A DNA stretch of 64,000 nucleotides from Anaeramoeba ignava BMAN. Lineage: Eukaryota; Protista; Anaeramoebae. Below, one piece after another: positions 1-64,000 of this stretch (the stretch's first letter is position 1; the number at the start of each line of letters is the position of its first letter). The DNA lies in contig JAPDFW010000110.1 of NCBI GenBank assembly GCA_028826165.1, positions 62,001 through 126,000 of the forward strand, written 5' to 3'. The notes beneath the pieces are model-generated. The model searched no databases. It was not told the DNA's origin and was given only the letters and a program-made list of their open reading frames with translations. The position numbers and the translations under genes were made by a program.

Positions 1-248
1 AATAGATTAAAGTTTTTCCTTTAAAAATTTAAAGAAATTAATTTCGATCAAATTTATTTTAATTTTAAACAAAAAAAAACAAAACAAAAAAAAAATATTC
101 AAAAGAAGGCAAATTTCCTATTTATTTTCACAAGCATTTAAATTTTTTTTTTCTTATTGATTATTTTGATTTCATTTTTGATTTTTCCTTTTTCATTTTT
201 ATCTTTACATTTTTTTTATTTCTATACACTTTTTTTTTTTCCAAATTA

Positions 249-2061
249 ATGGGAAACAAACATAATCAATCAATTAAAAAAATAAACTGTTCAAAAAAAT
301 TCAAACTATTCAAAAAAAAGTCTAATTGTTTGGCTTTATTAGATAAACATTATAAATTAATTAGTTCAAATTCCAAATTCAAAGAATTATTAAAAATTCA
401 AAATGAAGCTCAATCAGTTTTCTTTATTGATCTTTGTACTGAAAAGAATTGATTAATTTATTAAATTATTTTTGATTTTTGTTAAAAAGAGTTTGATTAA
501 TTTTTTTACAAATTTAAATTTATTTCAATTTTATTATTTAATTGATTAAATTTAAATTTTATTAATTTAAATTAAATTGATTAATTTTATTAAATTTAAT
601 TGATTAATTTTATTATTATTTAATTGATTAATTTTATTATTATTTAATTGATTATTTTTATTAAAAATTAAAATTGATTAATTTTATTATTATTTAATTG
701 ATTAATTTTATTTAAATTAAATTGATTAATTTTATTAAATTAAAAATTTTTTAATTAAAATTAAATTTATTAATTTTATTAAATTAAATTGATTAATTTT
801 ATTAAATTAAATTTATTAAATTAAATTAAATTGATTAATTTTTATTAAATTAAATTGATTGATTTTATTAAATTAAATTGATTAATTTTATTAAATTAAA
901 TTGATTTATTTTATTAAATTTAAATTGATTAATTTTATTAAATTAAATTGATTGATTTTATTAAATTTAATTGATTAATTTTATTAAATTAAATTGATTA
1001 ATTTTATTAAATTTAAATTGATTAATTTTATTAATATAAATTAAATTGATTAATTTTATTAAATTAAATTGATTAATTTTATTAAATTTGATTAATTTTA
1101 TTAATTTTTAATTAAATTTTTTAAATTTAAATTGATTAATTTTATTATTATTAAATTAAATTGATTAATTTTATTAAAATTAAATTAAAATTGATTAATT
1201 TTTATTAAATTAAATTAAATTGACAATTTATTAAATTTAATTTAAATTAAATTAAATTGATTAAATTTTATTAAATTAAATTGATTAATTTTTTATTAAA
1301 TTAAAATTAATTTTAATTTTATTAAATTAAATTGATTAATTTTATTAAATTAAATTGATTTATTTTATTAAATTAAATTGATTAATTTTATTAAAATTAA
1401 TTGATTAATTTTATTAAATTAAATTGATTAATTTTATTAAATTAAATTGATTAATTTTATTAAATTAAATTAATTTAATTGATTTTATTAATTTAAATTG
1501 ATTGATTTTATTAAATTAAATTGATTGAATTTTATTAAATTAAATTGATTTTATTAATTTTAATCTATATTCTTCCAAAAAAAATTAGTTTTCATCCAGT
1601 TTGTATCGAATTTCATATGAAAGATTTACTTAATGAAGAATTTTGGGTTCAATTATTTGTAATTTCTTTTTCCTTAAATTTATTTTTATTTATTTATATT
1701 TTTATTTATTTTTATTTATTTAAAGATTTGTCCTAAAAAAAAATCCAAAAAATCAAACTTTTTCATTTCAATTGAAAAAATAAAATTTCTTGAAACAAAA
1801 TCATCTCAAAATTTATTTTTAGAACATGAATACAAAGCAACTTCCGTCTCTGATTCAGAAAATGAATATTCAACTCAATCATTGGATCATTCAAATTCAA
1901 AAGAGAAAAATAAAGATGATATTCCAGAAAGTTCAGATGATTCAACAATTACAGAAGATTTTATTTCTTGGGATCCAACATTTTCTATTTACACTTCTCT
2001 TCAAACACCACCAGAATCTCAAGAATTTATAAATGTTTTTCAAGAAGAAGATGAAAAATAG
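249..2061 (+). CDS. PAS-like domain protein with acidic/Ser-rich tail; 3 exons (~249-435, ~1600-1658, 1726-2061; exon 2 acceptor uncertain)
   Basis: MGNK start (possible myristoylation); NCLALLDKHYKLISSNSKFKELL and EEFWVQLF resemble PAS halves; GT at 436 and 1659, AG at 1599 (phase-compatible) and 1725; last exon open to TAG 2059-2061. Confidence 0.45.
500..1560 (+). repeat. Intronic satellite, ~23-nt unit TAAATTAAATTGATTAATTTTAT
   Basis: Degenerate tandem repeat read directly, inside intron 1 of the PAS-like gene. Confidence 0.85.
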
Positions 2062-2244
2062 TTTTTTTTTTTATTATGCATTATTTTCACTTTTTTTTTT
2101 GTTAAATTTTTGTAAATCAAAGAAAAAATAACAAAAAAGGAATTTTTTTAAATCATTCCAATTTTAATTCAATTTAAAAAAAAAAAATTGTTGTTTGTTT
2201 TTGTGTTTTCAAAATAAAATTAATCGAAACAAATAATTAGCAAA

Positions 2245-2783
2245 TCAAACATTAAAACTTTCTCCACAACCACATTTTTCTTTTAAAATAAAAAAATGCA
2301 AAATAAAATTTAGATTTAAAAGATTTAAAAGATTTAAAGATAATTTTATTTACCTTTAATATTTGGATTTTGAATAACAAATTCTGTACGAAGAGGAGTT
2401 TCAATAAAATCAATAGTTGAACCAATAACAGACATTAAACTATTAATATCAACAAAAACCTAAAAAGAAAGAAAGAAAGAGAATTTTTTTAAATTATTAA
2501 ATTTCAAAAGAAAAAAAAAGCAAACTTTAATTCCATTTGATTCTTGAATTTCATCAGTTGGATTTTTTTCTTTTGCATAATCTAAAGCATAAGTATTTCC
2601 TTTACAACCTCTTTGTTCAACTATAATTCTAATTCCTTTTACATTTTTTTTATCAAGAATTAATTTTCGAATTTGTTCAGCAGCAGATTTACTAACAGTT
2701 AATAAAGTTTTATTTGAAGAAGTAGAAAAGAATTTCTGAAAAATTTTATTTGAAGAAGTTGAAAAGATTTTTTGTAAAGACAT
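2245..2783 (-). CDS. ISCA1: Iron-sulfur cluster assembly A-type carrier, IscA1-like; exons 2783-2526, 2459-2354, 2279-2245
   Basis: RGCKGNTYALDY and C-terminal KCGCGESFNV* after splicing GT-AG introns 2525-2460 and 2353-2280; Ser/Lys/Phe-rich N-terminal extension. Confidence 0.92.
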
Positions 2784-2954
2784 TTTTTTTTTTTAAAATG
2801 AAAAAAATGAAAAAAAATGAAAATGAAATTTTAATTTCAAATGTTTTTTTGTTTCTTTGTTTTCTTGATGGAATTGTTTTAGAAAAAAAATTTTTTTTTT
2901 CAATTTTCAATTTTCATTTTTTTTTCATTTTTTTTTCATTTTTTTTTCATTTAG

Positions 2955-3002
2955 AAATAAAATATAATTAAAATAAAATATAATTAAAATAAAATATAAT
3001 TA
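2955..3002 (+). repeat. 3 x 16-bp tandem repeat AAATAAAATATAATTA immediately upstream of ATG 3013
   Basis: Read directly. Confidence 0.8.
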
Positions 3003-3012
3003 AAATAAAAAA

Positions 3013-6000
3013 ATGAAACCATTAATAGAAAATGAAAAAACACGAACAAATACAAACGAACAAAATCCAAGTGGGAAAAGTGGGGTAACACCATTAATCA
3101 AAGAAAAACTACAAAAAGCAAAAATGGAGAAATGGAATGTACTTGATTTAAGTACAGTAGGAATTTCGTACATTCCAGAAGAAGCTTTAGAATTAAAACA
3201 ATTATCATGGGTTTATTTAGATAATAACAGTATTTCTTTATTACCTTCGCAAATCAATCAGTTAAAAAATTGCGAAGTTCTATGGCTTAATTCCAACAGG
3301 ATTTCCCAACTTCCTAATGAAATTGGCGACATGTTTAATCTTCTTCTTTTAAATCTTAACGACAATTTACTTGTTTCTCTTCCAGATTCTATTGGAAATT
3401 TAACTCGTTTAAGTGAACTTGATCTTTGCAATAATCAACTTAAAAATCTTCCGTTTTCTATCGGAAATCTCAAGGTTTTGAAAGAGCTTTATTTAACTGA
3501 TAATGAAATTGTTTCCATTCCTGAACAAATTGGTTTTTTAACAGATTTGATCAAGTTGGATCTTTCTGGTAATCAGATTCAAAATTTACCTTCTTCTTTT
3601 GGCGGTTTAGAATCTTTGGAAGAATTAGGATTGTCTTTTAATTTTCTTCAAAATCTTCCCAAAAGCGTAAACGAATATTTTATTTATATATTTATTTATT
3701 CCCAAAAAAAATTTTTATAAATTTATTTCTCCAAAAAAAAAAAAAAAAAAGTTCTGTGATTTATCAAATTTGGAAGAATTATATTTAAATGATAACCAAC
3801 TTTCTTCTCTTCCAGATGAACTCGGTAATTTAATTGCTCTTCGAGAACTTGAATTAAATAACAATCTTCTAAAAGAATTACCAGAAAGCATTTGCAATTT
3901 AAAAAATTTATCTTTTTTATATCTCAATATGAATAAACTCGAAAAATTGCCTCAAAATATCGGCAACCTTGAATCACTTTCCGCACTTTGGCTGCATTCA
4001 AATTCATTAGAATCACTTCCAAGATCAATTGGTCTTCTTACGTCTTTAACTTCTCTTAAACTTTCTGATAACCAACTTCTTGATCTTCCTTCTGAGATTG
4101 GCGATTGCGTTAATTTGACCGAATTGGATCTCTACAAAAATAAATTGGAAACTGTTCCTTCTTCTTTTGGGCAATTAAAATTTCTACAAAAACTCATTTT
4201 GACTGAAAATCGAATTAACACTTTACCTCCAGAACTCGGAAATCTTAATCATCTCTCGAAATTATATCTTGTTGGAAATCAAATTTCGGATTTACCAATA
4301 GAATTTGAGAAACTTTCTTCACTTCAAGAACTTGGTAAGTTCAAAAAAAAAATAGTTCTCGATTTTGTTCTCAATTTTTTTTATTTAATTTAAATTTTAT
4401 TTTATTTAAATTTTAGGTCTTTCTTCTAATAAATTTTTTCGTGTTCCTGAATTTCTTTCCTCTTTGCCTACATTAACAAAGCTTTTTATCGATGAAAATC
4501 CAATAGGAATTCCTAAAAGAGTTATGAACAAAAAGGCACAAGAAATCATCTCGTATTTCCGAGACAGAAAACGCAATATTGTTCTAATTTTGCCTTCAAA
4601 TACCCCAAATAACATTCGCAAACAACTTCTCGATAGAGGAGAATACACAAAAAATCATTCCCAAAAACAAAGCAACTCAATGAATTTTGCGATCAATAAA
4701 AACTCAAAGAATCAGGATGTTTCGTTTGAAAGAAAAAATATCAACGAAAATATAGATTTGGAAGATCAAAATCAAAATCAAAATAAAATACTATTTGAAT
4801 CTCAAGAACAGCAATTAACCAAAGAAAATCAAGACGCAATCCCACAAGATAATTTTGAGTCGCAAACAAATTCAATTCCAAGAAACATCCCGAAAAGTTT
4901 AATGTCTTCCACAGAATATCTTCCTCAAGAACGATCTTTAAAACTTCCATCAGCAAGAAATTCGCTAATTGAATTGCAACTAAACAGCAAACCAAATAAT
5001 TCTCAGTTTGAATATTATGTCCAAGATGATTATGATTCCTCAGAATATATAAACGATAATATTTACATTGAAAATTTTGAGACTGTTCAATTTTCAGATT
5101 CGGATGAATTCAGTTCCCAAAAATCAAATGTTGAATTTAGTGATAATGAATTTGATGAGAACGAAAACGACAATAAAAATGGGAATTATGATGGAAATGG
5201 AATTGAAAACCAAAATGAAATTGAAATTGAAAATCAAAATGAAATTGAAAATGGAAATGAAAATGAGAATTCTTTCCAAATTTTCAACCTAAATCGAAGA
5301 AATAAATCAATGAATACGCTCCAAAATATGAACAAAAATATCAATATTCAAAACCATTTTTTTTCAAGCCAGAACTTGCATTTCGACTCAAAAATACGCG
5401 AGTTACGAATGCTGTTAGAAAGAGAAAGACAAGAACTTGAATTCGAAAGAAATTTACTTTATGAAGAAAAAAAAAACGCGAAACAAGAACGCGAAAAATA
5501 TGAAAAAGCAGCAAATCAGCTGCAGAAAAGATTAGCGGAAATGGAAAGATATGACGAAATAGACATCAGCGAAATCACGCTTATTGAAGAAATTGGAAGC
5601 GGAACATTTGGAAAAGTTTTCCTTGGAAAATGGCGAGGAAAACAAGTTGCGGTTAAAAAAATAAACTCTGAATTTCACACACAAGATTATTTGGAAATTT
5701 TCCGAGGCGAAGTCCACTTGATGAGCAAAACAAGACATCCGAATGTAATTTTATTTATGGGCGCACATGCAACACCGCCAAATATATTCCTTGTTGTTGA
5801 ATACATGCAAGGAGGCAATTTATACGATGCAATCCGTCGCAAGAATTTTGACATCTCAGAAAACAACAAAATACGGATTGCATTGGATATTGCGCTTGGA
5901 ATGAATTACTTGCATTCATTTAAACCCAAAATGATTATTCATCGCGACTTGAAAAGTCTTAACGTTCTACTTGATGAACATGGAAACGCAAAAGTCGCCG

Positions 6001-6356
6001 ATTTTGGTCTTTCAAGACTCAAAAGCGAAAGCAATAAACACACATCCTTTAGAGGCTCGCCTTGCTGGATGGCCCCAGAAATCTTCCGCAACGAACCTTA
6101 TAATGAAAAGGCCGATGTTTATTCTTATGCTATTGTTCTCTGGGAACTTTGCACTAGATCCTTTCCTTACGTTAAAATTTCAGACCCGATCCAAATCGGT
6201 TTGGAAGTCGGTTATCATCATATGCGTCCTGATATCTCAAAAGTCAAACAACCCCATTGGCAGAATCTTATTATGGATTGCTGGAAAGACGATCCTTCTA
6301 CTCGTCCTTCTTTTGAAGATATCATTAAAGTTTTGGAACATTTTCAAGAATTATAA
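3013..6356 (+). CDS. Leucine-rich repeat + coiled-coil + TKL-family protein kinase; exons 3013-3666, 3752-4334, 4417-6356
   Basis: Many LxxLxLxxNxLxxLP repeats; kinase motifs GSGTFG, VAVK, HRDLKSLN, DFG, WMAPE; introns 3667-3751 and 4335-4416 restore one frame. Confidence 0.92.
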
Positions 6357-6482
6357 ATCCTTTTTTAACTGTATTTTTCTTTTCTTAATTTCATTTTGTG
6401 TTGTTTTTGTTGTTTCTTTCTTTTTTTTTTAAAATCATTTTTTTTTTTCTGAAATCATTTTTTTTCTTTTTCTTGTTTTGAA

Positions 6483-7652
6483 ATGTTAACCAATTCTTTT
6501 AATAATTTAACTTTAAATCAAAGAAATGGATCAACCTCTCAATTTTATTTCAATTTATTTGGGAATCCAATCAAAAATATTCATAATAAAGCTTTACAAA
6601 AAGAAAATAAAAATAAAAATAAAAATAAAAATAAAAAAATTAAAATCCAAAAGAAACTTCCTCATAAATTAATACATCCTGTTCATAAAGTCCCAGTTTT
6701 ATCTCTTATTTTTGGCTGGTTTGGATGCCAGCCATATATTTTACAAAAATATGTCGATTTGCATAAAGATTTAGATTTTAATTCAATTCCTGTTACAGAT
6801 TCAAGATTATCTTTGTATCAAAAAGAAAAAAGAAATTTCCCCAAATCCTAATTTAAATTTTCCCATTTCTTTTTTTCTTATTTATGTTTAGATTATTTCC
6901 TCTTCATTATGGAAGAAATTTTGGAAAAAGAGTTGTTCAGGAAATTCTTGATCAAAATCTTGAAGATTCTTATATTTTATTCCATTGCTTTTCAGGTCAT
7001 GGATTTTATAATTGTTGTCATTTTCTTCAAGAATTAAGAATCCAAAAAAACTCAAATCCAAAAGCAGAAAAACTCGACTCAAATATCACTGGAATCATTT
7101 TTGATTCTTCTCCTCCAATTCCTTCTAAACAATTAATTATAAAAGGGGTTACAAACTCTTTTCCAAAAGCCCCTAATATTGTGAAAAAAATGGTTAAATT
7201 TGGCTCAAATGTTTTTACTAAAATTCAGCCAACAGTTTTAAGTCATTCCAAGAAAATAATGGGTTTGACAAAAACAGGTGAATTTTCCCTTGAATTCCCT
7301 CAATTATATTTATACTCAAAAAGTGACAATGTTTGTCCTTATCAAGAAGTTGAGGAATTTTTAGCAAATCAGAAGAAAATTGGAAATTGTGTTGAATCTG
7401 TAAAAAATTAAAATTATAAATTAAAATTATAAATTAAAATTATTTTAAAACTATTCTATAGAAATTTAATTCTAATTAATTTTAATTCCCATTTTTAATT
7501 TTTAATTTTAGTTTTTTTGGGAAAATGTTCCTCATGTTCAACTTTTTAGATTTCATCCAATTCAATATAAAAAACTTATTAAAGATTTTACTGATAAAGC
7601 AATTATAAGACAAAAAAATAAAATTAAAAATGAAAAAGAAAAAGAAAAATAA
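6483..7652 (+). CDS. TMEM53/DUF829-family alpha/beta-hydrolase-fold protein; exons 6483-6814, 6892-7399, 7512-7652
   Basis: IFGWFGC..LQKY, FHCFSGHG, IIFDSSP, PQLYLYSKSD, PHV motifs; GT-AG introns 6815-6891 and 7400-7511. Confidence 0.8.
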
Positions 7653-7785
7653 TAAAAAAAATAAAAATAATAAAAATAAAAAAAATAATAAAAAGATCTG
7701 CCAGAAAACAAAAACAAAAAGTGGATCAAAAAAAAAAAAAAGAAAAAAAGTTTTTATTATTTTTTTCTTCTCTTTTATAAAAAAA

Positions 7786-10700
7786 ATGGATCATTTGATC
7801 TCAATTAGAATTAAAGGTTTTAAATCTTTTCTTCGTGAACAATCAATTGATTTTTCAAAAGAATTTAATTGTATTGTTGGGAAAAATGGAACAGGAAAAT
7901 CCTCCATTTTAGAAGCAATTGCTTTTGTTTTAAATCTTAACAAAAAAATTTCAAAAGAACAATTAAATAATTTTGTTTGCAATTTAATCCATAAGGATCA
8001 AAGAGCTGAAATTTCCCTTCTTTTTTCTTCTCAAAAAAATATAACACTTTCTGCTGAAATTTTTGCTGGAAAAACTCCTTCTTACATTTTCAAAATTAAT
8101 GGGAAAATTAAATCAAGAGCTGAAATGAAAAAATTCCTTTTTGAGAATGGAATTGATGTGAGAAATCCTCTTTTTTACATTCGACAAAATACGATTACTG
8201 AGATACTGAATCAAAAGTATTGTTTTCTTTTTCTTTCTTTTCTTAATGATTTATTTTATTAATTTCAAAAAAAAAAAATAATCTCAGACCAAAAGAATTA
8301 GTTTCTGCAATTTTTCAAGCTTCTGGAACTCAATATTTTTTTGATAATGTTGAGCTAACAAATAATGAATTAGAAAAATGGGAAAGGAAAGCTCAAGAAA
8401 TTCAAGAAAATATTTCTCTTTTTGAAGATTCTTTGAGAAAAGATCAAGAAAAAATTTTAAAATTCGAAAGAAAAAAAGATCTGGATTTCCAAATCCCAAA
8501 TCTGAAATTTTCAGTTCTTTCTTTCAAAATGCAAAATGTGCAATCACTCATCTTCAATTTGAAAAATGAAAAAATTAACAATGAATTGGAAACTCAAAAA
8601 ATTATCCAAAAATTGGAAAAACTCCAGAACTCAAAAGAAAAAACACAAAAATCTCTCCATTTTCATTTCCAAAGATTAGAAAACGAAAAAAACCACAATA
8701 ACCAACAAATTCTTGAGAAAATCCAAGAAAAAACAAAAGAAGAATCAAATCAACAGGAAAAACTCAATCTTTATCAAACAAATTACAAAAAATCTTTGAA
8801 TTGGGAAAAAGATAATTCTCAAGCTCTTCTTCTTAACAATCAACAAATCCAAAATATTCAATCTAAAATCGCTTCAAGAAAAGGAATAATCCAAAGTGTT
8901 CTTGAGAAAAAAATTAGAACTGAAAATGAATTATCAAAACTTCAACTCGAAAAAAATCAAGGAATTTCCTTATTCCAAAAACAATCTTCTCTGAATGAAG
9001 AAATGATCTCTCTGCAAAAAGAATTATCAATCCTCATCCAGAAAGAGAAAATTCTCAAAGATGAGAATAATTCAATCAAAAACATTCTTTCTTCTCAGAA
9101 AGAAAATTCAGAAAATATTTTAAAGCAACAAATTTCACACTCAAAAGAGAAAGTTGAAATGTTTAATGAGAAATTAATCTCAGAAGATGCCAAAAATAAT
9201 GAAATTCAACTCCAAAGCATTCTTAAACAAAAAAAGGATTTAACTACTCAAATTACACATTTGGAAAAATCAATTTCACAAATGAGTTTGGATGAGAGCC
9301 ACTTCCAAAACTGGATGCTCAATTCTTATCATAAAAGTCAGCATTTCTTTCCAATCCAAATTGAGAAAATTGGTTTTGTTTATGGAACAGTTTTAAGTTT
9401 ATTTGAGCTGAAAAAAGAGGCTCAGAAATATCTCACAGCATTAAATTCAATTGTGAGTTCCAAAATATTTTGTGTTTGTACTGAGAACATTTCAGTAGCA
9501 AATTTTATTTTGGATAAAGCTCATCAAAACCATAAAAATATTCGAATTTGGTCTTTGGATAGAATTAAATTTCATTATTCTAAACAATTCCAAAATTTTC
9601 TTCAGGAATATCACTCTAAAAAGCAATGGAATGAAGAAGATGTGATAATTCCTTTGGATTTGATAACAATTCAAGATGATAAATTTCTTCAAATTGTAAG
9701 AAAATGTTTTGGAGAAGTTGTAATTTCAAGAAATGATGAGATTGCTAAAAAATTAATTTCTCAGTATCAAATCTCAAGTGCGACTTTATCAGGAGATATT
9801 CATAGGAAAGGGATGTTATCAGGAGGTTATCTTCAAAAAAAATCTAATCCCTTTTTGGAAAAATTCAAAAAATTGCAAAAAATCCAACAAATGAAAGAGA
9901 TTGAAAAGGAATTATTGAATTTAGAAAATGAATCCCGACTTCTTCTCAAATCACAAGAGAATTTAACAAAAATCCAATTGGAGAAAAAGAAAGAACAAAA
10001 TCGATTGAATGAATTAACAAGAAATTTAGAAGAAAAACAAAGGAGATACACAAACCTCAAAAGAGAATTGGGAGAAAACGAAGAAGAATTATCCAAACTT
10101 TCTCATAAAATTCAATCTTTAATGGAATTTGAAAAATTGAAAAGAGATCAATTATCCCAAATTGAAAGTTTGAAAAATCACAATTCCTCAAATTTTCTCT
10201 TTGATCCTGAAATGATTGGCCATCTTGAATCTCAAATAAATCATTTCTTGAAAGAAATTCAAGAAATGAAAAAGATTCAAAGGGAAGAAAAGAAAACAAT
10301 AAAAGAATTAATTGTTCAGCAAAAAATAATACAAGAAGAAAGAAAAGAAATTGGAGATCCTTCCAAAATGAAATTGAATATCCGAGAAATCCAAATCCAA
10401 ATTGGAAAAACTCAACAAGAACTTGAAGAACTTCAAAAAAATCATGAAGAGAAACTAAAAGAGTTAAAATTATTTGAAGAAAAAATAAACCAAAAAAGAG
10501 AAAAGGAAAAGAAGTTAAACGTTGATATTGAAACATCTTGTAAATTAAAAAAGGAGTTATCTGAAAAGAATGAAAGGAATGAGGAAAAAATAAATTTACT
10601 TCTAATGGATGAAAAGAAACTCAAGAAAAAAATTGAAGAAATGGCACAAAATAACAAACAAATCAACAAAGAAAAAATTTTTGAAATTGAAACTGAAACT

Positions 10701-11432
10701 GATTTCCAAAAAGCGAGTCTTAATCTAAAAAAAATGAAAAATGAAAGAGAAACTCTTGAAAAATTCCACTTCCAAATTCAAGATCGTTTACTCATTGAAA
10801 ATCGAAAATTACAAATTTCTGAATTCAAAGAAAAACATCAAAATATACAGAAAAGTATTCTAATATTAAAAGAGGGAATGGATTCTTCCAAAGAAAAAGT
10901 GGAAAAAGTCAACAAAATTGCCTTTTCATCAATTAAAAAGAAATTTTCACAAATTTTCCAAAGTTTAGTAAGTTCAAAAGAAGTGGAAATTAGAATAGTT
11001 GATGATTCTTCAATTTTAGAGAATGGGATTTGTTTTTGGACTAGAAACCAAAACTCTGATTGGAAAGAGGGATTATCTGAGTTATCAGGAGGAGAGAAAT
11101 CTTGTTTAGCTTTAGCTTTTATCTTTGCTGTTGCTAGATATAAAAAACCTGTTTTTTACATTCTTGATGAAAGTGATAGTGCTCTTGATGATCTTCTTTC
11201 AAGTAAAGTTGCCAAATTATTAAAAAACTCCAAAGATCAAATAATTGCAGTTTCTCATCATCAATGTTTTCAAATTGAGGTAAAGAAAAGTTTTTTCTTT
11301 TTTGTTTTTAATCAATTAATCCTTTTTCTTTTTTCTTTTAAAAAATAGGCATCAAGATCTATTCAATTAAGTAAAGAAAAAGGGTATTCTGAAGTTATTC
11401 GAATAATGGATAGATTGGAACAATTTAATTGA
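7786..11432 (+). CDS. SMC-family ATPase, divergent SMC2-like (~1168 aa); exons 7786-8216, 8288-11279, 11349-11432
   Basis: GFKSF, Walker A GKNGTGKS, long coiled coils, hinge (VYGTVLSL...TLSGD...GMLSGG), signature LSELSGGEKS, Walker B YILDESDSALD, VSHH. Confidence 0.88.
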
Positions 11433-11511
11433 ATTCAAAAGAAATTTTTTTTGTTTTTTTCGGAATTTATTTTCTTTATGAAATAAGAAATAAGAATCAA
11501 ATCTAATAATT

Positions 11512-12832
11512 TTAATTATCATCTTCTTTTTCGCTACTTTCTGATTCTGCTGTTTTTAACCATTCAACAAAAGGTTTTGCTTTTTCAATAACTAAATCAA
11601 AAGTAGGTTGTTTTGAAAATTTAGAAGATTTTTGATTTGCCCATTCAAGAATAAATTCTTCTTCAATCAAATCTTGGTCATAAAAGGCTTTAACCAAATG
11701 AGGAACAAATTCAATCAAATCAGGATAATCTTCTCCGCATAATCTTTCAATAAATCCTAACACAGCAAGTTTAGCTCTTTTCGTTTTGATCAACTAAAAA
11801 AGAAGGAATAATTATAAATTTTAAATCAGAAAAATATGTTTTAAATTTCATTTCAAACCAATGATAAGACTTCTTTTCTTTGAGGAATTTCTTCAAGCAT
11901 ATTTTTTCCAAATAATAATTCACAAACGAATAATGTTCTTGTTGTTTGATTCCAAGATAATTTTTCAGAAACATCCTTTAATTTTCTTTGCAATTGAAGT
12001 GTCTGAAGGATTAAGTAACAAAAACTTGCGAAATTTTTCCAACAACAAACTCATATTAGATTTTTCAGGTTTTGTGTGTTGAACCAATTTTACTTTTTCC
12101 TTGCAATCGTTTTTGTTGGGCTTCGTTTGAAGTATCCAAACTCCAATCATTTTCATTAACTTTAACATCAGGAAAATTCATATTAAGGTTTGAATCATTT
12201 TGATTTTCATTTTGATTTTCATTTTGATTTTGATTTTGATTTTGATTTTCATTTTCTTCTTTTTTCTTTTGTTGTTGCTTTTGTTTCTTTTTGTTCTTCT
12301 TCTTATTAGCATTTTCTTGTGCTTTTTGTAATTGTGATGATTTTATAATGAAAGAAATTAAACGATCCGATTTATTCTTTCTTGATACACAACCACTTGC
12401 TCTACATTTAAATTCAATATCATTTGTTCCAACAACAAGATCTAATTCAGGTAATTTACAAACTGGACAAAGAATATACTTTTCAATAAATTTAAATATT
12501 AAATCTTGGATTTGACTCTCTTCAAAAACTCCTTTGATTACTGTTTGCTTTTGTTCTTCATTCCACCAAGCACGAGAAGCAAGTTCAGTTGAGAAAAATT
12601 GTGTCATATCTATTTAGAAAAAAAAAAAGTAAGTAAAATATTTTTATTTTTATTTTTATTTATTTAATTTACATTCAGGTTTTGTTTCTAAACTTTCAGA
12701 AATATCTTTAATATTTGTAATTATTGTTTTTGTATTTCCTCCTCTTCCTTTTTGAATTGTTTCAACTGGATCCATTTTATAACGATATGATGGATCATTT
12801 ATATCTCTTCTAATATTAATTCTATTATCCAT
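11512..12832 (-). CDS. EIF5: Translation initiation factor eIF5; introns 12672-12610 and 11858-11794; two apparent +1 frame breaks (~12097, ~11980)
   Basis: DPSYRYKM, GRGGNTKT, FIEKYILCPVCKLPE zinc ribbon, W2 domain ending FYDQDLIEEEFILEW...AKPFVEWLKTAESE. Confidence 0.9.
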
Positions 12833-12928
12833 TTTCCAAATAATTTATGAAAAAAAAAAGTGAAAAAAATTTTTTTTTTTTAAAATTCATTTTTTCATTT
12901 TTTTCACTTTTTTTTTTATAAAAAACAA
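12833..12928. promoter_or_regulatory. 96-bp bidirectional promoter (eIF5 / ARMC8) with oppositely oriented TTTCAYTTT motifs
   Basis: Head-to-head ATGs; TGAAAA motifs on the left, TTTCATTTT motifs on the right; same layout at 2784-3012, 24868-24980 and 39224-39330. Confidence 0.6.
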
Positions 12929-15121
12929 ATGGATCATTTAGTTAATTTTCAAAAACTTGAAATTTCTGAACAAATTATTCAATTAAGAAAAATTAAAAAT
13001 TTAATTATTGGAAACAAAAACAGAAAAGAACTTCTAATCAAACAAAATGCTGTTCCAATTCTTATTGAGATTATAAAAACATCAAAACAAAGCAATATAT
13101 TTCTTGAAATTACAACAATTTTTGGTAGTCTTGCAAATAGTGCATCAAACGAAATTATTAATCATCTTGTCCAAAATGGAGTTCCACAAGAAATTGCAAT
13201 GATTATGAAAGAAGACAAAAATGAAAATGTTATTGAATCTTGTTTAAGAGCTTTAAGAAATATATACGAATCAACACAAATTTTTGAAGAAGAAATATTT
13301 TCAGAAAAAGATGATGGGAATTTACTTGATTATATAATTTCATTACTTGAATCCAAAAGTGAAAAAATACAAGAATTTTCATCTGATATAATAAGGATAT
13401 ATTGGAGGAACAAAAATTGTTATGAAAATGAAAATGAAAATGAAAATGAAAATGAAAATGAAAATCAAAATGAAAATCAAATTCAAATTGAAATTCAAAA
13501 TGAAAATGAAAATCAAATTCAAATTGAAAATGAAAATGAAAATCAAAATCAAAATAGAATTCAAAATGCTATTCAAAAATTAGTTGCAATTCTTACAAAT
13601 CAACAAAATAATTCCAATAGAACAATTGAAAAAACTTTATCTGCATTATCAGTAATTTCTTCTTGTAGCAAAAATTTAAAAAGAATTGGAGAAGAAAGTT
13701 TATCAAAAATCTTACAAATATCATTCGACTTTTTATCAGAACCACATCCTCAGCTCAATTTAGTTTCTGCAAATTTGCTAACAAGTTTTCTGAAATCAAA
13801 AGCAATCAAAGACGAATATTTAAGAAAAGACATAGAAGGAAGACTTCTTTTATCAATTCTAACATTATTGGAAATTCAAGACAAAAAAATGAGATTTGAA
13901 ATTCCGTTAGTTTTATCTGCTTTTGCAAAAAATAGTGTTCACATTCAAAAATTAATTTCAGAATCAGAAATTCTAAGCAAATTACTTTCAATGTTTTCGG
14001 AATTTGATTTGAAAAAAGAAACAATGGATCTTTTTGATATTCAATGCTTAAGAAATTTGTTGTCAATTTGTGTTGTTTTAACTCAATATATCGATGATAT
14101 TCGGCACAAATTTATTCAATCCAATTTCATAGAGAAAATTGCGGAAATCATCGAGATTAAAGATGAAAAGGTCAAATTATTAGGATTAGAACTTACACGC
14201 AATTTAACACGATCAATCAATCATTTTTTCAATCAATTTACAAAATCAAGTTTATTGGAAATATTAATTAAAATTTGGGAGCAAAAAGACAGTGCGAATT
14301 TTCAGATTCAAAGCATTTTGTGCATTTGTTTTTGCAATTTATGCTTGAATTCACAAAATGCTAAGAAAACTCTAATTGAGCATAAAATGATCGAGCAATT
14401 TGTTCAATTATTTGATTCAATGGATTTTGAAGTTCGTGCTAATTCATTGTTTGCAATAAGAAACTTATTCTACAAATTGAAACTGGATTCAACACTTGGT
14501 TCTTATAAAGGAAAAATACAAGATATAATTGACTTGAAAAAAATTGTTTCTCTTCTTGAAGATTCAAATGAAGAAATCAAAATTCTTGCTTTGCAAACAC
14601 TTCGAAATATGATTAAAGGACCCAAAGAAGTGAAAGAAATACTCGATCAATATCAATCTGTTTTGGTTCTCATTGAAACAGAATTGAGCAGTTTTATTGA
14701 GATGATCCAAATCAAAAATAATGAAAATGACCAAATCGAAATTCAAATGGAAAAAGATGATGAAAAACCTGAGAAGAAAATTCAAGGCAAAATACAAAAG
14801 ATTTTGGATATAATTTATTTGATTTCTTCCTTTTCAGTTCATCCAGAAGCAAAACTACTTTTAATGAAATCTAAAATTGTTCATTTTCTTATTCAATTAC
14901 ATAATTTCCCTAATTTTTTTATTCAAAAAGCTGTTTTTTGGAGTTTAATTAATTTTACTTGGCACGAAGGATCAGAAACACAATTTAAAGAATGCATTAA
15001 ATTTGTTAAAGATTTTTCTTTAGAAGAAAAGTTGGAAAGTTATATAAAGGGATGCGAGAATCCAGAAGTTAAAATTCTAGCTCAAAGAACATTAAAAAAT
15101 ATACAAGAAAAAAAAAATTGA
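12929..15121 (+). CDS. ARMC8: Armadillo-repeat protein ARMC8/Gid5(Vid28)-like, intronless
   Basis: N-terminal LRKIKNLIIGNKNRKELLIKQNAVPILI matches the ARMC8 signature; ARM repeats with RNLTRS and ANSLFAIRNL; ENENEN insertion. Confidence 0.75.
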   Translation: MDHLVNFQKLEISEQIIQLRKIKNLIIGNKNRKELLIKQNAVPILIEIIKTSKQSNIFLEITTIFGSLANSASNEIINHLVQNGVPQEIAMIMKEDKNENVIESCLRALRNIYESTQIFEEEIFSEKDDGNLLDYIISLLESKSEKIQEFSSDIIRIYWRNKNCYENENENENENENENQNENQIQIEIQNENENQIQIENENENQNQNRIQNAIQKLVAILTNQQNNSNRTIEKTLSALSVISSCSKNLKRIGEESLSKILQISFDFLSEPHPQLNLVSANLLTSFLKSKAIKDEYLRKDIEGRLLLSILTLLEIQDKKMRFEIPLVLSAFAKNSVHIQKLISESEILSKLLSMFSEFDLKKETMDLFDIQCLRNLLSICVVLTQYIDDIRHKFIQSNFIEKIAEIIEIKDEKVKLLGLELTRNLTRSINHFFNQFTKSSLLEILIKIWEQKDSANFQIQSILCICFCNLCLNSQNAKKTLIEHKMIEQFVQLFDSMDFEVRANSLFAIRNLFYKLKLDSTLGSYKGKIQDIIDLKKIVSLLEDSNEEIKILALQTLRNMIKGPKEVKEILDQYQSVLVLIETELSSFIEMIQIKNNENDQIEIQMEKDDEKPEKKIQGKIQKILDIIYLISSFSVHPEAKLLLMKSKIVHFLIQLHNFPNFFIQKAVFWSLINFTWHEGSETQFKECIKFVKDFSLEEKLESYIKGCENPEVKILAQRTLKNIQEKKN

Positions 15122-15196
15122 AATCAAAAAGAAAAGGAAAAGAAACTTTGAATTTAAAAGAAAAAAAGCAAAACTTTTATTTGCTTTATTTTTCAA

Positions 15197-18100
15197 TTAA
15201 ATTTTTTTTTTTTGAGAATTTTCCCATTTTAAATCAATTTGTTTTTCTTCCATAATTAAATTAATCAAATCATCTAAACCTTGAGATTCAAGTTTTTCGA
15301 AATTCTCTTTAATAAACTCAATACACAAATCTTGCAATAAAACATTATCAAATTCAAAACTTGAATAACAGAAAGAAATGATATTTTCTAAATTCAAATT
15401 TTCACCGATAATTTCAGCACATTTTGTTTGGATTGACAATCTTGAAGTATCAATTCCATAATAAGAAGGAGCATCCAATAATTCAGTTGCAATCTGGAAA
15501 TTATTTATATGATCCACTTTTCCAGTATAAAAATATTGGATTAAATCTCTGATTGATTCAGCACTTCTTCCACTAAGATCAGGTGCTGAATTTGTTGAAT
15601 CATCTTCAACTATCATAAACATTCCTCTGAATAATTCACTATGAGCTATTAAAATTGATTTATGAACTCGAATAATTTCGTTGGATTTTTCATTTGAAAC
15701 AATAATTGAAAAATCTTTTGATTCTTCATCATGGAACAATTTCAAGCATATCATTTTCAAGTTCATTTTCACAATTTTCAGCATTTACTACACTTAGATT
15801 TTTCAATTTAAATTCTTCAATTAGTTTCTTGATTTTCTCTGTTGCTTCTGGTTGATTGATTTCTAGTTTTCCTGTATATATAAATGTGAGGAAAGATCTC
15901 ACTTCTGAGTATGTAAATCTTCCTAATTGTGCAATTAATGATGGTGTATAATGATTTTCTAAATAATTTTTTTCAATCATAAATTTTTCTCAATTAAATT
16001 TTAATTAAATTTTAATTATATATATTTTTTGTACTTAATCTTCCTTTGAGAATACTTGAATGTGCTTTTAAAACTTGATCATCACATGATATTATTTCAA
16101 CATCACAAAATTCTTGATTATCAAAAAATGCATGCATATGAACTGACAAATCCGATCCAAATTTTAATTCAAACATATCATTATAAAATACTTTGTTTCC
16201 ACTTGTTCCAAAGAAGATATACATTTTGTTATTTGAAAGAATTGCAGAATGATCATCTAAATTGAATTTAATATTAAAAATTTAAAAACCAAAAAATATT
16301 CTTTTTCTTCTTGTAAAAAATTCACACCTCTTGTTCTTGGAGGTTGGCCTTTTGTTGGAACTTCTTCCCATTGTTGGGTAATTAAATTAAAAGTAGTAAT
16401 ATTATTAAAATTAGTTTCAATTCCATCAACTCTTTTCAATCCACCAAAAATAATCATTTTTTTTGATTTTGGATCCAAAACAGCTGAATGACTTTCTTTC
16501 ATTGTCCAAATATCATCATTTGGAACAACAATTCGAGACCAAGAATTAGAAAGAAGATTAAATTTAAATAGACCAGAAAGCGTATATCTTTTATATCCAC
16601 CCAAAACATAAATATCATCATTTTCAATAACAGCTGTATGACCAAATCGAGGAGATAAATTTTCTCCTTTAATATTTATTACTTTCCATTCTAATTTTTC
16701 CAAATCCAAACTATATATTTTTGTGTTGTATTTATCATTGGGTATTAATCCCCCAATTGAAATCATATATCGATTTTTATAAACAACTGATGCGTGATAA
16801 TATAAACTTTCACTATCTCCTTTTGTATCTAAATTGCTCCAAACCCGTTTTTTTAAATCAAAATAAAATGGTGTTGGATCTTCTTTTGATTTTTGTCTTC
16901 CTCCAAATATTATTAATCTGTCATCATGAACAACTGTTGTATTTCCCCATCTTGCTGCTGGTAAATCTCCAATTTGTTCGATTTTACTCCACTTTTAATT
17001 TTCAAAATTAATTTTAATTTTATAAATGAATTTTCAAATTTAAATTTAATTTTATAAATGAATTTTAATTTTAATTTTAATTTTAATTTTAATTTTAATT
17101 TTGATTTTAATTTTAATTTTAATTTTAATTTGAATTTTGATTTTAATTTTAATTTTAATTTTATTTTTAATTTTAATTTTAATTTTATAAATGAATTTTA
17201 ATTATAATTTTGTAAATGAATTTTAATTTTAATTTTAATTTTAATTTCAATTTTAATTTTAATTTTAATTTTAATTATAATTTTAATTTTAATTTTTAAT
17301 TTTAATTTTTAATTTTAATTATAATTTTAATTTTATAAATGAATTTTAATTTGTAAAATGAATTTTAATTTTTAATTTTAATTTTAATTTTAATTTTTAA
17401 TTTTAAAATTTTAATTTTTAAATGAATTTTAATTTTAATTTTAATTTTAATTTTAATTTTAATTTTATAAATGAATTTTAATTTTATAAATGAATTTGAA
17501 TTTGAATTTTGATTTTAATTTTAATTATAATTTTAATTTCAATTTTAATTTGAATTTTAATTTTAATTTTATTTTTAATTTTAATTTTATTTTTAATTTT
17601 ATAAATGAATTTTAATTTTGATTTTAATTTTAATTTGAATTTTAATTTTAATTTGAATTTTAATTTTTAATTTTAATTTTAAATTTGATTTAATAAATGA
17701 ATTTTATTTTTAATTTTAATTTTAATTTTGATTTTAAATGAATTTTAATTTTAATTTTAATTTAAATTTTAATTTTATTTTTAATTTTTAATTTTAATAA
17801 ATGAATTTTTATTTTTAATTTTAATTTTAATTTTAATTTTAATTTTAATTTAATTGAAATTTTAATTTTATTTTAATTTTAATTTTAATTTTAATTTTAA
17901 ATTTGAATTTAATTTTAAATTAATTTTAATTTTTAATTTTAATTTTAATTTTAATTATAATTTTAATTTAAATTTTAATTTTAATTTAAATTTTAATTTT
18001 ATAATTTTAATTTTAATTTTAAATGAATTTTAATTTTTAAAATTTTGAATTTTAATTTTAATTTTAATTTTAATTTTAATTTTAATTTTTAAATTTTAAT

Positions 18101-18510
18101 TTTAATTTTGTAAATGAATTTTAATTTTAATTTTAATTTTAATTTTAATTTTAATTTTAATTTTAAATTTAATTTTAATTTGATTTTAATTTTAATTTTC
18201 AAAATGAATTTTAATTTTGTAAATGAATTTTAATTTTGATTTACTTTTTTTGTTGCTAAATCAAATTCATACATATCATCATAATAAATATATTTTCGAT
18301 AATTTTCTATTTTACATCCTCCATAAATAATTATTTTATTATTATAAAGAGTATAAGAAGCTCTAAATCTTTCTTCTGGTTTAATTTTAGATCGACTTTC
18401 AATTTCTTTCCAAGTAAAAGCTTTATTTATTTATTAATTAATTATTTAAATAAAAATAAATTTGCTTTTTTTTTTTTGTTTAAAGAATTTAAATTAAATT
18501 ATTTACACAT
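15197..18510 (-). CDS. Kelch-repeat + tandem BTB protein (LZTR1-like architecture); exons 18510-18507, 18420-18245, 16991-16328, 16256-16035, 15988-15197; one +1 frame break ~15745
   Basis: Kelch motifs (PRFGHTAV..IYVLGG, IIFGG, W); BTB motifs FCDVEI..AHSSIL and KDFSII..VHKSILIAHSELFRGMF; phase-compatible GT-AG introns. Confidence 0.8.
17000..18240 (-). repeat. Intronic hexamer satellite (AAAATT)n with ATTCATTTAT variants
   Basis: Fills intron 18244-16992 of the Kelch-BTB gene. Confidence 0.9.
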
Positions 18511-18584
18511 TATTTTAAAAAATGAAAAAGAAAAAAAATGAAAATTTAAAAATTAAAAATTTATTTTGATTTTATTTTTGTATT

Positions 18585-21500
18585 TTAAAATTCATTTATA
18601 ATTCTTTCAATTTCTTTTTGGATTTCAATAAATTTAGATTTCTTCTTATTTTCTAAAAGAAAATCAATTGATGAATTTTTCCTTAATTGATAAAAATCTT
18701 TCAATTCAGAAAATAAAGAAATATCAAAGATTTTTTCAGAATCAAAACAATCAAAATAAAGAAAGTGAATGAATTGTTGAATTGTTTGAGCAGATTTTCC
18801 ACTATAATCTTTAACAGAATTTGAAGGATCATTAACAGTCAAAAACATTCCTCTAAATAAACGAGAACGAGCAATTAAAATCAATTTATGAACTTTAATT
18901 TCTTGATTTTCTGAATTAATTGAAAAATCCTTTTGATCATCCAAATTGTAAATTCTTTTAAAATCACGAACTAATCCAATTTTTCCTCTTTTTTGGATTA
19001 TCCATTTTTTTGAATCAATTCCAATTTCTTTGGTTATTTTTGTTAAATCTTCCATTGTTTTTGTGTAATTTTTTTGATATATTTTTCCTGTGTATAAAAA
19101 TTCTATAAATGGGTTCATAATTTCAATTGAATTTTCATGTGAAACTTTAAGGAAACTATCGAATATTTCTTTGTTTGTTAGTTTTTCATCTTCAAAAAAT
19201 AATCTTGTTTCAAGAATAAGTTTATGAATATTAATAGAACCATCTTTGCATTGTAAACGGAAATCTGTAAATTGTTGTTTTTTAAGTAATTTGAGGAAAT
19301 CATTTTGATAACTTGGGAAAGTTTGAAGTAATTTTTGAATATTTGTGGAATTACGAGACAGAATTTTATCCTAAATAAATTCAAATCAATTCAAATCAAT
19401 TCAAATCAATATTTAATTCAATATTTAATTCAAATCAATTTAATTCAATCAATTTAATTCAAATCAATTTAATTCAAATCAATTTTTTTAATTCAAATTC
19501 CAATTTAATTCAAATCAATTTAATTCAATTCATTCAAATCAATTCAATATTCAATATTTAATATTCAATATTCAATATTCAATATATTCAAATCAATTTT
19601 AAATCCCCAATATTTAATATTCAAAATCAATTATTCAATTTCAAATCAATATTTAAATATTCAATATTTCAAATATATTCAATTTTTATTCAATATTTAA
19701 TATTCAGTATTTAATATTCAATTCAATATTCAATATTCAATATTTAATATTCAAATCAATTTAATTCAATATTCAATATTCAATATTCAATATTTAATTT
19801 TATTTAATTTAAATTGAAAATCATTACAGAAACATCATGATAATCAGCACCATACCAAAGTAACCATAAAATTGTTCCAAATAATCCAAATTTATTCAAA
19901 ATACCTAAAATTAAAGTATCTCCACTTTTTTTATTTGGATCAGCACCAGATTTCAGAAAACGAGCTATAATAGGATTTTTGCTTTTGTTCAGACAAAGAT
20001 ACCCTAAAGGTGTAAGTCCATATGCATCTATAGAATCAAAATCTTGTGTCAATTCCATAATAGGTATAACCCAGTCATTAAAAGATTGATGCCTTTTGCA
20101 AATCAAATGAAGTGGTGTTTGATTGGAAGTATTTTTCAAATTAAAATCTGCTCCTCTTGAAATCAATAAATCAAGATAAACTTTGAATTTTTCGATATGA
20201 TAAACTGATGAAACAACTGAATGCAAGATTGTGCTTTTATTTCGAGGATAAATAACTTGATTAATATCTTTAGGATAACCATTTTCCAACAAATATTTTG
20301 TAACTTCGAAATTTTCTCCTCCATTTACCATTACTAAAAACTCAAACAAAACACAAATTTCTTCATCAGTGATTTTCCTCAAAAATATCTTAAGTGTTTC
20401 TATATCCAATTTGGACTTGCGAGAATATTGTTGGATTACTGAACGATAATTTTCGGCTGTTGGATTTGTTATATCCAAATCATGTTCCAAAAGAAATTTT
20501 GCAAGTTTTTCATTGAAATGATGTTGAGAACAAGCAAGAAATAATCCGTTTTGATGCTGATTGTTTTTTTGGTGGATATCTACTCCTTTAGAAATGAATA
20601 GCTCAATAACTTTGATAATCTCATTTTGATCTTCTTGAATAAGTGAATTATTGCAGAGATGAAGAAAAGCAGAATTTCCAAAAGAATCAACAGCATTTAA
20701 ATCAGCACCTGAATTAACCAAGAATTCAATACTTTCATAATTCAATTTGCCAAAACAAGAATACATCAAAGGTGTTTGTTTGGAATTATTGAGTTTATTG
20801 ATATCAGCTCCATTTTGAATAATCTTTTGCAAAATTTCTTTTGGATGACCTGAACAACAAGCTCGATGAATTGGATAATCCATTGTTAACAAAATGGAAT
20901 TGGTATCGAATCCTTCATCAAGTAAAATTTTCATTACTTCCGTTGAGCATATTCTGCTGAATACTGTTTCAGTTAAATCATTTACTTTAAATTCAAATTT
21001 TTCTTTGAAACTCCAAAGAAATGAAAATATTTCTGGTTGTTCAAGTGAAGCAAAAACCAAAAATGCATATGAATTTTTCAATGTGGTATTATTCAAGCAA
21101 TAAGCCAATATTTTATTCAATCTTTCGGCGTATCCACTTATGCAATTCTCAATAAAAAACCGAAAAACTGTTTGATTGCTTGGATAAAATTTTGGATCTA
21201 ATTTTTCAATAATTAAAAACATTGATTCAAAATCGTTTTTAATGTAGTGCCCATTTAATAACGGAATTGGATCTTGCGGAGGAAAAATATTTGGATCAGC
21301 TCCTTTAGAAAGCAATTTCTTGATCAACATTGAATTGTCATCATATATATTTGCATAGCACAAAGGTGTGTAATTTGCTGTTGTAACACTGTTGACTTCC
21401 AATCCATAATCAATTAGAAAATCAACCAATTCAAGACTATCTTTTTGAGTGCAAGCAAGATGAAGTAATGTTTCATTTTTCTCATTTTTATCAAGAAGTG

Positions 21501-22290
21501 AAACCCCAAGTGATGATAAAAGTTTGATATTTTCCAAACTATTTGGGGATTGAATAAGTTCTTGCAATGCTAAAAAATCTTTTGCTCCTTTTGAAACCAG
21601 AAATCTTATGTGTTCACTTGAATCAGGCAATTTTTGGATTAATTCAGATAAAACAGTTCTTCCTCGCTTATTTCTTGCATTGATATCAATACTTTCAGAA
21701 TAAATACTTTTCAAAATATCCAAAGAACAAAAATATGTTGCGCAATAATGAAGCATTGTATCTTTTGATGATGTAATAACTGAAATTGAGGCTCCTGAAC
21801 TAATAAGGAATTGAATAATTTCAAGTGAAGATTTGGTTGAAATTGCAAAATGAAGAGGAGTTTGACCCGATTTATTTTGGCTATTAATATTTGCTCCAAA
21901 TTCCAATAATGTTTTGATAACTTCAATTGGTTCTTTCATATATTTTATTGCTAAATGAATTGGAGATAACTGCAAACGATCCACAATATTAACGTCACTT
22001 CCTGATGAAATGAGAAATTTTATAATTTCAAGTGACGATTCCATTGCTATTGCATTTGCAAGTACTGTTCTTCTGCTTTTTTTGTTTCTTGTGTTTATAT
22101 TCACTCCTTTTGAAATGATTTTTTGTAAAATTTCAGTGTTTGATTTCTCTTTTATCGCCAATCCTAATAAAGAATTCAATTGATTTGATGTTAAATTTTG
22201 AGTTGAAAGAAATTCTTCAATTTTTTCTTCAGGATTTTGTTCTTGAAGAATTTTTTGGAATTGAATAAAATAATCTGATGAATCTTCCAT
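18585..22290 (-). CDS. Ankyrin-repeat + tandem BTB protein; exons 22290-19828 and 19370-18585
   Basis: Many TPLH/GADxN ankyrin repeats; spliced exon 2 gives FTDFRL..IHKLILETR and VHKLILIARSRLFRGMF BTB motifs. Confidence 0.88.
19375..19800 (-). repeat. Intronic satellite (plus strand AATATTC / TCAAATCAAT units)
   Basis: Inside intron 19827-19371. Confidence 0.85.
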
Positions 22291-22386
22291 TATTAAACAA
22301 AAGAATAAAAATGAAAAAAAATTTTTTTATTTATTTAAATTGAAAAATTAAAAAATTAAAAACTTAAAAATTAAAAACTTAAAAAC

Positions 22387-24867
22387 TTAAAAACGTCCAT
22401 TATTTGAAGCCCATTCAATTCTTTCAATAACTGAATTATGCATTTTTTCAAGAGTTGATTCCATATCAAAAGGATTGACTTCAATAACATTAGTAGTCAA
22501 TGGAATTCTTTCATGTAAATAAGATTGTTGAAGTCTGAAACGAGATAACAAAGTAGCAGTTTGAGTCTCAGTATCTTCTCCCAAATCATCAAGTAAATCA
22601 CTACTTCTTTCAAGACAAGAAATGAAATTTTCGATAAAAGAAGTGTGATTTTTTTCATCAAGAGTAAGGAAAATTGGGACAATTAAACCCATTCTTCCTG
22701 AAGGAAGAGTTTCCAGATTTGGAGTATTTGGTTTATTTCCATTTTTGATAGGATTTTGAAGATTTTGAAGATTTTGTGATATTTCTTTATCATTTTGTAT
22801 TTTGTTTGATTCGCTATTATTATTATTACTATTATTATTATTATTATTAGAATTTTGATTTGAATTTTTTGGATCGTTTGGAATATTATTTGAATCATTT
22901 TTAATAACTGTCTCTTTGATAGTATTTCCGTTATTTGTATTGTTTGTATTGTTAGTGTTTCCATTATTTTCTCTTTGAAAAAAAGCTAAGTTATGAGATT
23001 CAATGATATCTTGATACAATCCAAGATCGATATGAGATCCCTCAATAATAACAGATTTTCCTTCACGAAGACTTTTTGAAATATCTGCATGAACTCCATT
23101 CCTAACAATTTCACATTCTTCTTGATAATGAGCAAGAAAATCTTGGTCATTTTCATATTTTCTAAACCAAATTTGTTTCTGAGAATAAAAAGTTGAGATG
23201 TAACTGCACATTAAACTTGAAACAATATCAGTTTGCAGAATGTTTCCTAAGTTCAATCTTTCTGACAGTTGAACTGCTAGTGTTGATTTTCCTATGTGTT
23301 TTGTTCCTGATATTAAAATTATCACTGGAACTCTTTTATTGTGAAGTCGAAACATCATTTCGTATATTTTTCGATATATTCCCGAATATCCATGTTCTTC
23401 CATTGTCTGGAAAAGGTGAACCATTAATTCTTCTTGTGTAATGTCTAAGCATCCTTTATCAACTAAATTTTTTTTTAATGTTAATGCGATATGTATTGAA
23501 TCTTGGTGTGGAACCTTTTTCGAATATAAATATAAATCAAAATATAAATCAAAATATAAATCAAAATATAAATCAAAATATAAATCAAAATATAAATCAA
23601 AATATAAATCAAAATATAAATCAAAATATAAATCAAAATATAAATATTTAATAATAAATTTTGTAAATAAATTTTGTAAATAAATTAATAAATTTGTAAA
23701 TAATTTTGTAAATAAATTTATAAATAAATTTATAAATAAATTTTAAAATAATAAATTTGTAAATAATTTTGTAAATAAATTTGATAATAAATTTATAAAT
23801 AAATTTGTAAATATTTAATAATAAATTTTTAAATAAATTTGTAAATAAATTTGTAAAAATAAATTTGTAAATAATTTAATAATAAATTTGTAAAATAAAT
23901 TTGTAAATAAATTTTAATAATAAATTTAATAAATAATTTTGTAAATAAATTTTTAAATTTAAATAAATTTGTAAATAAATTTGTAAATAAATTTTGTAAA
24001 TAAATTTGTAAATAATTTTATAAATAAATTTATAAATAAATTTGTAAATAAATTTAATAATAAATTTGTAAATAATTTTGTAAAATAAATTTGTAAATAA
24101 ATTTATAAATAATTTAATAATAAATTTGTAAAAATAAATTTATAAATAATTTTATAAATAAATTTATAAATAAATTTGTAAATAATTTTAATAATAAATT
24201 TGTAAATAAATTTAATAATAAATTTATAAATAAATTTTAAATAAATTTTGTAAATAAATTTATAAAAATAGAATTTAAATAAATAAATAAATTTATAAAT
24301 AATTTTAATAATAAATTTATAAATAATTTTTAAAAAATAAATAAATTTTAAAATAAATTTGTAAATAAATTTGTAAAATAAATTTTAAATAAATAAATAA
24401 AATAAAATAATTTGTAAAATAATTTTATAAATAAATTTGTAAATAAATAATTTTAATAATAATTTTATAAATAAATTTGTAAATAAATTTGTAAATAATT
24501 TTATAAATAAATTTGTAAATAAATTTGTAAATAATTTAATAATAATTTTATAAATAAATTTGTAAATAAATTTGTAAATAATTTTATAAATAAATTTGTA
24601 AATAAATTTTAATAATAAATTTTGTAAATAAATTTGTAAATAAATTTGTAAATAAATTATATGTGAAATTTGTCCCATAAGTACTTTTGTAACCATTAAC
24701 ATTTGACTAACTAAAAATCTTGAAAGAACATAATAATGATCCATTAATCTAACTCTTATTTTAATTAAATCATATCTAGAACTTGGGTCTTTAATATTTT
24801 GAGTACTTTTTATTCTTTTTTTTTTCTTAAGTTTTTCTTTTCCTTTATTTGATAAATCTTTTGACAT
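22387..24867 (-). CDS. 2-phosphoglycerate-kinase-like P-loop NTPase (plant LPA1-homolog type); exons 24867-24685 and 23514-22387
   Basis: SSRYDLIKIRV..DHYYVLSRFL, P-loop GTKHIGKST, LQTDIV, VIIEGSHID; Asn-rich insertion. Confidence 0.85.
23520..24660 (-). repeat. Intronic 12-mer satellites (plus strand AAATATAAATCA perfect block, then TAAATAAATTTG)
   Basis: Inside intron 24684-23515. Confidence 0.9.
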
Positions 24868-24980
24868 AAAAAAAAGCAAAAAAAATAATTAGAAAAAAAT
24901 GAAAAAAAAAATGAAAAAAAATTTTTAATCATTTTTCTTTTTTCCTTTTTTTTTTAATAATAAAATTAATAAAATTAAAA

Positions 24981-27900
24981 ATGGAAATAAATTTAGATGA
25001 AGTTGTTGAAGATTCACCAATGTTTCAAGCTCAAATTCATTCATTTGAAGAACAAACATTTGAACTAAGAACTTATTTAATGAAATTAACAAAACTTTCA
25101 TCACAATATGCAAAAGCAGCTGCAAGTAAAAAAAAATTTTAAAAATAAAAAAAAAACGAAAAAATTTTTTCGCTTTTAAAATTTTGTCTTTTTTCTTTTT
25201 TTTTTTTCTTTTAAAAAGATATGGCCGAAATTGGAAAACAATTATCAGAAGAAATTTTAAATTATAATGATTTACCTTTTTCTCATTTTAGTGATCCACA
25301 ACAAAGTATATTTTTTTGTTTTTGAAAAATATTTTTTTTTTAATCCAAAATAACCATAAAAAATTTTAAAACAAAAAGACCAACATATAATTTCTTTTTC
25401 TAATTTAATTCGTAGCATAAATGATTCAATCAACATTCATGTAACAATTTATAAACATTTAATTATAAATTTATAACTAAATTTATAACAAAATTTATAA
25501 TCAAATTTATACAAAATTTATAATTAAATTTATAACAAAATTTATAACAAAATTTATAATTAAATTTATAATTATATTTATAACAAAATTTATAATTAAA
25601 TTTATAATTATATTTATAATCAAATTTATAATTATATTTATAATCAAATTTATAATCAAATTTATAATTAAATTTATAATTAAATTTATAATTAAATTTA
25701 TAATAAAAATTTTATAATAATAAAATTTTTATAATTAAAATTATAATTAAATTTATAATAAAATTTATAATTAAAATTATAATTAAAATTATAATTAAAT
25801 TTATAATTAAATTTATAATTAAATTTATAATTAAATTTATATTTTAAAATTATAAATAAAAATTTATAATCAAAAATTTATAATTAAATTTATAATTAAA
25901 TTTATAAACTTAAATTTATAATTAAATTTTAATAAATTTATAATTAAATTTATAATAAAAATTATAATTAAATTTATAACAAAATTGATAATTAAATTTA
26001 TAATTAAATTAAAAATTTATAATTAAATTTATAACTAAATTTATAATTAAAATTTATAATTAAATTTATAATTAAATTTATAATTAAATTTATAATTAAA
26101 TTTATAATTAAATTTATAATTAAATTTATAATTAAATTTATAATTAAATTTATAATTTAAATTTATAATCAAATTTATAATCAAATTTATAATTAAATTT
26201 ATAATTAAATTTATAATTAAATTTATAATTAAATTTATAATTAAATTTATAATTAAATTTATAATTAAATTTATATATTTAAAATTAAATTTAAATTATA
26301 ATTAAATTTATAATTAAATTTATAATTAAATTTATAATTAAATTTATAATTAAAATTTATAATTAAATTTATAATTAAAATTTTATAATTAAATTTATAA
26401 TTAAATTTATAATAAAATTTATAATTAAATTTATAATTAAATTTATAATTAAATTTATAATTAAATTTATAAATAAATTTATAATTAAATTTATAATTAA
26501 ATTTATAATTAAATTTATAATTATATTTATAATTAAATTTATACTTAAATTTATAAAAATTTATATCAAAATTTATAATTAAATTTATAATTAAATTTAT
26601 AATTAAATTTATAATTAAATTTATAATTATATTTATAATTAAATTTATAATTAAATTTATAATTAAATTTATAATTAAATTTATAATTAAATTTATAATT
26701 AAATTTATAATTAAATTTATATCAAAATTTATATCAAAATTTATAATCAAATTTATAATTAAATTTATAATCAAATTTATATCAAAATTTATAATCAAAT
26801 TTATCAAAATTTATAATCAAATTTATATCAAAATTTATATCAAAATTTATATCAAAATTTATATCAAAATATCAAAATTTATATCAAAATTTATAAATAA
26901 ATTTATATTGAAAAAGTTTTCACAATTTGATATTTCTTTCTCCGTTCCAATTCAATCATTTATTGATCAAGACATTAACAAATCCAAAGAAGCAAGAAAA
27001 AAATTAGATAAAGCATTTTCAGAAAGAAATTCAAGTTTAACAAAATACCTATCAATGTCACCAAAAAAAGATCCAAAAATTTATGAAGAAGCAAAATTAG
27101 AATTTAGAAATTCACAAGAAAAACATACATCATCAAATTTTGAACTCGTTTCAATTTTAAGAGGAATTCAAGAAAAAATGAAATTTGAATTCATAGAAAG
27201 AATTTGTTCTTTAATGTATATTCTTTATGCTTTTTTTCGTTCTGGTGATGATATGATAGTTGAAAAAAAATCTGAACTTGATTCTCTAACTTCAAATCTT
27301 GAAACAACTAAACAAAATTATGAAAAATTTGTTCAACAAGGAGCAGAACAAAGAGAAAAATTAAAAAATGTATTTCTGTTTCATAAAAAATCTTAATTTA
27401 AATTTTAAATTTAAATTTTTAATTGAATTTTTTAGATTTTGATTGAACAAGAAAAAATTAAAGAAAAAAATTCAAATACACTTGAAAAAAGAGGATATTT
27501 ATTACAAAAAACAACTTCAAAAGTTAAAACTTGGAAAAGAAGATTTTTCGAAATTAAAGATCATAAAATTTATTATTATCGAAATTGGAAAGTAAAAAAA
27601 AAAAAAATTTTTTATTTTTTGGGAAATTTTTTTTTTGACATTTTTTTTCTAATTTAGGATTTAACACAAATGGGTGAAACAGATCTTCTTTTTTGTACAA
27701 TTAAAATATCAACTGATTTTAACAGAAGAAATTGTTTCGAAATCATTTCAACAAAAGAATCTTATATTCTTCAAGCAGAAACAGAAGAAGAAACAAGAAG
27801 TTGGATCGAAGTAGTTCAAAACAATATATCTTTATTATTAAATTCAACAGATGTGAGTGAGAAAACACAAACAGGAAGAATACAAACAAATGAAACACTT

Positions 27901-29004
27901 GAAAGATTAAGCAAAGTTAACGGAAATTTGGAATGTGCAGATTGTCAAGCTAAATCGCCTGATTGGGCTTCAATTAATATGGGATGCCTCATCTGCATTG
28001 ATTGTAGCGGAATACATCGTAGTCTTGGTGTTGATTTTTCTCAAGTTCGTTCAACAAAACTTGATGTTTGGGAACCTTCTGTTTTATCTTTAATGGAAAA
28101 CCTTGGAAATGAAAAAGTGAATTCTGTTTTGGAACAGCAACTTGGCAAAATTACAAAGCCAAATGCAGATGATAACTCACTCACAAAGCGAGCATTCATA
28201 ATCAGGAAATATTGCAAAAGAGAATTTGTTGTTGGTTTTCTTTCCAGTATTAAAGCAACTGATGAAAAAAAAAAAAGGATTGAAGAATTAACTGAAAAAT
28301 GCCACGTGGTGATTAAAAAACAAGAACTTTTGGAAGTATTTCGTTTGTTGGCACAAGGAGCCTCTATTATTTGGCAGAACCCCAAAGAAGACGGAAACAC
28401 CCTTGTTCACACCGCGGCTTTGGTTGGCAATATGGACATTTTGGAGCTTATTCTGTTAAATGCAACAAAGGATGTCGAAACGCTTAACAAAAATCAACAA
28501 ACACCACTTCATTGTGCAGTTATCGGAAATCATCCCAGAGTGGTTCGCAGATTACTTGATCAAGGACTGGGGAAAAAATTCACAAATATTTCAGAAAACC
28601 AACCCAGAGAAGCCATTTCTCCAAAGGACTTGGCTGAAATGATGGGTCATCAAGAATGTATCAGAGTTTTTCTTGGTGAAGATCCTCAAGATATTGAACA
28701 AGAATCAAAAAATGAAGAAAAACCAGTTGAGAACCAAGAAAAACAAACAGAAAAAAACACTCTCGAAAATCAAGAGGAACAATCTCAAGAAAAAGTGGAA
28801 CAACTTCAAGAAAAAGTGGAACAATCTCAAGAAAAAGAGAAACAATCTTTTATTATTCCTATTAAGAAAAAAACTCTTCCTCCTCTTCCAAATAAATTTG
28901 GTGAAAAACCAAAAACAAAAATAAGAACAAAATCTCTTCATAGAAAACTTCCTCAACTTCCTCCTTTAGCAAATATAAAACCTCAACGTTCTAAAAGAGA
29001 TTAA
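24981..29004 (+). CDS. ACAP/centaurin-beta-like ArfGAP (BAR-PH-ArfGAP-ANK); exons 24981-25125, 25219-25305, 25379-25440, 26917-27369, 27436-27591, 27658-29004
   Basis: EDSPMFQ BAR start; PH KRGYL..WKRRFF; ArfGAP zinc finger CADC..PDWASINMGCLICIDCSGIHR; ankyrin repeats; Pro-rich tail. Confidence 0.9.
25450..26905 (+). repeat. Intronic 12-mer satellite (AATTAAATTTAT)n
   Basis: Inside intron 25441-26916. Confidence 0.9.
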
Positions 29005-29123
29005 AATAATCCATTTCTTGTTTTTTTGCTTTTTTTTTTTTAAATAACAAAATTGAATGAAAAACAAAATTTTTTTTTTCCTTTTTTTTCATTTTTTTCC
29101 TTTTTTTTTAAAAAAATAATAAA

Positions 29124-32100
29124 ATGGAACATAAAAAAGAACAAAAACAAATTTTATTACAAAAAATAAATGAAATGAAACAATTTCCACAAAATGAAGA
29201 AATTCAACAAAACGGATCTATTTTTATAAGAAATTTTGTTAAAGAATTTGGAAGTAAAAATTAAATCAAAAAAACAAATTTTATTTATTTAAATTAAATT
29301 TTTTTATTTAAAAATAAAAGTTGATAATTTAAAAGAAACTTCAAGAATACAAATTTTTTTTGAATCAATAAAAAATTTTCCACAAAATAAAATTATTCAA
29401 GAAAATTGTATTTTTATCATTTCCAAAATTAATTTTGAGAAAGGTATTTAAAAAAATCAAAAATCAAAAAATCAAAAAAAGCAAAATTATTCAATTTATA
29501 AATTCATTTTAAAAAAATAAAAAAAAAAAAAAAAGAAACTCAAGATCAAATTAGAAATACAAATGGAATTGATTTAATTATAAAAGCAATGAATAATTTT
29601 ATTGAAAATGAAGATATTCAAAAAAGTGGATGTGGAGCTTTATGGAATATTTCATTAAGGAATCAAAGTAAATTAATTTATATTTAAAAAATTTAATTAT
29701 AAAAATTAATTTATTTAAAAAAATCAAAAAGAAAATCGAGAACAAATTAGAATTTTAAATGGAATTAAAGCAATTACGCAAGCTATGAAAAATTTCCCAA
29801 ATAATGAAGATATACAAAAAGAAGGATCTGAATCTTTATGGTGTATAGCTGTGAATAGTGAAAGTAAATATGAATTAAAAATTAAAATTAAATTTGAAAA
29901 CAAAAATTAAATATAATATAATATAATAAAGAGAATAAAGATGAAATTAGAAATACAAATGGAATTGATTTAATTATTGAAGCAATGAATAATTTTATCG
30001 AAAATGAAGATATTCAAGAAAATGGATGTGGAGCTTTATGGACTATTGCTGTAAATAATCAAGGTAAATTAATTTATATTTAAAAAATTTAATTACAAAA
30101 ATTAATTTAATTATAAAAAAATCAAAAAGAAAATCGAGAACAAATTAGAATTTTAAATGGAATCGAGGCAATTATACAAGCTATGAAAAAATTTTCAGAA
30201 AATAAAGATATTCAATATCAAGGATGTGGAGCTTTATGGAATATTTCTGTAGAAAATACAGGTATTTATAAAATAAAATCAAATCAAATCAAAATCAAAT
30301 TTAAATCAAATTAAATCAAATTAAATCAAATCAAATCAAATCAAATCAAATTTAATCAAATTAAATCAAATCAAAATCAAATTAAAATCAAAAAAATCAA
30401 ATCAAATCAAAATTAAATTTAAATTAAATTTAAATCAAATCAAATCAAATCAAAATTAAATTAAATCAATTTAAATCAAATCAAATTAAATCAAATTAAA
30501 TCAAATTAAATCAAATTTAAATCAAATTTAAATCAAATTTAAATTTAAATAAATCAAAATCAAATCAAATTAAATCAAATTAAATCAAATCAAAATCAAA
30601 ATTAAATTTAAATTAAATTTAAATCAAATTAAATCAAATTTAAATTAAATTAAAATTAAATCAAATTTAATCAAATTAAATTAAATCAAATTCAAAATTA
30701 AATCAAATTAAATTAAATCAAATTAAACTCAAATCAAATCAAATCAAATCAAATCAAATCAAATCAAATCAAATTAAATTAAATCAAATCAAATTCAAAT
30801 CAAAATTAAATTAAATTAAATCAAATCAATTTAAATTAAATTAAAATCAAAATTAAATCAATTAAATCAAATTTAAATCAAATTAAATCAAATCAAATTA
30901 AAAAATCAAATCAAATCCAAATCAAATTAAAATCAAATCAAAAAAATCAAATTAAAATCAAATCAAATCAAATTAAATCAAATCAAATCAAATCAAAATT
31001 AAATTAAATCAATTTAAATCAAATCAAATTAAATCGAATTAAATCAAATCAAATTAAATCGAATTAAATCAAATCAAATTAAATCAAATTAAATTAAATC
31101 AAATTTAAATCAAATTAAATCAAATCAAAATCAAATTTAATCGAATTAAATCAAATTTAAATCAAAATTAAATCGAATTAAATCAAATTAAAATTAAATC
31201 AAATTAAATCAAATCAAATTAAATCAAATCAAATCAAATCAAATCAAATCAAATTAAATTAAATTAAATCAAATCAAATTAAATCAAATTAAATCAAATT
31301 AAATCAAATTAAATTAAATTAAATCAAATTAAATCAAATTTAAATCAAATTAAATTAAATCAAATCAAATCAAATCAAATCAAATCAAATCAAATCAAAT
31401 TTAAATTAAAATTAAATCAAATTAAATCAAATTAAATCAAATTAAAATTAAATCAAATTAAATTAAATCAAAATTAAATCAAAATTAAATCAAATTAAAT
31501 TAAAATCAAATTTAAATTAAATTAAATCAAAAGATAACAAGGATAAAATTAGAGAATTGGAAGGAATTAATTACATTATAAAAGCTATGGAAAAGTTTCC
31601 AAAGAAGAAAAAGATACAAGAAAATGGATGTGGAGCATTATGGAATATTTCTCCAAATAGAAGTAAGTTTAAATTCCAAATTTTAAATTCCAAATTTTAA
31701 ATTTCAAATTTCAAATTAAAAAACAAAAAAAGAGAATAAAATTGAAATTAGGAAATTGAATGGAATTAAAGTAATCATAAAAGCAATGGAAGAATTCCCA
31801 AACCATGAGATTATTCAAGAAAATGGATGTGGAGCTTTATGGACTCTTGCTTCAAGTGAGAAAGGTAAAATTTAAAAATTAAAATTTAAAATTTAAAATT
31901 AAAAATTAAAATTAAAATTAAAATTAAAATTAAAATTAAAATCAAAATCAAAATCAAATTTAAAATTAAAATTAAAATTAAAATCAAAATTTAAAAAAAA
32001 GATAATAAAAAAGAAATTGGAAAATCAAAATTAAAATCAAAATTAAAATTAAAAATTAAAATCAAAATCAAAATCAAAATTAAAATTAAAATCAAAAATT

Positions 32101-34721
32101 AAAAATTAAAATAAAAATCAAAATCAAAACCAAAATCAAAATTCAAAAATTTAATTCAAATTTAAAATTAAAAAAAAGATAATAAAAAAGAAATTGGAAA
32201 ATCGAATGGGATTAAAGCAATTATTGAAGCAATGGATAAATTTATAGATAAAAAAGATATACAAGAAAATGGATGTGGAGCTTTATGGGATATTATTGCA
32301 GATAATAAATGTGAATTTTCATCAAAATAATTTCCAAATTAAAAAAAATTTTTAATTCTCAAAAACAAAAAATATTTTCCTTAATTTTAAAATTTAGCAA
32401 ATGAAATTATATTTACAGAATTAAATGGAATTAAAACAATTTTAAACGCAATAAATCAATTCAAAATGAATACCAATTTAATTTTAAATTCAGCAAAAAT
32501 TCTCCATTTACTTTCTTCTTCAAACAATAGTAAATGTTTAAAAAGTTTTCTTTTATGTAAAATTGTTGATGAAAATGAAAATGTATAAAATTTTGAAATA
32601 GGAAATCGGATTATAATTAAAAAATTGAAAGGACTTGAAATATTAAATGATATACCATCATGTTTTGAAAAAGATATAGAAATTAAAAATAAAATAGATG
32701 ATATTTTAAGCAATCTTCTTCTTAATTCAGGTAAAAAGAAAAGAAAAGAAAAATGTTCCATTTTTTAATTGATTAATAACAACGGAAAAAAAAAATAGAT
32801 AATCTGTTTGCAATTTCAAGAAATAAAGGAATTCAACAAACAGGTGTGGTTGTTCGTCAATTCTCAGGCAATTCTTCAATAAATTTATTTAGCTCAAATT
32901 CAAGTAAGAAATTTTAAATTTTTAAAATTTTTTAATTTTCTAATTTTAAAATGTAAAAATTGAACCAAAGTTGATTTAGGAAAAATCAAAAATAACGAAG
33001 TTTGGTTTTTTAACTTTGAACAATTTGATATTTTTAACCAAAATTCCAACAAACAAATCAAAATGAATCCAATAAAAATCCCAATACCAGAAAATTATGA
33101 ATTGGTTCAACAAATTTCAACAGGAAATTATTCAACAATTTTTCTTTTTGAAAATGGAGATGCAATTGAACATTTAGGAGATTTAAATCAAGATCCTCAA
33201 CCAATTCCAATTTTTGATATCAGAAAAGTAAGTGTTGGTGAACAAAATGAAGCTGTTTTAACACCAGATGGAGTTGCATATGCAAAAGGATATGATATTA
33301 ATTCAGAAAAAAACGAATTTACTAACATTTCAGAATTAATTGATAATCAAGATGATAAAGTAATTGAAGATATTATCAGCAATTTCAAAACAGTTTATTT
33401 ATTAACTTCAAATCAAAATGCTTATGGAATTGGATCAAATGAATATGGCCAACTTGGTTTAGATCCTAAAAAAATAGAAGAAGCAAAAAGTCCTATTTTA
33501 ATGATGCAAACAATATCCAAAATTTTTTCAGGAAGTTGTTCATTTTGTGTTTTTCTTTTGAATTTAAACCAAGATTTATTTGGATGTGGAAATAATGATT
33601 ATGGTCAACTTGGTTTGGGAAAAATACAAAAAGCGCAAGAATTAACCCAAATCCAAAATATTCCAAAAGGAAAAATCATTGATATCCAAGCAGGATGGTA
33701 TCATTCTATAATGTTAATCAAAGAAAATAAGAAAACGACACTTTATTCATGTGGAGATTACCACTATAACGGACTTGGTAAGAAAGAAAACACTTACGAA
33801 TTTACTGAAATCAAATCACCTTTATTTGAAGATGATAATATTCTTGATATTTCTTGTGGAAATGATCACACTTTGATTTTAACTTCAAGTGGGAAATTAA
33901 TTGGTTTAGCAAATAATCTATATTTGTCCGAATTTAGCAATTTACTTCTTTCAAAACCAATTGAAATTGAACTTCCTAAATTATCATTTGATATTTCTAA
34001 TTATCGAATTTGTTCTGGATACAAAAATTCACTTTTCTATTCAAAATTTTTTTCAACTCTTGAAGATGATTTACTTAAATTATTCAGAAGAAAAGAATTT
34101 TGTGATATTTCATTTATAACAAAAGATGGGGGAATCATTGGAGCTCATAAATTTATTTTGGAAACTAGAATTGGACAAGGAGATCAAATTGAAGAATTTA
34201 GAGAATATATTTCACAAACATCAACTAAAGATGCAATTTGGATATTTGAAACCATTTATTCAAACAAAAAGAACTTGACTGAATCTGAAAAGGAAATAAA
34301 ACTTATTTTTAATTTAAACATAACAATCGAAGAATCAATTAAAGATATTTTTTATTTGAAAGAAGATCAAAAAGAAGAAAAAGATAAAGTGAAAAATTTT
34401 ATTATCCAAAAAAACGAAAAGCAATTTAGATTCCCCAAGTTGTTATTGATAGCAAGAAGTGAATTATATCGAGGAATGTTTTTATCCGTAAAAGATGATG
34501 AATCTAATAAAGTTACTGATTACAGTGAATTAAGTGAACAAGCTTTTGAAATTTTGGAATATTGGATTTATTCAAATGAAATCAAAGAAGAAATCACAAT
34601 CACAAGAAAAATTATTGAAGAACTTGGAACTGGAATGGATTATTTCCAATTAAATGAATCACATCCAAATTTAGTTGATTTATTAATGGAGAAATTTCAA
34701 GAACAAGAAAAAAAGAAATAA
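29124..34721 (+). CDS. ARM-repeat + RCC1 propeller + tandem BTB fusion protein, 13 exons (29124-29253, 29321-29443, 29536-29667, 29732-29863, 29932-30063, 30130-30261, 31534-31662, 31733-31864, 32179-32310, 32398-32529, 32602-32730, 32799-32903, 32980-34721)
   Basis: Repeated GIxxIIxAMxxF..IQExGCGALWNI ARM units missed by the ORF track; all introns phase 1 GT-AG; last exon runs in frame into the 33063 RCC1-BTB ORF. Confidence 0.78.
30275..31530 (+). repeat. Intronic pentamer satellite (AAATC/AAATT)n
   Basis: Inside intron 30262-31533. Confidence 0.9.
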
Positions 34722-34834
34722 AAAAATTTTTTTTTTTTGATTTTTTTTGATTTCATTTTTTTCCTTTTCAAATAAATTCAATTTCATTCATTTTCTTTTA
34801 ATTTAATTTTTAAATAAATTTTCATTTAATTTTT

Positions 34835-35845
34835 ATGTCTTTTGATAATCTCATTTTTAAAAAGAATTTGCTAACTCAAAGTATTGGAAGAATTTTATAT
34901 TATTTTCCCAATCAAATCACAACAACAATGGAAATAGCAAAAGAAAAATTAGAAAAAGGGAAAATAAAACATGGAACTATGATTTTAGCTGAAAAACAAA
35001 CAAAAGGACAAGGAAGAAAAAACCGAACATTTATTTCTCCATCAGGAAATTTATATTTTACATTGATATTAAAACCGTTTTCCAAAAAATGGTATGAAGA
35101 TTTTTTAAGATATAATATCGCAGCTCCTCTTGCAGTTGCTGAAACTTGCAATGAAATATTTGAAGAGAAATTAAATCAAAATTTAAATCAAAATTTAAAT
35201 CAAAATTTAGATAAAAATTTAAATCAAAATTTAAATCAAAAATTAAATGAAAATTTAAATCAAAATTTAAATCAAAATTTAAATCAAAATTTAAATCAAA
35301 ATTTGGATCAAAAAGTGGATCAAAATTTAAATCAAAATTTAAATCAAAAATTAGTTCCAAAAATTGCTAAAATTAAATGGCCTAATGATATTTGGGTTGA
35401 TTCAAAGAAAATTAGTGGTATTTTAATGAATAATTATTGTCAAGATCAAGAAAGAATTTTCGCTTTATTAGGAATTGGAATCAATATCAATTCAAATCCT
35501 TCTGATTTTGATAATTCACTTCAATCAATAACAACTTCTCTTAAACAAGAAATCAATGAATCTGTTAGTAGAGAAGGTGTTTTGGCATTGTTTTGTAATA
35601 AATTTGAAAATTTGATTGATTCTTCTCAATTTTCTTTGGAAAATTTAGTTCATAAATTTAATCAAATTGATTTGACTATAGGAAATACAATTATTGTTAT
35701 TGAAGGTCAAAATACATATCAAGCAATTTCAAGAGGTTTAATTAATAATGGTTGTTTGTTAGTTGAATTAGAAAATGGAACAAAAAGAGAAGTTTCATCT
35801 GCTGATGTTTCAATTAAACCAGAAAATTATTTTGAAAAAAAATGA
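34835..35845 (+). CDS. birA: Biotin-protein ligase (compact BirA class I-like) with in-frame (NLNQ)n insertion
   Basis: AEKQTKGQGRKNRTF, KIKWPND, KKISGIL, GIGININ, C-terminal GLINNGCLLV. Confidence 0.9.
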   Translation: MSFDNLIFKKNLLTQSIGRILYYFPNQITTTMEIAKEKLEKGKIKHGTMILAEKQTKGQGRKNRTFISPSGNLYFTLILKPFSKKWYEDFLRYNIAAPLAVAETCNEIFEEKLNQNLNQNLNQNLDKNLNQNLNQKLNENLNQNLNQNLNQNLNQNLDQKVDQNLNQNLNQKLVPKIAKIKWPNDIWVDSKKISGILMNNYCQDQERIFALLGIGININSNPSDFDNSLQSITTSLKQEINESVSREGVLALFCNKFENLIDSSQFSLENLVHKFNQIDLTIGNTIIVIEGQNTYQAISRGLINNGCLLVELENGTKREVSSADVSIKPENYFEKK

Positions 35846-36208
35846 ATTTGGAAAAAAAAAAAACTTTTTTTTTATTTGCTTTTTTTTGAAAATGAATTTG
35901 GATTGATGAAAAAAAAAAAGTTGATTTTTTTCTTTTTTTTTTGAGAATTTGTTGAAAATTTTTGAACCAAACTTGTTGAATCGAATTTTTTGAACTTATC
36001 AAATTTTGGACTGAAAAAAAAATTAATTTTTTTTTTCTTCTTTTTCTTCTTTTTCTTCTTTTTCTTCTTTTTCTTTTTGTTCTATCTTCTTCTTCTTGAA
36101 AAGAAGGGAAAAAGATCAAATCAAGAAATTTGAAAAAGAACGTTGATTAGAAAAATAAAAGGAAATGAAATTATTCTTTTTTTTTTTGTAAATTTTGAAA
36201 ATAGGAAA

Positions 36209-39200
36209 TTAATTATCCTTAAAAATTGAATCAAAAAAAGATTCCATTTTTTCTTGATCTTTTTTTGTAAAATCTGAATCTAATTCATCTTGATTTGAAT
36301 TATTTTGGAGATTTCTTGTTTGATAAGAAGGAGGAAAGAAATATTCATAGTTATTTTTTTGTTCTTGAGTTAAAATATTTGGATGAATATTTTTCTCTTG
36401 AAGAAATGAAGGGTTTTGATTTAAATAAGAAAATTCTTGTTCGAAGTTAAAATTTTGAGGTTGATAAAAGGAATTTTGTTGATTAGTGTTTGTCATTTCT
36501 CTTTGAATTTCTAAGTTTTTTAAGAGAGTATTGAAGTCACCAAATTTTGCGAATTCTTCATTTGGTTGGAAGTCATCATAATCTTCGTCTGATTCTGAAT
36601 GGATCATGATATTTTTATTAATTGATTGATTTAAATTTGGAATTGAATTTGAATTTGAATTTAAATTTGAAATTGAATTTGAATTTAAATTTGAATTTGA
36701 AATTGAATTTGAAATTGAAATTGAATTTAAATTTGAATTTGAATTTGAAATTGAATTTAAATTTGAAATTGAATTTAAATTTGATTTATATTCTTGTTTT
36801 GAATTTAAATTTGAATTTGAATTTGAATTTGATTCTGAATTTGAATTTGAAATTGAATTTAAATTTTAATTTGAATTTAAATTTGAAATTGATTTTGAAT
36901 TTTAAATTTGAATTTGAAATTGAATTTGAATTTGATTTAGATTCTTGTTTAAATTTAGATTTAGATTTAGATTCTTGTTTAGATTCTTGTTTAGATTCTT
37001 GTTTTGAATTTGAATTTGAATTTGAATTTGAATTTGAATTTGAATTTGAATTTGAATTTGAATTTGAAATTGAATTTGATTTAGATTCTTGTTTTGAATT
37101 TGAAATTGATTTATATTGCTGTTTTGAATTTGATTTAGATTCTTGTTTAGATTTAGATTTAGATTCTTGTTTAGATTTAGATTTAGATTCTTGTTTAGAT
37201 TCTTGTTTTGAATTTGAATTTGAATTAGATTGTTGTTTAGATTTAGATTTAGATTCTTGTTTAGATTCTTGTTTTGAATTTGATTTAGATTCTTGTTTAG
37301 ATTCTTGTTTTGAATTTGATTTAGATTCTGAATTTGAATTTGAATTTGATTTAGATTCTTGTTTTGAATTTGAATTTGAATTTGATTTAAATTCTTGTTT
37401 TGAATTTGAATTAGATTCTTGTTTAGATTTAGATTCTTGTTTAGATTTATATTCTTGTTTTGAATTTGAATTAGTTTTTGATGAGATTTTCTTTTTAATT
37501 GAAATTTTTTGTGATGAATTAAATGAAAAATCATTATTCTCATTATCTTTATCGGTTCTTTTAAATTCCTTTTGAATTTCTGATCGAATTTCTTGAACTT
37601 TAGTATTCCAATTAAAAGCAAGATTGAAATTTTTCAGTTTTTTCATCAAAAACAATAATATTTGAATCCATTAAAAAATCGATGAAATCTTTAATTCTAC
37701 TAAGGCAAGTCTTGATTTTGTTTTGAGAAACTGGAGTATTAAGAAGTGAATTATGAAAATTTTCCAAAATTCTCAGACCAAATAAAGAGCGGTCAATATC
37801 AATAACTTGTTTTGAAAAAGAAAAAGGTTTTTCAACATTAATTCGATCTGAATCATTATCATTTTCATCTTCATATAAAGAAAACTCTTTAATAATATCC
37901 AAACTAATAACAGAACAATAGTTAACAAAATTTTCCATCATATCACGCAGCGATTTTGCGTTTTTGAGTTGGGAATGTTTAAAAGCAAAGTTTGATTTTT
38001 CCTCAGGAACTTTTATCAGATTAAAAACAATATCCTTGTTTTCTTGAATCCAAGGGATTATTGCGCAAATTTCAGAAGTTAAGTTGCGATGAGTGACTTC
38101 TTGTTGGAAAATCTTTGACAGGAATGCGTGTAGCATTTGTTGAGAATATAAACCCAAAACAGTATCATTCTTGTGAGTCGAATAGAAGAAGACGAGAATA
38201 ATCAAAACTTGAAGAACTGAAGAAATTCCTAAAATGGATTCTTGGTGTTGACTGTCCCATTTCTGGAAGTATTTGGATTGGATCAATTTCTCAAAAAGGT
38301 TTATTGAGTTTCTAAGCCGAGATTTGAAAAGATTTAAGTCAACCTTTGAGATGATTTGGTAAGTGAGATGAATAAATGTTGTTGAGAAAAAAAGAAGCAT
38401 TTCCTTTTCGGTCAATTTCTTAGAAACATCCCATTTGGGGATTTTATCCATAACAAGTTGGTTTTGACTGAATAATTTCATGAGATTTTCCTTTGATTGT
38501 TTTGGAAGAGCTTCTGATAAAAAGACCACGAACAAGGAAAAATAGCGAGAGTAGATTGTGATTTTTCTCGCTTTCTAAAATGGCAAAAAAATTAAAAGCG
38601 TATTCTTGTTTGGGATAAATTTGAATGGCTTGTTGATAATAATTGGAAATTTTGTGCGGCTCCATTTCTGAATTGCCAGTGAAATATTGAATATATCGAT
38701 GAATATCCCCGAGATGAAGAAGAATAACGCTTGCTTGTTTTTTGATTTGAAGCAATGTTTTAACATCCAAATTTTGTGATTTTATATTGATTGAAAAATG
38801 ATCAACAAAAAAATAATTGAAATCAACCCATTTTTTTTCTTTAAAATTTGATTTTTTTGAATCAATTATATTGAAGTATTGGGAAATGAGAGATAAAATT
38901 TGCTCAAAAAATACTTTAGTTTTCGAAAGAAAATCTGTGATATTTTTTTGAAGATAACGATTTTCTTTGTTGAATTCAAATTTTGTTCTTGAATTTTGAA
39001 CAATTGGATAAACAATTTCTTTCCAAAAAATCCCAACAATATTTTTTTCTGATGAAAAAGTGATATTTTCATTGAAAAGTGTTTTTATTTTTTCCATTAA
39101 TTTTTCTAAATTTTCAAAAAGTGAATTCCAACTAATTTGTTTTGTTGATTCTTGAAAGGATTCTTTTTTAAAAACGTTTGTAAATTTTGAAAATTGATTT

Positions 39201-39223
39201 TGAATTTGAGAAAAAATTTCCAT
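36209..39223 (-). CDS. SMG7/Est1-like 14-3-3/TPR protein with long S/K/Q/N low-complexity tail; frame breaks at ~38490, ~37630 and ~36790-36900 (3' end uncertain)
   Basis: LLHLGDIHRY...YYQQAIQIYPKQEYAFNFFAIL...LSLFFLVRGL...ENL matches the Est1/SMG5-7 TPR pattern; consecutive ORFs overlap in shifted frames. Confidence 0.6.
36620..37470 (-). repeat. Coding-type hexamer/18-mer repeats encoding (NS)n and KQESKS
   Basis: Read directly; produces spurious ORFs on other frames and the other strand. Confidence 0.85.
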
Positions 39224-39330
39224 TTTAAAAAAATTAATTAAAAAAAAATGAAAAAAAAAAATAAAAGGAAAAAAATTTTTTTTCATTTTTTTCATTTTAA
39301 AAACCAATTTAAAAACAAAATACATTTAAA

Positions 39331-42300
39331 ATGTCTACAAAAAAATTATTTCAAGGAATTAGATTTTATCTTTCTTTTAATTCACAAAAAAAATATAAAG
39401 GATTAATTGAATCAAATGGAGGTCAAATTACAAATGAATTAGGAAATGGAGTGAAATATTTAGTCATAAAATCATCAGAATTATTGACAATAAAAAGACA
39501 TTTAGAAAACATAAAGAAATTCAATATAAAAATTATAAAAGGAAAATTTATAAAAGAATGGATTGAAAAAGGAAATTTATTCAATCAAGAAAATAGGTTT
39601 GTAATTCAACCTGAAAAAGAGATTTTGGAAACAAGAAACAAATCAAAATCATTGAAAGTTGAAAAGGAAGTTGTTGATTTTTTGCATAAAATTAGAAGAA
39701 GACAATCTATTGATCAATTTGATTGTGTTACTGTTACTATTGAACTTTTGAAAAAGGTTATTCAAAATTGCACTAAAAATTCTCAATTATTTCAAAGGGT
39801 TAAATCAATAGGAGAAATGATTAGTGATTCTGATCCTGATTGTAAAAAATATTTAATTAAATTAAAATTAAAATTCATTTATAAAATTCATTTATAAATT
39901 TAAAATTCATTTATAAAATTAAAATTCATTTATAAAATTAAATTTAAAATTCATTTATAAAATTAAATTTAAAATTAAAATTAAAATTAAAATTCATTTA
40001 TAAAATTCATTTATAAAATTAAAATTCATTTATAAAATTCATTTATAAATTTAAAATTAAAATTAAAATTAAATTTAAAATTAATTAAAATTAAAATTAA
40101 AATTAAAATTAAATTAAAATTAAAATTTATTTATAAAATTAAATTTAAAAATTAAAATTCATTTATAAAATTCATTTATAAAATTCATTTATAAAATTAA
40201 AATTAAAATTAAAATTAAAATTAAAATTAAAATTAAAATTAAAATTAAAATTAAAATTAAAATTAAAATTAAATTTAAATTTAAAATTAAAATTAAAATT
40301 AAAATTCATTTAAAATTAAAATTAAAAATTAAAATTAAAATTAAATTTAAAATTAAAATTAAAAATTATTCGATAGTTCTTTCAATTGGAAATATTATCA
40401 GAAAAGTATTATTTTTTATTCGAACAGAATATTCAAATACACTAGAACAAATCAATAAAAATCAAGAAACAAAAAAAGTTGATTTTGTTCAACTTCAAGA
40501 TGAACCAGAAACTTTCAAAAGATCATTTAATAAATTTCACAGATCAAGATCATTATCAGATTTTCTTGCAGTTGAATTTGATTCAACTTCTGCAATGTTT
40601 ATTAATGATGAAGATGAAGATGAAGACGAAGATGAAGATGAGATTGAATTTAGTTTATCAAATCAAAAAAATAGATCTTTTAATTTTGATGAAGATTCAT
40701 TAAAAAAACATTTAAATATAGAAAAAGATAAAAAAGATAAAGATAATAAAGAAAAAAATAAAAGAGATAAAGATAAAGAAAATAGAGAAAATACTGATTA
40801 TTCAGATACTTCAACTGAAAAAGGTGAAGTTTCAACTGAAGAAATTGAAGAAGATGATGATGACGATGGAGAACTTGAATCTGATGATGAAATTACTGTT
40901 GATGATTATTCAAAAACTGATCTTCTAAAATTGGATCATTCAAATGAAGATTTAAGATCAAAAGTTTTGGCTAAAATTATCTCATATAGTGAAGAATTGA
41001 ATTTAACTTTTGATGAAATTTCTGCTCAAGGAGTTGAATTAATTCATGCAAAGTTTGTGAACAGATTTAAATTCATAATATTAAATAAATATTAAATAAA
41101 TATTAAAATATTAAATAATAATATTAAATAAATATTTAAATAATAATATTAAATAAATATTAAATAAATATTAAATAAATATTAAATAAATATTAAATAA
41201 ATATTAAATAAATATTAAATAAATATTAAATAAATATTAAATAAATATTAAATAATATTAAATAAATATTAAATAAATATTAAATAAATATTAAATAAAT
41301 ATTAAATAAATATTAAATAAATATTAAATAAATATTAAATAAATATTAAATAAATATTCAAATAAATATTTAAATAAATATTTAAATAAATATTAAAAAT
41401 AATATTAAATAAATATTATTAAAATATTTAAATATTAAATAAATAATAAATAAATATTAAATAAATATTAAATAAATATTAAATAAATATTAAATAATAA
41501 ATATTAAATAAATATTAAATAAATATTAAATAAATATTTAATAAATATTAAATAAATATTTAAATAAATATTAAATAAATATTAAATATTAAATAAATAT
41601 TAAATAAATATTAAATAAATATTAAATAATAATATTAAAATAATATTAAATAAATATTAAATAAATATTAAAAATAAATATTAAATAAATAAAAATAAAT
41701 ATTAAATAAATATTAAATAATATTAAATAAATATTAAATATTAAATAAATATTAAATAAAATATTAAATAATATTAAATAAATATTAAATAAATATTAAA
41801 TAAATATTAAATAAATATTAAATAATATTAAAATATTAAATAAATAATAAATAAATATTAAATAAATATTAAATAAATATTAAATAAATATTAAATAATA
41901 ATATTAAATAATAATATTAAATAATAATATTAAATAAATATTAAATAATAATATTAAATAATAAATATTCAAATAAATATTAAATAAATATAAATAAAAT
42001 TCAAATAAATATTAAATAAATATTAAATAAATATTTAAATAAATATTAAATAAATATTTAAATAAATATTAAATAAATATTAAATAAATATTAAATAAAT
42101 ATTAAATAAATATTAAAATATTAAATAAATATTAAATAAATATTAAATAAATATTAAATAAATATTAAATAAATATTAAAATAAAAATATTATTAAATAA
42201 TATAAATTAAATTAAATAAATATTAAATAAATATTAAATAAATATTAAATAAATATTAAATAAATATTAAATAATATTAAATAAATATTAAATAAATATT

Positions 42301-45300
42301 TAAATAATAATATTAAATAAATATTAAAATAAATATTAAATAAATATTAAATAAATATTAAATAAATATTAAATAAATATTAAATAATAATATTAAATAA
42401 ATATTCAAATAAATATTTAAATAAATATTTAAATAATAATATTAAATAATATTAAATAAATATTAAATAAATATTAAATAAATATTAAATAGTGAAATTA
42501 TTCTAACATTTGGATATTCAAAAGCGGTATTTGAACTTTTAAAAAGTGTTGCATCTCAACGAAGATTTCATGTTTTAATAACAGAAAACGCACCATCATT
42601 TGATGGACATGAAATGGCGATTGAAGTGAGTAAAAACAAGATCCAATCAACAGTAATAACGGATTCATCAATTTTTGCGATCATGTCAAGAGTAAACAAA
42701 GTAATAGTTGGAGCTCATATGATTTTTGCAAATGGAGGCATTTTAGCCAAATCAGGAATGTATATTGTGGCTGCAGCTGCAAAACAACATTCAGTTCCTT
42801 TTGTTGTTCTTTTTGGTTCGTATCAATTGTCTCCTTTTTATCCTCATGATCAAGATACTTTTAATACTTTGAAATCACCTTTTGGTTTGATTTCTGATGA
42901 TTTAAAAAATGTTTCAAGAGAAACGGAATTTATTAATCCTGGTTTTGATTATATTCCTCCTGGAATGATTACTTTATTTTTAAGCAATTTGTACATTTCA
43001 ATTATTTTTTCCGATTTCAATTTAATTCAAAAATTTAATTTAATTCAAAAATATAATTTAATTTCAAAAATATAATTTAATTTAAAAATATAATTTAATT
43101 CAAAAATATAATTTAATTCAAAAATATTATTTAATTCAAAAATATAATTTAATCCAAAAATATAATTTAATCCAAAAATATTATTTAATTCAAAAATATT
43201 ATTTAATTCAAAAATATTATTTAATTTAAAAATATAATTTAATTTAAAAATATAATTTAATTTAAAAATATAATTTAATTTAAAAATATAATTTAATTTA
43301 AAAATATAATTTAATTTAAAAATATAATTTAATTTAAAAATATAATTTAATCCAAAAATATAATTTAATTCAAAAATATAATTTAATTCAAAAATATAAT
43401 TTAATTCAAAAATATAATTTAATTCAAAAATATAATTTAATCCAAAAATATTATTTAATTTAAAAATATAATTTAATTCAAAAATATTATTTAATTCAAA
43501 AATATAATTTAATTTAAAAATATAATTTAATTTAAAAATATAATTTAATTTAAAAATATAATTTAATCCAAAAATATAATTTAATCCAAAAATATAATTT
43601 AATCCAAAAATATAATTTAATCCAAAAATATAATTTAATCCAAAAATATAATTTAATCCAAAAATATAATTTAATCCAAAAATATAATTTAATTTAAAAA
43701 TATTATTTAATTTAAAAATATTATTTAATTTAAAAATATTATTTAATTTAAAAATATTATTTAATTTAAAAATATTATTTAATTTAAAAATATTATTTAA
43801 TTTAAAAATATTATTTAATTTAAAAATATAATTTAATCCAAAAATTTAATTTAATCCAAAAATATAATTTAATTCAAAAATATAATTTAATTTAAAAAAT
43901 ATTATTTAATTTAAAAATATAATTTAATTTAAAAATATAATTTAATTTAAAAATATAATTTAATTTAAAAATATAATTTAATTTAAAAAAATATAATTTA
44001 ATTTAAAAATATAATTTAATTTAAAAATATAATTTAATCCAAAAATATAATTTAATTTAAAAATATAATTTAATTTAAAAATTTAATTTAATCCAAAAAT
44101 ATTATTTAATTCAAAAATATAATTTAATTTAAAAATATAATTTAATCCAAAAATATTATTTAATCCAAAAATACAATTTAATTCAAAAATATAATTTAAT
44201 TTAAAAATATAATTTAATCCAAAAATATTATTTAATCCAAAATACAATTTAATTCAAAATATAATTTAATTTAAAAATATAATTTAATCCAAAAATATAA
44301 TTTAATCCAAAATATTATTTAATTCAAAAATATTATTTAATTCAAAAATATTATTTAATTCAAAAATATTATTTAATTTAAAAATATAATTTAATTTAAA
44401 AAAATATAATTTAATTTAAAAATATAATTTAATTTAAAAATATAATTTAATCCAAAAATATAATTTAATTTAAAAAAATATAATTTAATTTAAAAATATA
44501 ATTTAATCCAAAAATATAATTTAATTTAAAAATATAATTTAATTCAAAAATATTATTTAATTTAAAAATATAATTTAATTCAAAAATATAATTTAATTTA
44601 AAAATATAATTTAATTTAAAAATATAATTTAATCCAAAAATATAATTTAATCCAAAAATATAATTTAATCCAAAAATATAATTTAATCCAAAAATATAAT
44701 TTAATCCAAAAATATAATTTAATTCAAAAATATAATTTAATTTAAAAATATAATTTAATCCAAAAATATAATTTAATTTAAAAATATAATTTAATCTAAA
44801 AATATAATTTAATCCAAAAATATAATTTAATTTAAAAATATAATTTAATTTAAAAATATAATTTAATTTAATAATATAATTTAATCTAAAAAATTTAATT
44901 TAATTCAAAAATATAATTTAATTTAAAAATATAATTTAATTTAAAAAATATAATTTAATTCAAAAATATAATTTAATCCAAAAATATAATTTAATTCAAA
45001 AATATAATTTAATTCAAAAATATTATTTAATCCAAAAATATAATTTAATTCAAAAATATTATTTAATTTAATAATACAATTTAATTTAAAAATATAATTT
45101 AATTTAAAAATATAATTTAATTTAAAAATATAATTTAATTTAAAAATATTATTTAATTTAAAAATATAATTTAATTCAAAAATATAATTTAATCCAAAAA
45201 TATAATTTAATCCAAAAATATAATTTAATTTAAAAATATAATTTAATTTAAAAATATAATTTAATCCAAAAATATAATTTAATTTAAAAATATAATTTAA

Positions 45301-45724
45301 TTCAAAAATATTATTTAATTTAAAAATATAATTTAATTTAAAAATATAATTTAATTTAAAAATATAATTTAATCCAAAAATATAATTTAATTTAAAAATA
45401 TAATTTAATTCAAAAATATTATTTAATTTAAAAATATAATTTAATTCAAAAATATAATTTAATTTAATAATATAATTTAATTCAAAAATATTATTTAATT
45501 TAAAAATATAATTTAATTCAAAAATTTAATTCAAATATTTTATCCGATTTCATTTTTAATTAAATTTTAATATTTTTTTTTGTTTTCTGTTAAATAATTA
45601 TAGAGGTGGCCAAACTCCTTCTTATATTTACAGACTTCTTCAAGAACATTATAGTCCTCGTGATTTATTTCTTGAAAAAAAAACTTTAAAAGAAAAAAAG
45701 GAAGAAAAAACTTTTTTTAATTAA
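39331..45724 (+). CDS. EIF2B2: eIF2B beta subunit with N-terminal BRCT-like domain; exons 39331-39841, 40377-41052, 42493-42990, 45604-45724
   Basis: SIGNIIRKVLFFIRTE, IHANEIILTFGYS, DSSIFAIMSRVNKVIVGAH..FANGG, NPGFDYIPP..LFLSNLGGQTPSYIYRLL; N-term LFQGIRFYL..IESNGG..KYLV..KFIKEWI is BRCT-like. Confidence 0.88.
39855..40368 (+). repeat. Intronic satellite (AAAATT)n / ATTCATTTATAAA
   Basis: Inside intron 39842-40376. Confidence 0.9.
41078..42490 (+). repeat. Intronic 12-mer satellite (AAATAAATATTA)n
   Basis: Inside intron 41053-42492. Confidence 0.9.
43020..45530 (+). repeat. Intronic 18-mer satellite TTTAATYYAAAAATATWA
   Basis: 18-nt periodicity (e.g. C at 43389 and 43407); inside intron 42991-45603. 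Confidence 0.92.
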
Positions 45725-45792
45725 ATAAAAAGAATAAAAAGAATAAATTTTCAATTTTCAATTCATTTTTTTCATTTTTTTTCTTTTTAAAA

Positions 45793-47573
45793 ATGAATGA
45801 AATTTTATTTTTTGGTTTCAATAAAAACCAAAATTTATCAAAAATAAACCAGAAATAATAACAAAACCAATTCAATTTAAATTTGAAAATGAAAATGAAA
45901 ATGAAAATGAAAAACAAATTAAACAAATTTCAACAGGTTTTTTTTCAACAATTTTCCTTTTTGAAAATGGAAAAGCAATAGAATATTTAAAAGATTCAAA
46001 TCAAAATCCTGAAAAAATCCAAATTGAAGAAATTCAAATTGAAAATATTCAAAAAGTAACTGCTGGTGTTCATAATGAAGCTATTTTAACAATAGAAGGA
46101 AATGTATTTATAAAAGGTTTTATGTTAAATCCAAATCAATTTATCAATATTTCATCATTAATTGAAGATACAAATGATAGAATAATTAAAGATATTGCTT
46201 GTGTATCGAATTCAATTTACTTATTAACTTCAAATCAAAATGTTTATGGAATTGGTGATAATTATGCAGGTCAACTTGGTTTAGATTCTTTAATACTTAG
46301 AAAAGAAGAAAAACCAATTTTAATGATGAAAAATGTTTCTAAAATATTTTCAGGAAATTCTTCACTTTATGTTTTTCTTTTAAATTCAAATCAAGAATTA
46401 TTTGGATGCGGATATAATTATTCTGGTCAAATTGGATTAGGAGAATCAAGAAAAGAAGCATATATCAAAAAATTAACCAAAATCCAAAATATTCCAAAAG
46501 GCAAAATAATTGATATTCAATGTGGAGGATTCCATTCAATAATGTTGATTGAAGATGAAGATCAAAATCCAAAAAGAAAGCTTTATTCATGTGGAAATTA
46601 TCAAGTTAATGGACTTGGGAAAAATGAAGATACTTATGAATTTACTGAAATCAAATCATCTTTATTTGAAAATGATGATAATATTCTTGATTTTTCTTGT
46701 GGAAATTCTCATACTTTGATTTTAACATCCAATTCAAAAATGATCGGATTTGGAAATAATTCTAATGGTAAATTAGGAACTGGAGATACAAATGATCAAT
46801 CAATTCCAATTCAAATTGAACTTCCTAAATTAAGATTTAGTGAAAATATTTTCAGTTACCATATTCTTTGTGGAAATGAAAATTCATTTCTTTATTATTC
46901 TCCTCCTTCTTTTTCCAATCTTGAAGAAGATTTGATAAAATTATTTGAAAGAAAAGAATTTTGTGATATTTCATTTAAAACCAAAAATGGAGAAATAATT
47001 GAAGCTCATAAATTAATATTGAAATATAGATTAAATCAAAATCAAAATCAAAATGAAATTGAAAAACTTCAAGAAATTATTTCAAAAAAATCAATTAAAG
47101 AATCAAATCAAATATTTGAAATGATTTATTCAAACAAATCTACAATAAATCCAAAATTATATTCCGAAATCAAAGAAATTATAAATTCAAATGAAAAAAT
47201 AGAAGAAACAATGAAAAGAATTTATTTAAATGAAAATGAAAAAGAAAAAGATTTTATTATTGAAAGAAAAGAAAAACAATATAAATTTCCTAAATTAATA
47301 TTAATAATGAGAAGTGAATTATATCGAGGAATGTTTTTATCTGTAACAGAAGATACTTCTAATAAAGTTACAGATTATAGTGAATTAAGTAATAAATCAT
47401 TTCAAATATTTGAATATTGGATTTATTCAAATCAAATTAAAGATGAAATTCAAATTACACAAGAAATGATTGAAGAAATTCAAATTGGAATTGATTATTT
47501 TCAATTAAATCAAACACATCCAAATTTATTTGATTTATTAATTAAAAAATTTAATAATCAAAATCAAAATTAA
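45793..47573 (+). CDS. RCC1-repeat + tandem BTB protein, inverted relative to the array; 1-nt deletion near 45830 (error or pseudogene)
   Basis: ATG 45793 MNEILFFG as in paralogs; frame lost at AACCAAAATTT, then continuous into ORF 46122; GxNxxGQLG repeats, EFCDISF..AHKLIL, RSELYRGMF. Confidence 0.8.
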
Positions 47574-47910
47574 AATTAAAATCAAAATTAAAATTAAAAT
47601 TAAAATCAAAATTAAAATTAAAATTAAAATTAAAATTAAAATTAAAATCAAAATCAAAATTAAAATTAAAATTAAAATCAAAATCAAAATTAAAATTAAA
47701 ATTAAAATTAAAATTAAAATTAAAATTAAAATCAAATTAAAATTAAAATTAAAATTAAAATCAAATTAAAATTAAAATCAAATTTGAAATTAAAATCAAA
47801 ATCAAAATCAAAATCAATATTAAAATTGAAATTAAAATTAAAACCAAAATTAAAATTAAAACCAAAATTAAAATTAAAATCAAAATTAAAATTAAAACCA
47901 ATATTAAAAT
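47555..47910 (+). repeat. (AAAATY)n hexamer tract continuing from the NQN C-terminus into the intergenic region
   Basis: Read directly. Confidence 0.85.
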
Positions 47911-47949
47911 TGAAATAAAAAAATTGTTTTTCATTTGAATTTTAATTTT

Positions 47950-49389
47950 TTAAATGAAAAAAGTCTCAAGTTCATCAACAACCCATTTATTTAAAGAACC
48001 AGCTAAATAACTTTGAGCTTGATTTGTATTATAAGTAAATCCGTTTGGTAAATTGTAACTACAACCAAAAGTTGCATCTCCAGGTTGTAAATTATGTTTG
48101 AGACAAAAATCAAGTCCAGTTCTTCCAAAAACTGGACCCCATTCTGATGAAAAATATTGAAGAGCGTTTTCCTCTTCTCCTTTTTTAATTGGAAATTTCT
48201 CTGGTTTTCTATCATTCTTATCATTTCTTAATGAAAAAATAAAAGCATTTGAATCTCGAATATGCATTCTCTCTTCTCTTTGAATCCATCCAACTTTTGT
48301 AAATCCTCCAAAAATATAATCATCTTTTGTTTTGATAATAACTAGTGTTTTTCCTTTGTTATCAACTTTTTCATGCCAATTTTTAGCTGAAAATCCATCT
48401 TTTGTTGCTGAAAATCCTTTTTTCATTTTAGAAAAGAATTTATTATCATTTATCCATTCTTTTAATTTTTCAATATGTTCTTTTTCTTGAATAATTTCTG
48501 ATTCAAAATGAAATCTTGTTTTGAAAATTAATGAATTTTCTTTTTCAATAAGTTGATTTAATTCTTTTTCTTTTTTTTGATCATTTTCAAGTTTTTGGAA
48601 TTGAATTAATTTTTGTGAAATTTGATTTGGAATTAAATTTTCTTTTAGAGTATCTTTAAGTTCTTTTTCGGAGAAATCAATAAATCTAATTTTATCAATA
48701 ATATTTGAAATTTGATTTTGTAATTTTTCTTTTTCTTCTTTTTCAAGTTTTTGATTTTTTTTTTCTTGATTAATTTTTGATTTATGTTTTCCCCATTTTA
48801 TTATTGATTGAAATGTTTCAAATTCATTTATTGAAATTTCATCATTTAATAATATTGAATTTAAATGATTTTCTTCAAGTTCAAGAAAAAATGAAGTTTT
48901 GATAAATTCTTTAAAATTTTCAGAAATAAATTGATAAGAAAAATCCAATAAATGATTTAAGTTCATTGATTCAGATAATTTAAGAATATCAACAATAGTT
49001 TCAATTTGTAAATTGTTTTTGATAAAATTTGAAGAAACTTCAATTAATTCATCAATTAAATATTTTGATGAAAAAAGTAAAATTTGAATTGCATTTTCTA
49101 AATTAATTTCAATTTTTCCTGAATAAAAATAATTCAAAATTGGGAATAAGATTGAACTTGAAACATCTTTTAGAATCATTTTATTTTCTTGGAATTCTTT
49201 CATTTTTGAATTAAAAAGAGATTTAAAATATTGACTTCTTGAAGAAAGAATTGATTTATGAGTTTTAAATGAAATTTGATTTTGTTCACAAATTATTTCA
49301 AAATCAAAATAATTTTCTTCTTCTTTTTGATTTTGAAATAAATTTTTTAAATCATTTGAAAGTTTTTCTAAATTTGAATAAGTTTCCAT
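47950..49389 (-). CDS. BTB-BACK-TLDc protein, copy 1
   Basis: THKSILSSRSQYFKSLF BTB, BACK (EFETFQSIIKWG), TLDc (ATKDGFSAKNWHEKVDNKGKTLVIIKT..IFGGFT..GPVFG..ELETF). Confidence 0.9.
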   Translation of the reverse strand: METYSNLEKLSNDLKNLFQNQKEEENYFDFEIICEQNQISFKTHKSILSSRSQYFKSLFNSKMKEFQENKMILKDVSSSILFPILNYFYSGKIEINLENAIQILLFSSKYLIDELIEVSSNFIKNNLQIETIVDILKLSESMNLNHLLDFSYQFISENFKEFIKTSFFLELEENHLNSILLNDEISINEFETFQSIIKWGKHKSKINQEKKNQKLEKEEKEKLQNQISNIIDKIRFIDFSEKELKDTLKENLIPNQISQKLIQFQKLENDQKKEKELNQLIEKENSLIFKTRFHFESEIIQEKEHIEKLKEWINDNKFFSKMKKGFSATKDGFSAKNWHEKVDNKGKTLVIIKTKDDYIFGGFTKVGWIQREERMHIRDSNAFIFSLRNDKNDRKPEKFPIKKGEEENALQYFSSEWGPVFGRTGLDFCLKHNLQPGDATFGCSYNLPNGFTYNTNQAQSYLAGSLNKWVVDELETFFI

Positions 49390-49672
49390 TTTTATTAAAA
49401 AAATTTTGAAAAAAATGAAAAAAATGAAAATAAAATTTTTGAATTTTAATTTAATTTAATTTAATTTAATTTAATTTAATTTAATTTAATTTCTGAGTTT
49501 TTCTTGTTTTTATTTTTGTTTTTGCTTTTGGTTTTCGTATCTCTCTTCCTTTTAATTTTGGTTTTGGTTTTACTTTTGGTTTTGGTTTTACTTTTAATTT
49601 TGGCTTTTCTTTTACTTTTGGATTTGGATTTGGATTTGGATTTGGAAGGAATTTTGAATTGAGATTGAAATT

Positions 49673-51454
49673 TTAATTATTAAATTTCCTAATTAATAAA
49701 TCAAATAAATTTGGATTTGTTTGATTTAATTGAAAATAATCAATTCCAATTTTAATTTCATCAATAATTTCTTGTGTAATTTCGATTCCTTCTTTAAGTT
49801 GATTTGAATAAATCCAATATTCAAATATTTCAAATGATTTATTACTTAATTCACTATAATCTGTAACTTTATTAGATTTATCTTCTGTTACAGATAAAAA
49901 CATTCCTCGATATAACCCACTTCTCATTATTAATATTAATTTAGGAAATTTATATTGTTTTTCTTTTCTTTCAATTATAAAATCTTTTTCTTTTTCATAT
50001 TCGATTAATTCTTTCATTAATTCTTCAATTGATCCAAATAAATTAAAATCAATTTCAATTTCAGAATATAATTTTGGATTTATTTTGGAATTGTTTGAAT
50101 AAATTATTTCAAATATTTGATTTGCTTCTTTAATTGATTTTTTTGAAATAATTTCTTTAAGTTTTTCAATTTGATTTTCATCTTGTCCAATTATTGTTTG
50201 TAATATTAATTTATGAACTCCAATTATTTCTCCATTTTTGGTTTTAAATGAAATATCACAAAATTCTTTTCTTCGAAATAAATTGATCAAATCTTCTTCA
50301 ATATTGGAAAAAGAAGGAGAATAATAATAAAGAAATGAACTCCAAGCTCCACAAGAAACATGATAATTAGAAATATCATCATTAAATCTTAATTTAGGAA
50401 GTTCAATTTGAATTGGAATTGATTGATAATTTGTATTTCCATTTCCTAATTGACCATATAAATTTCTTCCAAATGAGATAACTTTTCCATTTGAAGTTAA
50501 AACCAAACTATGATCATATCCAACAGAAAAATCAAGAATATTATCATTTTCAAATAAAGATGATTTGATTTCAGTAAATTCATAAGTATTTTCATTATTT
50601 TTGTTAAGTCCATTAAATAGATTCCATCCACATGAATAAAGTTTTCTTTTTGAATTTTCATTTTCATTTTCAATCAGCATTATTGAATGAAATCCTCCAC
50701 ATTGAATATCAATTATTTTGCCTTTTGGGATATTTTGTATTTTGGTTAATTTTTGGATTTTTTTTTGCGCTTTTTTTGATTCTCCTAATCCAAGTTGACC
50801 GTATCTATTATATCCGCATCCAAATAATTCTTGATTTGAATTTAAAAGAAAAACAGAAAGTGAAGAATTTCCTGAAAATATTTTAGAAACATTTTTCATC
50901 ATTAAAATTGGTTTTTTTGTTGTTTCAAATATTTCGGGATCAAAACCAAGTTGACCAAAATCATTTGAACCAATTCCATAAACATTTTGATTTGAACCAA
51001 TTCCATAAACATTTTGATTTGAAGTTAATAAGTAAATTGAATTTGCTCCAGAAACAATATCTTGGATTATTCTATCATTTGGATCTTGAATTAATGATGA
51101 AATATTGATAAATTCTTTTGGATTTTTTGGATTAATATTTAATCCTTTTGCAAATACATTTCCTTCTATTGTTAAAACAGCTTCATTCTGCGTACCCATG
51201 TTTATTTTTTGAATATTTTCAATTTGGATTTTTGAAGGATTTTGATTTGAATTTCTTAAGTATTCTATTGCTTTTCCATTTTCAAAAAGGAAAACTATTG
51301 AAAATTTGCCTGAAGAAATTTGTTTAATTTGATTTTCATTTTCATTTTCATTTTCATTTTCAAATTTAAATTGAATTGGTTTTGTTATTTTATTTGGTTT
51401 ATTTTTGATAAGTTTTGGTTTTTCATTTGAACCAAAAAATAAACAATCATTCAT
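49673..51454 (-). CDS. RCC1-repeat + tandem BTB protein
   Basis: Full ORF; RCC1 GxNxxGQLG repeats and two BTB motifs; 27-nt internal duplication. Confidence 0.9.
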   Translation of the reverse strand: MNDCLFFGSNEKPKLIKNKPNKITKPIQFKFENENENENENQIKQISSGKFSIVFLFENGKAIEYLRNSNQNPSKIQIENIQKINMGTQNEAVLTIEGNVFAKGLNINPKNPKEFINISSLIQDPNDRIIQDIVSGANSIYLLTSNQNVYGIGSNQNVYGIGSNDFGQLGFDPEIFETTKKPILMMKNVSKIFSGNSSLSVFLLNSNQELFGCGYNRYGQLGLGESKKAQKKIQKLTKIQNIPKGKIIDIQCGGFHSIMLIENENENSKRKLYSCGWNLFNGLNKNNENTYEFTEIKSSLFENDNILDFSVGYDHSLVLTSNGKVISFGRNLYGQLGNGNTNYQSIPIQIELPKLRFNDDISNYHVSCGAWSSFLYYYSPSFSNIEEDLINLFRRKEFCDISFKTKNGEIIGVHKLILQTIIGQDENQIEKLKEIISKKSIKEANQIFEIIYSNNSKINPKLYSEIEIDFNLFGSIEELMKELIEYEKEKDFIIERKEKQYKFPKLILIMRSGLYRGMFLSVTEDKSNKVTDYSELSNKSFEIFEYWIYSNQLKEGIEITQEIIDEIKIGIDYFQLNQTNPNLFDLLIRKFNN

Positions 51455-51512
51455 TTTTAAAAAGAAAAAAATGAAAAAAATGAAAAATAATTTTTTTGAA
51501 TTTTAAAAAATT

Positions 51513-52982
51513 TTAAATGAAAAAGGTCTCAAGTTCATCAATTTTCCATGATCTAAAAGAACCAGCTAAATAATTTTTAGATTTATTTGTATTGAAAGTT
51601 AATCCTTTAGGAAGAGTGTATCTACAACCAAAATTTGTATAACCTTGTAGATTTTCATAAAGCCAAATATCATCATGAAGATAATCTGTAGAATACCCAA
51701 AAATTGGACCATAATCAAAATGATACATAATTGCATTTTGTGATTCTTCTTTTCGAACTGGAAATTTTTGAGGAGAATAATTCTTTGGATTTTTGATACT
51801 GAACATAAATGCATTTGGATCTTCAATACAACCTTTTGAAGTAGAATATTCCACACTCCATTTTGTTTTATCATTTGTAAATCCAACTTTTGTAAATCCT
51901 CCAAAAATATAATTATCTTTTGTTTTGATAATAACTAATGTTTTTCCTTTGTTATCAACTTTTTCATGCCAATTTTTAGCTGAAAATCCATCTTTTGTTG
52001 CTGAAAATCCTTTTTTCATTTTAGAAAAGAATTTATTATCATTTATCCATTCTTTTAATTTTTCAATATGTTCTTTTTCTTGAATAATTTCTGATTCAAA
52101 ATGAAATCTTGGTTTGAAAATTAATGAATTTTCTTTTTCAATAAGTTGATTTAATTCTTTTTCTTTTTTTTGATTTTTTTCAAGTTTTTGGAATTGAATT
52201 AATTTTTGTGAAATTTGATTTGGAATTAAATTTTCTTTTAGAGTATCTTTAAGTTCTTTTTTTGAGAAATCAATAAATCTGATTTTATCAATAATATTTG
52301 AAATTTGATTTTGTAATTTTTCTTTTTCTTCTTTTTCAAGTTTTTGATTTTTTTTTTCTTGATTAATTTTTGATTTATATTTTCCCCATTTTATTATTGA
52401 TTGAAATGTTTCAAATTCATTTATTGAAATTTCATCATTTAATAATATTGAATTTAAATGATTTTCTTCAAGTTCAAGAAAAAATGAAGTTTTGATAAAT
52501 TCTTTAAAATTTTCAGAAATAAATTGATAAGAAAAATCCAATAAATGATTTAAGTTCATTGATTCAGATAATTTAAGAATATCAACAATAGTTTCAATTT
52601 GTAAATTGTTTTTGATAAAATTTGAAGAAACTTCAATTAATTCATCAATTAAATATTTTGATGAAAAAAGTAAAATTTGAATTGCATTTTCTAAATTAAT
52701 TTCAATTTTTCCTGAATAAAAATAATTCAAAATTGGGAATAGAATTGAACTTGAAACATCTTTTAGAATCATTTTATTTTCTTGGAATTCTTTCATTTTT
52801 GAATTAAAAAGAGATTTAAAATATTGACTCCTTGAAGAAAGAATTGATTTATGAGTTTTAAATGAAATTTGATTTTGTTCACAAATTATTTCAAAATCAA
52901 AATAATTTTCTTCTTCTTTTTGATTTTGAAATAAATTTTTTAAATCATTTGAAAGTTTTTCTAAATTTGAATAAGTTTCCAT
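51513..52982 (-). CDS. BTB-BACK-TLDc protein, copy 2
   Basis: Near-identical to 47950-49389 up to GGFTKVG, then a different TLDc C-terminal half. Confidence 0.9.
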   Translation of the reverse strand: METYSNLEKLSNDLKNLFQNQKEEENYFDFEIICEQNQISFKTHKSILSSRSQYFKSLFNSKMKEFQENKMILKDVSSSILFPILNYFYSGKIEINLENAIQILLFSSKYLIDELIEVSSNFIKNNLQIETIVDILKLSESMNLNHLLDFSYQFISENFKEFIKTSFFLELEENHLNSILLNDEISINEFETFQSIIKWGKYKSKINQEKKNQKLEKEEKEKLQNQISNIIDKIRFIDFSKKELKDTLKENLIPNQISQKLIQFQKLEKNQKKEKELNQLIEKENSLIFKPRFHFESEIIQEKEHIEKLKEWINDNKFFSKMKKGFSATKDGFSAKNWHEKVDNKGKTLVIIKTKDNYIFGGFTKVGFTNDKTKWSVEYSTSKGCIEDPNAFMFSIKNPKNYSPQKFPVRKEESQNAIMYHFDYGPIFGYSTDYLHDDIWLYENLQGYTNFGCRYTLPKGLTFNTNKSKNYLAGSFRSWKIDELETFFI

Positions 52983-53105
52983 TTTTATTAAAAAAATTTT
53001 AAAAAAATGAAAAAAATGAAAATAAAATTTTTTAATTTGAATTTTAATTTAATTTAATTTAATTTAATTTAATTTAATTTGAATTTTAATTTAATTTAAT
53101 TTAAT

Positions 53106-55049
53106 TTAATTTAATTTCTGAGTTTTTCTTGTTTTTATTTTTGTTTTTGCTTTTGGTTTTCGTATCTCTCTTCCTTTTAATTTTGGTTTTGGTTTTACTT
53201 TTGGTTTTGGTTTTACTTTTGTTTTTGGCTTTTCTTTTACTTTTGGTTTTGGATTTGGATTTGGAAGGAATTTTGAATTGAGATTGAAATTTTGATTATT
53301 AAATTTGTTAATTAATAAATCAAATAAATTTGGATGAGTTTGATTTAATTGAAAATAATCAATTCCAATTTTAATTTCATCAATAATTTCTTGTGTAATT
53401 TCGATTCCTTCTTTAAGTTGATTTGAATAAATCCAATATTCAAATATTTCAAATGATTTATTACTTAATTCACTATAATCTGTAACTTTATTAGATTTAT
53501 CATCTGTTACAGATAAAAACATTCCTCGATATAACCCACTTCTCATTATTAATATTAATTTAGGAAATTTATATTGTTTTTCTTTTCTTTCAATTATAAA
53601 ATCTTTTTCTTTTTCATATTCAATTAATTCTTTCATTTTTTCTTCAATTGATCCAAATAAATTAAAATCAATTTCAATTTCAGAATATAATTTTGGATTT
53701 ATTTTGGATTTGTTTGAATAAATTATTTCAAATATTTGATTTGCTTCTTTAATTGATTTTTTTGAAATAATTTCTTTAAGTTGTTCAATTTGATTTTCAT
53801 CTTGTCCAATTATTGTTTGTAATATTAATTTATGAACTCCAATTATTTCTCCATTTTGTGTTTTAAATGAAATATCACAAAATTCTTTTCTTCGAAATAA
53901 ATTGATCAAATCTTCTTCAATATTGGAAAAAGAAAGAAAAGGAGAATAATAAAGAAATGAACTCCAAGCTCCACAAGAAACATGATAATTAGAAATATCA
54001 TCATTAAATCGTAATTTAGGAAGTTCAATTTGAATTGGAATTGATTGATGATTTGTATTTCCATTTCCTAATTGACCATATAAATTTCTTCCAAATGAGA
54101 TAACTTTTCCATTTGAAGTTAAAATCAAATTATGATCATATCCAACAGAAAAATCAACAATATTATCATTTTCAAATAAAGATGATTTGATTTCAGTAAA
54201 TTCATAAGTATTTTCATTTTTGCCAAGTCCAATGTAATCATATTTTCCACATGAATAAAGTTTTCTTTTTGGATTTTCATCTTCATCTTCAATCAGCATT
54301 ATTGAATAATTAAATCCACATTGAATATCAATTATTTTGCCTTTTGGAATATTTTGGATTTTGATTAATTTATCGATTTCTGTTTCTTGTATTGATTCTC
54401 CTAATCCAAGTTGACCATGATTATTTTTACCGCATCCAAATAATTCTTGATTTGAATTTAAAAGAAAAACAGATCTTGAAGAATTTCCTGAAAATATTTT
54501 AGAAACATTTTTCATCATTAAAACTGGTTTTTCTGTTGTTTCAAATATTTCGGGATCAAAACCAAGTTGACCAAAATCATTTGAACCAATTCCATAAACA
54601 TTTTGATTTGAAGTTAATAAGTAAATTGAATTTGCTCCAGAAACGATATCTTGGATTATTCTATCATTTGGATCTTGAATTAATGATGAAATATTGATAA
54701 ATTCTTTTGGATTTTTTGGATTAATATTTAATCCTTTTGCAAATACATTTCCTTCTATTGTTAAAACAGCTTCATTCTGCGTACCCATGTTTATTTTTTG
54801 AATATTTTCAATTTGGATTTTTGAAGGATTTTGATTTGAATTTCTTAAGTATTCTATTGCTTTTCCATTTTTAAGAAGGAAAACTATTGAAAATTTGCCT
54901 GAAGAAATTTGTTTAATTTGATTTTCATTTTCATTTTCATTTTCATTTTCATTTTCAAATTTAAATTGAATTGGTTTTGTTATTTTATTTGGTTTATTTT
55001 TGATAAGTTTTGGTTTTTCATTTGAACCAAAAAATAAACAATCATTCAT
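53106..55049 (-). CDS. RCC1-repeat + tandem BTB protein with Lys/Pro-rich basic tail
   Basis: Full ORF; closest paralog is 49673-51454. Confidence 0.9.
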   Translation of the reverse strand: MNDCLFFGSNEKPKLIKNKPNKITKPIQFKFENENENENENENQIKQISSGKFSIVFLLKNGKAIEYLRNSNQNPSKIQIENIQKINMGTQNEAVLTIEGNVFAKGLNINPKNPKEFINISSLIQDPNDRIIQDIVSGANSIYLLTSNQNVYGIGSNDFGQLGFDPEIFETTEKPVLMMKNVSKIFSGNSSRSVFLLNSNQELFGCGKNNHGQLGLGESIQETEIDKLIKIQNIPKGKIIDIQCGFNYSIMLIEDEDENPKRKLYSCGKYDYIGLGKNENTYEFTEIKSSLFENDNIVDFSVGYDHNLILTSNGKVISFGRNLYGQLGNGNTNHQSIPIQIELPKLRFNDDISNYHVSCGAWSSFLYYSPFLSFSNIEEDLINLFRRKEFCDISFKTQNGEIIGVHKLILQTIIGQDENQIEQLKEIISKKSIKEANQIFEIIYSNKSKINPKLYSEIEIDFNLFGSIEEKMKELIEYEKEKDFIIERKEKQYKFPKLILIMRSGLYRGMFLSVTDDKSNKVTDYSELSNKSFEIFEYWIYSNQLKEGIEITQEIIDEIKIGIDYFQLNQTHPNLFDLLINKFNNQNFNLNSKFLPNPNPKPKVKEKPKTKVKPKPKVKPKPKLKGREIRKPKAKTKIKTRKTQKLN

Positions 55050-55160
55050 TTTTAAAAAGAAAAAAAATGAAAAAAAATGAAAAAATGAAATTTAAAATAA
55101 AAAGAGGAAAAAAGCAAAAAATTTGTTTTTAATTTTTATTCCACTTTTTTAAATGATTTT
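55050..55160 (-). promoter_or_regulatory. Conserved RCC1-BTB upstream block: TTTGCTTTTTTCCTCTTTTTATTT followed by tandem TTTCATTTTT
   Basis: Same block at ~57110-57215 and ~59460-59580 (GCTTTTTTCCTC element doubled there). Confidence 0.55.
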
Positions 55161-55339
55161 GATTTTAATTTTGATTTTGATTTTAATTTTAATTTTAATT
55201 TTAATTTTAATTTTAATTTTAATTTTAATTTTAATTTTAATTTTAATTTTAATTTTAATTTTAATTTTGATTTTAATTTTGATTTTGATTTTATAAATGA
55301 ATTTTAATTTTAATTTTGATTTTGATTTTGATTTTAATT

Positions 55340-57109
55340 TTAATTATAATTTTGATTATTAAATTTGTTAATTAATAAATCAAATAAATTTGGATGAGTT
55401 TGATTTAATTGAAAATAATCAATTCCTCTTTTAATTTCATTAATTATTTCTTGTGTAATTTCAATTTCTTCTTTAACTTGATTTGAATAAATCCAATATT
55501 CAAATATTTCAAATGATTTATTACTTAATTCACTATAATCTGTAAATTTAGTAGAATCACCTTCAGTTACAGATAAGAATTTTTCTCGATATAATTCACT
55601 TCTCATTATTAATATTAATTTGGGAAATTTATATTGTTTTTCTTTTCTTTCAATTATAATATCTTTTTCTTTTTCAAAATCAATTAATTCTTTCATTAAT
55701 TCTTCTATTGATTCAAATAAATTAAATTCAATTTCAATTTCTTCATATAATTTTGGATTTATTGTGGATTTGTTTGAATAAATCATTTCAAATATTTGAT
55801 TTGCTTCTTTAGTTGATTTTTTTGAAATAATTTGTTTAAGTTGTTCAATTTGATTTTCATCTTGTCCAATTATTGTTTGTAATATTAATTTATGAGCTTC
55901 AATTATTTCTCCATTTTGTGTTTTAAATGAAATATCACAAAATTCTTTTCTTCTAAATAATTTTATCAAATCTTCTTCAAGATTGGAAAAATAAAGAAAA
56001 GGAGAATAATAAAGAAATGAATTTTCATTTCCACAAAGAATATGATAACTGTAAATATCTTCATTAAATCTTAATTTAGGAAGTTCAATTTGAATTGGAA
56101 TTAATTGCCCTTCTCTGTTACCAGTTCCTAATTGACCATATTCATTATTCCCAAATCCAATAAGTTTTGGTTTTGAAGTTAAAATCAAAGTATGAGAATT
56201 TCCAACAGAAAAATCAATAATATCATCATTTTCAAATAAAGATGATTTGATTTCAGTAAATTCATAAGTATTTTCAGTTTGGCCAAGTCCATTATATAAA
56301 GAAATTCCACATGAATAAAGTTTTCTTTTTGGATTTTCATTTTCATTTTCATCTTCAATCAACATTACTGAATTAGATCCACATTGAATATCAATTATTT
56401 TGCCTTTTGGAATATTTTGGATTTTGGTTAATTTATCGGTTTCTTCTTCTTTTCTTGATTCTCCTAATCCAAGTTGACCATGATCATTATTTCCGCATCC
56501 AAATAATTCTTGATTTGAATTTAAAAGAAAAACATGATTTGAAGAATTTCCTGAAAATATTTTAGAAACATTTTTCATCATTAAAATTGGTTTTTCTGTT
56601 TTTGGAAGTGTTTTAGAATCAAAACCAAGTTGACCATATTGATTTGAACAAATTCCATAAGCATTTTGATTTGAAGTTAATAAGTAAATTGAATTATTTC
56701 CAGAAACAATATCTTGAATTATTCTATCATTTGAATCTTCAATTAATAATGAAATATTCATAAATTCTTTTGGATTATTTTCTGGATTAATATTTTTTCC
56801 TTTTGCAAATACATTTCCTTCTATTGTTAAAATAGCTTCATTTTGAAAACCAACAGTTACTTTTTGAATATTTTCAATTTGGATTTTTTGAGGATTTCTT
56901 TTTGAATTTCTTTCATTTAAATATTCTATTGCTTTTCCATTTTTAAAAAGGAAAATTGTTGCAAAATAGCCTGTTGAAATTTGTTTAATTTGATTTTCAT
57001 TTTCATTTTCATTTTCAAATTTAAATTGAATTGGTTTTGTTATTGCATTCAGTTCATTTTTTAAAAGTTTTGGATGATTATTTGAACCAAAAAATAAACA
57101 ATCATTCAT
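55340..57109 (-). CDS. RCC1-repeat + tandem BTB protein
   Basis: Full ORF with family motifs. Confidence 0.9.
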   Translation of the reverse strand: MNDCLFFGSNNHPKLLKNELNAITKPIQFKFENENENENQIKQISTGYFATIFLFKNGKAIEYLNERNSKRNPQKIQIENIQKVTVGFQNEAILTIEGNVFAKGKNINPENNPKEFMNISLLIEDSNDRIIQDIVSGNNSIYLLTSNQNAYGICSNQYGQLGFDSKTLPKTEKPILMMKNVSKIFSGNSSNHVFLLNSNQELFGCGNNDHGQLGLGESRKEEETDKLTKIQNIPKGKIIDIQCGSNSVMLIEDENENENPKRKLYSCGISLYNGLGQTENTYEFTEIKSSLFENDDIIDFSVGNSHTLILTSKPKLIGFGNNEYGQLGTGNREGQLIPIQIELPKLRFNEDIYSYHILCGNENSFLYYSPFLYFSNLEEDLIKLFRRKEFCDISFKTQNGEIIEAHKLILQTIIGQDENQIEQLKQIISKKSTKEANQIFEMIYSNKSTINPKLYEEIEIEFNLFESIEELMKELIDFEKEKDIIIERKEKQYKFPKLILIMRSELYREKFLSVTEGDSTKFTDYSELSNKSFEIFEYWIYSNQVKEEIEITQEIINEIKRGIDYFQLNQTHPNLFDLLINKFNNQNYN

Positions 57110-57299
57110 TTTTAAAAAGAAAAAAAATGAAAAAAAATGAAAAAATGAAATTTAAAATAAAAAGAGGAAAAAAGCAAAAAATTTTTGTTTTTAATTTTTA
57201 TTCCTCTTTTTTAAATGATTTTAATTTTAATTTTTATTCCTCTTTTTTAAATGATTTGAATTTTAATTTTGATTTTTATTTTAATTTTTGATTTTAATT

Positions 57300-59447
57300 T
57301 TAATTTTGATTATTAAATTTGTTAATTAATAAATCAAATAAATTTGGATGAGTTTGATTTAATTGAAAATAATCAATTCCTTTTTTAATTTCATTAATAA
57401 TTTCTTGTGTAATTTCAATTTCTTCTTTAAGTTGATTTGAATAAATCCAATATTCTAATATTTCAAATGCTTCATCACTTAATTCACTATCATAATTAAA
57501 TTGATTGAATTTATCATCTTTGTTTGATAAAAACATTCCTCGAAATAATTTACTTCTCATTATTAATATTAATTTAGGGAATTTATATTGTTTTTCTTTT
57601 CTTTGAATAATAAAATCTTTTTCATTTTCAAATTCAATTAATTCTTTCATTTTTTCTTCAATTGATCCAAATAAATTAAATTCAATTTCAATTTCTTCAT
57701 ATAATTTTGGATTCACTTTGGAATTGTTTGAATAAATTATTTCAAATATTTGATTTGATTCTTGAATTGATTTTTTTGAAATAATTTGTTGAAGTTTTTC
57801 AATTTGATTTTCATCTTGTCCAATTATTGTTTGTAATATTAATTTATGAGCTTCAATTATCTCTCCATTTTGTGTTTTAAATGAAATATTACAAAATTCT
57901 TTTCTTCGAAATAAATTTATCAAATCTTCTTCAAGATTGGAAAAATAAAGAGGAGAATAATAAAGAAATGATTTGTTAAATCCACAAGAAATATGATAAT
58001 TGGGAATATCTTCATTAAATCTTAATTCAGGAAGTTCAATTTCGATTGGAGTTAATTGTTCTTCTCTGTTACCAGTTCCTAATTGACCATATTCATTATT
58101 CCCAAATCCAATAAGTTTTTGATTTGAAGTTAAAATCAAAGTATGATCATGTCCAACAGAAAAATCAAGAATATTATCATTTTCAAATAAAGATGATTTG
58201 ATTTCAGTAAATTCGTAAGTATCTTCAATTTTGCCAAGTCCATTAATTTTATAATATCCACATGAATAAAGTTTTCTTTTTGGATTTTCATTTTCATTTT
58301 CATCTTCAATCAACATTATTGAATGATCAATTCCACATTGAATATCAATTATTTTGCCTTTTGGAATATTTTGGATTTTGATTAATTTATCGGTTTCTTC
58401 TTCTTTTCTTGATTCTCCTAATCCAAGTTGGCCAGAATTATTCCAACCGCATCCAAATAATTCTTGATTTGAATTTAAAAGAAAAACATGAATTGAAGAA
58501 TTTCCTGAAAATATTTTAGAAACATTTTTCATCATTAAAATTGGTTTTTCTGTTGTTTCAAGTGTTTTAGAATCAAAACCAAGTTGGCCATAAAAATTAG
58601 AACCAACTCCATAAGCATTTTGATTTGAAGTTAATAAGTAAATTGAATTAGAACCAGAAACAATATCTTCAATTACTTTATCATTTGCATCTTCAATTAA
58701 TAATGAAATATTCATAAATTCATCTGTTTGCTCCATCACTGTTGATATGAGAATGTCTGTATTTGAATTTTCCATCAAATCTCGAATATCTGCCGATTTG
58801 TTTTGATCTTCAATTAATTCCGAAATGTTGATCAATTCATTTGGATCTTCTTTTGATTCTGGAATATCGACAATTTGGTTTTCATCATTTAATCCTGGAA
58901 TAATTATCAATTCATTTGGATCTTCTTTTGATTCTGGAATATCGACAATTTGGTTTTCATCATTTAATCCTGGAATAATTATCAATTCATTTGGATCTTG
59001 AGGCAACTCTGAAATATTGAGAAATGAATGGTCATCATTCATAAATCCGGAGTATCTCAATAATTGATTTGGATTATTTGGATCGATATCTCTTCCTTTT
59101 GCAAATACTTCTCCTTCTTTTGTTAGTATTGCTTCATTCCAAGAGCCAACACTTACTTTTTGAATATTTTCTTTAATTTGGATTTTTTGAGGATTGAGAT
59201 TTGAGAAGTTTAAATATTCTATTGCTTTTCCATTTTCAAAAAGGAAAATTGTTGAAAATTCTCCTGTTGAAATTTGTTTAATTTCTTGCTTATTTTCATT
59301 TTCATTTTCATTTTCATTTTCATTTTCATTTTCATTTTCAAATTTAAATTCAATTGGTTTTGTTATTTCATCTTCTTCATTAGAGAAAAGTTTTGCGTTT
59401 TTATTTAAACCAAAAAATAAAATTTGGTTATTTTCATCTGTTGCCAT
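57300..59447 (-). CDS. RCC1-repeat + tandem BTB protein with ~110-aa acidic repeat insertion
   Basis: Full ORF; insertion contains an exact 75-nt duplication. Confidence 0.9.
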   Translation of the reverse strand: MATDENNQILFFGLNKNAKLFSNEEDEITKPIEFKFENENENENENENENENKQEIKQISTGEFSTIFLFENGKAIEYLNFSNLNPQKIQIKENIQKVSVGSWNEAILTKEGEVFAKGRDIDPNNPNQLLRYSGFMNDDHSFLNISELPQDPNELIIIPGLNDENQIVDIPESKEDPNELIIIPGLNDENQIVDIPESKEDPNELINISELIEDQNKSADIRDLMENSNTDILISTVMEQTDEFMNISLLIEDANDKVIEDIVSGSNSIYLLTSNQNAYGVGSNFYGQLGFDSKTLETTEKPILMMKNVSKIFSGNSSIHVFLLNSNQELFGCGWNNSGQLGLGESRKEEETDKLIKIQNIPKGKIIDIQCGIDHSIMLIEDENENENPKRKLYSCGYYKINGLGKIEDTYEFTEIKSSLFENDNILDFSVGHDHTLILTSNQKLIGFGNNEYGQLGTGNREEQLTPIEIELPELRFNEDIPNYHISCGFNKSFLYYSPLYFSNLEEDLINLFRRKEFCNISFKTQNGEIIEAHKLILQTIIGQDENQIEKLQQIISKKSIQESNQIFEIIYSNNSKVNPKLYEEIEIEFNLFGSIEEKMKELIEFENEKDFIIQRKEKQYKFPKLILIMRSKLFRGMFLSNKDDKFNQFNYDSELSDEAFEILEYWIYSNQLKEEIEITQEIINEIKKGIDYFQLNQTHPNLFDLLINKFNNQN

Positions 59448-59596
59448 TCCTATTTTTTTGAAAGAAAAAAATGAAAAAATAAAATTTAAAATAAAAAGAG
59501 GAAAAAAGCAAAAATTTTTTAAATAAAAAAGAGGAAAAAAGCAAAAATTTGTTTTTAATTTTTATTCCACTTTTTTAAATGATTTTAATTTTAATT

Positions 59597-61390
59597 TTAA
59601 TTTTGATTTTTATTTTGATTATTAAATTTTTTAATTAATAAATCAAATAAATTTGGATTTGTTTGATTTAATTGAAAATAATCAATTCCTCTTTTAATTT
59701 CATCAATAATTTCTTGTGTAATTTGAATTTCATCTTTAATTTGATTTGAATAAATCCAATATTCAAATATTTGAAATGATTCATTACTTAATTCACTATA
59801 ATCTGTAACTTTATTAGAAGTATCTTCAGTTACAGATAAAAACATTCCTCGATATAATTCACTTCTCATTATTAATATTAATTTAGGAAATTTATATTGT
59901 TTTTCTTTTCTTTCAATTATAAAATCTTTTTCTTTTTCATTTTCAATTAATTCTTTCATTAATTCTTCTATTGATCCAAATAAATTAAAATCAATTTCAA
60001 TTTCTTCATATAATTTTGGATTTATTGTGGATTTGTTTGAATAAATCATTTCGAATATTTGATTTGATTCTTTAATTGATTTTTTTGAAATAATTTCTTG
60101 AAGTTGTTCAATTTGATTTTCATCTTGTCCAATTATTGTTTGTAATATTAATTTATGAGCTTCAATTATTTCTCCATTTTTGGTTTTAAATGAAATATCA
60201 CAAAATTCTTTTCTTTCAAATAATTTTATCAAATCTTCTTCAAGATTGGAAAAAGAAGTAAGAGAAGGAGAATAATAAAGAAATGAATTGTAATATCCAC
60301 AAGAAATATGATAATTGGAAATATTTTCATTAAATCTTAATTTAGGAAGTTCGATTTGAATTGGAGTTAATTCTTCTTCTGAATTTCCAGTTCCTAATTG
60401 ACAATATTCATTATTCCCAAATCCTATTAATTTTGAATTAGAAGTTAAAATCAAAGTATGATAATCTCCAACAGAAAAATCAAGAATATTATCATTTTCA
60501 AATAAAGGTGATTTGATTTCAGTAAATTCATAAGTATCTTCTTCTTTTTCAAGTCCATTAAATTCCCAACTTCCACATGAATAAAGTTTTCTTTTTGGAT
60601 TTTGATTTTCATCTTCAATCAACATTATTGAATGAGAATAAGAACATTGAATATCAATTATTTTACCTTTTGGAATATTTTGGATTTGGGTTAATTTTTG
60701 GATTATTTTTTTTCTTCTTGATTTTCCTAATCCAAGTTGACCAGAATAATTATCACCGAATCCAAATAATTCTTGATTTGAATTTAAAAGAAAAACAAAA
60801 TCTGAATTATTTCCTGAAAATATTTTAGAAACATTTTTCATCATTAAAATTGGTTTTTTGTTGTTTTCAAGTGTTTTAGAATCAAAACCAAGTTGACCAT
60901 CTTCATTTGAACCAATTCCATAAGCATTTTGATTTGAAGTTAATAGATAAATTGAATACTCTCCAGAAACAATATCTTCAATTATTCTATCATTTTTATC
61001 TTCAATTAATGATGAAATATTGATAAATTGATTTGGATTTTCTGAATTAATATCTTTTCCTTTTGCAAATACATTTCCTTCTTTTGTTAAAATAGCTTCA
61101 ATATAAGCGCCAACAGATACTTTTTGAATATTTTCTTCAATTTGGATTTTTGAAGGATTTTGATTTGAATCATTTTCATTTAAATATTCTATTGCTTTTC
61201 CATTTTCAAAAAGGAAAATTGTTGAAAATAAACTTGATGAAATTTGTTTAATTTGTTTTTCATTTTCATTTTCATTTTCATTTTCATTTTCATTTTCAAA
61301 TTTAAATTGAATTGGTTTTTTTATTTTTTTTGGTTTATTTTTGATAAGTTTTGGATTTTCATTTGAACCAAAAAATAAAATTTCATTCAT
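59597..61390 (-). CDS. RCC1-repeat + tandem BTB protein
   Basis: Full ORF with family motifs. Confidence 0.9.
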   Translation of the reverse strand: MNEILFFGSNENPKLIKNKPKKIKKPIQFKFENENENENENENEKQIKQISSSLFSTIFLFENGKAIEYLNENDSNQNPSKIQIEENIQKVSVGAYIEAILTKEGNVFAKGKDINSENPNQFINISSLIEDKNDRIIEDIVSGEYSIYLLTSNQNAYGIGSNEDGQLGFDSKTLENNKKPILMMKNVSKIFSGNNSDFVFLLNSNQELFGFGDNYSGQLGLGKSRRKKIIQKLTQIQNIPKGKIIDIQCSYSHSIMLIEDENQNPKRKLYSCGSWEFNGLEKEEDTYEFTEIKSPLFENDNILDFSVGDYHTLILTSNSKLIGFGNNEYCQLGTGNSEEELTPIQIELPKLRFNENISNYHISCGYYNSFLYYSPSLTSFSNLEEDLIKLFERKEFCDISFKTKNGEIIEAHKLILQTIIGQDENQIEQLQEIISKKSIKESNQIFEMIYSNKSTINPKLYEEIEIDFNLFGSIEELMKELIENEKEKDFIIERKEKQYKFPKLILIMRSELYRGMFLSVTEDTSNKVTDYSELSNESFQIFEYWIYSNQIKDEIQITQEIIDEIKRGIDYFQLNQTNPNLFDLLIKKFNNQNKNQN

Positions 61391-61435
61391 TTTTGAAAAG
61401 AAAAAAAATGAAAAAAATGAAAAATAATTTTAATT

Positions 61436-63244
61436 TCAATTTTGATTTTGATTTTGATTTTGATTTTGATTATTAAATTTGTTAATTAATAAATCAAATA
61501 AATTTGGATTTGTTTGATTTAATTGAAAATAATCAATTCCAATTTCAATTTCATTAATGATTTCTTGTGTAATTTGAATTTCATCTTTAATTTGATTTGA
61601 ATAAATCCAATATTCAAATATTTGAAATGATTTATTACTTAATTCACTATAATCTGTAACCTTATTAGAAGTATCTTCTGTTACAGATAAAAACATTCCT
61701 CGATATAATTCACTTCTCATTATTAATATTAATTTAGGAAATTTATATTGTTTTTCTTTTCTTTCAATAATAAAATCTTTTTCATTTTCATTTTCATTTT
61801 CATTTAAATAAATTCTTTTAATTGTTTCTTCAATTTTTTCATTGGAATTTATAATTTCTTTAATTTCAGAATATAATTTTGGATTTATTATTCTGTTTGA
61901 ATAAATCATTTCAAATATTTGATTTGATTCTTTAATTGATTTATTTGAAATAATTTCTTGAAGTTTTTCAATTTGATTTTCATTTTGATTTAATCTATAT
62001 TTCAATATTAATTTATGAGCTTCAATTATTTCTCCATTTTTGGTTTTAAATGAAATATTACAAAATTCTTTTCTTCTAAATAATTTTATCAAATCTTCTT
62101 CAAGATTGGAAAAAGAAAGAGGAGGATAATAAATAAATGTTCTTTGATATCCACAAGAAATATGATAATTGGAAATATTTTCATTAAATCTTAATTCAGG
62201 AAGTTTAATTTGAATTGGAATTTTTTGATATTTTGTATCTCCAGTTCCTAATTGGCCATATGAATTACTTCCAAATCCAATCAGTTTTTGATTTGAAGTT
62301 AAAATCAAAGTATGATAATCTCCAACAGAAAAATCAAGAATACTATCATCATTTTCAAATAAAGATGATTTGATTTCAGTAAATTCATAAGTTTCTTCAT
62401 CTTTGCCAAGTCCATTAACTTCCCAACTTCCACATGAATAAAGTTTTCTTTTTGGATTTTGATTTTCATTTTCAATCAACATTATTGAATGAGAATAAGA
62501 ACATTGAATATCAATTATTTTACCTTTTGGAATATTTTGGATTTGGGTTAATTTTTGGATTTTTATTTCTTCTTTTCTTGATTCTCCTAATCCAAGTTGA
62601 CCATGATCATTATATCCGCATCCAAATAATTCTTGATTTGAATTTAAAAGAAAAACATGATTTGAAGAATTTCCTGTAAATATTTTAGAAACATTTTTCA
62701 TCATTAAAATTGGTTTTTCTGTTATATCAACTAAATATAAACCAAGTTGACCAGAATAATTTGAACCAATTCCATAAACATTATGATTTGAAGTTAATAA
62801 GTAAATTGAATTAGATCCAGAAACAATATCTTCAATTATTCTATCATTTGCATCTTCAATTAATGATGAAATATTGATAAATTGATTTGGATTTTCTGAA
62901 TTAATATATCTTCCTTTTGCAAATACATTTCCTTCTTTTGTTAAAATAGCTTCAATATAAGCGCCAACAGTTACTTTTTGAATATTTTCTTCAATTTGTA
63001 TTTTTTCAGGATTTTGTTTTGAATCTTTTTCTCGTAAGTATTCTATTGCTTTTCCATTTTTAAAAAGGAAAATTGTTGAAAAATAACCTGTTGAAATTTG
63101 TTTAATTTGTTTTTCATTTTCATTTTCGTTTTCATTTTCATTTTCATTTTCAAATTTAAATTGAATTGGTTTTTTTATTTCATTTGGTTTATTTTTTATA
63201 AGTTTTGGATTTTCATTTGAACCAAAAAATAAAATTTCATTCAT
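61436..63244 (-). CDS. RCC1-repeat + tandem BTB protein
   Basis: Full ORF with family motifs. Confidence 0.9.
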   Translation of the reverse strand: MNEILFFGSNENPKLIKNKPNEIKKPIQFKFENENENENENENEKQIKQISTGYFSTIFLFKNGKAIEYLREKDSKQNPEKIQIEENIQKVTVGAYIEAILTKEGNVFAKGRYINSENPNQFINISSLIEDANDRIIEDIVSGSNSIYLLTSNHNVYGIGSNYSGQLGLYLVDITEKPILMMKNVSKIFTGNSSNHVFLLNSNQELFGCGYNDHGQLGLGESRKEEIKIQKLTQIQNIPKGKIIDIQCSYSHSIMLIENENQNPKRKLYSCGSWEVNGLGKDEETYEFTEIKSSLFENDDSILDFSVGDYHTLILTSNQKLIGFGSNSYGQLGTGDTKYQKIPIQIKLPELRFNENISNYHISCGYQRTFIYYPPLSFSNLEEDLIKLFRRKEFCNISFKTKNGEIIEAHKLILKYRLNQNENQIEKLQEIISNKSIKESNQIFEMIYSNRIINPKLYSEIKEIINSNEKIEETIKRIYLNENENENEKDFIIERKEKQYKFPKLILIMRSELYRGMFLSVTEDTSNKVTDYSELSNKSFQIFEYWIYSNQIKDEIQITQEIINEIEIGIDYFQLNQTNPNLFDLLINKFNNQNQNQNQNQN

Positions 63245-63315
63245 TTTTGAAAAGAAAAAAAATGAAAAAAATGAAAAAAATAATTTTAATTTTGATTTTA
63301 ATTTTAATTTTAATT

Positions 63316-64000
63316 TTAATTATTAAATTTGTTAATTAATAAATCAAATAAATTTGGATTTGTTTGATTTAATTGAAAATAATCAATTCCAATTTCAATT
63401 TCATTAATTATTTCTTGTGTAATTTCAATTTCATCTTTAATTTGATTTGAATAAATCCAATATTCAATTATTTGAAATGATTTATTACTTAATTCACTAT
63501 AATCTGTAACCTTATTAGAAGTATCTTCAGTTACAGATAAAAACATTCCTCGATATAATTCACTTCTCATTATTAATATTAATTTAGGAAATTTATATTG
63601 TTTTTCTTTTCTTTCAATTATAAAATCTTTTTCATTTTCATTTTCATTTAAATAAATTCTTTTCATTGTTTCTTCAATTTTTTCATTGGAATTTATAATT
63701 TCTTTAATTTCAGAATATAATATTGGATTTATTATTCTGTTTGAATAAATCATTTCAAATATTTGATTTGATTCTTTAATTGATTTTTTTGAAATAATTT
63801 CTTGAAGTTTTTCAATTTGATTTTCATTTTGATTTAATCTATATTTCAATATTAATTTATGAGCTTCAATTATTTCTCCATTTTCGGTTTTAAATGAAAT
63901 GTTACAAAATTCTTTTCTTCTAAATAATTTTATCAGATCTTCTTCAAGATTGGAAAAAGGAGAAGGAGAATAATAAAGAAATGATTTGAAATCTCCACAA
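63316..64000 (-). CDS. RCC1-repeat + tandem BTB protein, 3' part (5' end beyond window)
   Basis: CGDFKSFLYYSPSPFSNLEEDL...RSELYRGMF... open to the window edge. Confidence 0.88.
   Translation of the reverse strand, partial: CGDFKSFLYYSPSPFSNLEEDLIKLFRRKEFCNISFKTENGEIIEAHKLILKYRLNQNENQIEKLQEIISKKSIKESNQIFEMIYSNRIINPILYSEIKEIINSNEKIEETMKRIYLNENENEKDFIIERKEKQYKFPKLILIMRSELYRGMFLSVTEDTSNKVTDYSELSNKSFQIIEYWIYSNQIKDEIEITQEIINEIEIGIDYFQLNQTNPNLFDLLINKFNN

Follow-up and report, generated by a model that had tools for sequence, protein, structure and literature searches.

Anaeramoeba ignava encodes a large family of proteins in which a nearly constant scaffold, an RCC1-like propeller joined to two BTB domains, displays hypervariable loops on a single face. 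The window, a stretch of 64 kb of A. ignava DNA at 80% A+T, contains seven complete genes of this type and one that is cut, and approximately 1,150-1,260 copies are present in the whole genome, where they form many tandem arrays and occupy about 5% of the 42.8 Mb. The proteins would be cytosolic, and structure prediction gives them an RCC1-like propeller of seven blades and, C-terminal to it, a pair of BTB domains packed against one another. With slightly better than even confidence, the family can be explained as a diversified repertoire of propeller-face receptors with a BTB half docked to Cul3, which is maintained by duplication, conversion, and selection. The propeller-BTB set probably represents intracellular recognition proteins that feed a ubiquitin ligase.

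A previous sequence-only reading of this DNA had proposed a diversified family arranged as a tandem array of 8 paralogs. The diversified family is confirmed, but its scale (about 1,200 copies) and the role of gene conversion had been overlooked; the array itself holds with 7 full-length copies and 1 cut copy, except that two BTB-BACK-TLDc genes are interleaved in it. Copy 1 (45793-47573, forward strand) is frameshifted by a 1-nt deletion close to codon 12, which leads to a stop at codon 22, and its reading frame is open from 46122 onward. Copies 2 to 8 lie on the reverse strand: copy 2 (49673-51454, 593 aa), with a 27-nt internal duplication at 50963-51023; copy 3 (53106-55049, 647 aa), with a C-terminal tail rich in Lys and Pro; copy 4 (55340-57109, 589 aa); copy 5 (57300-59447, 715 aa), with an insert of about 120 aa at the junction of blades 2 and 3 that includes a 75-nt tandem repeat (58831-59039); copy 6 (59597-61390, 597 aa); copy 7 (61436-63244, 602 aa); and copy 8 (63316-64000), of which the window end leaves just the BTB half and the final blade. 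Copies 1 to 5 and 7 were delimited by open reading frames (ORFs) and alignment, with Pfam matches in addition for copies 1, 2, and 5. Copy 6, on which the entropy, AlphaFold2, and codon analyses are based, is the reference for all residue numbers, with the propeller at aa 1-380, BTB1 at about 381-470, and BTB2 at about 485-597. Copies 2 and 3 are 93% identical, and their differences are concentrated at aa 211-300. The two interleaved genes (47950-49389 and 51513-52982, both on the reverse strand) were identified by Pfam and do not belong to the family. An (AAAATT)n hexamer array of 63 units (47547-47921) runs on from the NQNQ tail of copy 1, another of 35 units (55156-55366) forms the spacer between copies 3 and 4, and similar arrays are found beside every copy. 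Immediately 5' of the copy 6 ATG, a motif match revealed a conserved leader of about 30 nt (61391-61419, reverse strand) that contains TCATT (Inr-like) twice; further occurrences of the motif lie 5' of the copies at 45764, 55078, 57138, and 63273 (5 matches versus 0 expected). Fragments of family genes also occur, besides the one frameshifted copy.

The assignment of the propeller to the RCC1-like domain (RLD) superfamily is supported by Pfam, which detects the RCC1-like domain (PF25390, PF00415, PF13540) together with BTB (PF00651), by an AlphaFold2 model of a seven-bladed propeller with two BTB domains (pLDDT 87.6), and by Foldseek, in which the propeller resembles RCC1, HERC1/2, RPGR, and UVR8 with TM scores of 0.74-0.83; all seven blades are RCC1 repeats. 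Sequence identity is just 18% with RCC1 and about 20% with UVR8, the best solved sequence relative of the propeller. RCC1 proper is the Ran GEF, and its Ran-binding and catalytic surface includes a beta-wedge. The partner-binding face of these relatives is hypervariable in A. ignava, which argues against a single conserved GTPase partner. The plant UV-B receptor UVR8 shares the seven-bladed RCC1 fold; however, it is a single conserved photoreceptor without BTB.

Variability was measured as column entropy in an alignment of 116 paralogs, and columns of at least 2.5 bit were regarded as hypervariable. The mean entropy is 0.54 bit, and 26 positions reach 2.5-3.7 bits (residues 9, 11, 12, 54, 95, 96, 112, 144, 145, 163, 175, 197, 213, 215, 229, 251, 252, 274, 276, 309, 310, 326, 328, 339, 366, and 367). 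Each of the 26 belongs to an A-B or C-D loop, and these loops of all seven blades together constitute one propeller face, whereas no hypervariable site was found among 93 opposite-face loop residues, 164 strand residues, or 210 residues of the BTB region. Similarly, omega>1 was obtained at 42 propeller sites, and top-face loops contain 38 of them (Fisher p=2e-18 against the remaining propeller), so that chance is far from accounting for the pattern. Each blade has 2-6 residues that are nearly free to vary; they occupy the A-B loop, the beginning of the C-D loop, and the positions immediately preceding strand D. The variable surface comprises about 26-43 residues over one face. The constant scaffold with hypervariable loops suggested previously is therefore borne out: the motif series SCG-xxxx-NG, QCG-xxH-S, G-xNxx-GQ, CG-xxxS-F, and G-xxx-EA were all reproduced from the ORFs and the alignment, and mapping on the AlphaFold model, as the sequence-only reading had advised, confines the variable sites to one face and leaves none on the other. 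These are the same loop positions as in the UVR8 interface, with residues 309/310 and 366/367 aligned to the W-R of UVR8 GWRHT and residues 326/328 to the interface positions of GWNxxGQ; in UVR8, the aligned residues build the face for dimerization and partner binding. The hypervariable sites are enriched in Tyr, Asp, Asn, Ser, Trp, and Arg. Their composition (Tyr 18%, Asp 8%, Glu 9%, Trp 1.8%, Ile 2%) is non-neutral, as the expectation driven by A+T content would be 22% Ile and 1% Asp. The combination of residues at these sites is unique in 115 of the 116 paralogs, and pairwise identity (0.153) agrees with the 0.161 expected under independent assortment.

The diversity at the variable surface is too high for neutrality. 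At hypervariable sites, pi is 0.63 and 0.48 at codon positions 1 and 2, compared to 0.093 at the 4-fold sites of the scaffold, which are unsaturated (pooled A:T = 1832:1043). Over 496 pairs, pN at hypervariable sites is a median 5.7 times, and never less than 2.7 times, the pS of the scaffold. Measured against the scaffold synonymous rate, omega is 9.4 at hypervariable sites (2dlnL = 1600), 0.43 in the scaffold, and 0.27 in the BTB region, under a single-tree model whose assumption is violated by recombination among the copies. When the hypervariable codons are given a free synonymous rate of their own, the estimate is 6.4 times the scaffold value, and the resulting omega of 1.33 does not significantly exceed 1. 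The dN/dS excess anticipated from the sequence is thus far above 1 by the scaffold rate but not significant in its classical own-dS form, and the argument for selection rests on the comparison with scaffold synonymous diversity. With this caveat, the non-synonymous excess is confined to the binding surface, and the scaffold is constrained.

Could the loops simply vary as the unconstrained parts of a tandem repeat that was amplified not long ago and is selfish or largely devoid of function? The excess of rare synonymous variants (57% singletons versus 26% expected) fits a recent burst, the microsatellite flanks could drive amplification, and fragments and a frameshifted copy exist; moreover, the core family has no transcriptome-derived ORF in the databases searched, although divergent relatives do have one. 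However, unconstrained sites cannot surpass synonymous diversity about 6-fold, nor would their residue composition lie so far off the mutational expectation. Scaffold omega is 0.27-0.53 with 292 sites significantly below 1, each copy has kept its conserved leader, and the 1.8-kb ORFs remain open in spite of the 80% A+T of the genome, at least 70 of 73 scored copies being open and full length. This explanation is considered very improbable. Even less credible, and close to negligible, is a targeted diversification at the DNA level, by hypermutation or in a templated, DGR-like manner, that writes the loop variation and leaves selection merely to filter it. The roughly 6-fold synonymous rate in hypervariable codons relative to the scaffold, the 2.6-fold rise in synonymous diversity at adjoining 4-fold sites, and the many sites that sample chiefly NNT codons point in this direction, and a local mutational effect would likewise predict raised synonymous diversity beside hypervariable codons. 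But balanced variation in a recombining family also raises linked diversity, and the invariant AAT codons 162, 214, and 327 are flanked by saturated codons, codon 214 lying between two of them; codon-precise targeting would be needed in 21 separate loops at structurally equivalent positions. The hallmarks of a diversity-generating retroelement are a template repeat, a reverse transcriptase, and adenine-specific changes, and the changes here are not adenine-specific. To our knowledge, no such targeted mechanism exists in eukaryotic germlines.

With growing distance between sites, linkage declines from an r2 of 0.68 to 0.03 and four-gamete pairs climb from 18% to 90%; closely related copy pairs are mosaics, and synonymous divergence of the scaffold is about 9% among copies. 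Short segments are exchanged between copies, which accordingly behave as a recombining population. Together with the roughly 6-fold non-synonymous excess and the codon-level precision, this segment exchange indicates diversifying selection acting along with gene conversion. The same signature is known from the WD40 propellers of the Podospora anserina HNWD family (het-d, het-e), in which a few hypervariable interaction-face positions per repeat are under diversifying selection, in combination with concerted evolution and inter-locus exchange (PMC1805685, PMC2873952). Instead of defending against microbes, the A. ignava family might thus mediate recognition between amoebae or between genomes, such as allorecognition, mating or hybrid incompatibility, or toxin-antidote conflict. 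Parallels would be the HNWD genes and the F-box/BTB families of Caenorhabditis, in which genus hybrid incompatibility is reportedly driven by ubiquitin-ligase adaptor families. Nevertheless, the HNWD proteins are of STAND/NLR type with a cell-death domain and number 10 genes rather than about 1,200, their fold is WD40 rather than RCC1 with BTB, and exchange takes place between repeats, not between whole-gene paralogs as in A. ignava. The RCC1-BTB-BTB proteins have no cell-death or NACHT-type domain, and A. ignava is not known to undergo cell fusion or sex. Such a role is regarded as improbable.

In contrast to the propeller face, the BTB half is conserved. BTB2 has the BTB/POZ fold (PF00651, E 1e-9 to 1e-11), and the model of aa 380-597 (pLDDT 90) matches the BTBs of SPOP, KBTBD4, and BCL6 with TMt of about 0.7-0.78; strand B3 is missing from the degenerate BTB1. 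Among solved structures, the closest to BTB2 in a phmmer sequence comparison is the Cul3 adaptor KBTBD4, whose L-K-E is aligned with V520-T-E522, and this phi-x-E motif is present in most copies, copy 5 having N-K-D instead. In structure comparison, the modelled BTB-BTB module resembles a tethered BTB dimer as well as the SPOP BTB bound to Cul3. After the BTB2 core, a single helix (H581-596) ends the protein, and no BACK domain is found by Pfam and no 3-box is evident; in BTB-type Cul3 adaptors, such helices C-terminal to the BTB make Cul3 binding stronger. The A. ignava genome encodes a Cul3-like cullin, an ORF that scores 428 bits against human Cullin-3 and 363 against CUL4B; the remaining cullins are of Cul4 and Cul1/2 types. 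The order of domains, RLD-BTB-BTB, is that of the Cul3 substrate receptors IBTK (human) and Btb1 (S. pombe), and in IBTK the BTB pair is required for Cul3 binding. The likeness to IBTK is one of architecture; IBTK begins with ankyrin repeats and has a long C-terminal region, both absent from the A. ignava proteins, whose N-terminus is a propeller strand according to Pfam and AlphaFold2. Furthermore, IBTK is a single conserved gene with a known substrate bound via its C-terminus, as opposed to the roughly 1,200 A. ignava genes, in whose products the propeller face is hypervariable. RhoBTB, a GTPase with tandem BTBs, binds Cul3, and RCBTB1/2 combine RCC1 repeats with BTB; both belong to small, conserved families whose surfaces, unlike those of the A. 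ignava proteins, are not hypervariable. From sequence and model, a role of the BTB-BTB module as Cul3 E3 adaptor appears plausible.

The variable faces may also bind their partners without degradation, with the BTB-BTB module stabilizing or oligomerizing the proteins or recruiting another effector, and the propellers regulating or scaffolding the small-GTPase and membrane-trafficking machinery, which is expanded in Anaeramoeba. RCC1-like domains are classical GTPase regulators, about 13% of copies end in a polybasic CaaX tail like that of GTPases, a Rho/Ras domain is fused to one paralog, and the BTB-BTB module recurs at 37% identity in Ras-BTB-BTB proteins of A. ignava. Non-Cul3 BTBs, those of the BCL6 and BACH transcription factors, fit BTB2 about as well as Cul3 adaptors, and Rab/TBC families are expanded in Anaeramoeba according to the genome paper. 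Against this, about 1,200 distinct surfaces that assort freely are far more than the endogenous partners that could plausibly exist, phi-x-E is retained with KBTBD4 as the top sequence match, and the architecture is that of Cul3-binding IBTK/Btb1. A non-degradative function is rather unlikely.

In the preferred Cul3-linked repertoire, the propeller would be the variable recognition part, of which nearly every paralog has its own residue combination, and the BTB-BTB module the constant effector, most likely docking a Cul3-type cullin so that the propeller-bound protein would be ubiquitinated. Copies with the CaaX tail would work at membranes. Tandem duplication would enlarge the repertoire, frequent short-tract gene conversion or unequal exchange would keep the scaffold homogeneous while shuffling loop variants, and diversifying selection on loop residues would keep the repertoire diverse. 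An immune function goes further, and we infer it with caution: it is possible, but less than likely, that the family is an inherited antibody-like set of about 1,200 intracellular receptors, whose propeller face recognizes a foreign or selfish protein and hands it to Cul3 for degradative immunity. The targets would be viral, bacterial effector or symbiont, transposon, or intein proteins, and gene conversion would continuously create new specificities. If only a subset were expressed at once, this would explain the missing assembled transcripts. In nematodes and plants, large fast-evolving cullin-adaptor families have been put forward as an immune system acting inside cells, for which the evidence is diffuse. 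We know of no comparable case in free-living protists. The present one is unusually clean and large, with a constant scaffold, a regular one-face lattice, a constant effector, and allele-like exchange. It opens the study of how a germline repertoire is generated without somatic recombination, of what an anaerobic amoeba that houses symbionts must recognize in its cytoplasm, and of whether the RCC1 propeller is suited as a scaffold for binders in general. Nematode and plant MATH-BTB and F-box expansions, as far as Thomas 2006 (PMC1524861) is relayed in PMC4334554, are likewise large and of fast turnover, with positive selection in the substrate-binding and not the cullin-binding domain, and targeting of foreign proteins was proposed for them. 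Their recognition fold is MATH or FBA instead of an RCC1 propeller, whereas the A. ignava family has a several-fold higher copy number, belongs to a free-living anaerobic protist, and confines its variability to a regular lattice of 3 loops x 7 blades.

The copy number was obtained from genome-wide k-mer counts, in which a propeller 30-mer gave 1,143 matches, a BTB2 27-mer 1,259, and controls 0. If most copies are annotated, the family would account for about 8% of the approximately 14,900 genes implied by the figures of the genome paper, the main text of which does not mention it. The literature search retrieved no published description of the family and none linking Anaeramoeba to BTB proteins in such a sense. 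By sequence comparison the family appears specific to the A. ignava lineage, as close relatives down to 33% identity were found in A. ignava only. The nearest A. flamelloides protein has 1,590 aa, several RCC1-like domains, and a BTB at the C-terminus. In the genome annotation, many copies carry the submitters' name 'Btk-binding protein-related'.

One gene is present in eight copies across 45793-64000 of the window, each encoding an RCC1-like propeller followed by two BTB domains (BTB1 and BTB2). Copy 1 (45793-47573) is the sole copy on the plus strand. Copies 2 (49673-51454), 3 (53106-55049), 4 (55340-57109), 5 (57300-59447), 6 (59597-61390, the reference for all residue numbers) and 7 (61436-63244) lie complete on the minus strand, and copy 8 (63316-64000), also on the minus strand, is cut by the window end. 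The count of eight paralogs in the sequence-only reading is thus borne out, as seven complete copies and one cut, and every one of the variable motif series listed there was reproduced in an alignment of the window copies. Pfam finds an RCC1-like domain and then a BTB domain in every copy tested. In copy 1, a 1-nt deletion near codon 12 leads to a stop at codon 22; the frame is open otherwise.

Directly before the ATG of each copy is a conserved leader of about 30 nt with two TCATT elements (for example 61391-61419 and 63245-63273, minus strand), which resembles the initiator element of parabasalid promoters. On the 3' side, each copy is followed by hexamer arrays, (AATCAA/AATTAA)n, which continue its NQNQ tail and are plausible substrates for unequal exchange. 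Spacers between the genes are as short as about 45-70 nt. According to Pfam, two genes interleaved in the array (47950-49389 and 51513-52982, both minus strand) are BTB-BACK-TLDc genes outside the family; they are near-identical and diverge mainly within the TLDc domain. Copy 5 carries an insert of about 120 aa between blades 2 and 3, in a loop of the non-variable face, with a 75-nt unit repeated 2.3-2.8 times at 58831-59039. In copy 3 the frame continues into a Lys/Pro-rich tail of 50 aa (53106-53250) coded by TTTTGG/TTTTGC-type repeats. Just upstream of the array, at 45000-45531, an 18-nt satellite, AAATATAATTTAATTTAA, is present in 30 copies with 91% matches.

The array is a small part of a very large family. 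With up to 2 mismatches allowed, a conserved 30-mer of blade 4 has 1,143 matches in the genome and a 27-mer of BTB2 has 1,259, while reversed control patterns have 0. These matches occur in runs about 2 kb apart, indicating tandem arrays, and at 1.8 kb per gene the copy number implies that the family occupies about 5% of the genome (assembly 42.8 Mb). At least 70 of 73 scored genome matches, on dozens of contigs, are full length at 79-83% identity, with frames open for 585-722 aa, and all 33 distinct extracted copies are open across at least 450 codons. A ciliate code (TAA = Gln), suggested by apparent TAA stops inside the genes, was rejected, as these were matches overrunning the true stop into (AATTAA)n. 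A protein search returned 809 proteins at E<1e-5; the best 120 matches (77-80% identity) are all from A. ignava, two of them from the window's own contig, and the full-length relatives examined, down to 33% identity, are likewise all from this species. On the strength of the best matches, a dictyostelid origin was rejected. In the sister species A. flamelloides, the nearest protein has 1,590 aa, several RCC1-like domains and a C-terminal BTB. The genome paper describes expanded gene families (PMC11550330); its main text nowhere mentions RCC1 or BTB, and its supplements hold no usable entry for the family or its locus tags. Among the papers listed in a literature search, the one with both Anaeramoeba and BTB names the two in passages that have nothing to do with each other.

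When 116 distinct paralogs were aligned, the mean column entropy was 0.54 bit, and 26 columns reached 2.5-3.7 bits, each holding 10-17 residue types. All 26 of these hypervariable (HV) sites, defined by an entropy of at least 2.5 bit, are in the propeller (aa 1-380 of copy 6) and none is in the 210-residue BTB half. In the AlphaFold2 model of copy 6 (pLDDT 87.6), seven blades form the propeller and two BTB domains come after it; by Foldseek the structure matches RCC1, HERC1/2, RPGR and UVR8 (TM 0.74-0.83). With loops assigned from the DSSP strands of the model, 12 HV sites are in the A-B loops (24 residues) and 14 in the C-D loops (89 residues); none is found in the B-C and D-A loops (93 residues) or in the strands (164 residues). 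When a blade has four antiparallel strands, its A-B and C-D loops leave on the same side. The variable surface in the model is therefore one face, here called the top face, which was identified from strand topology and UVR8 alignment rather than from measured distances. Each blade has three variable patches: one after "CG", one at +1 and +3 of G-x-N-x-x-G-Q and one immediately ahead of strand D. Of the solved relatives, UVR8 scores best by sequence: the W-R of its GWRHT motifs is matched by residues 309/310 and 366/367, and its GWNKFGQ motif by residues 326/328. In UVR8, the residues aligned to these HV sites build the dimer and partner-binding face. The observation of a hypervariable RCC1-BTB array is confirmed and greatly extended: the constant scaffold with hypervariable loops that had been described is seen in the entropy profile, and the expectation that variable sites would map to one face agrees with the predicted structure.

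The variation at these sites exceeds the neutral expectation set by the scaffold, i.e. the remaining codons. Codon analyses used 33 distinct open copies, 29 from loci on other contigs and 4 from the window; most tests used 32 (29 and 3). Among these 32, pi across codon positions 1/2/3 is 0.63/0.48/0.35 for the 26 HV sites; elsewhere in the propeller it is 0.10/0.07/0.07, and for the BTB half 0.07/0.04/0.07. By the Nei-Gojobori method, pN is 0.54 at HV sites and pS is 0.09-0.10 in the scaffold, and over 496 pairs the ratio of the two has a median of 5.7 and is never below 2.7. Synonymous saturation does not explain why the scaffold diverges so little: the scaffold 4-fold sites use both A and T (pooled A:T = 1832:1043), yet their per-site pi is only 0.093. 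Shuffling among copies cannot make neutral sites more diverse between pairs than the synonymous sites linked to them.

Omega was estimated with our own MG94-type likelihood code (neither PAML nor HyPhy) on a single IQ-TREE scaffold tree, despite clear recombination. For the scaffold it is 0.43 (propeller 0.53, BTB 0.27), with values significantly below 1 at 292 sites, indicating purifying selection. For HV codons it is 9.4 with the synonymous rate tied to the scaffold (2dlnL = 1600 vs omega = 1). After Bonferroni correction, omega exceeds 1 at 43 sites; the propeller holds 42, of which 38 are in top-face loops (Fisher p = 2e-18). When HV codons are given their own synonymous rate, this rate is 6.4 times that of the scaffold and omega is 1.33, not significantly above 1. 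The site-model excess of dN/dS proposed as a check of the sequence-only reading therefore holds against the scaffold synonymous rate, but not significantly against the local one. Because recombination violates the single-tree model, reliance is placed on the diversity comparison rather than on omega. The 4-fold sites that adjoin HV codons also show 2.6-fold more synonymous diversity than others (0.19 vs 0.074), and raised linked synonymous diversity is expected if HV variants were kept for a long time while their surroundings were homogenised.

A regional mutation hotspot was rejected, since the invariant AAT codons 162, 214 and 327 (pi about 0 at all three positions) are flanked by near-saturated codons. 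HV residues comprise Tyr 18%, Glu 9%, Asp 8%, Arg 4.6%, Leu 3.3%, Ile 2.1% and Trp 1.8%, whereas the A+T-driven expectation is Ile 22%, Leu 14%, Asp 1% and Trp 0.1%; such a composition is typical of binding sites. Moreover, all seven blades have their HV sites at structurally equivalent positions. The single-codon resolution, the composition not driven by A+T and the equivalent positions together argue that protein-level selection shapes the HV sites.

The linkage patterns indicate that the copies recombine with one another. Signatures of the 26 HV residues are unique in 115 of 116 paralogs, and pairwise identity at these sites is 0.153, in agreement with the 0.161 expected under an independent draw per site. 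Between dimorphic scaffold residues, linkage does not extend past about 5 residues (116 paralogs). For sites less than 10 nt apart, r2 is 0.68; it declines to 0.21 at 91-300 nt and to 0.03 beyond 900 nt, the last being the level for independent sites, and the share of site pairs with all four gametes grows from 18% to 90% with distance. Close pairs are mosaics in which the flanks of differing loops are 2-3 times more divergent; copies 2 and 3, for example, differ at 25 codons within aa 211-300 and at 0-3 per 30-codon window elsewhere. Synonymous singletons make up 57%, vs 26% expected, which is consistent with recent growth of the family.

For BTB2, the best solved sequence relative is the BTB of the Cul3 adaptor KBTBD4 (E = 2.4e-4), with V520-T-E522 aligned to the L-K-E of its phi-x-E motif. 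A separate model of aa 380-597 (pLDDT 90, pTM 0.86) predicts that BTB1 and BTB2 pack as an intramolecular pseudo-dimer. Its best matches are single-chain tethered Miz1-BCL6 BTB heterodimers (4u2m, TMq 0.57), followed by the SPOP BTB bound to Cul3 (4eoz, TMt 0.78), KBTBD4 and KBTBD2-CRL3, and also BCL6 and BACH; the predicted fold alone does not tell Cul3 adaptors from other BTBs. The RLD-BTB-BTB order is shared with IBTK and S. pombe Btb1, which need the BTB pair to bind Cul3 (PMC4447969), although the present family is without their ankyrin repeats. Among several cullins in the genome, an ORF on contig C58 matches human Cullin-3 best (428 bits vs 363 for CUL4B) and is the single Cul3-like locus; the others are of Cul4 and Cul1/2 types, including a tandem Cul1 pair on C57. 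A Cul3 link of the family is plausible. Cul4-like loci are unusually many, with four on C64, C71, C74 and C109 (L031, L032, L035 and L036), L035 being judged by its N-terminus and tail only, which match L031.

No transcriptome-derived (EukProt) ORF of the core family was present among full-length, fragment and module-only database matches; two divergent relatives have one. This absence is weak evidence of non-expression, because assemblers collapse such families. Purifying selection on the scaffold, 1.8-kb frames kept open at 80% A+T and the conserved leader provide indirect evidence that the proteins are made. The proposal of a recognition repertoire is well supported in its central part, a family diversified on one face and extending far past the window, in which pN at HV sites is a median of 5.7 times scaffold pS. 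As for its targets, the MATH-BTB/F-box hypothesis (Thomas 2006, as summarised in PMC4334554) suggests by analogy that the propeller faces may bind foreign proteins, in a possible immune role. In its evolution the family is most like the HNWD genes of Podospora, where hypervariable positions on the propeller's interaction face go together with concerted evolution (PMC1805685).

Several variant architectures accompany the family. At 29124-34721 (+) of the window, P0123, annotated by the submitters as 'aardvark', is a 1,096-aa armadillo-repeat protein fused to an RCC1-BTB unit that is more divergent, at 62% identity with the family. A C-terminal Lys-rich stretch and, after it, C-[LFS]-I-F end 15 of 118 full-length paralogs (13%; e.g. 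proteins P0018, P0021, P0038 and P0041, loci L004, L019 and L026); this motif is a CaaX box, from which prenylation and membrane anchoring are predicted. Dozens of annotated proteins of 143-160 aa (P0309-P0339) contain BTB2 only; clustered at 90% identity, they form groups of as many as 44, and they could be truncated gene models, fragments or free-standing BTB modules. Finally, P0363 and P0372 combine a Ras/Rho-type GTPase domain with the family's BTB-BTB module, a RhoBTB-like arrangement, and P0088 combines one with a full RCC1-BTB copy.
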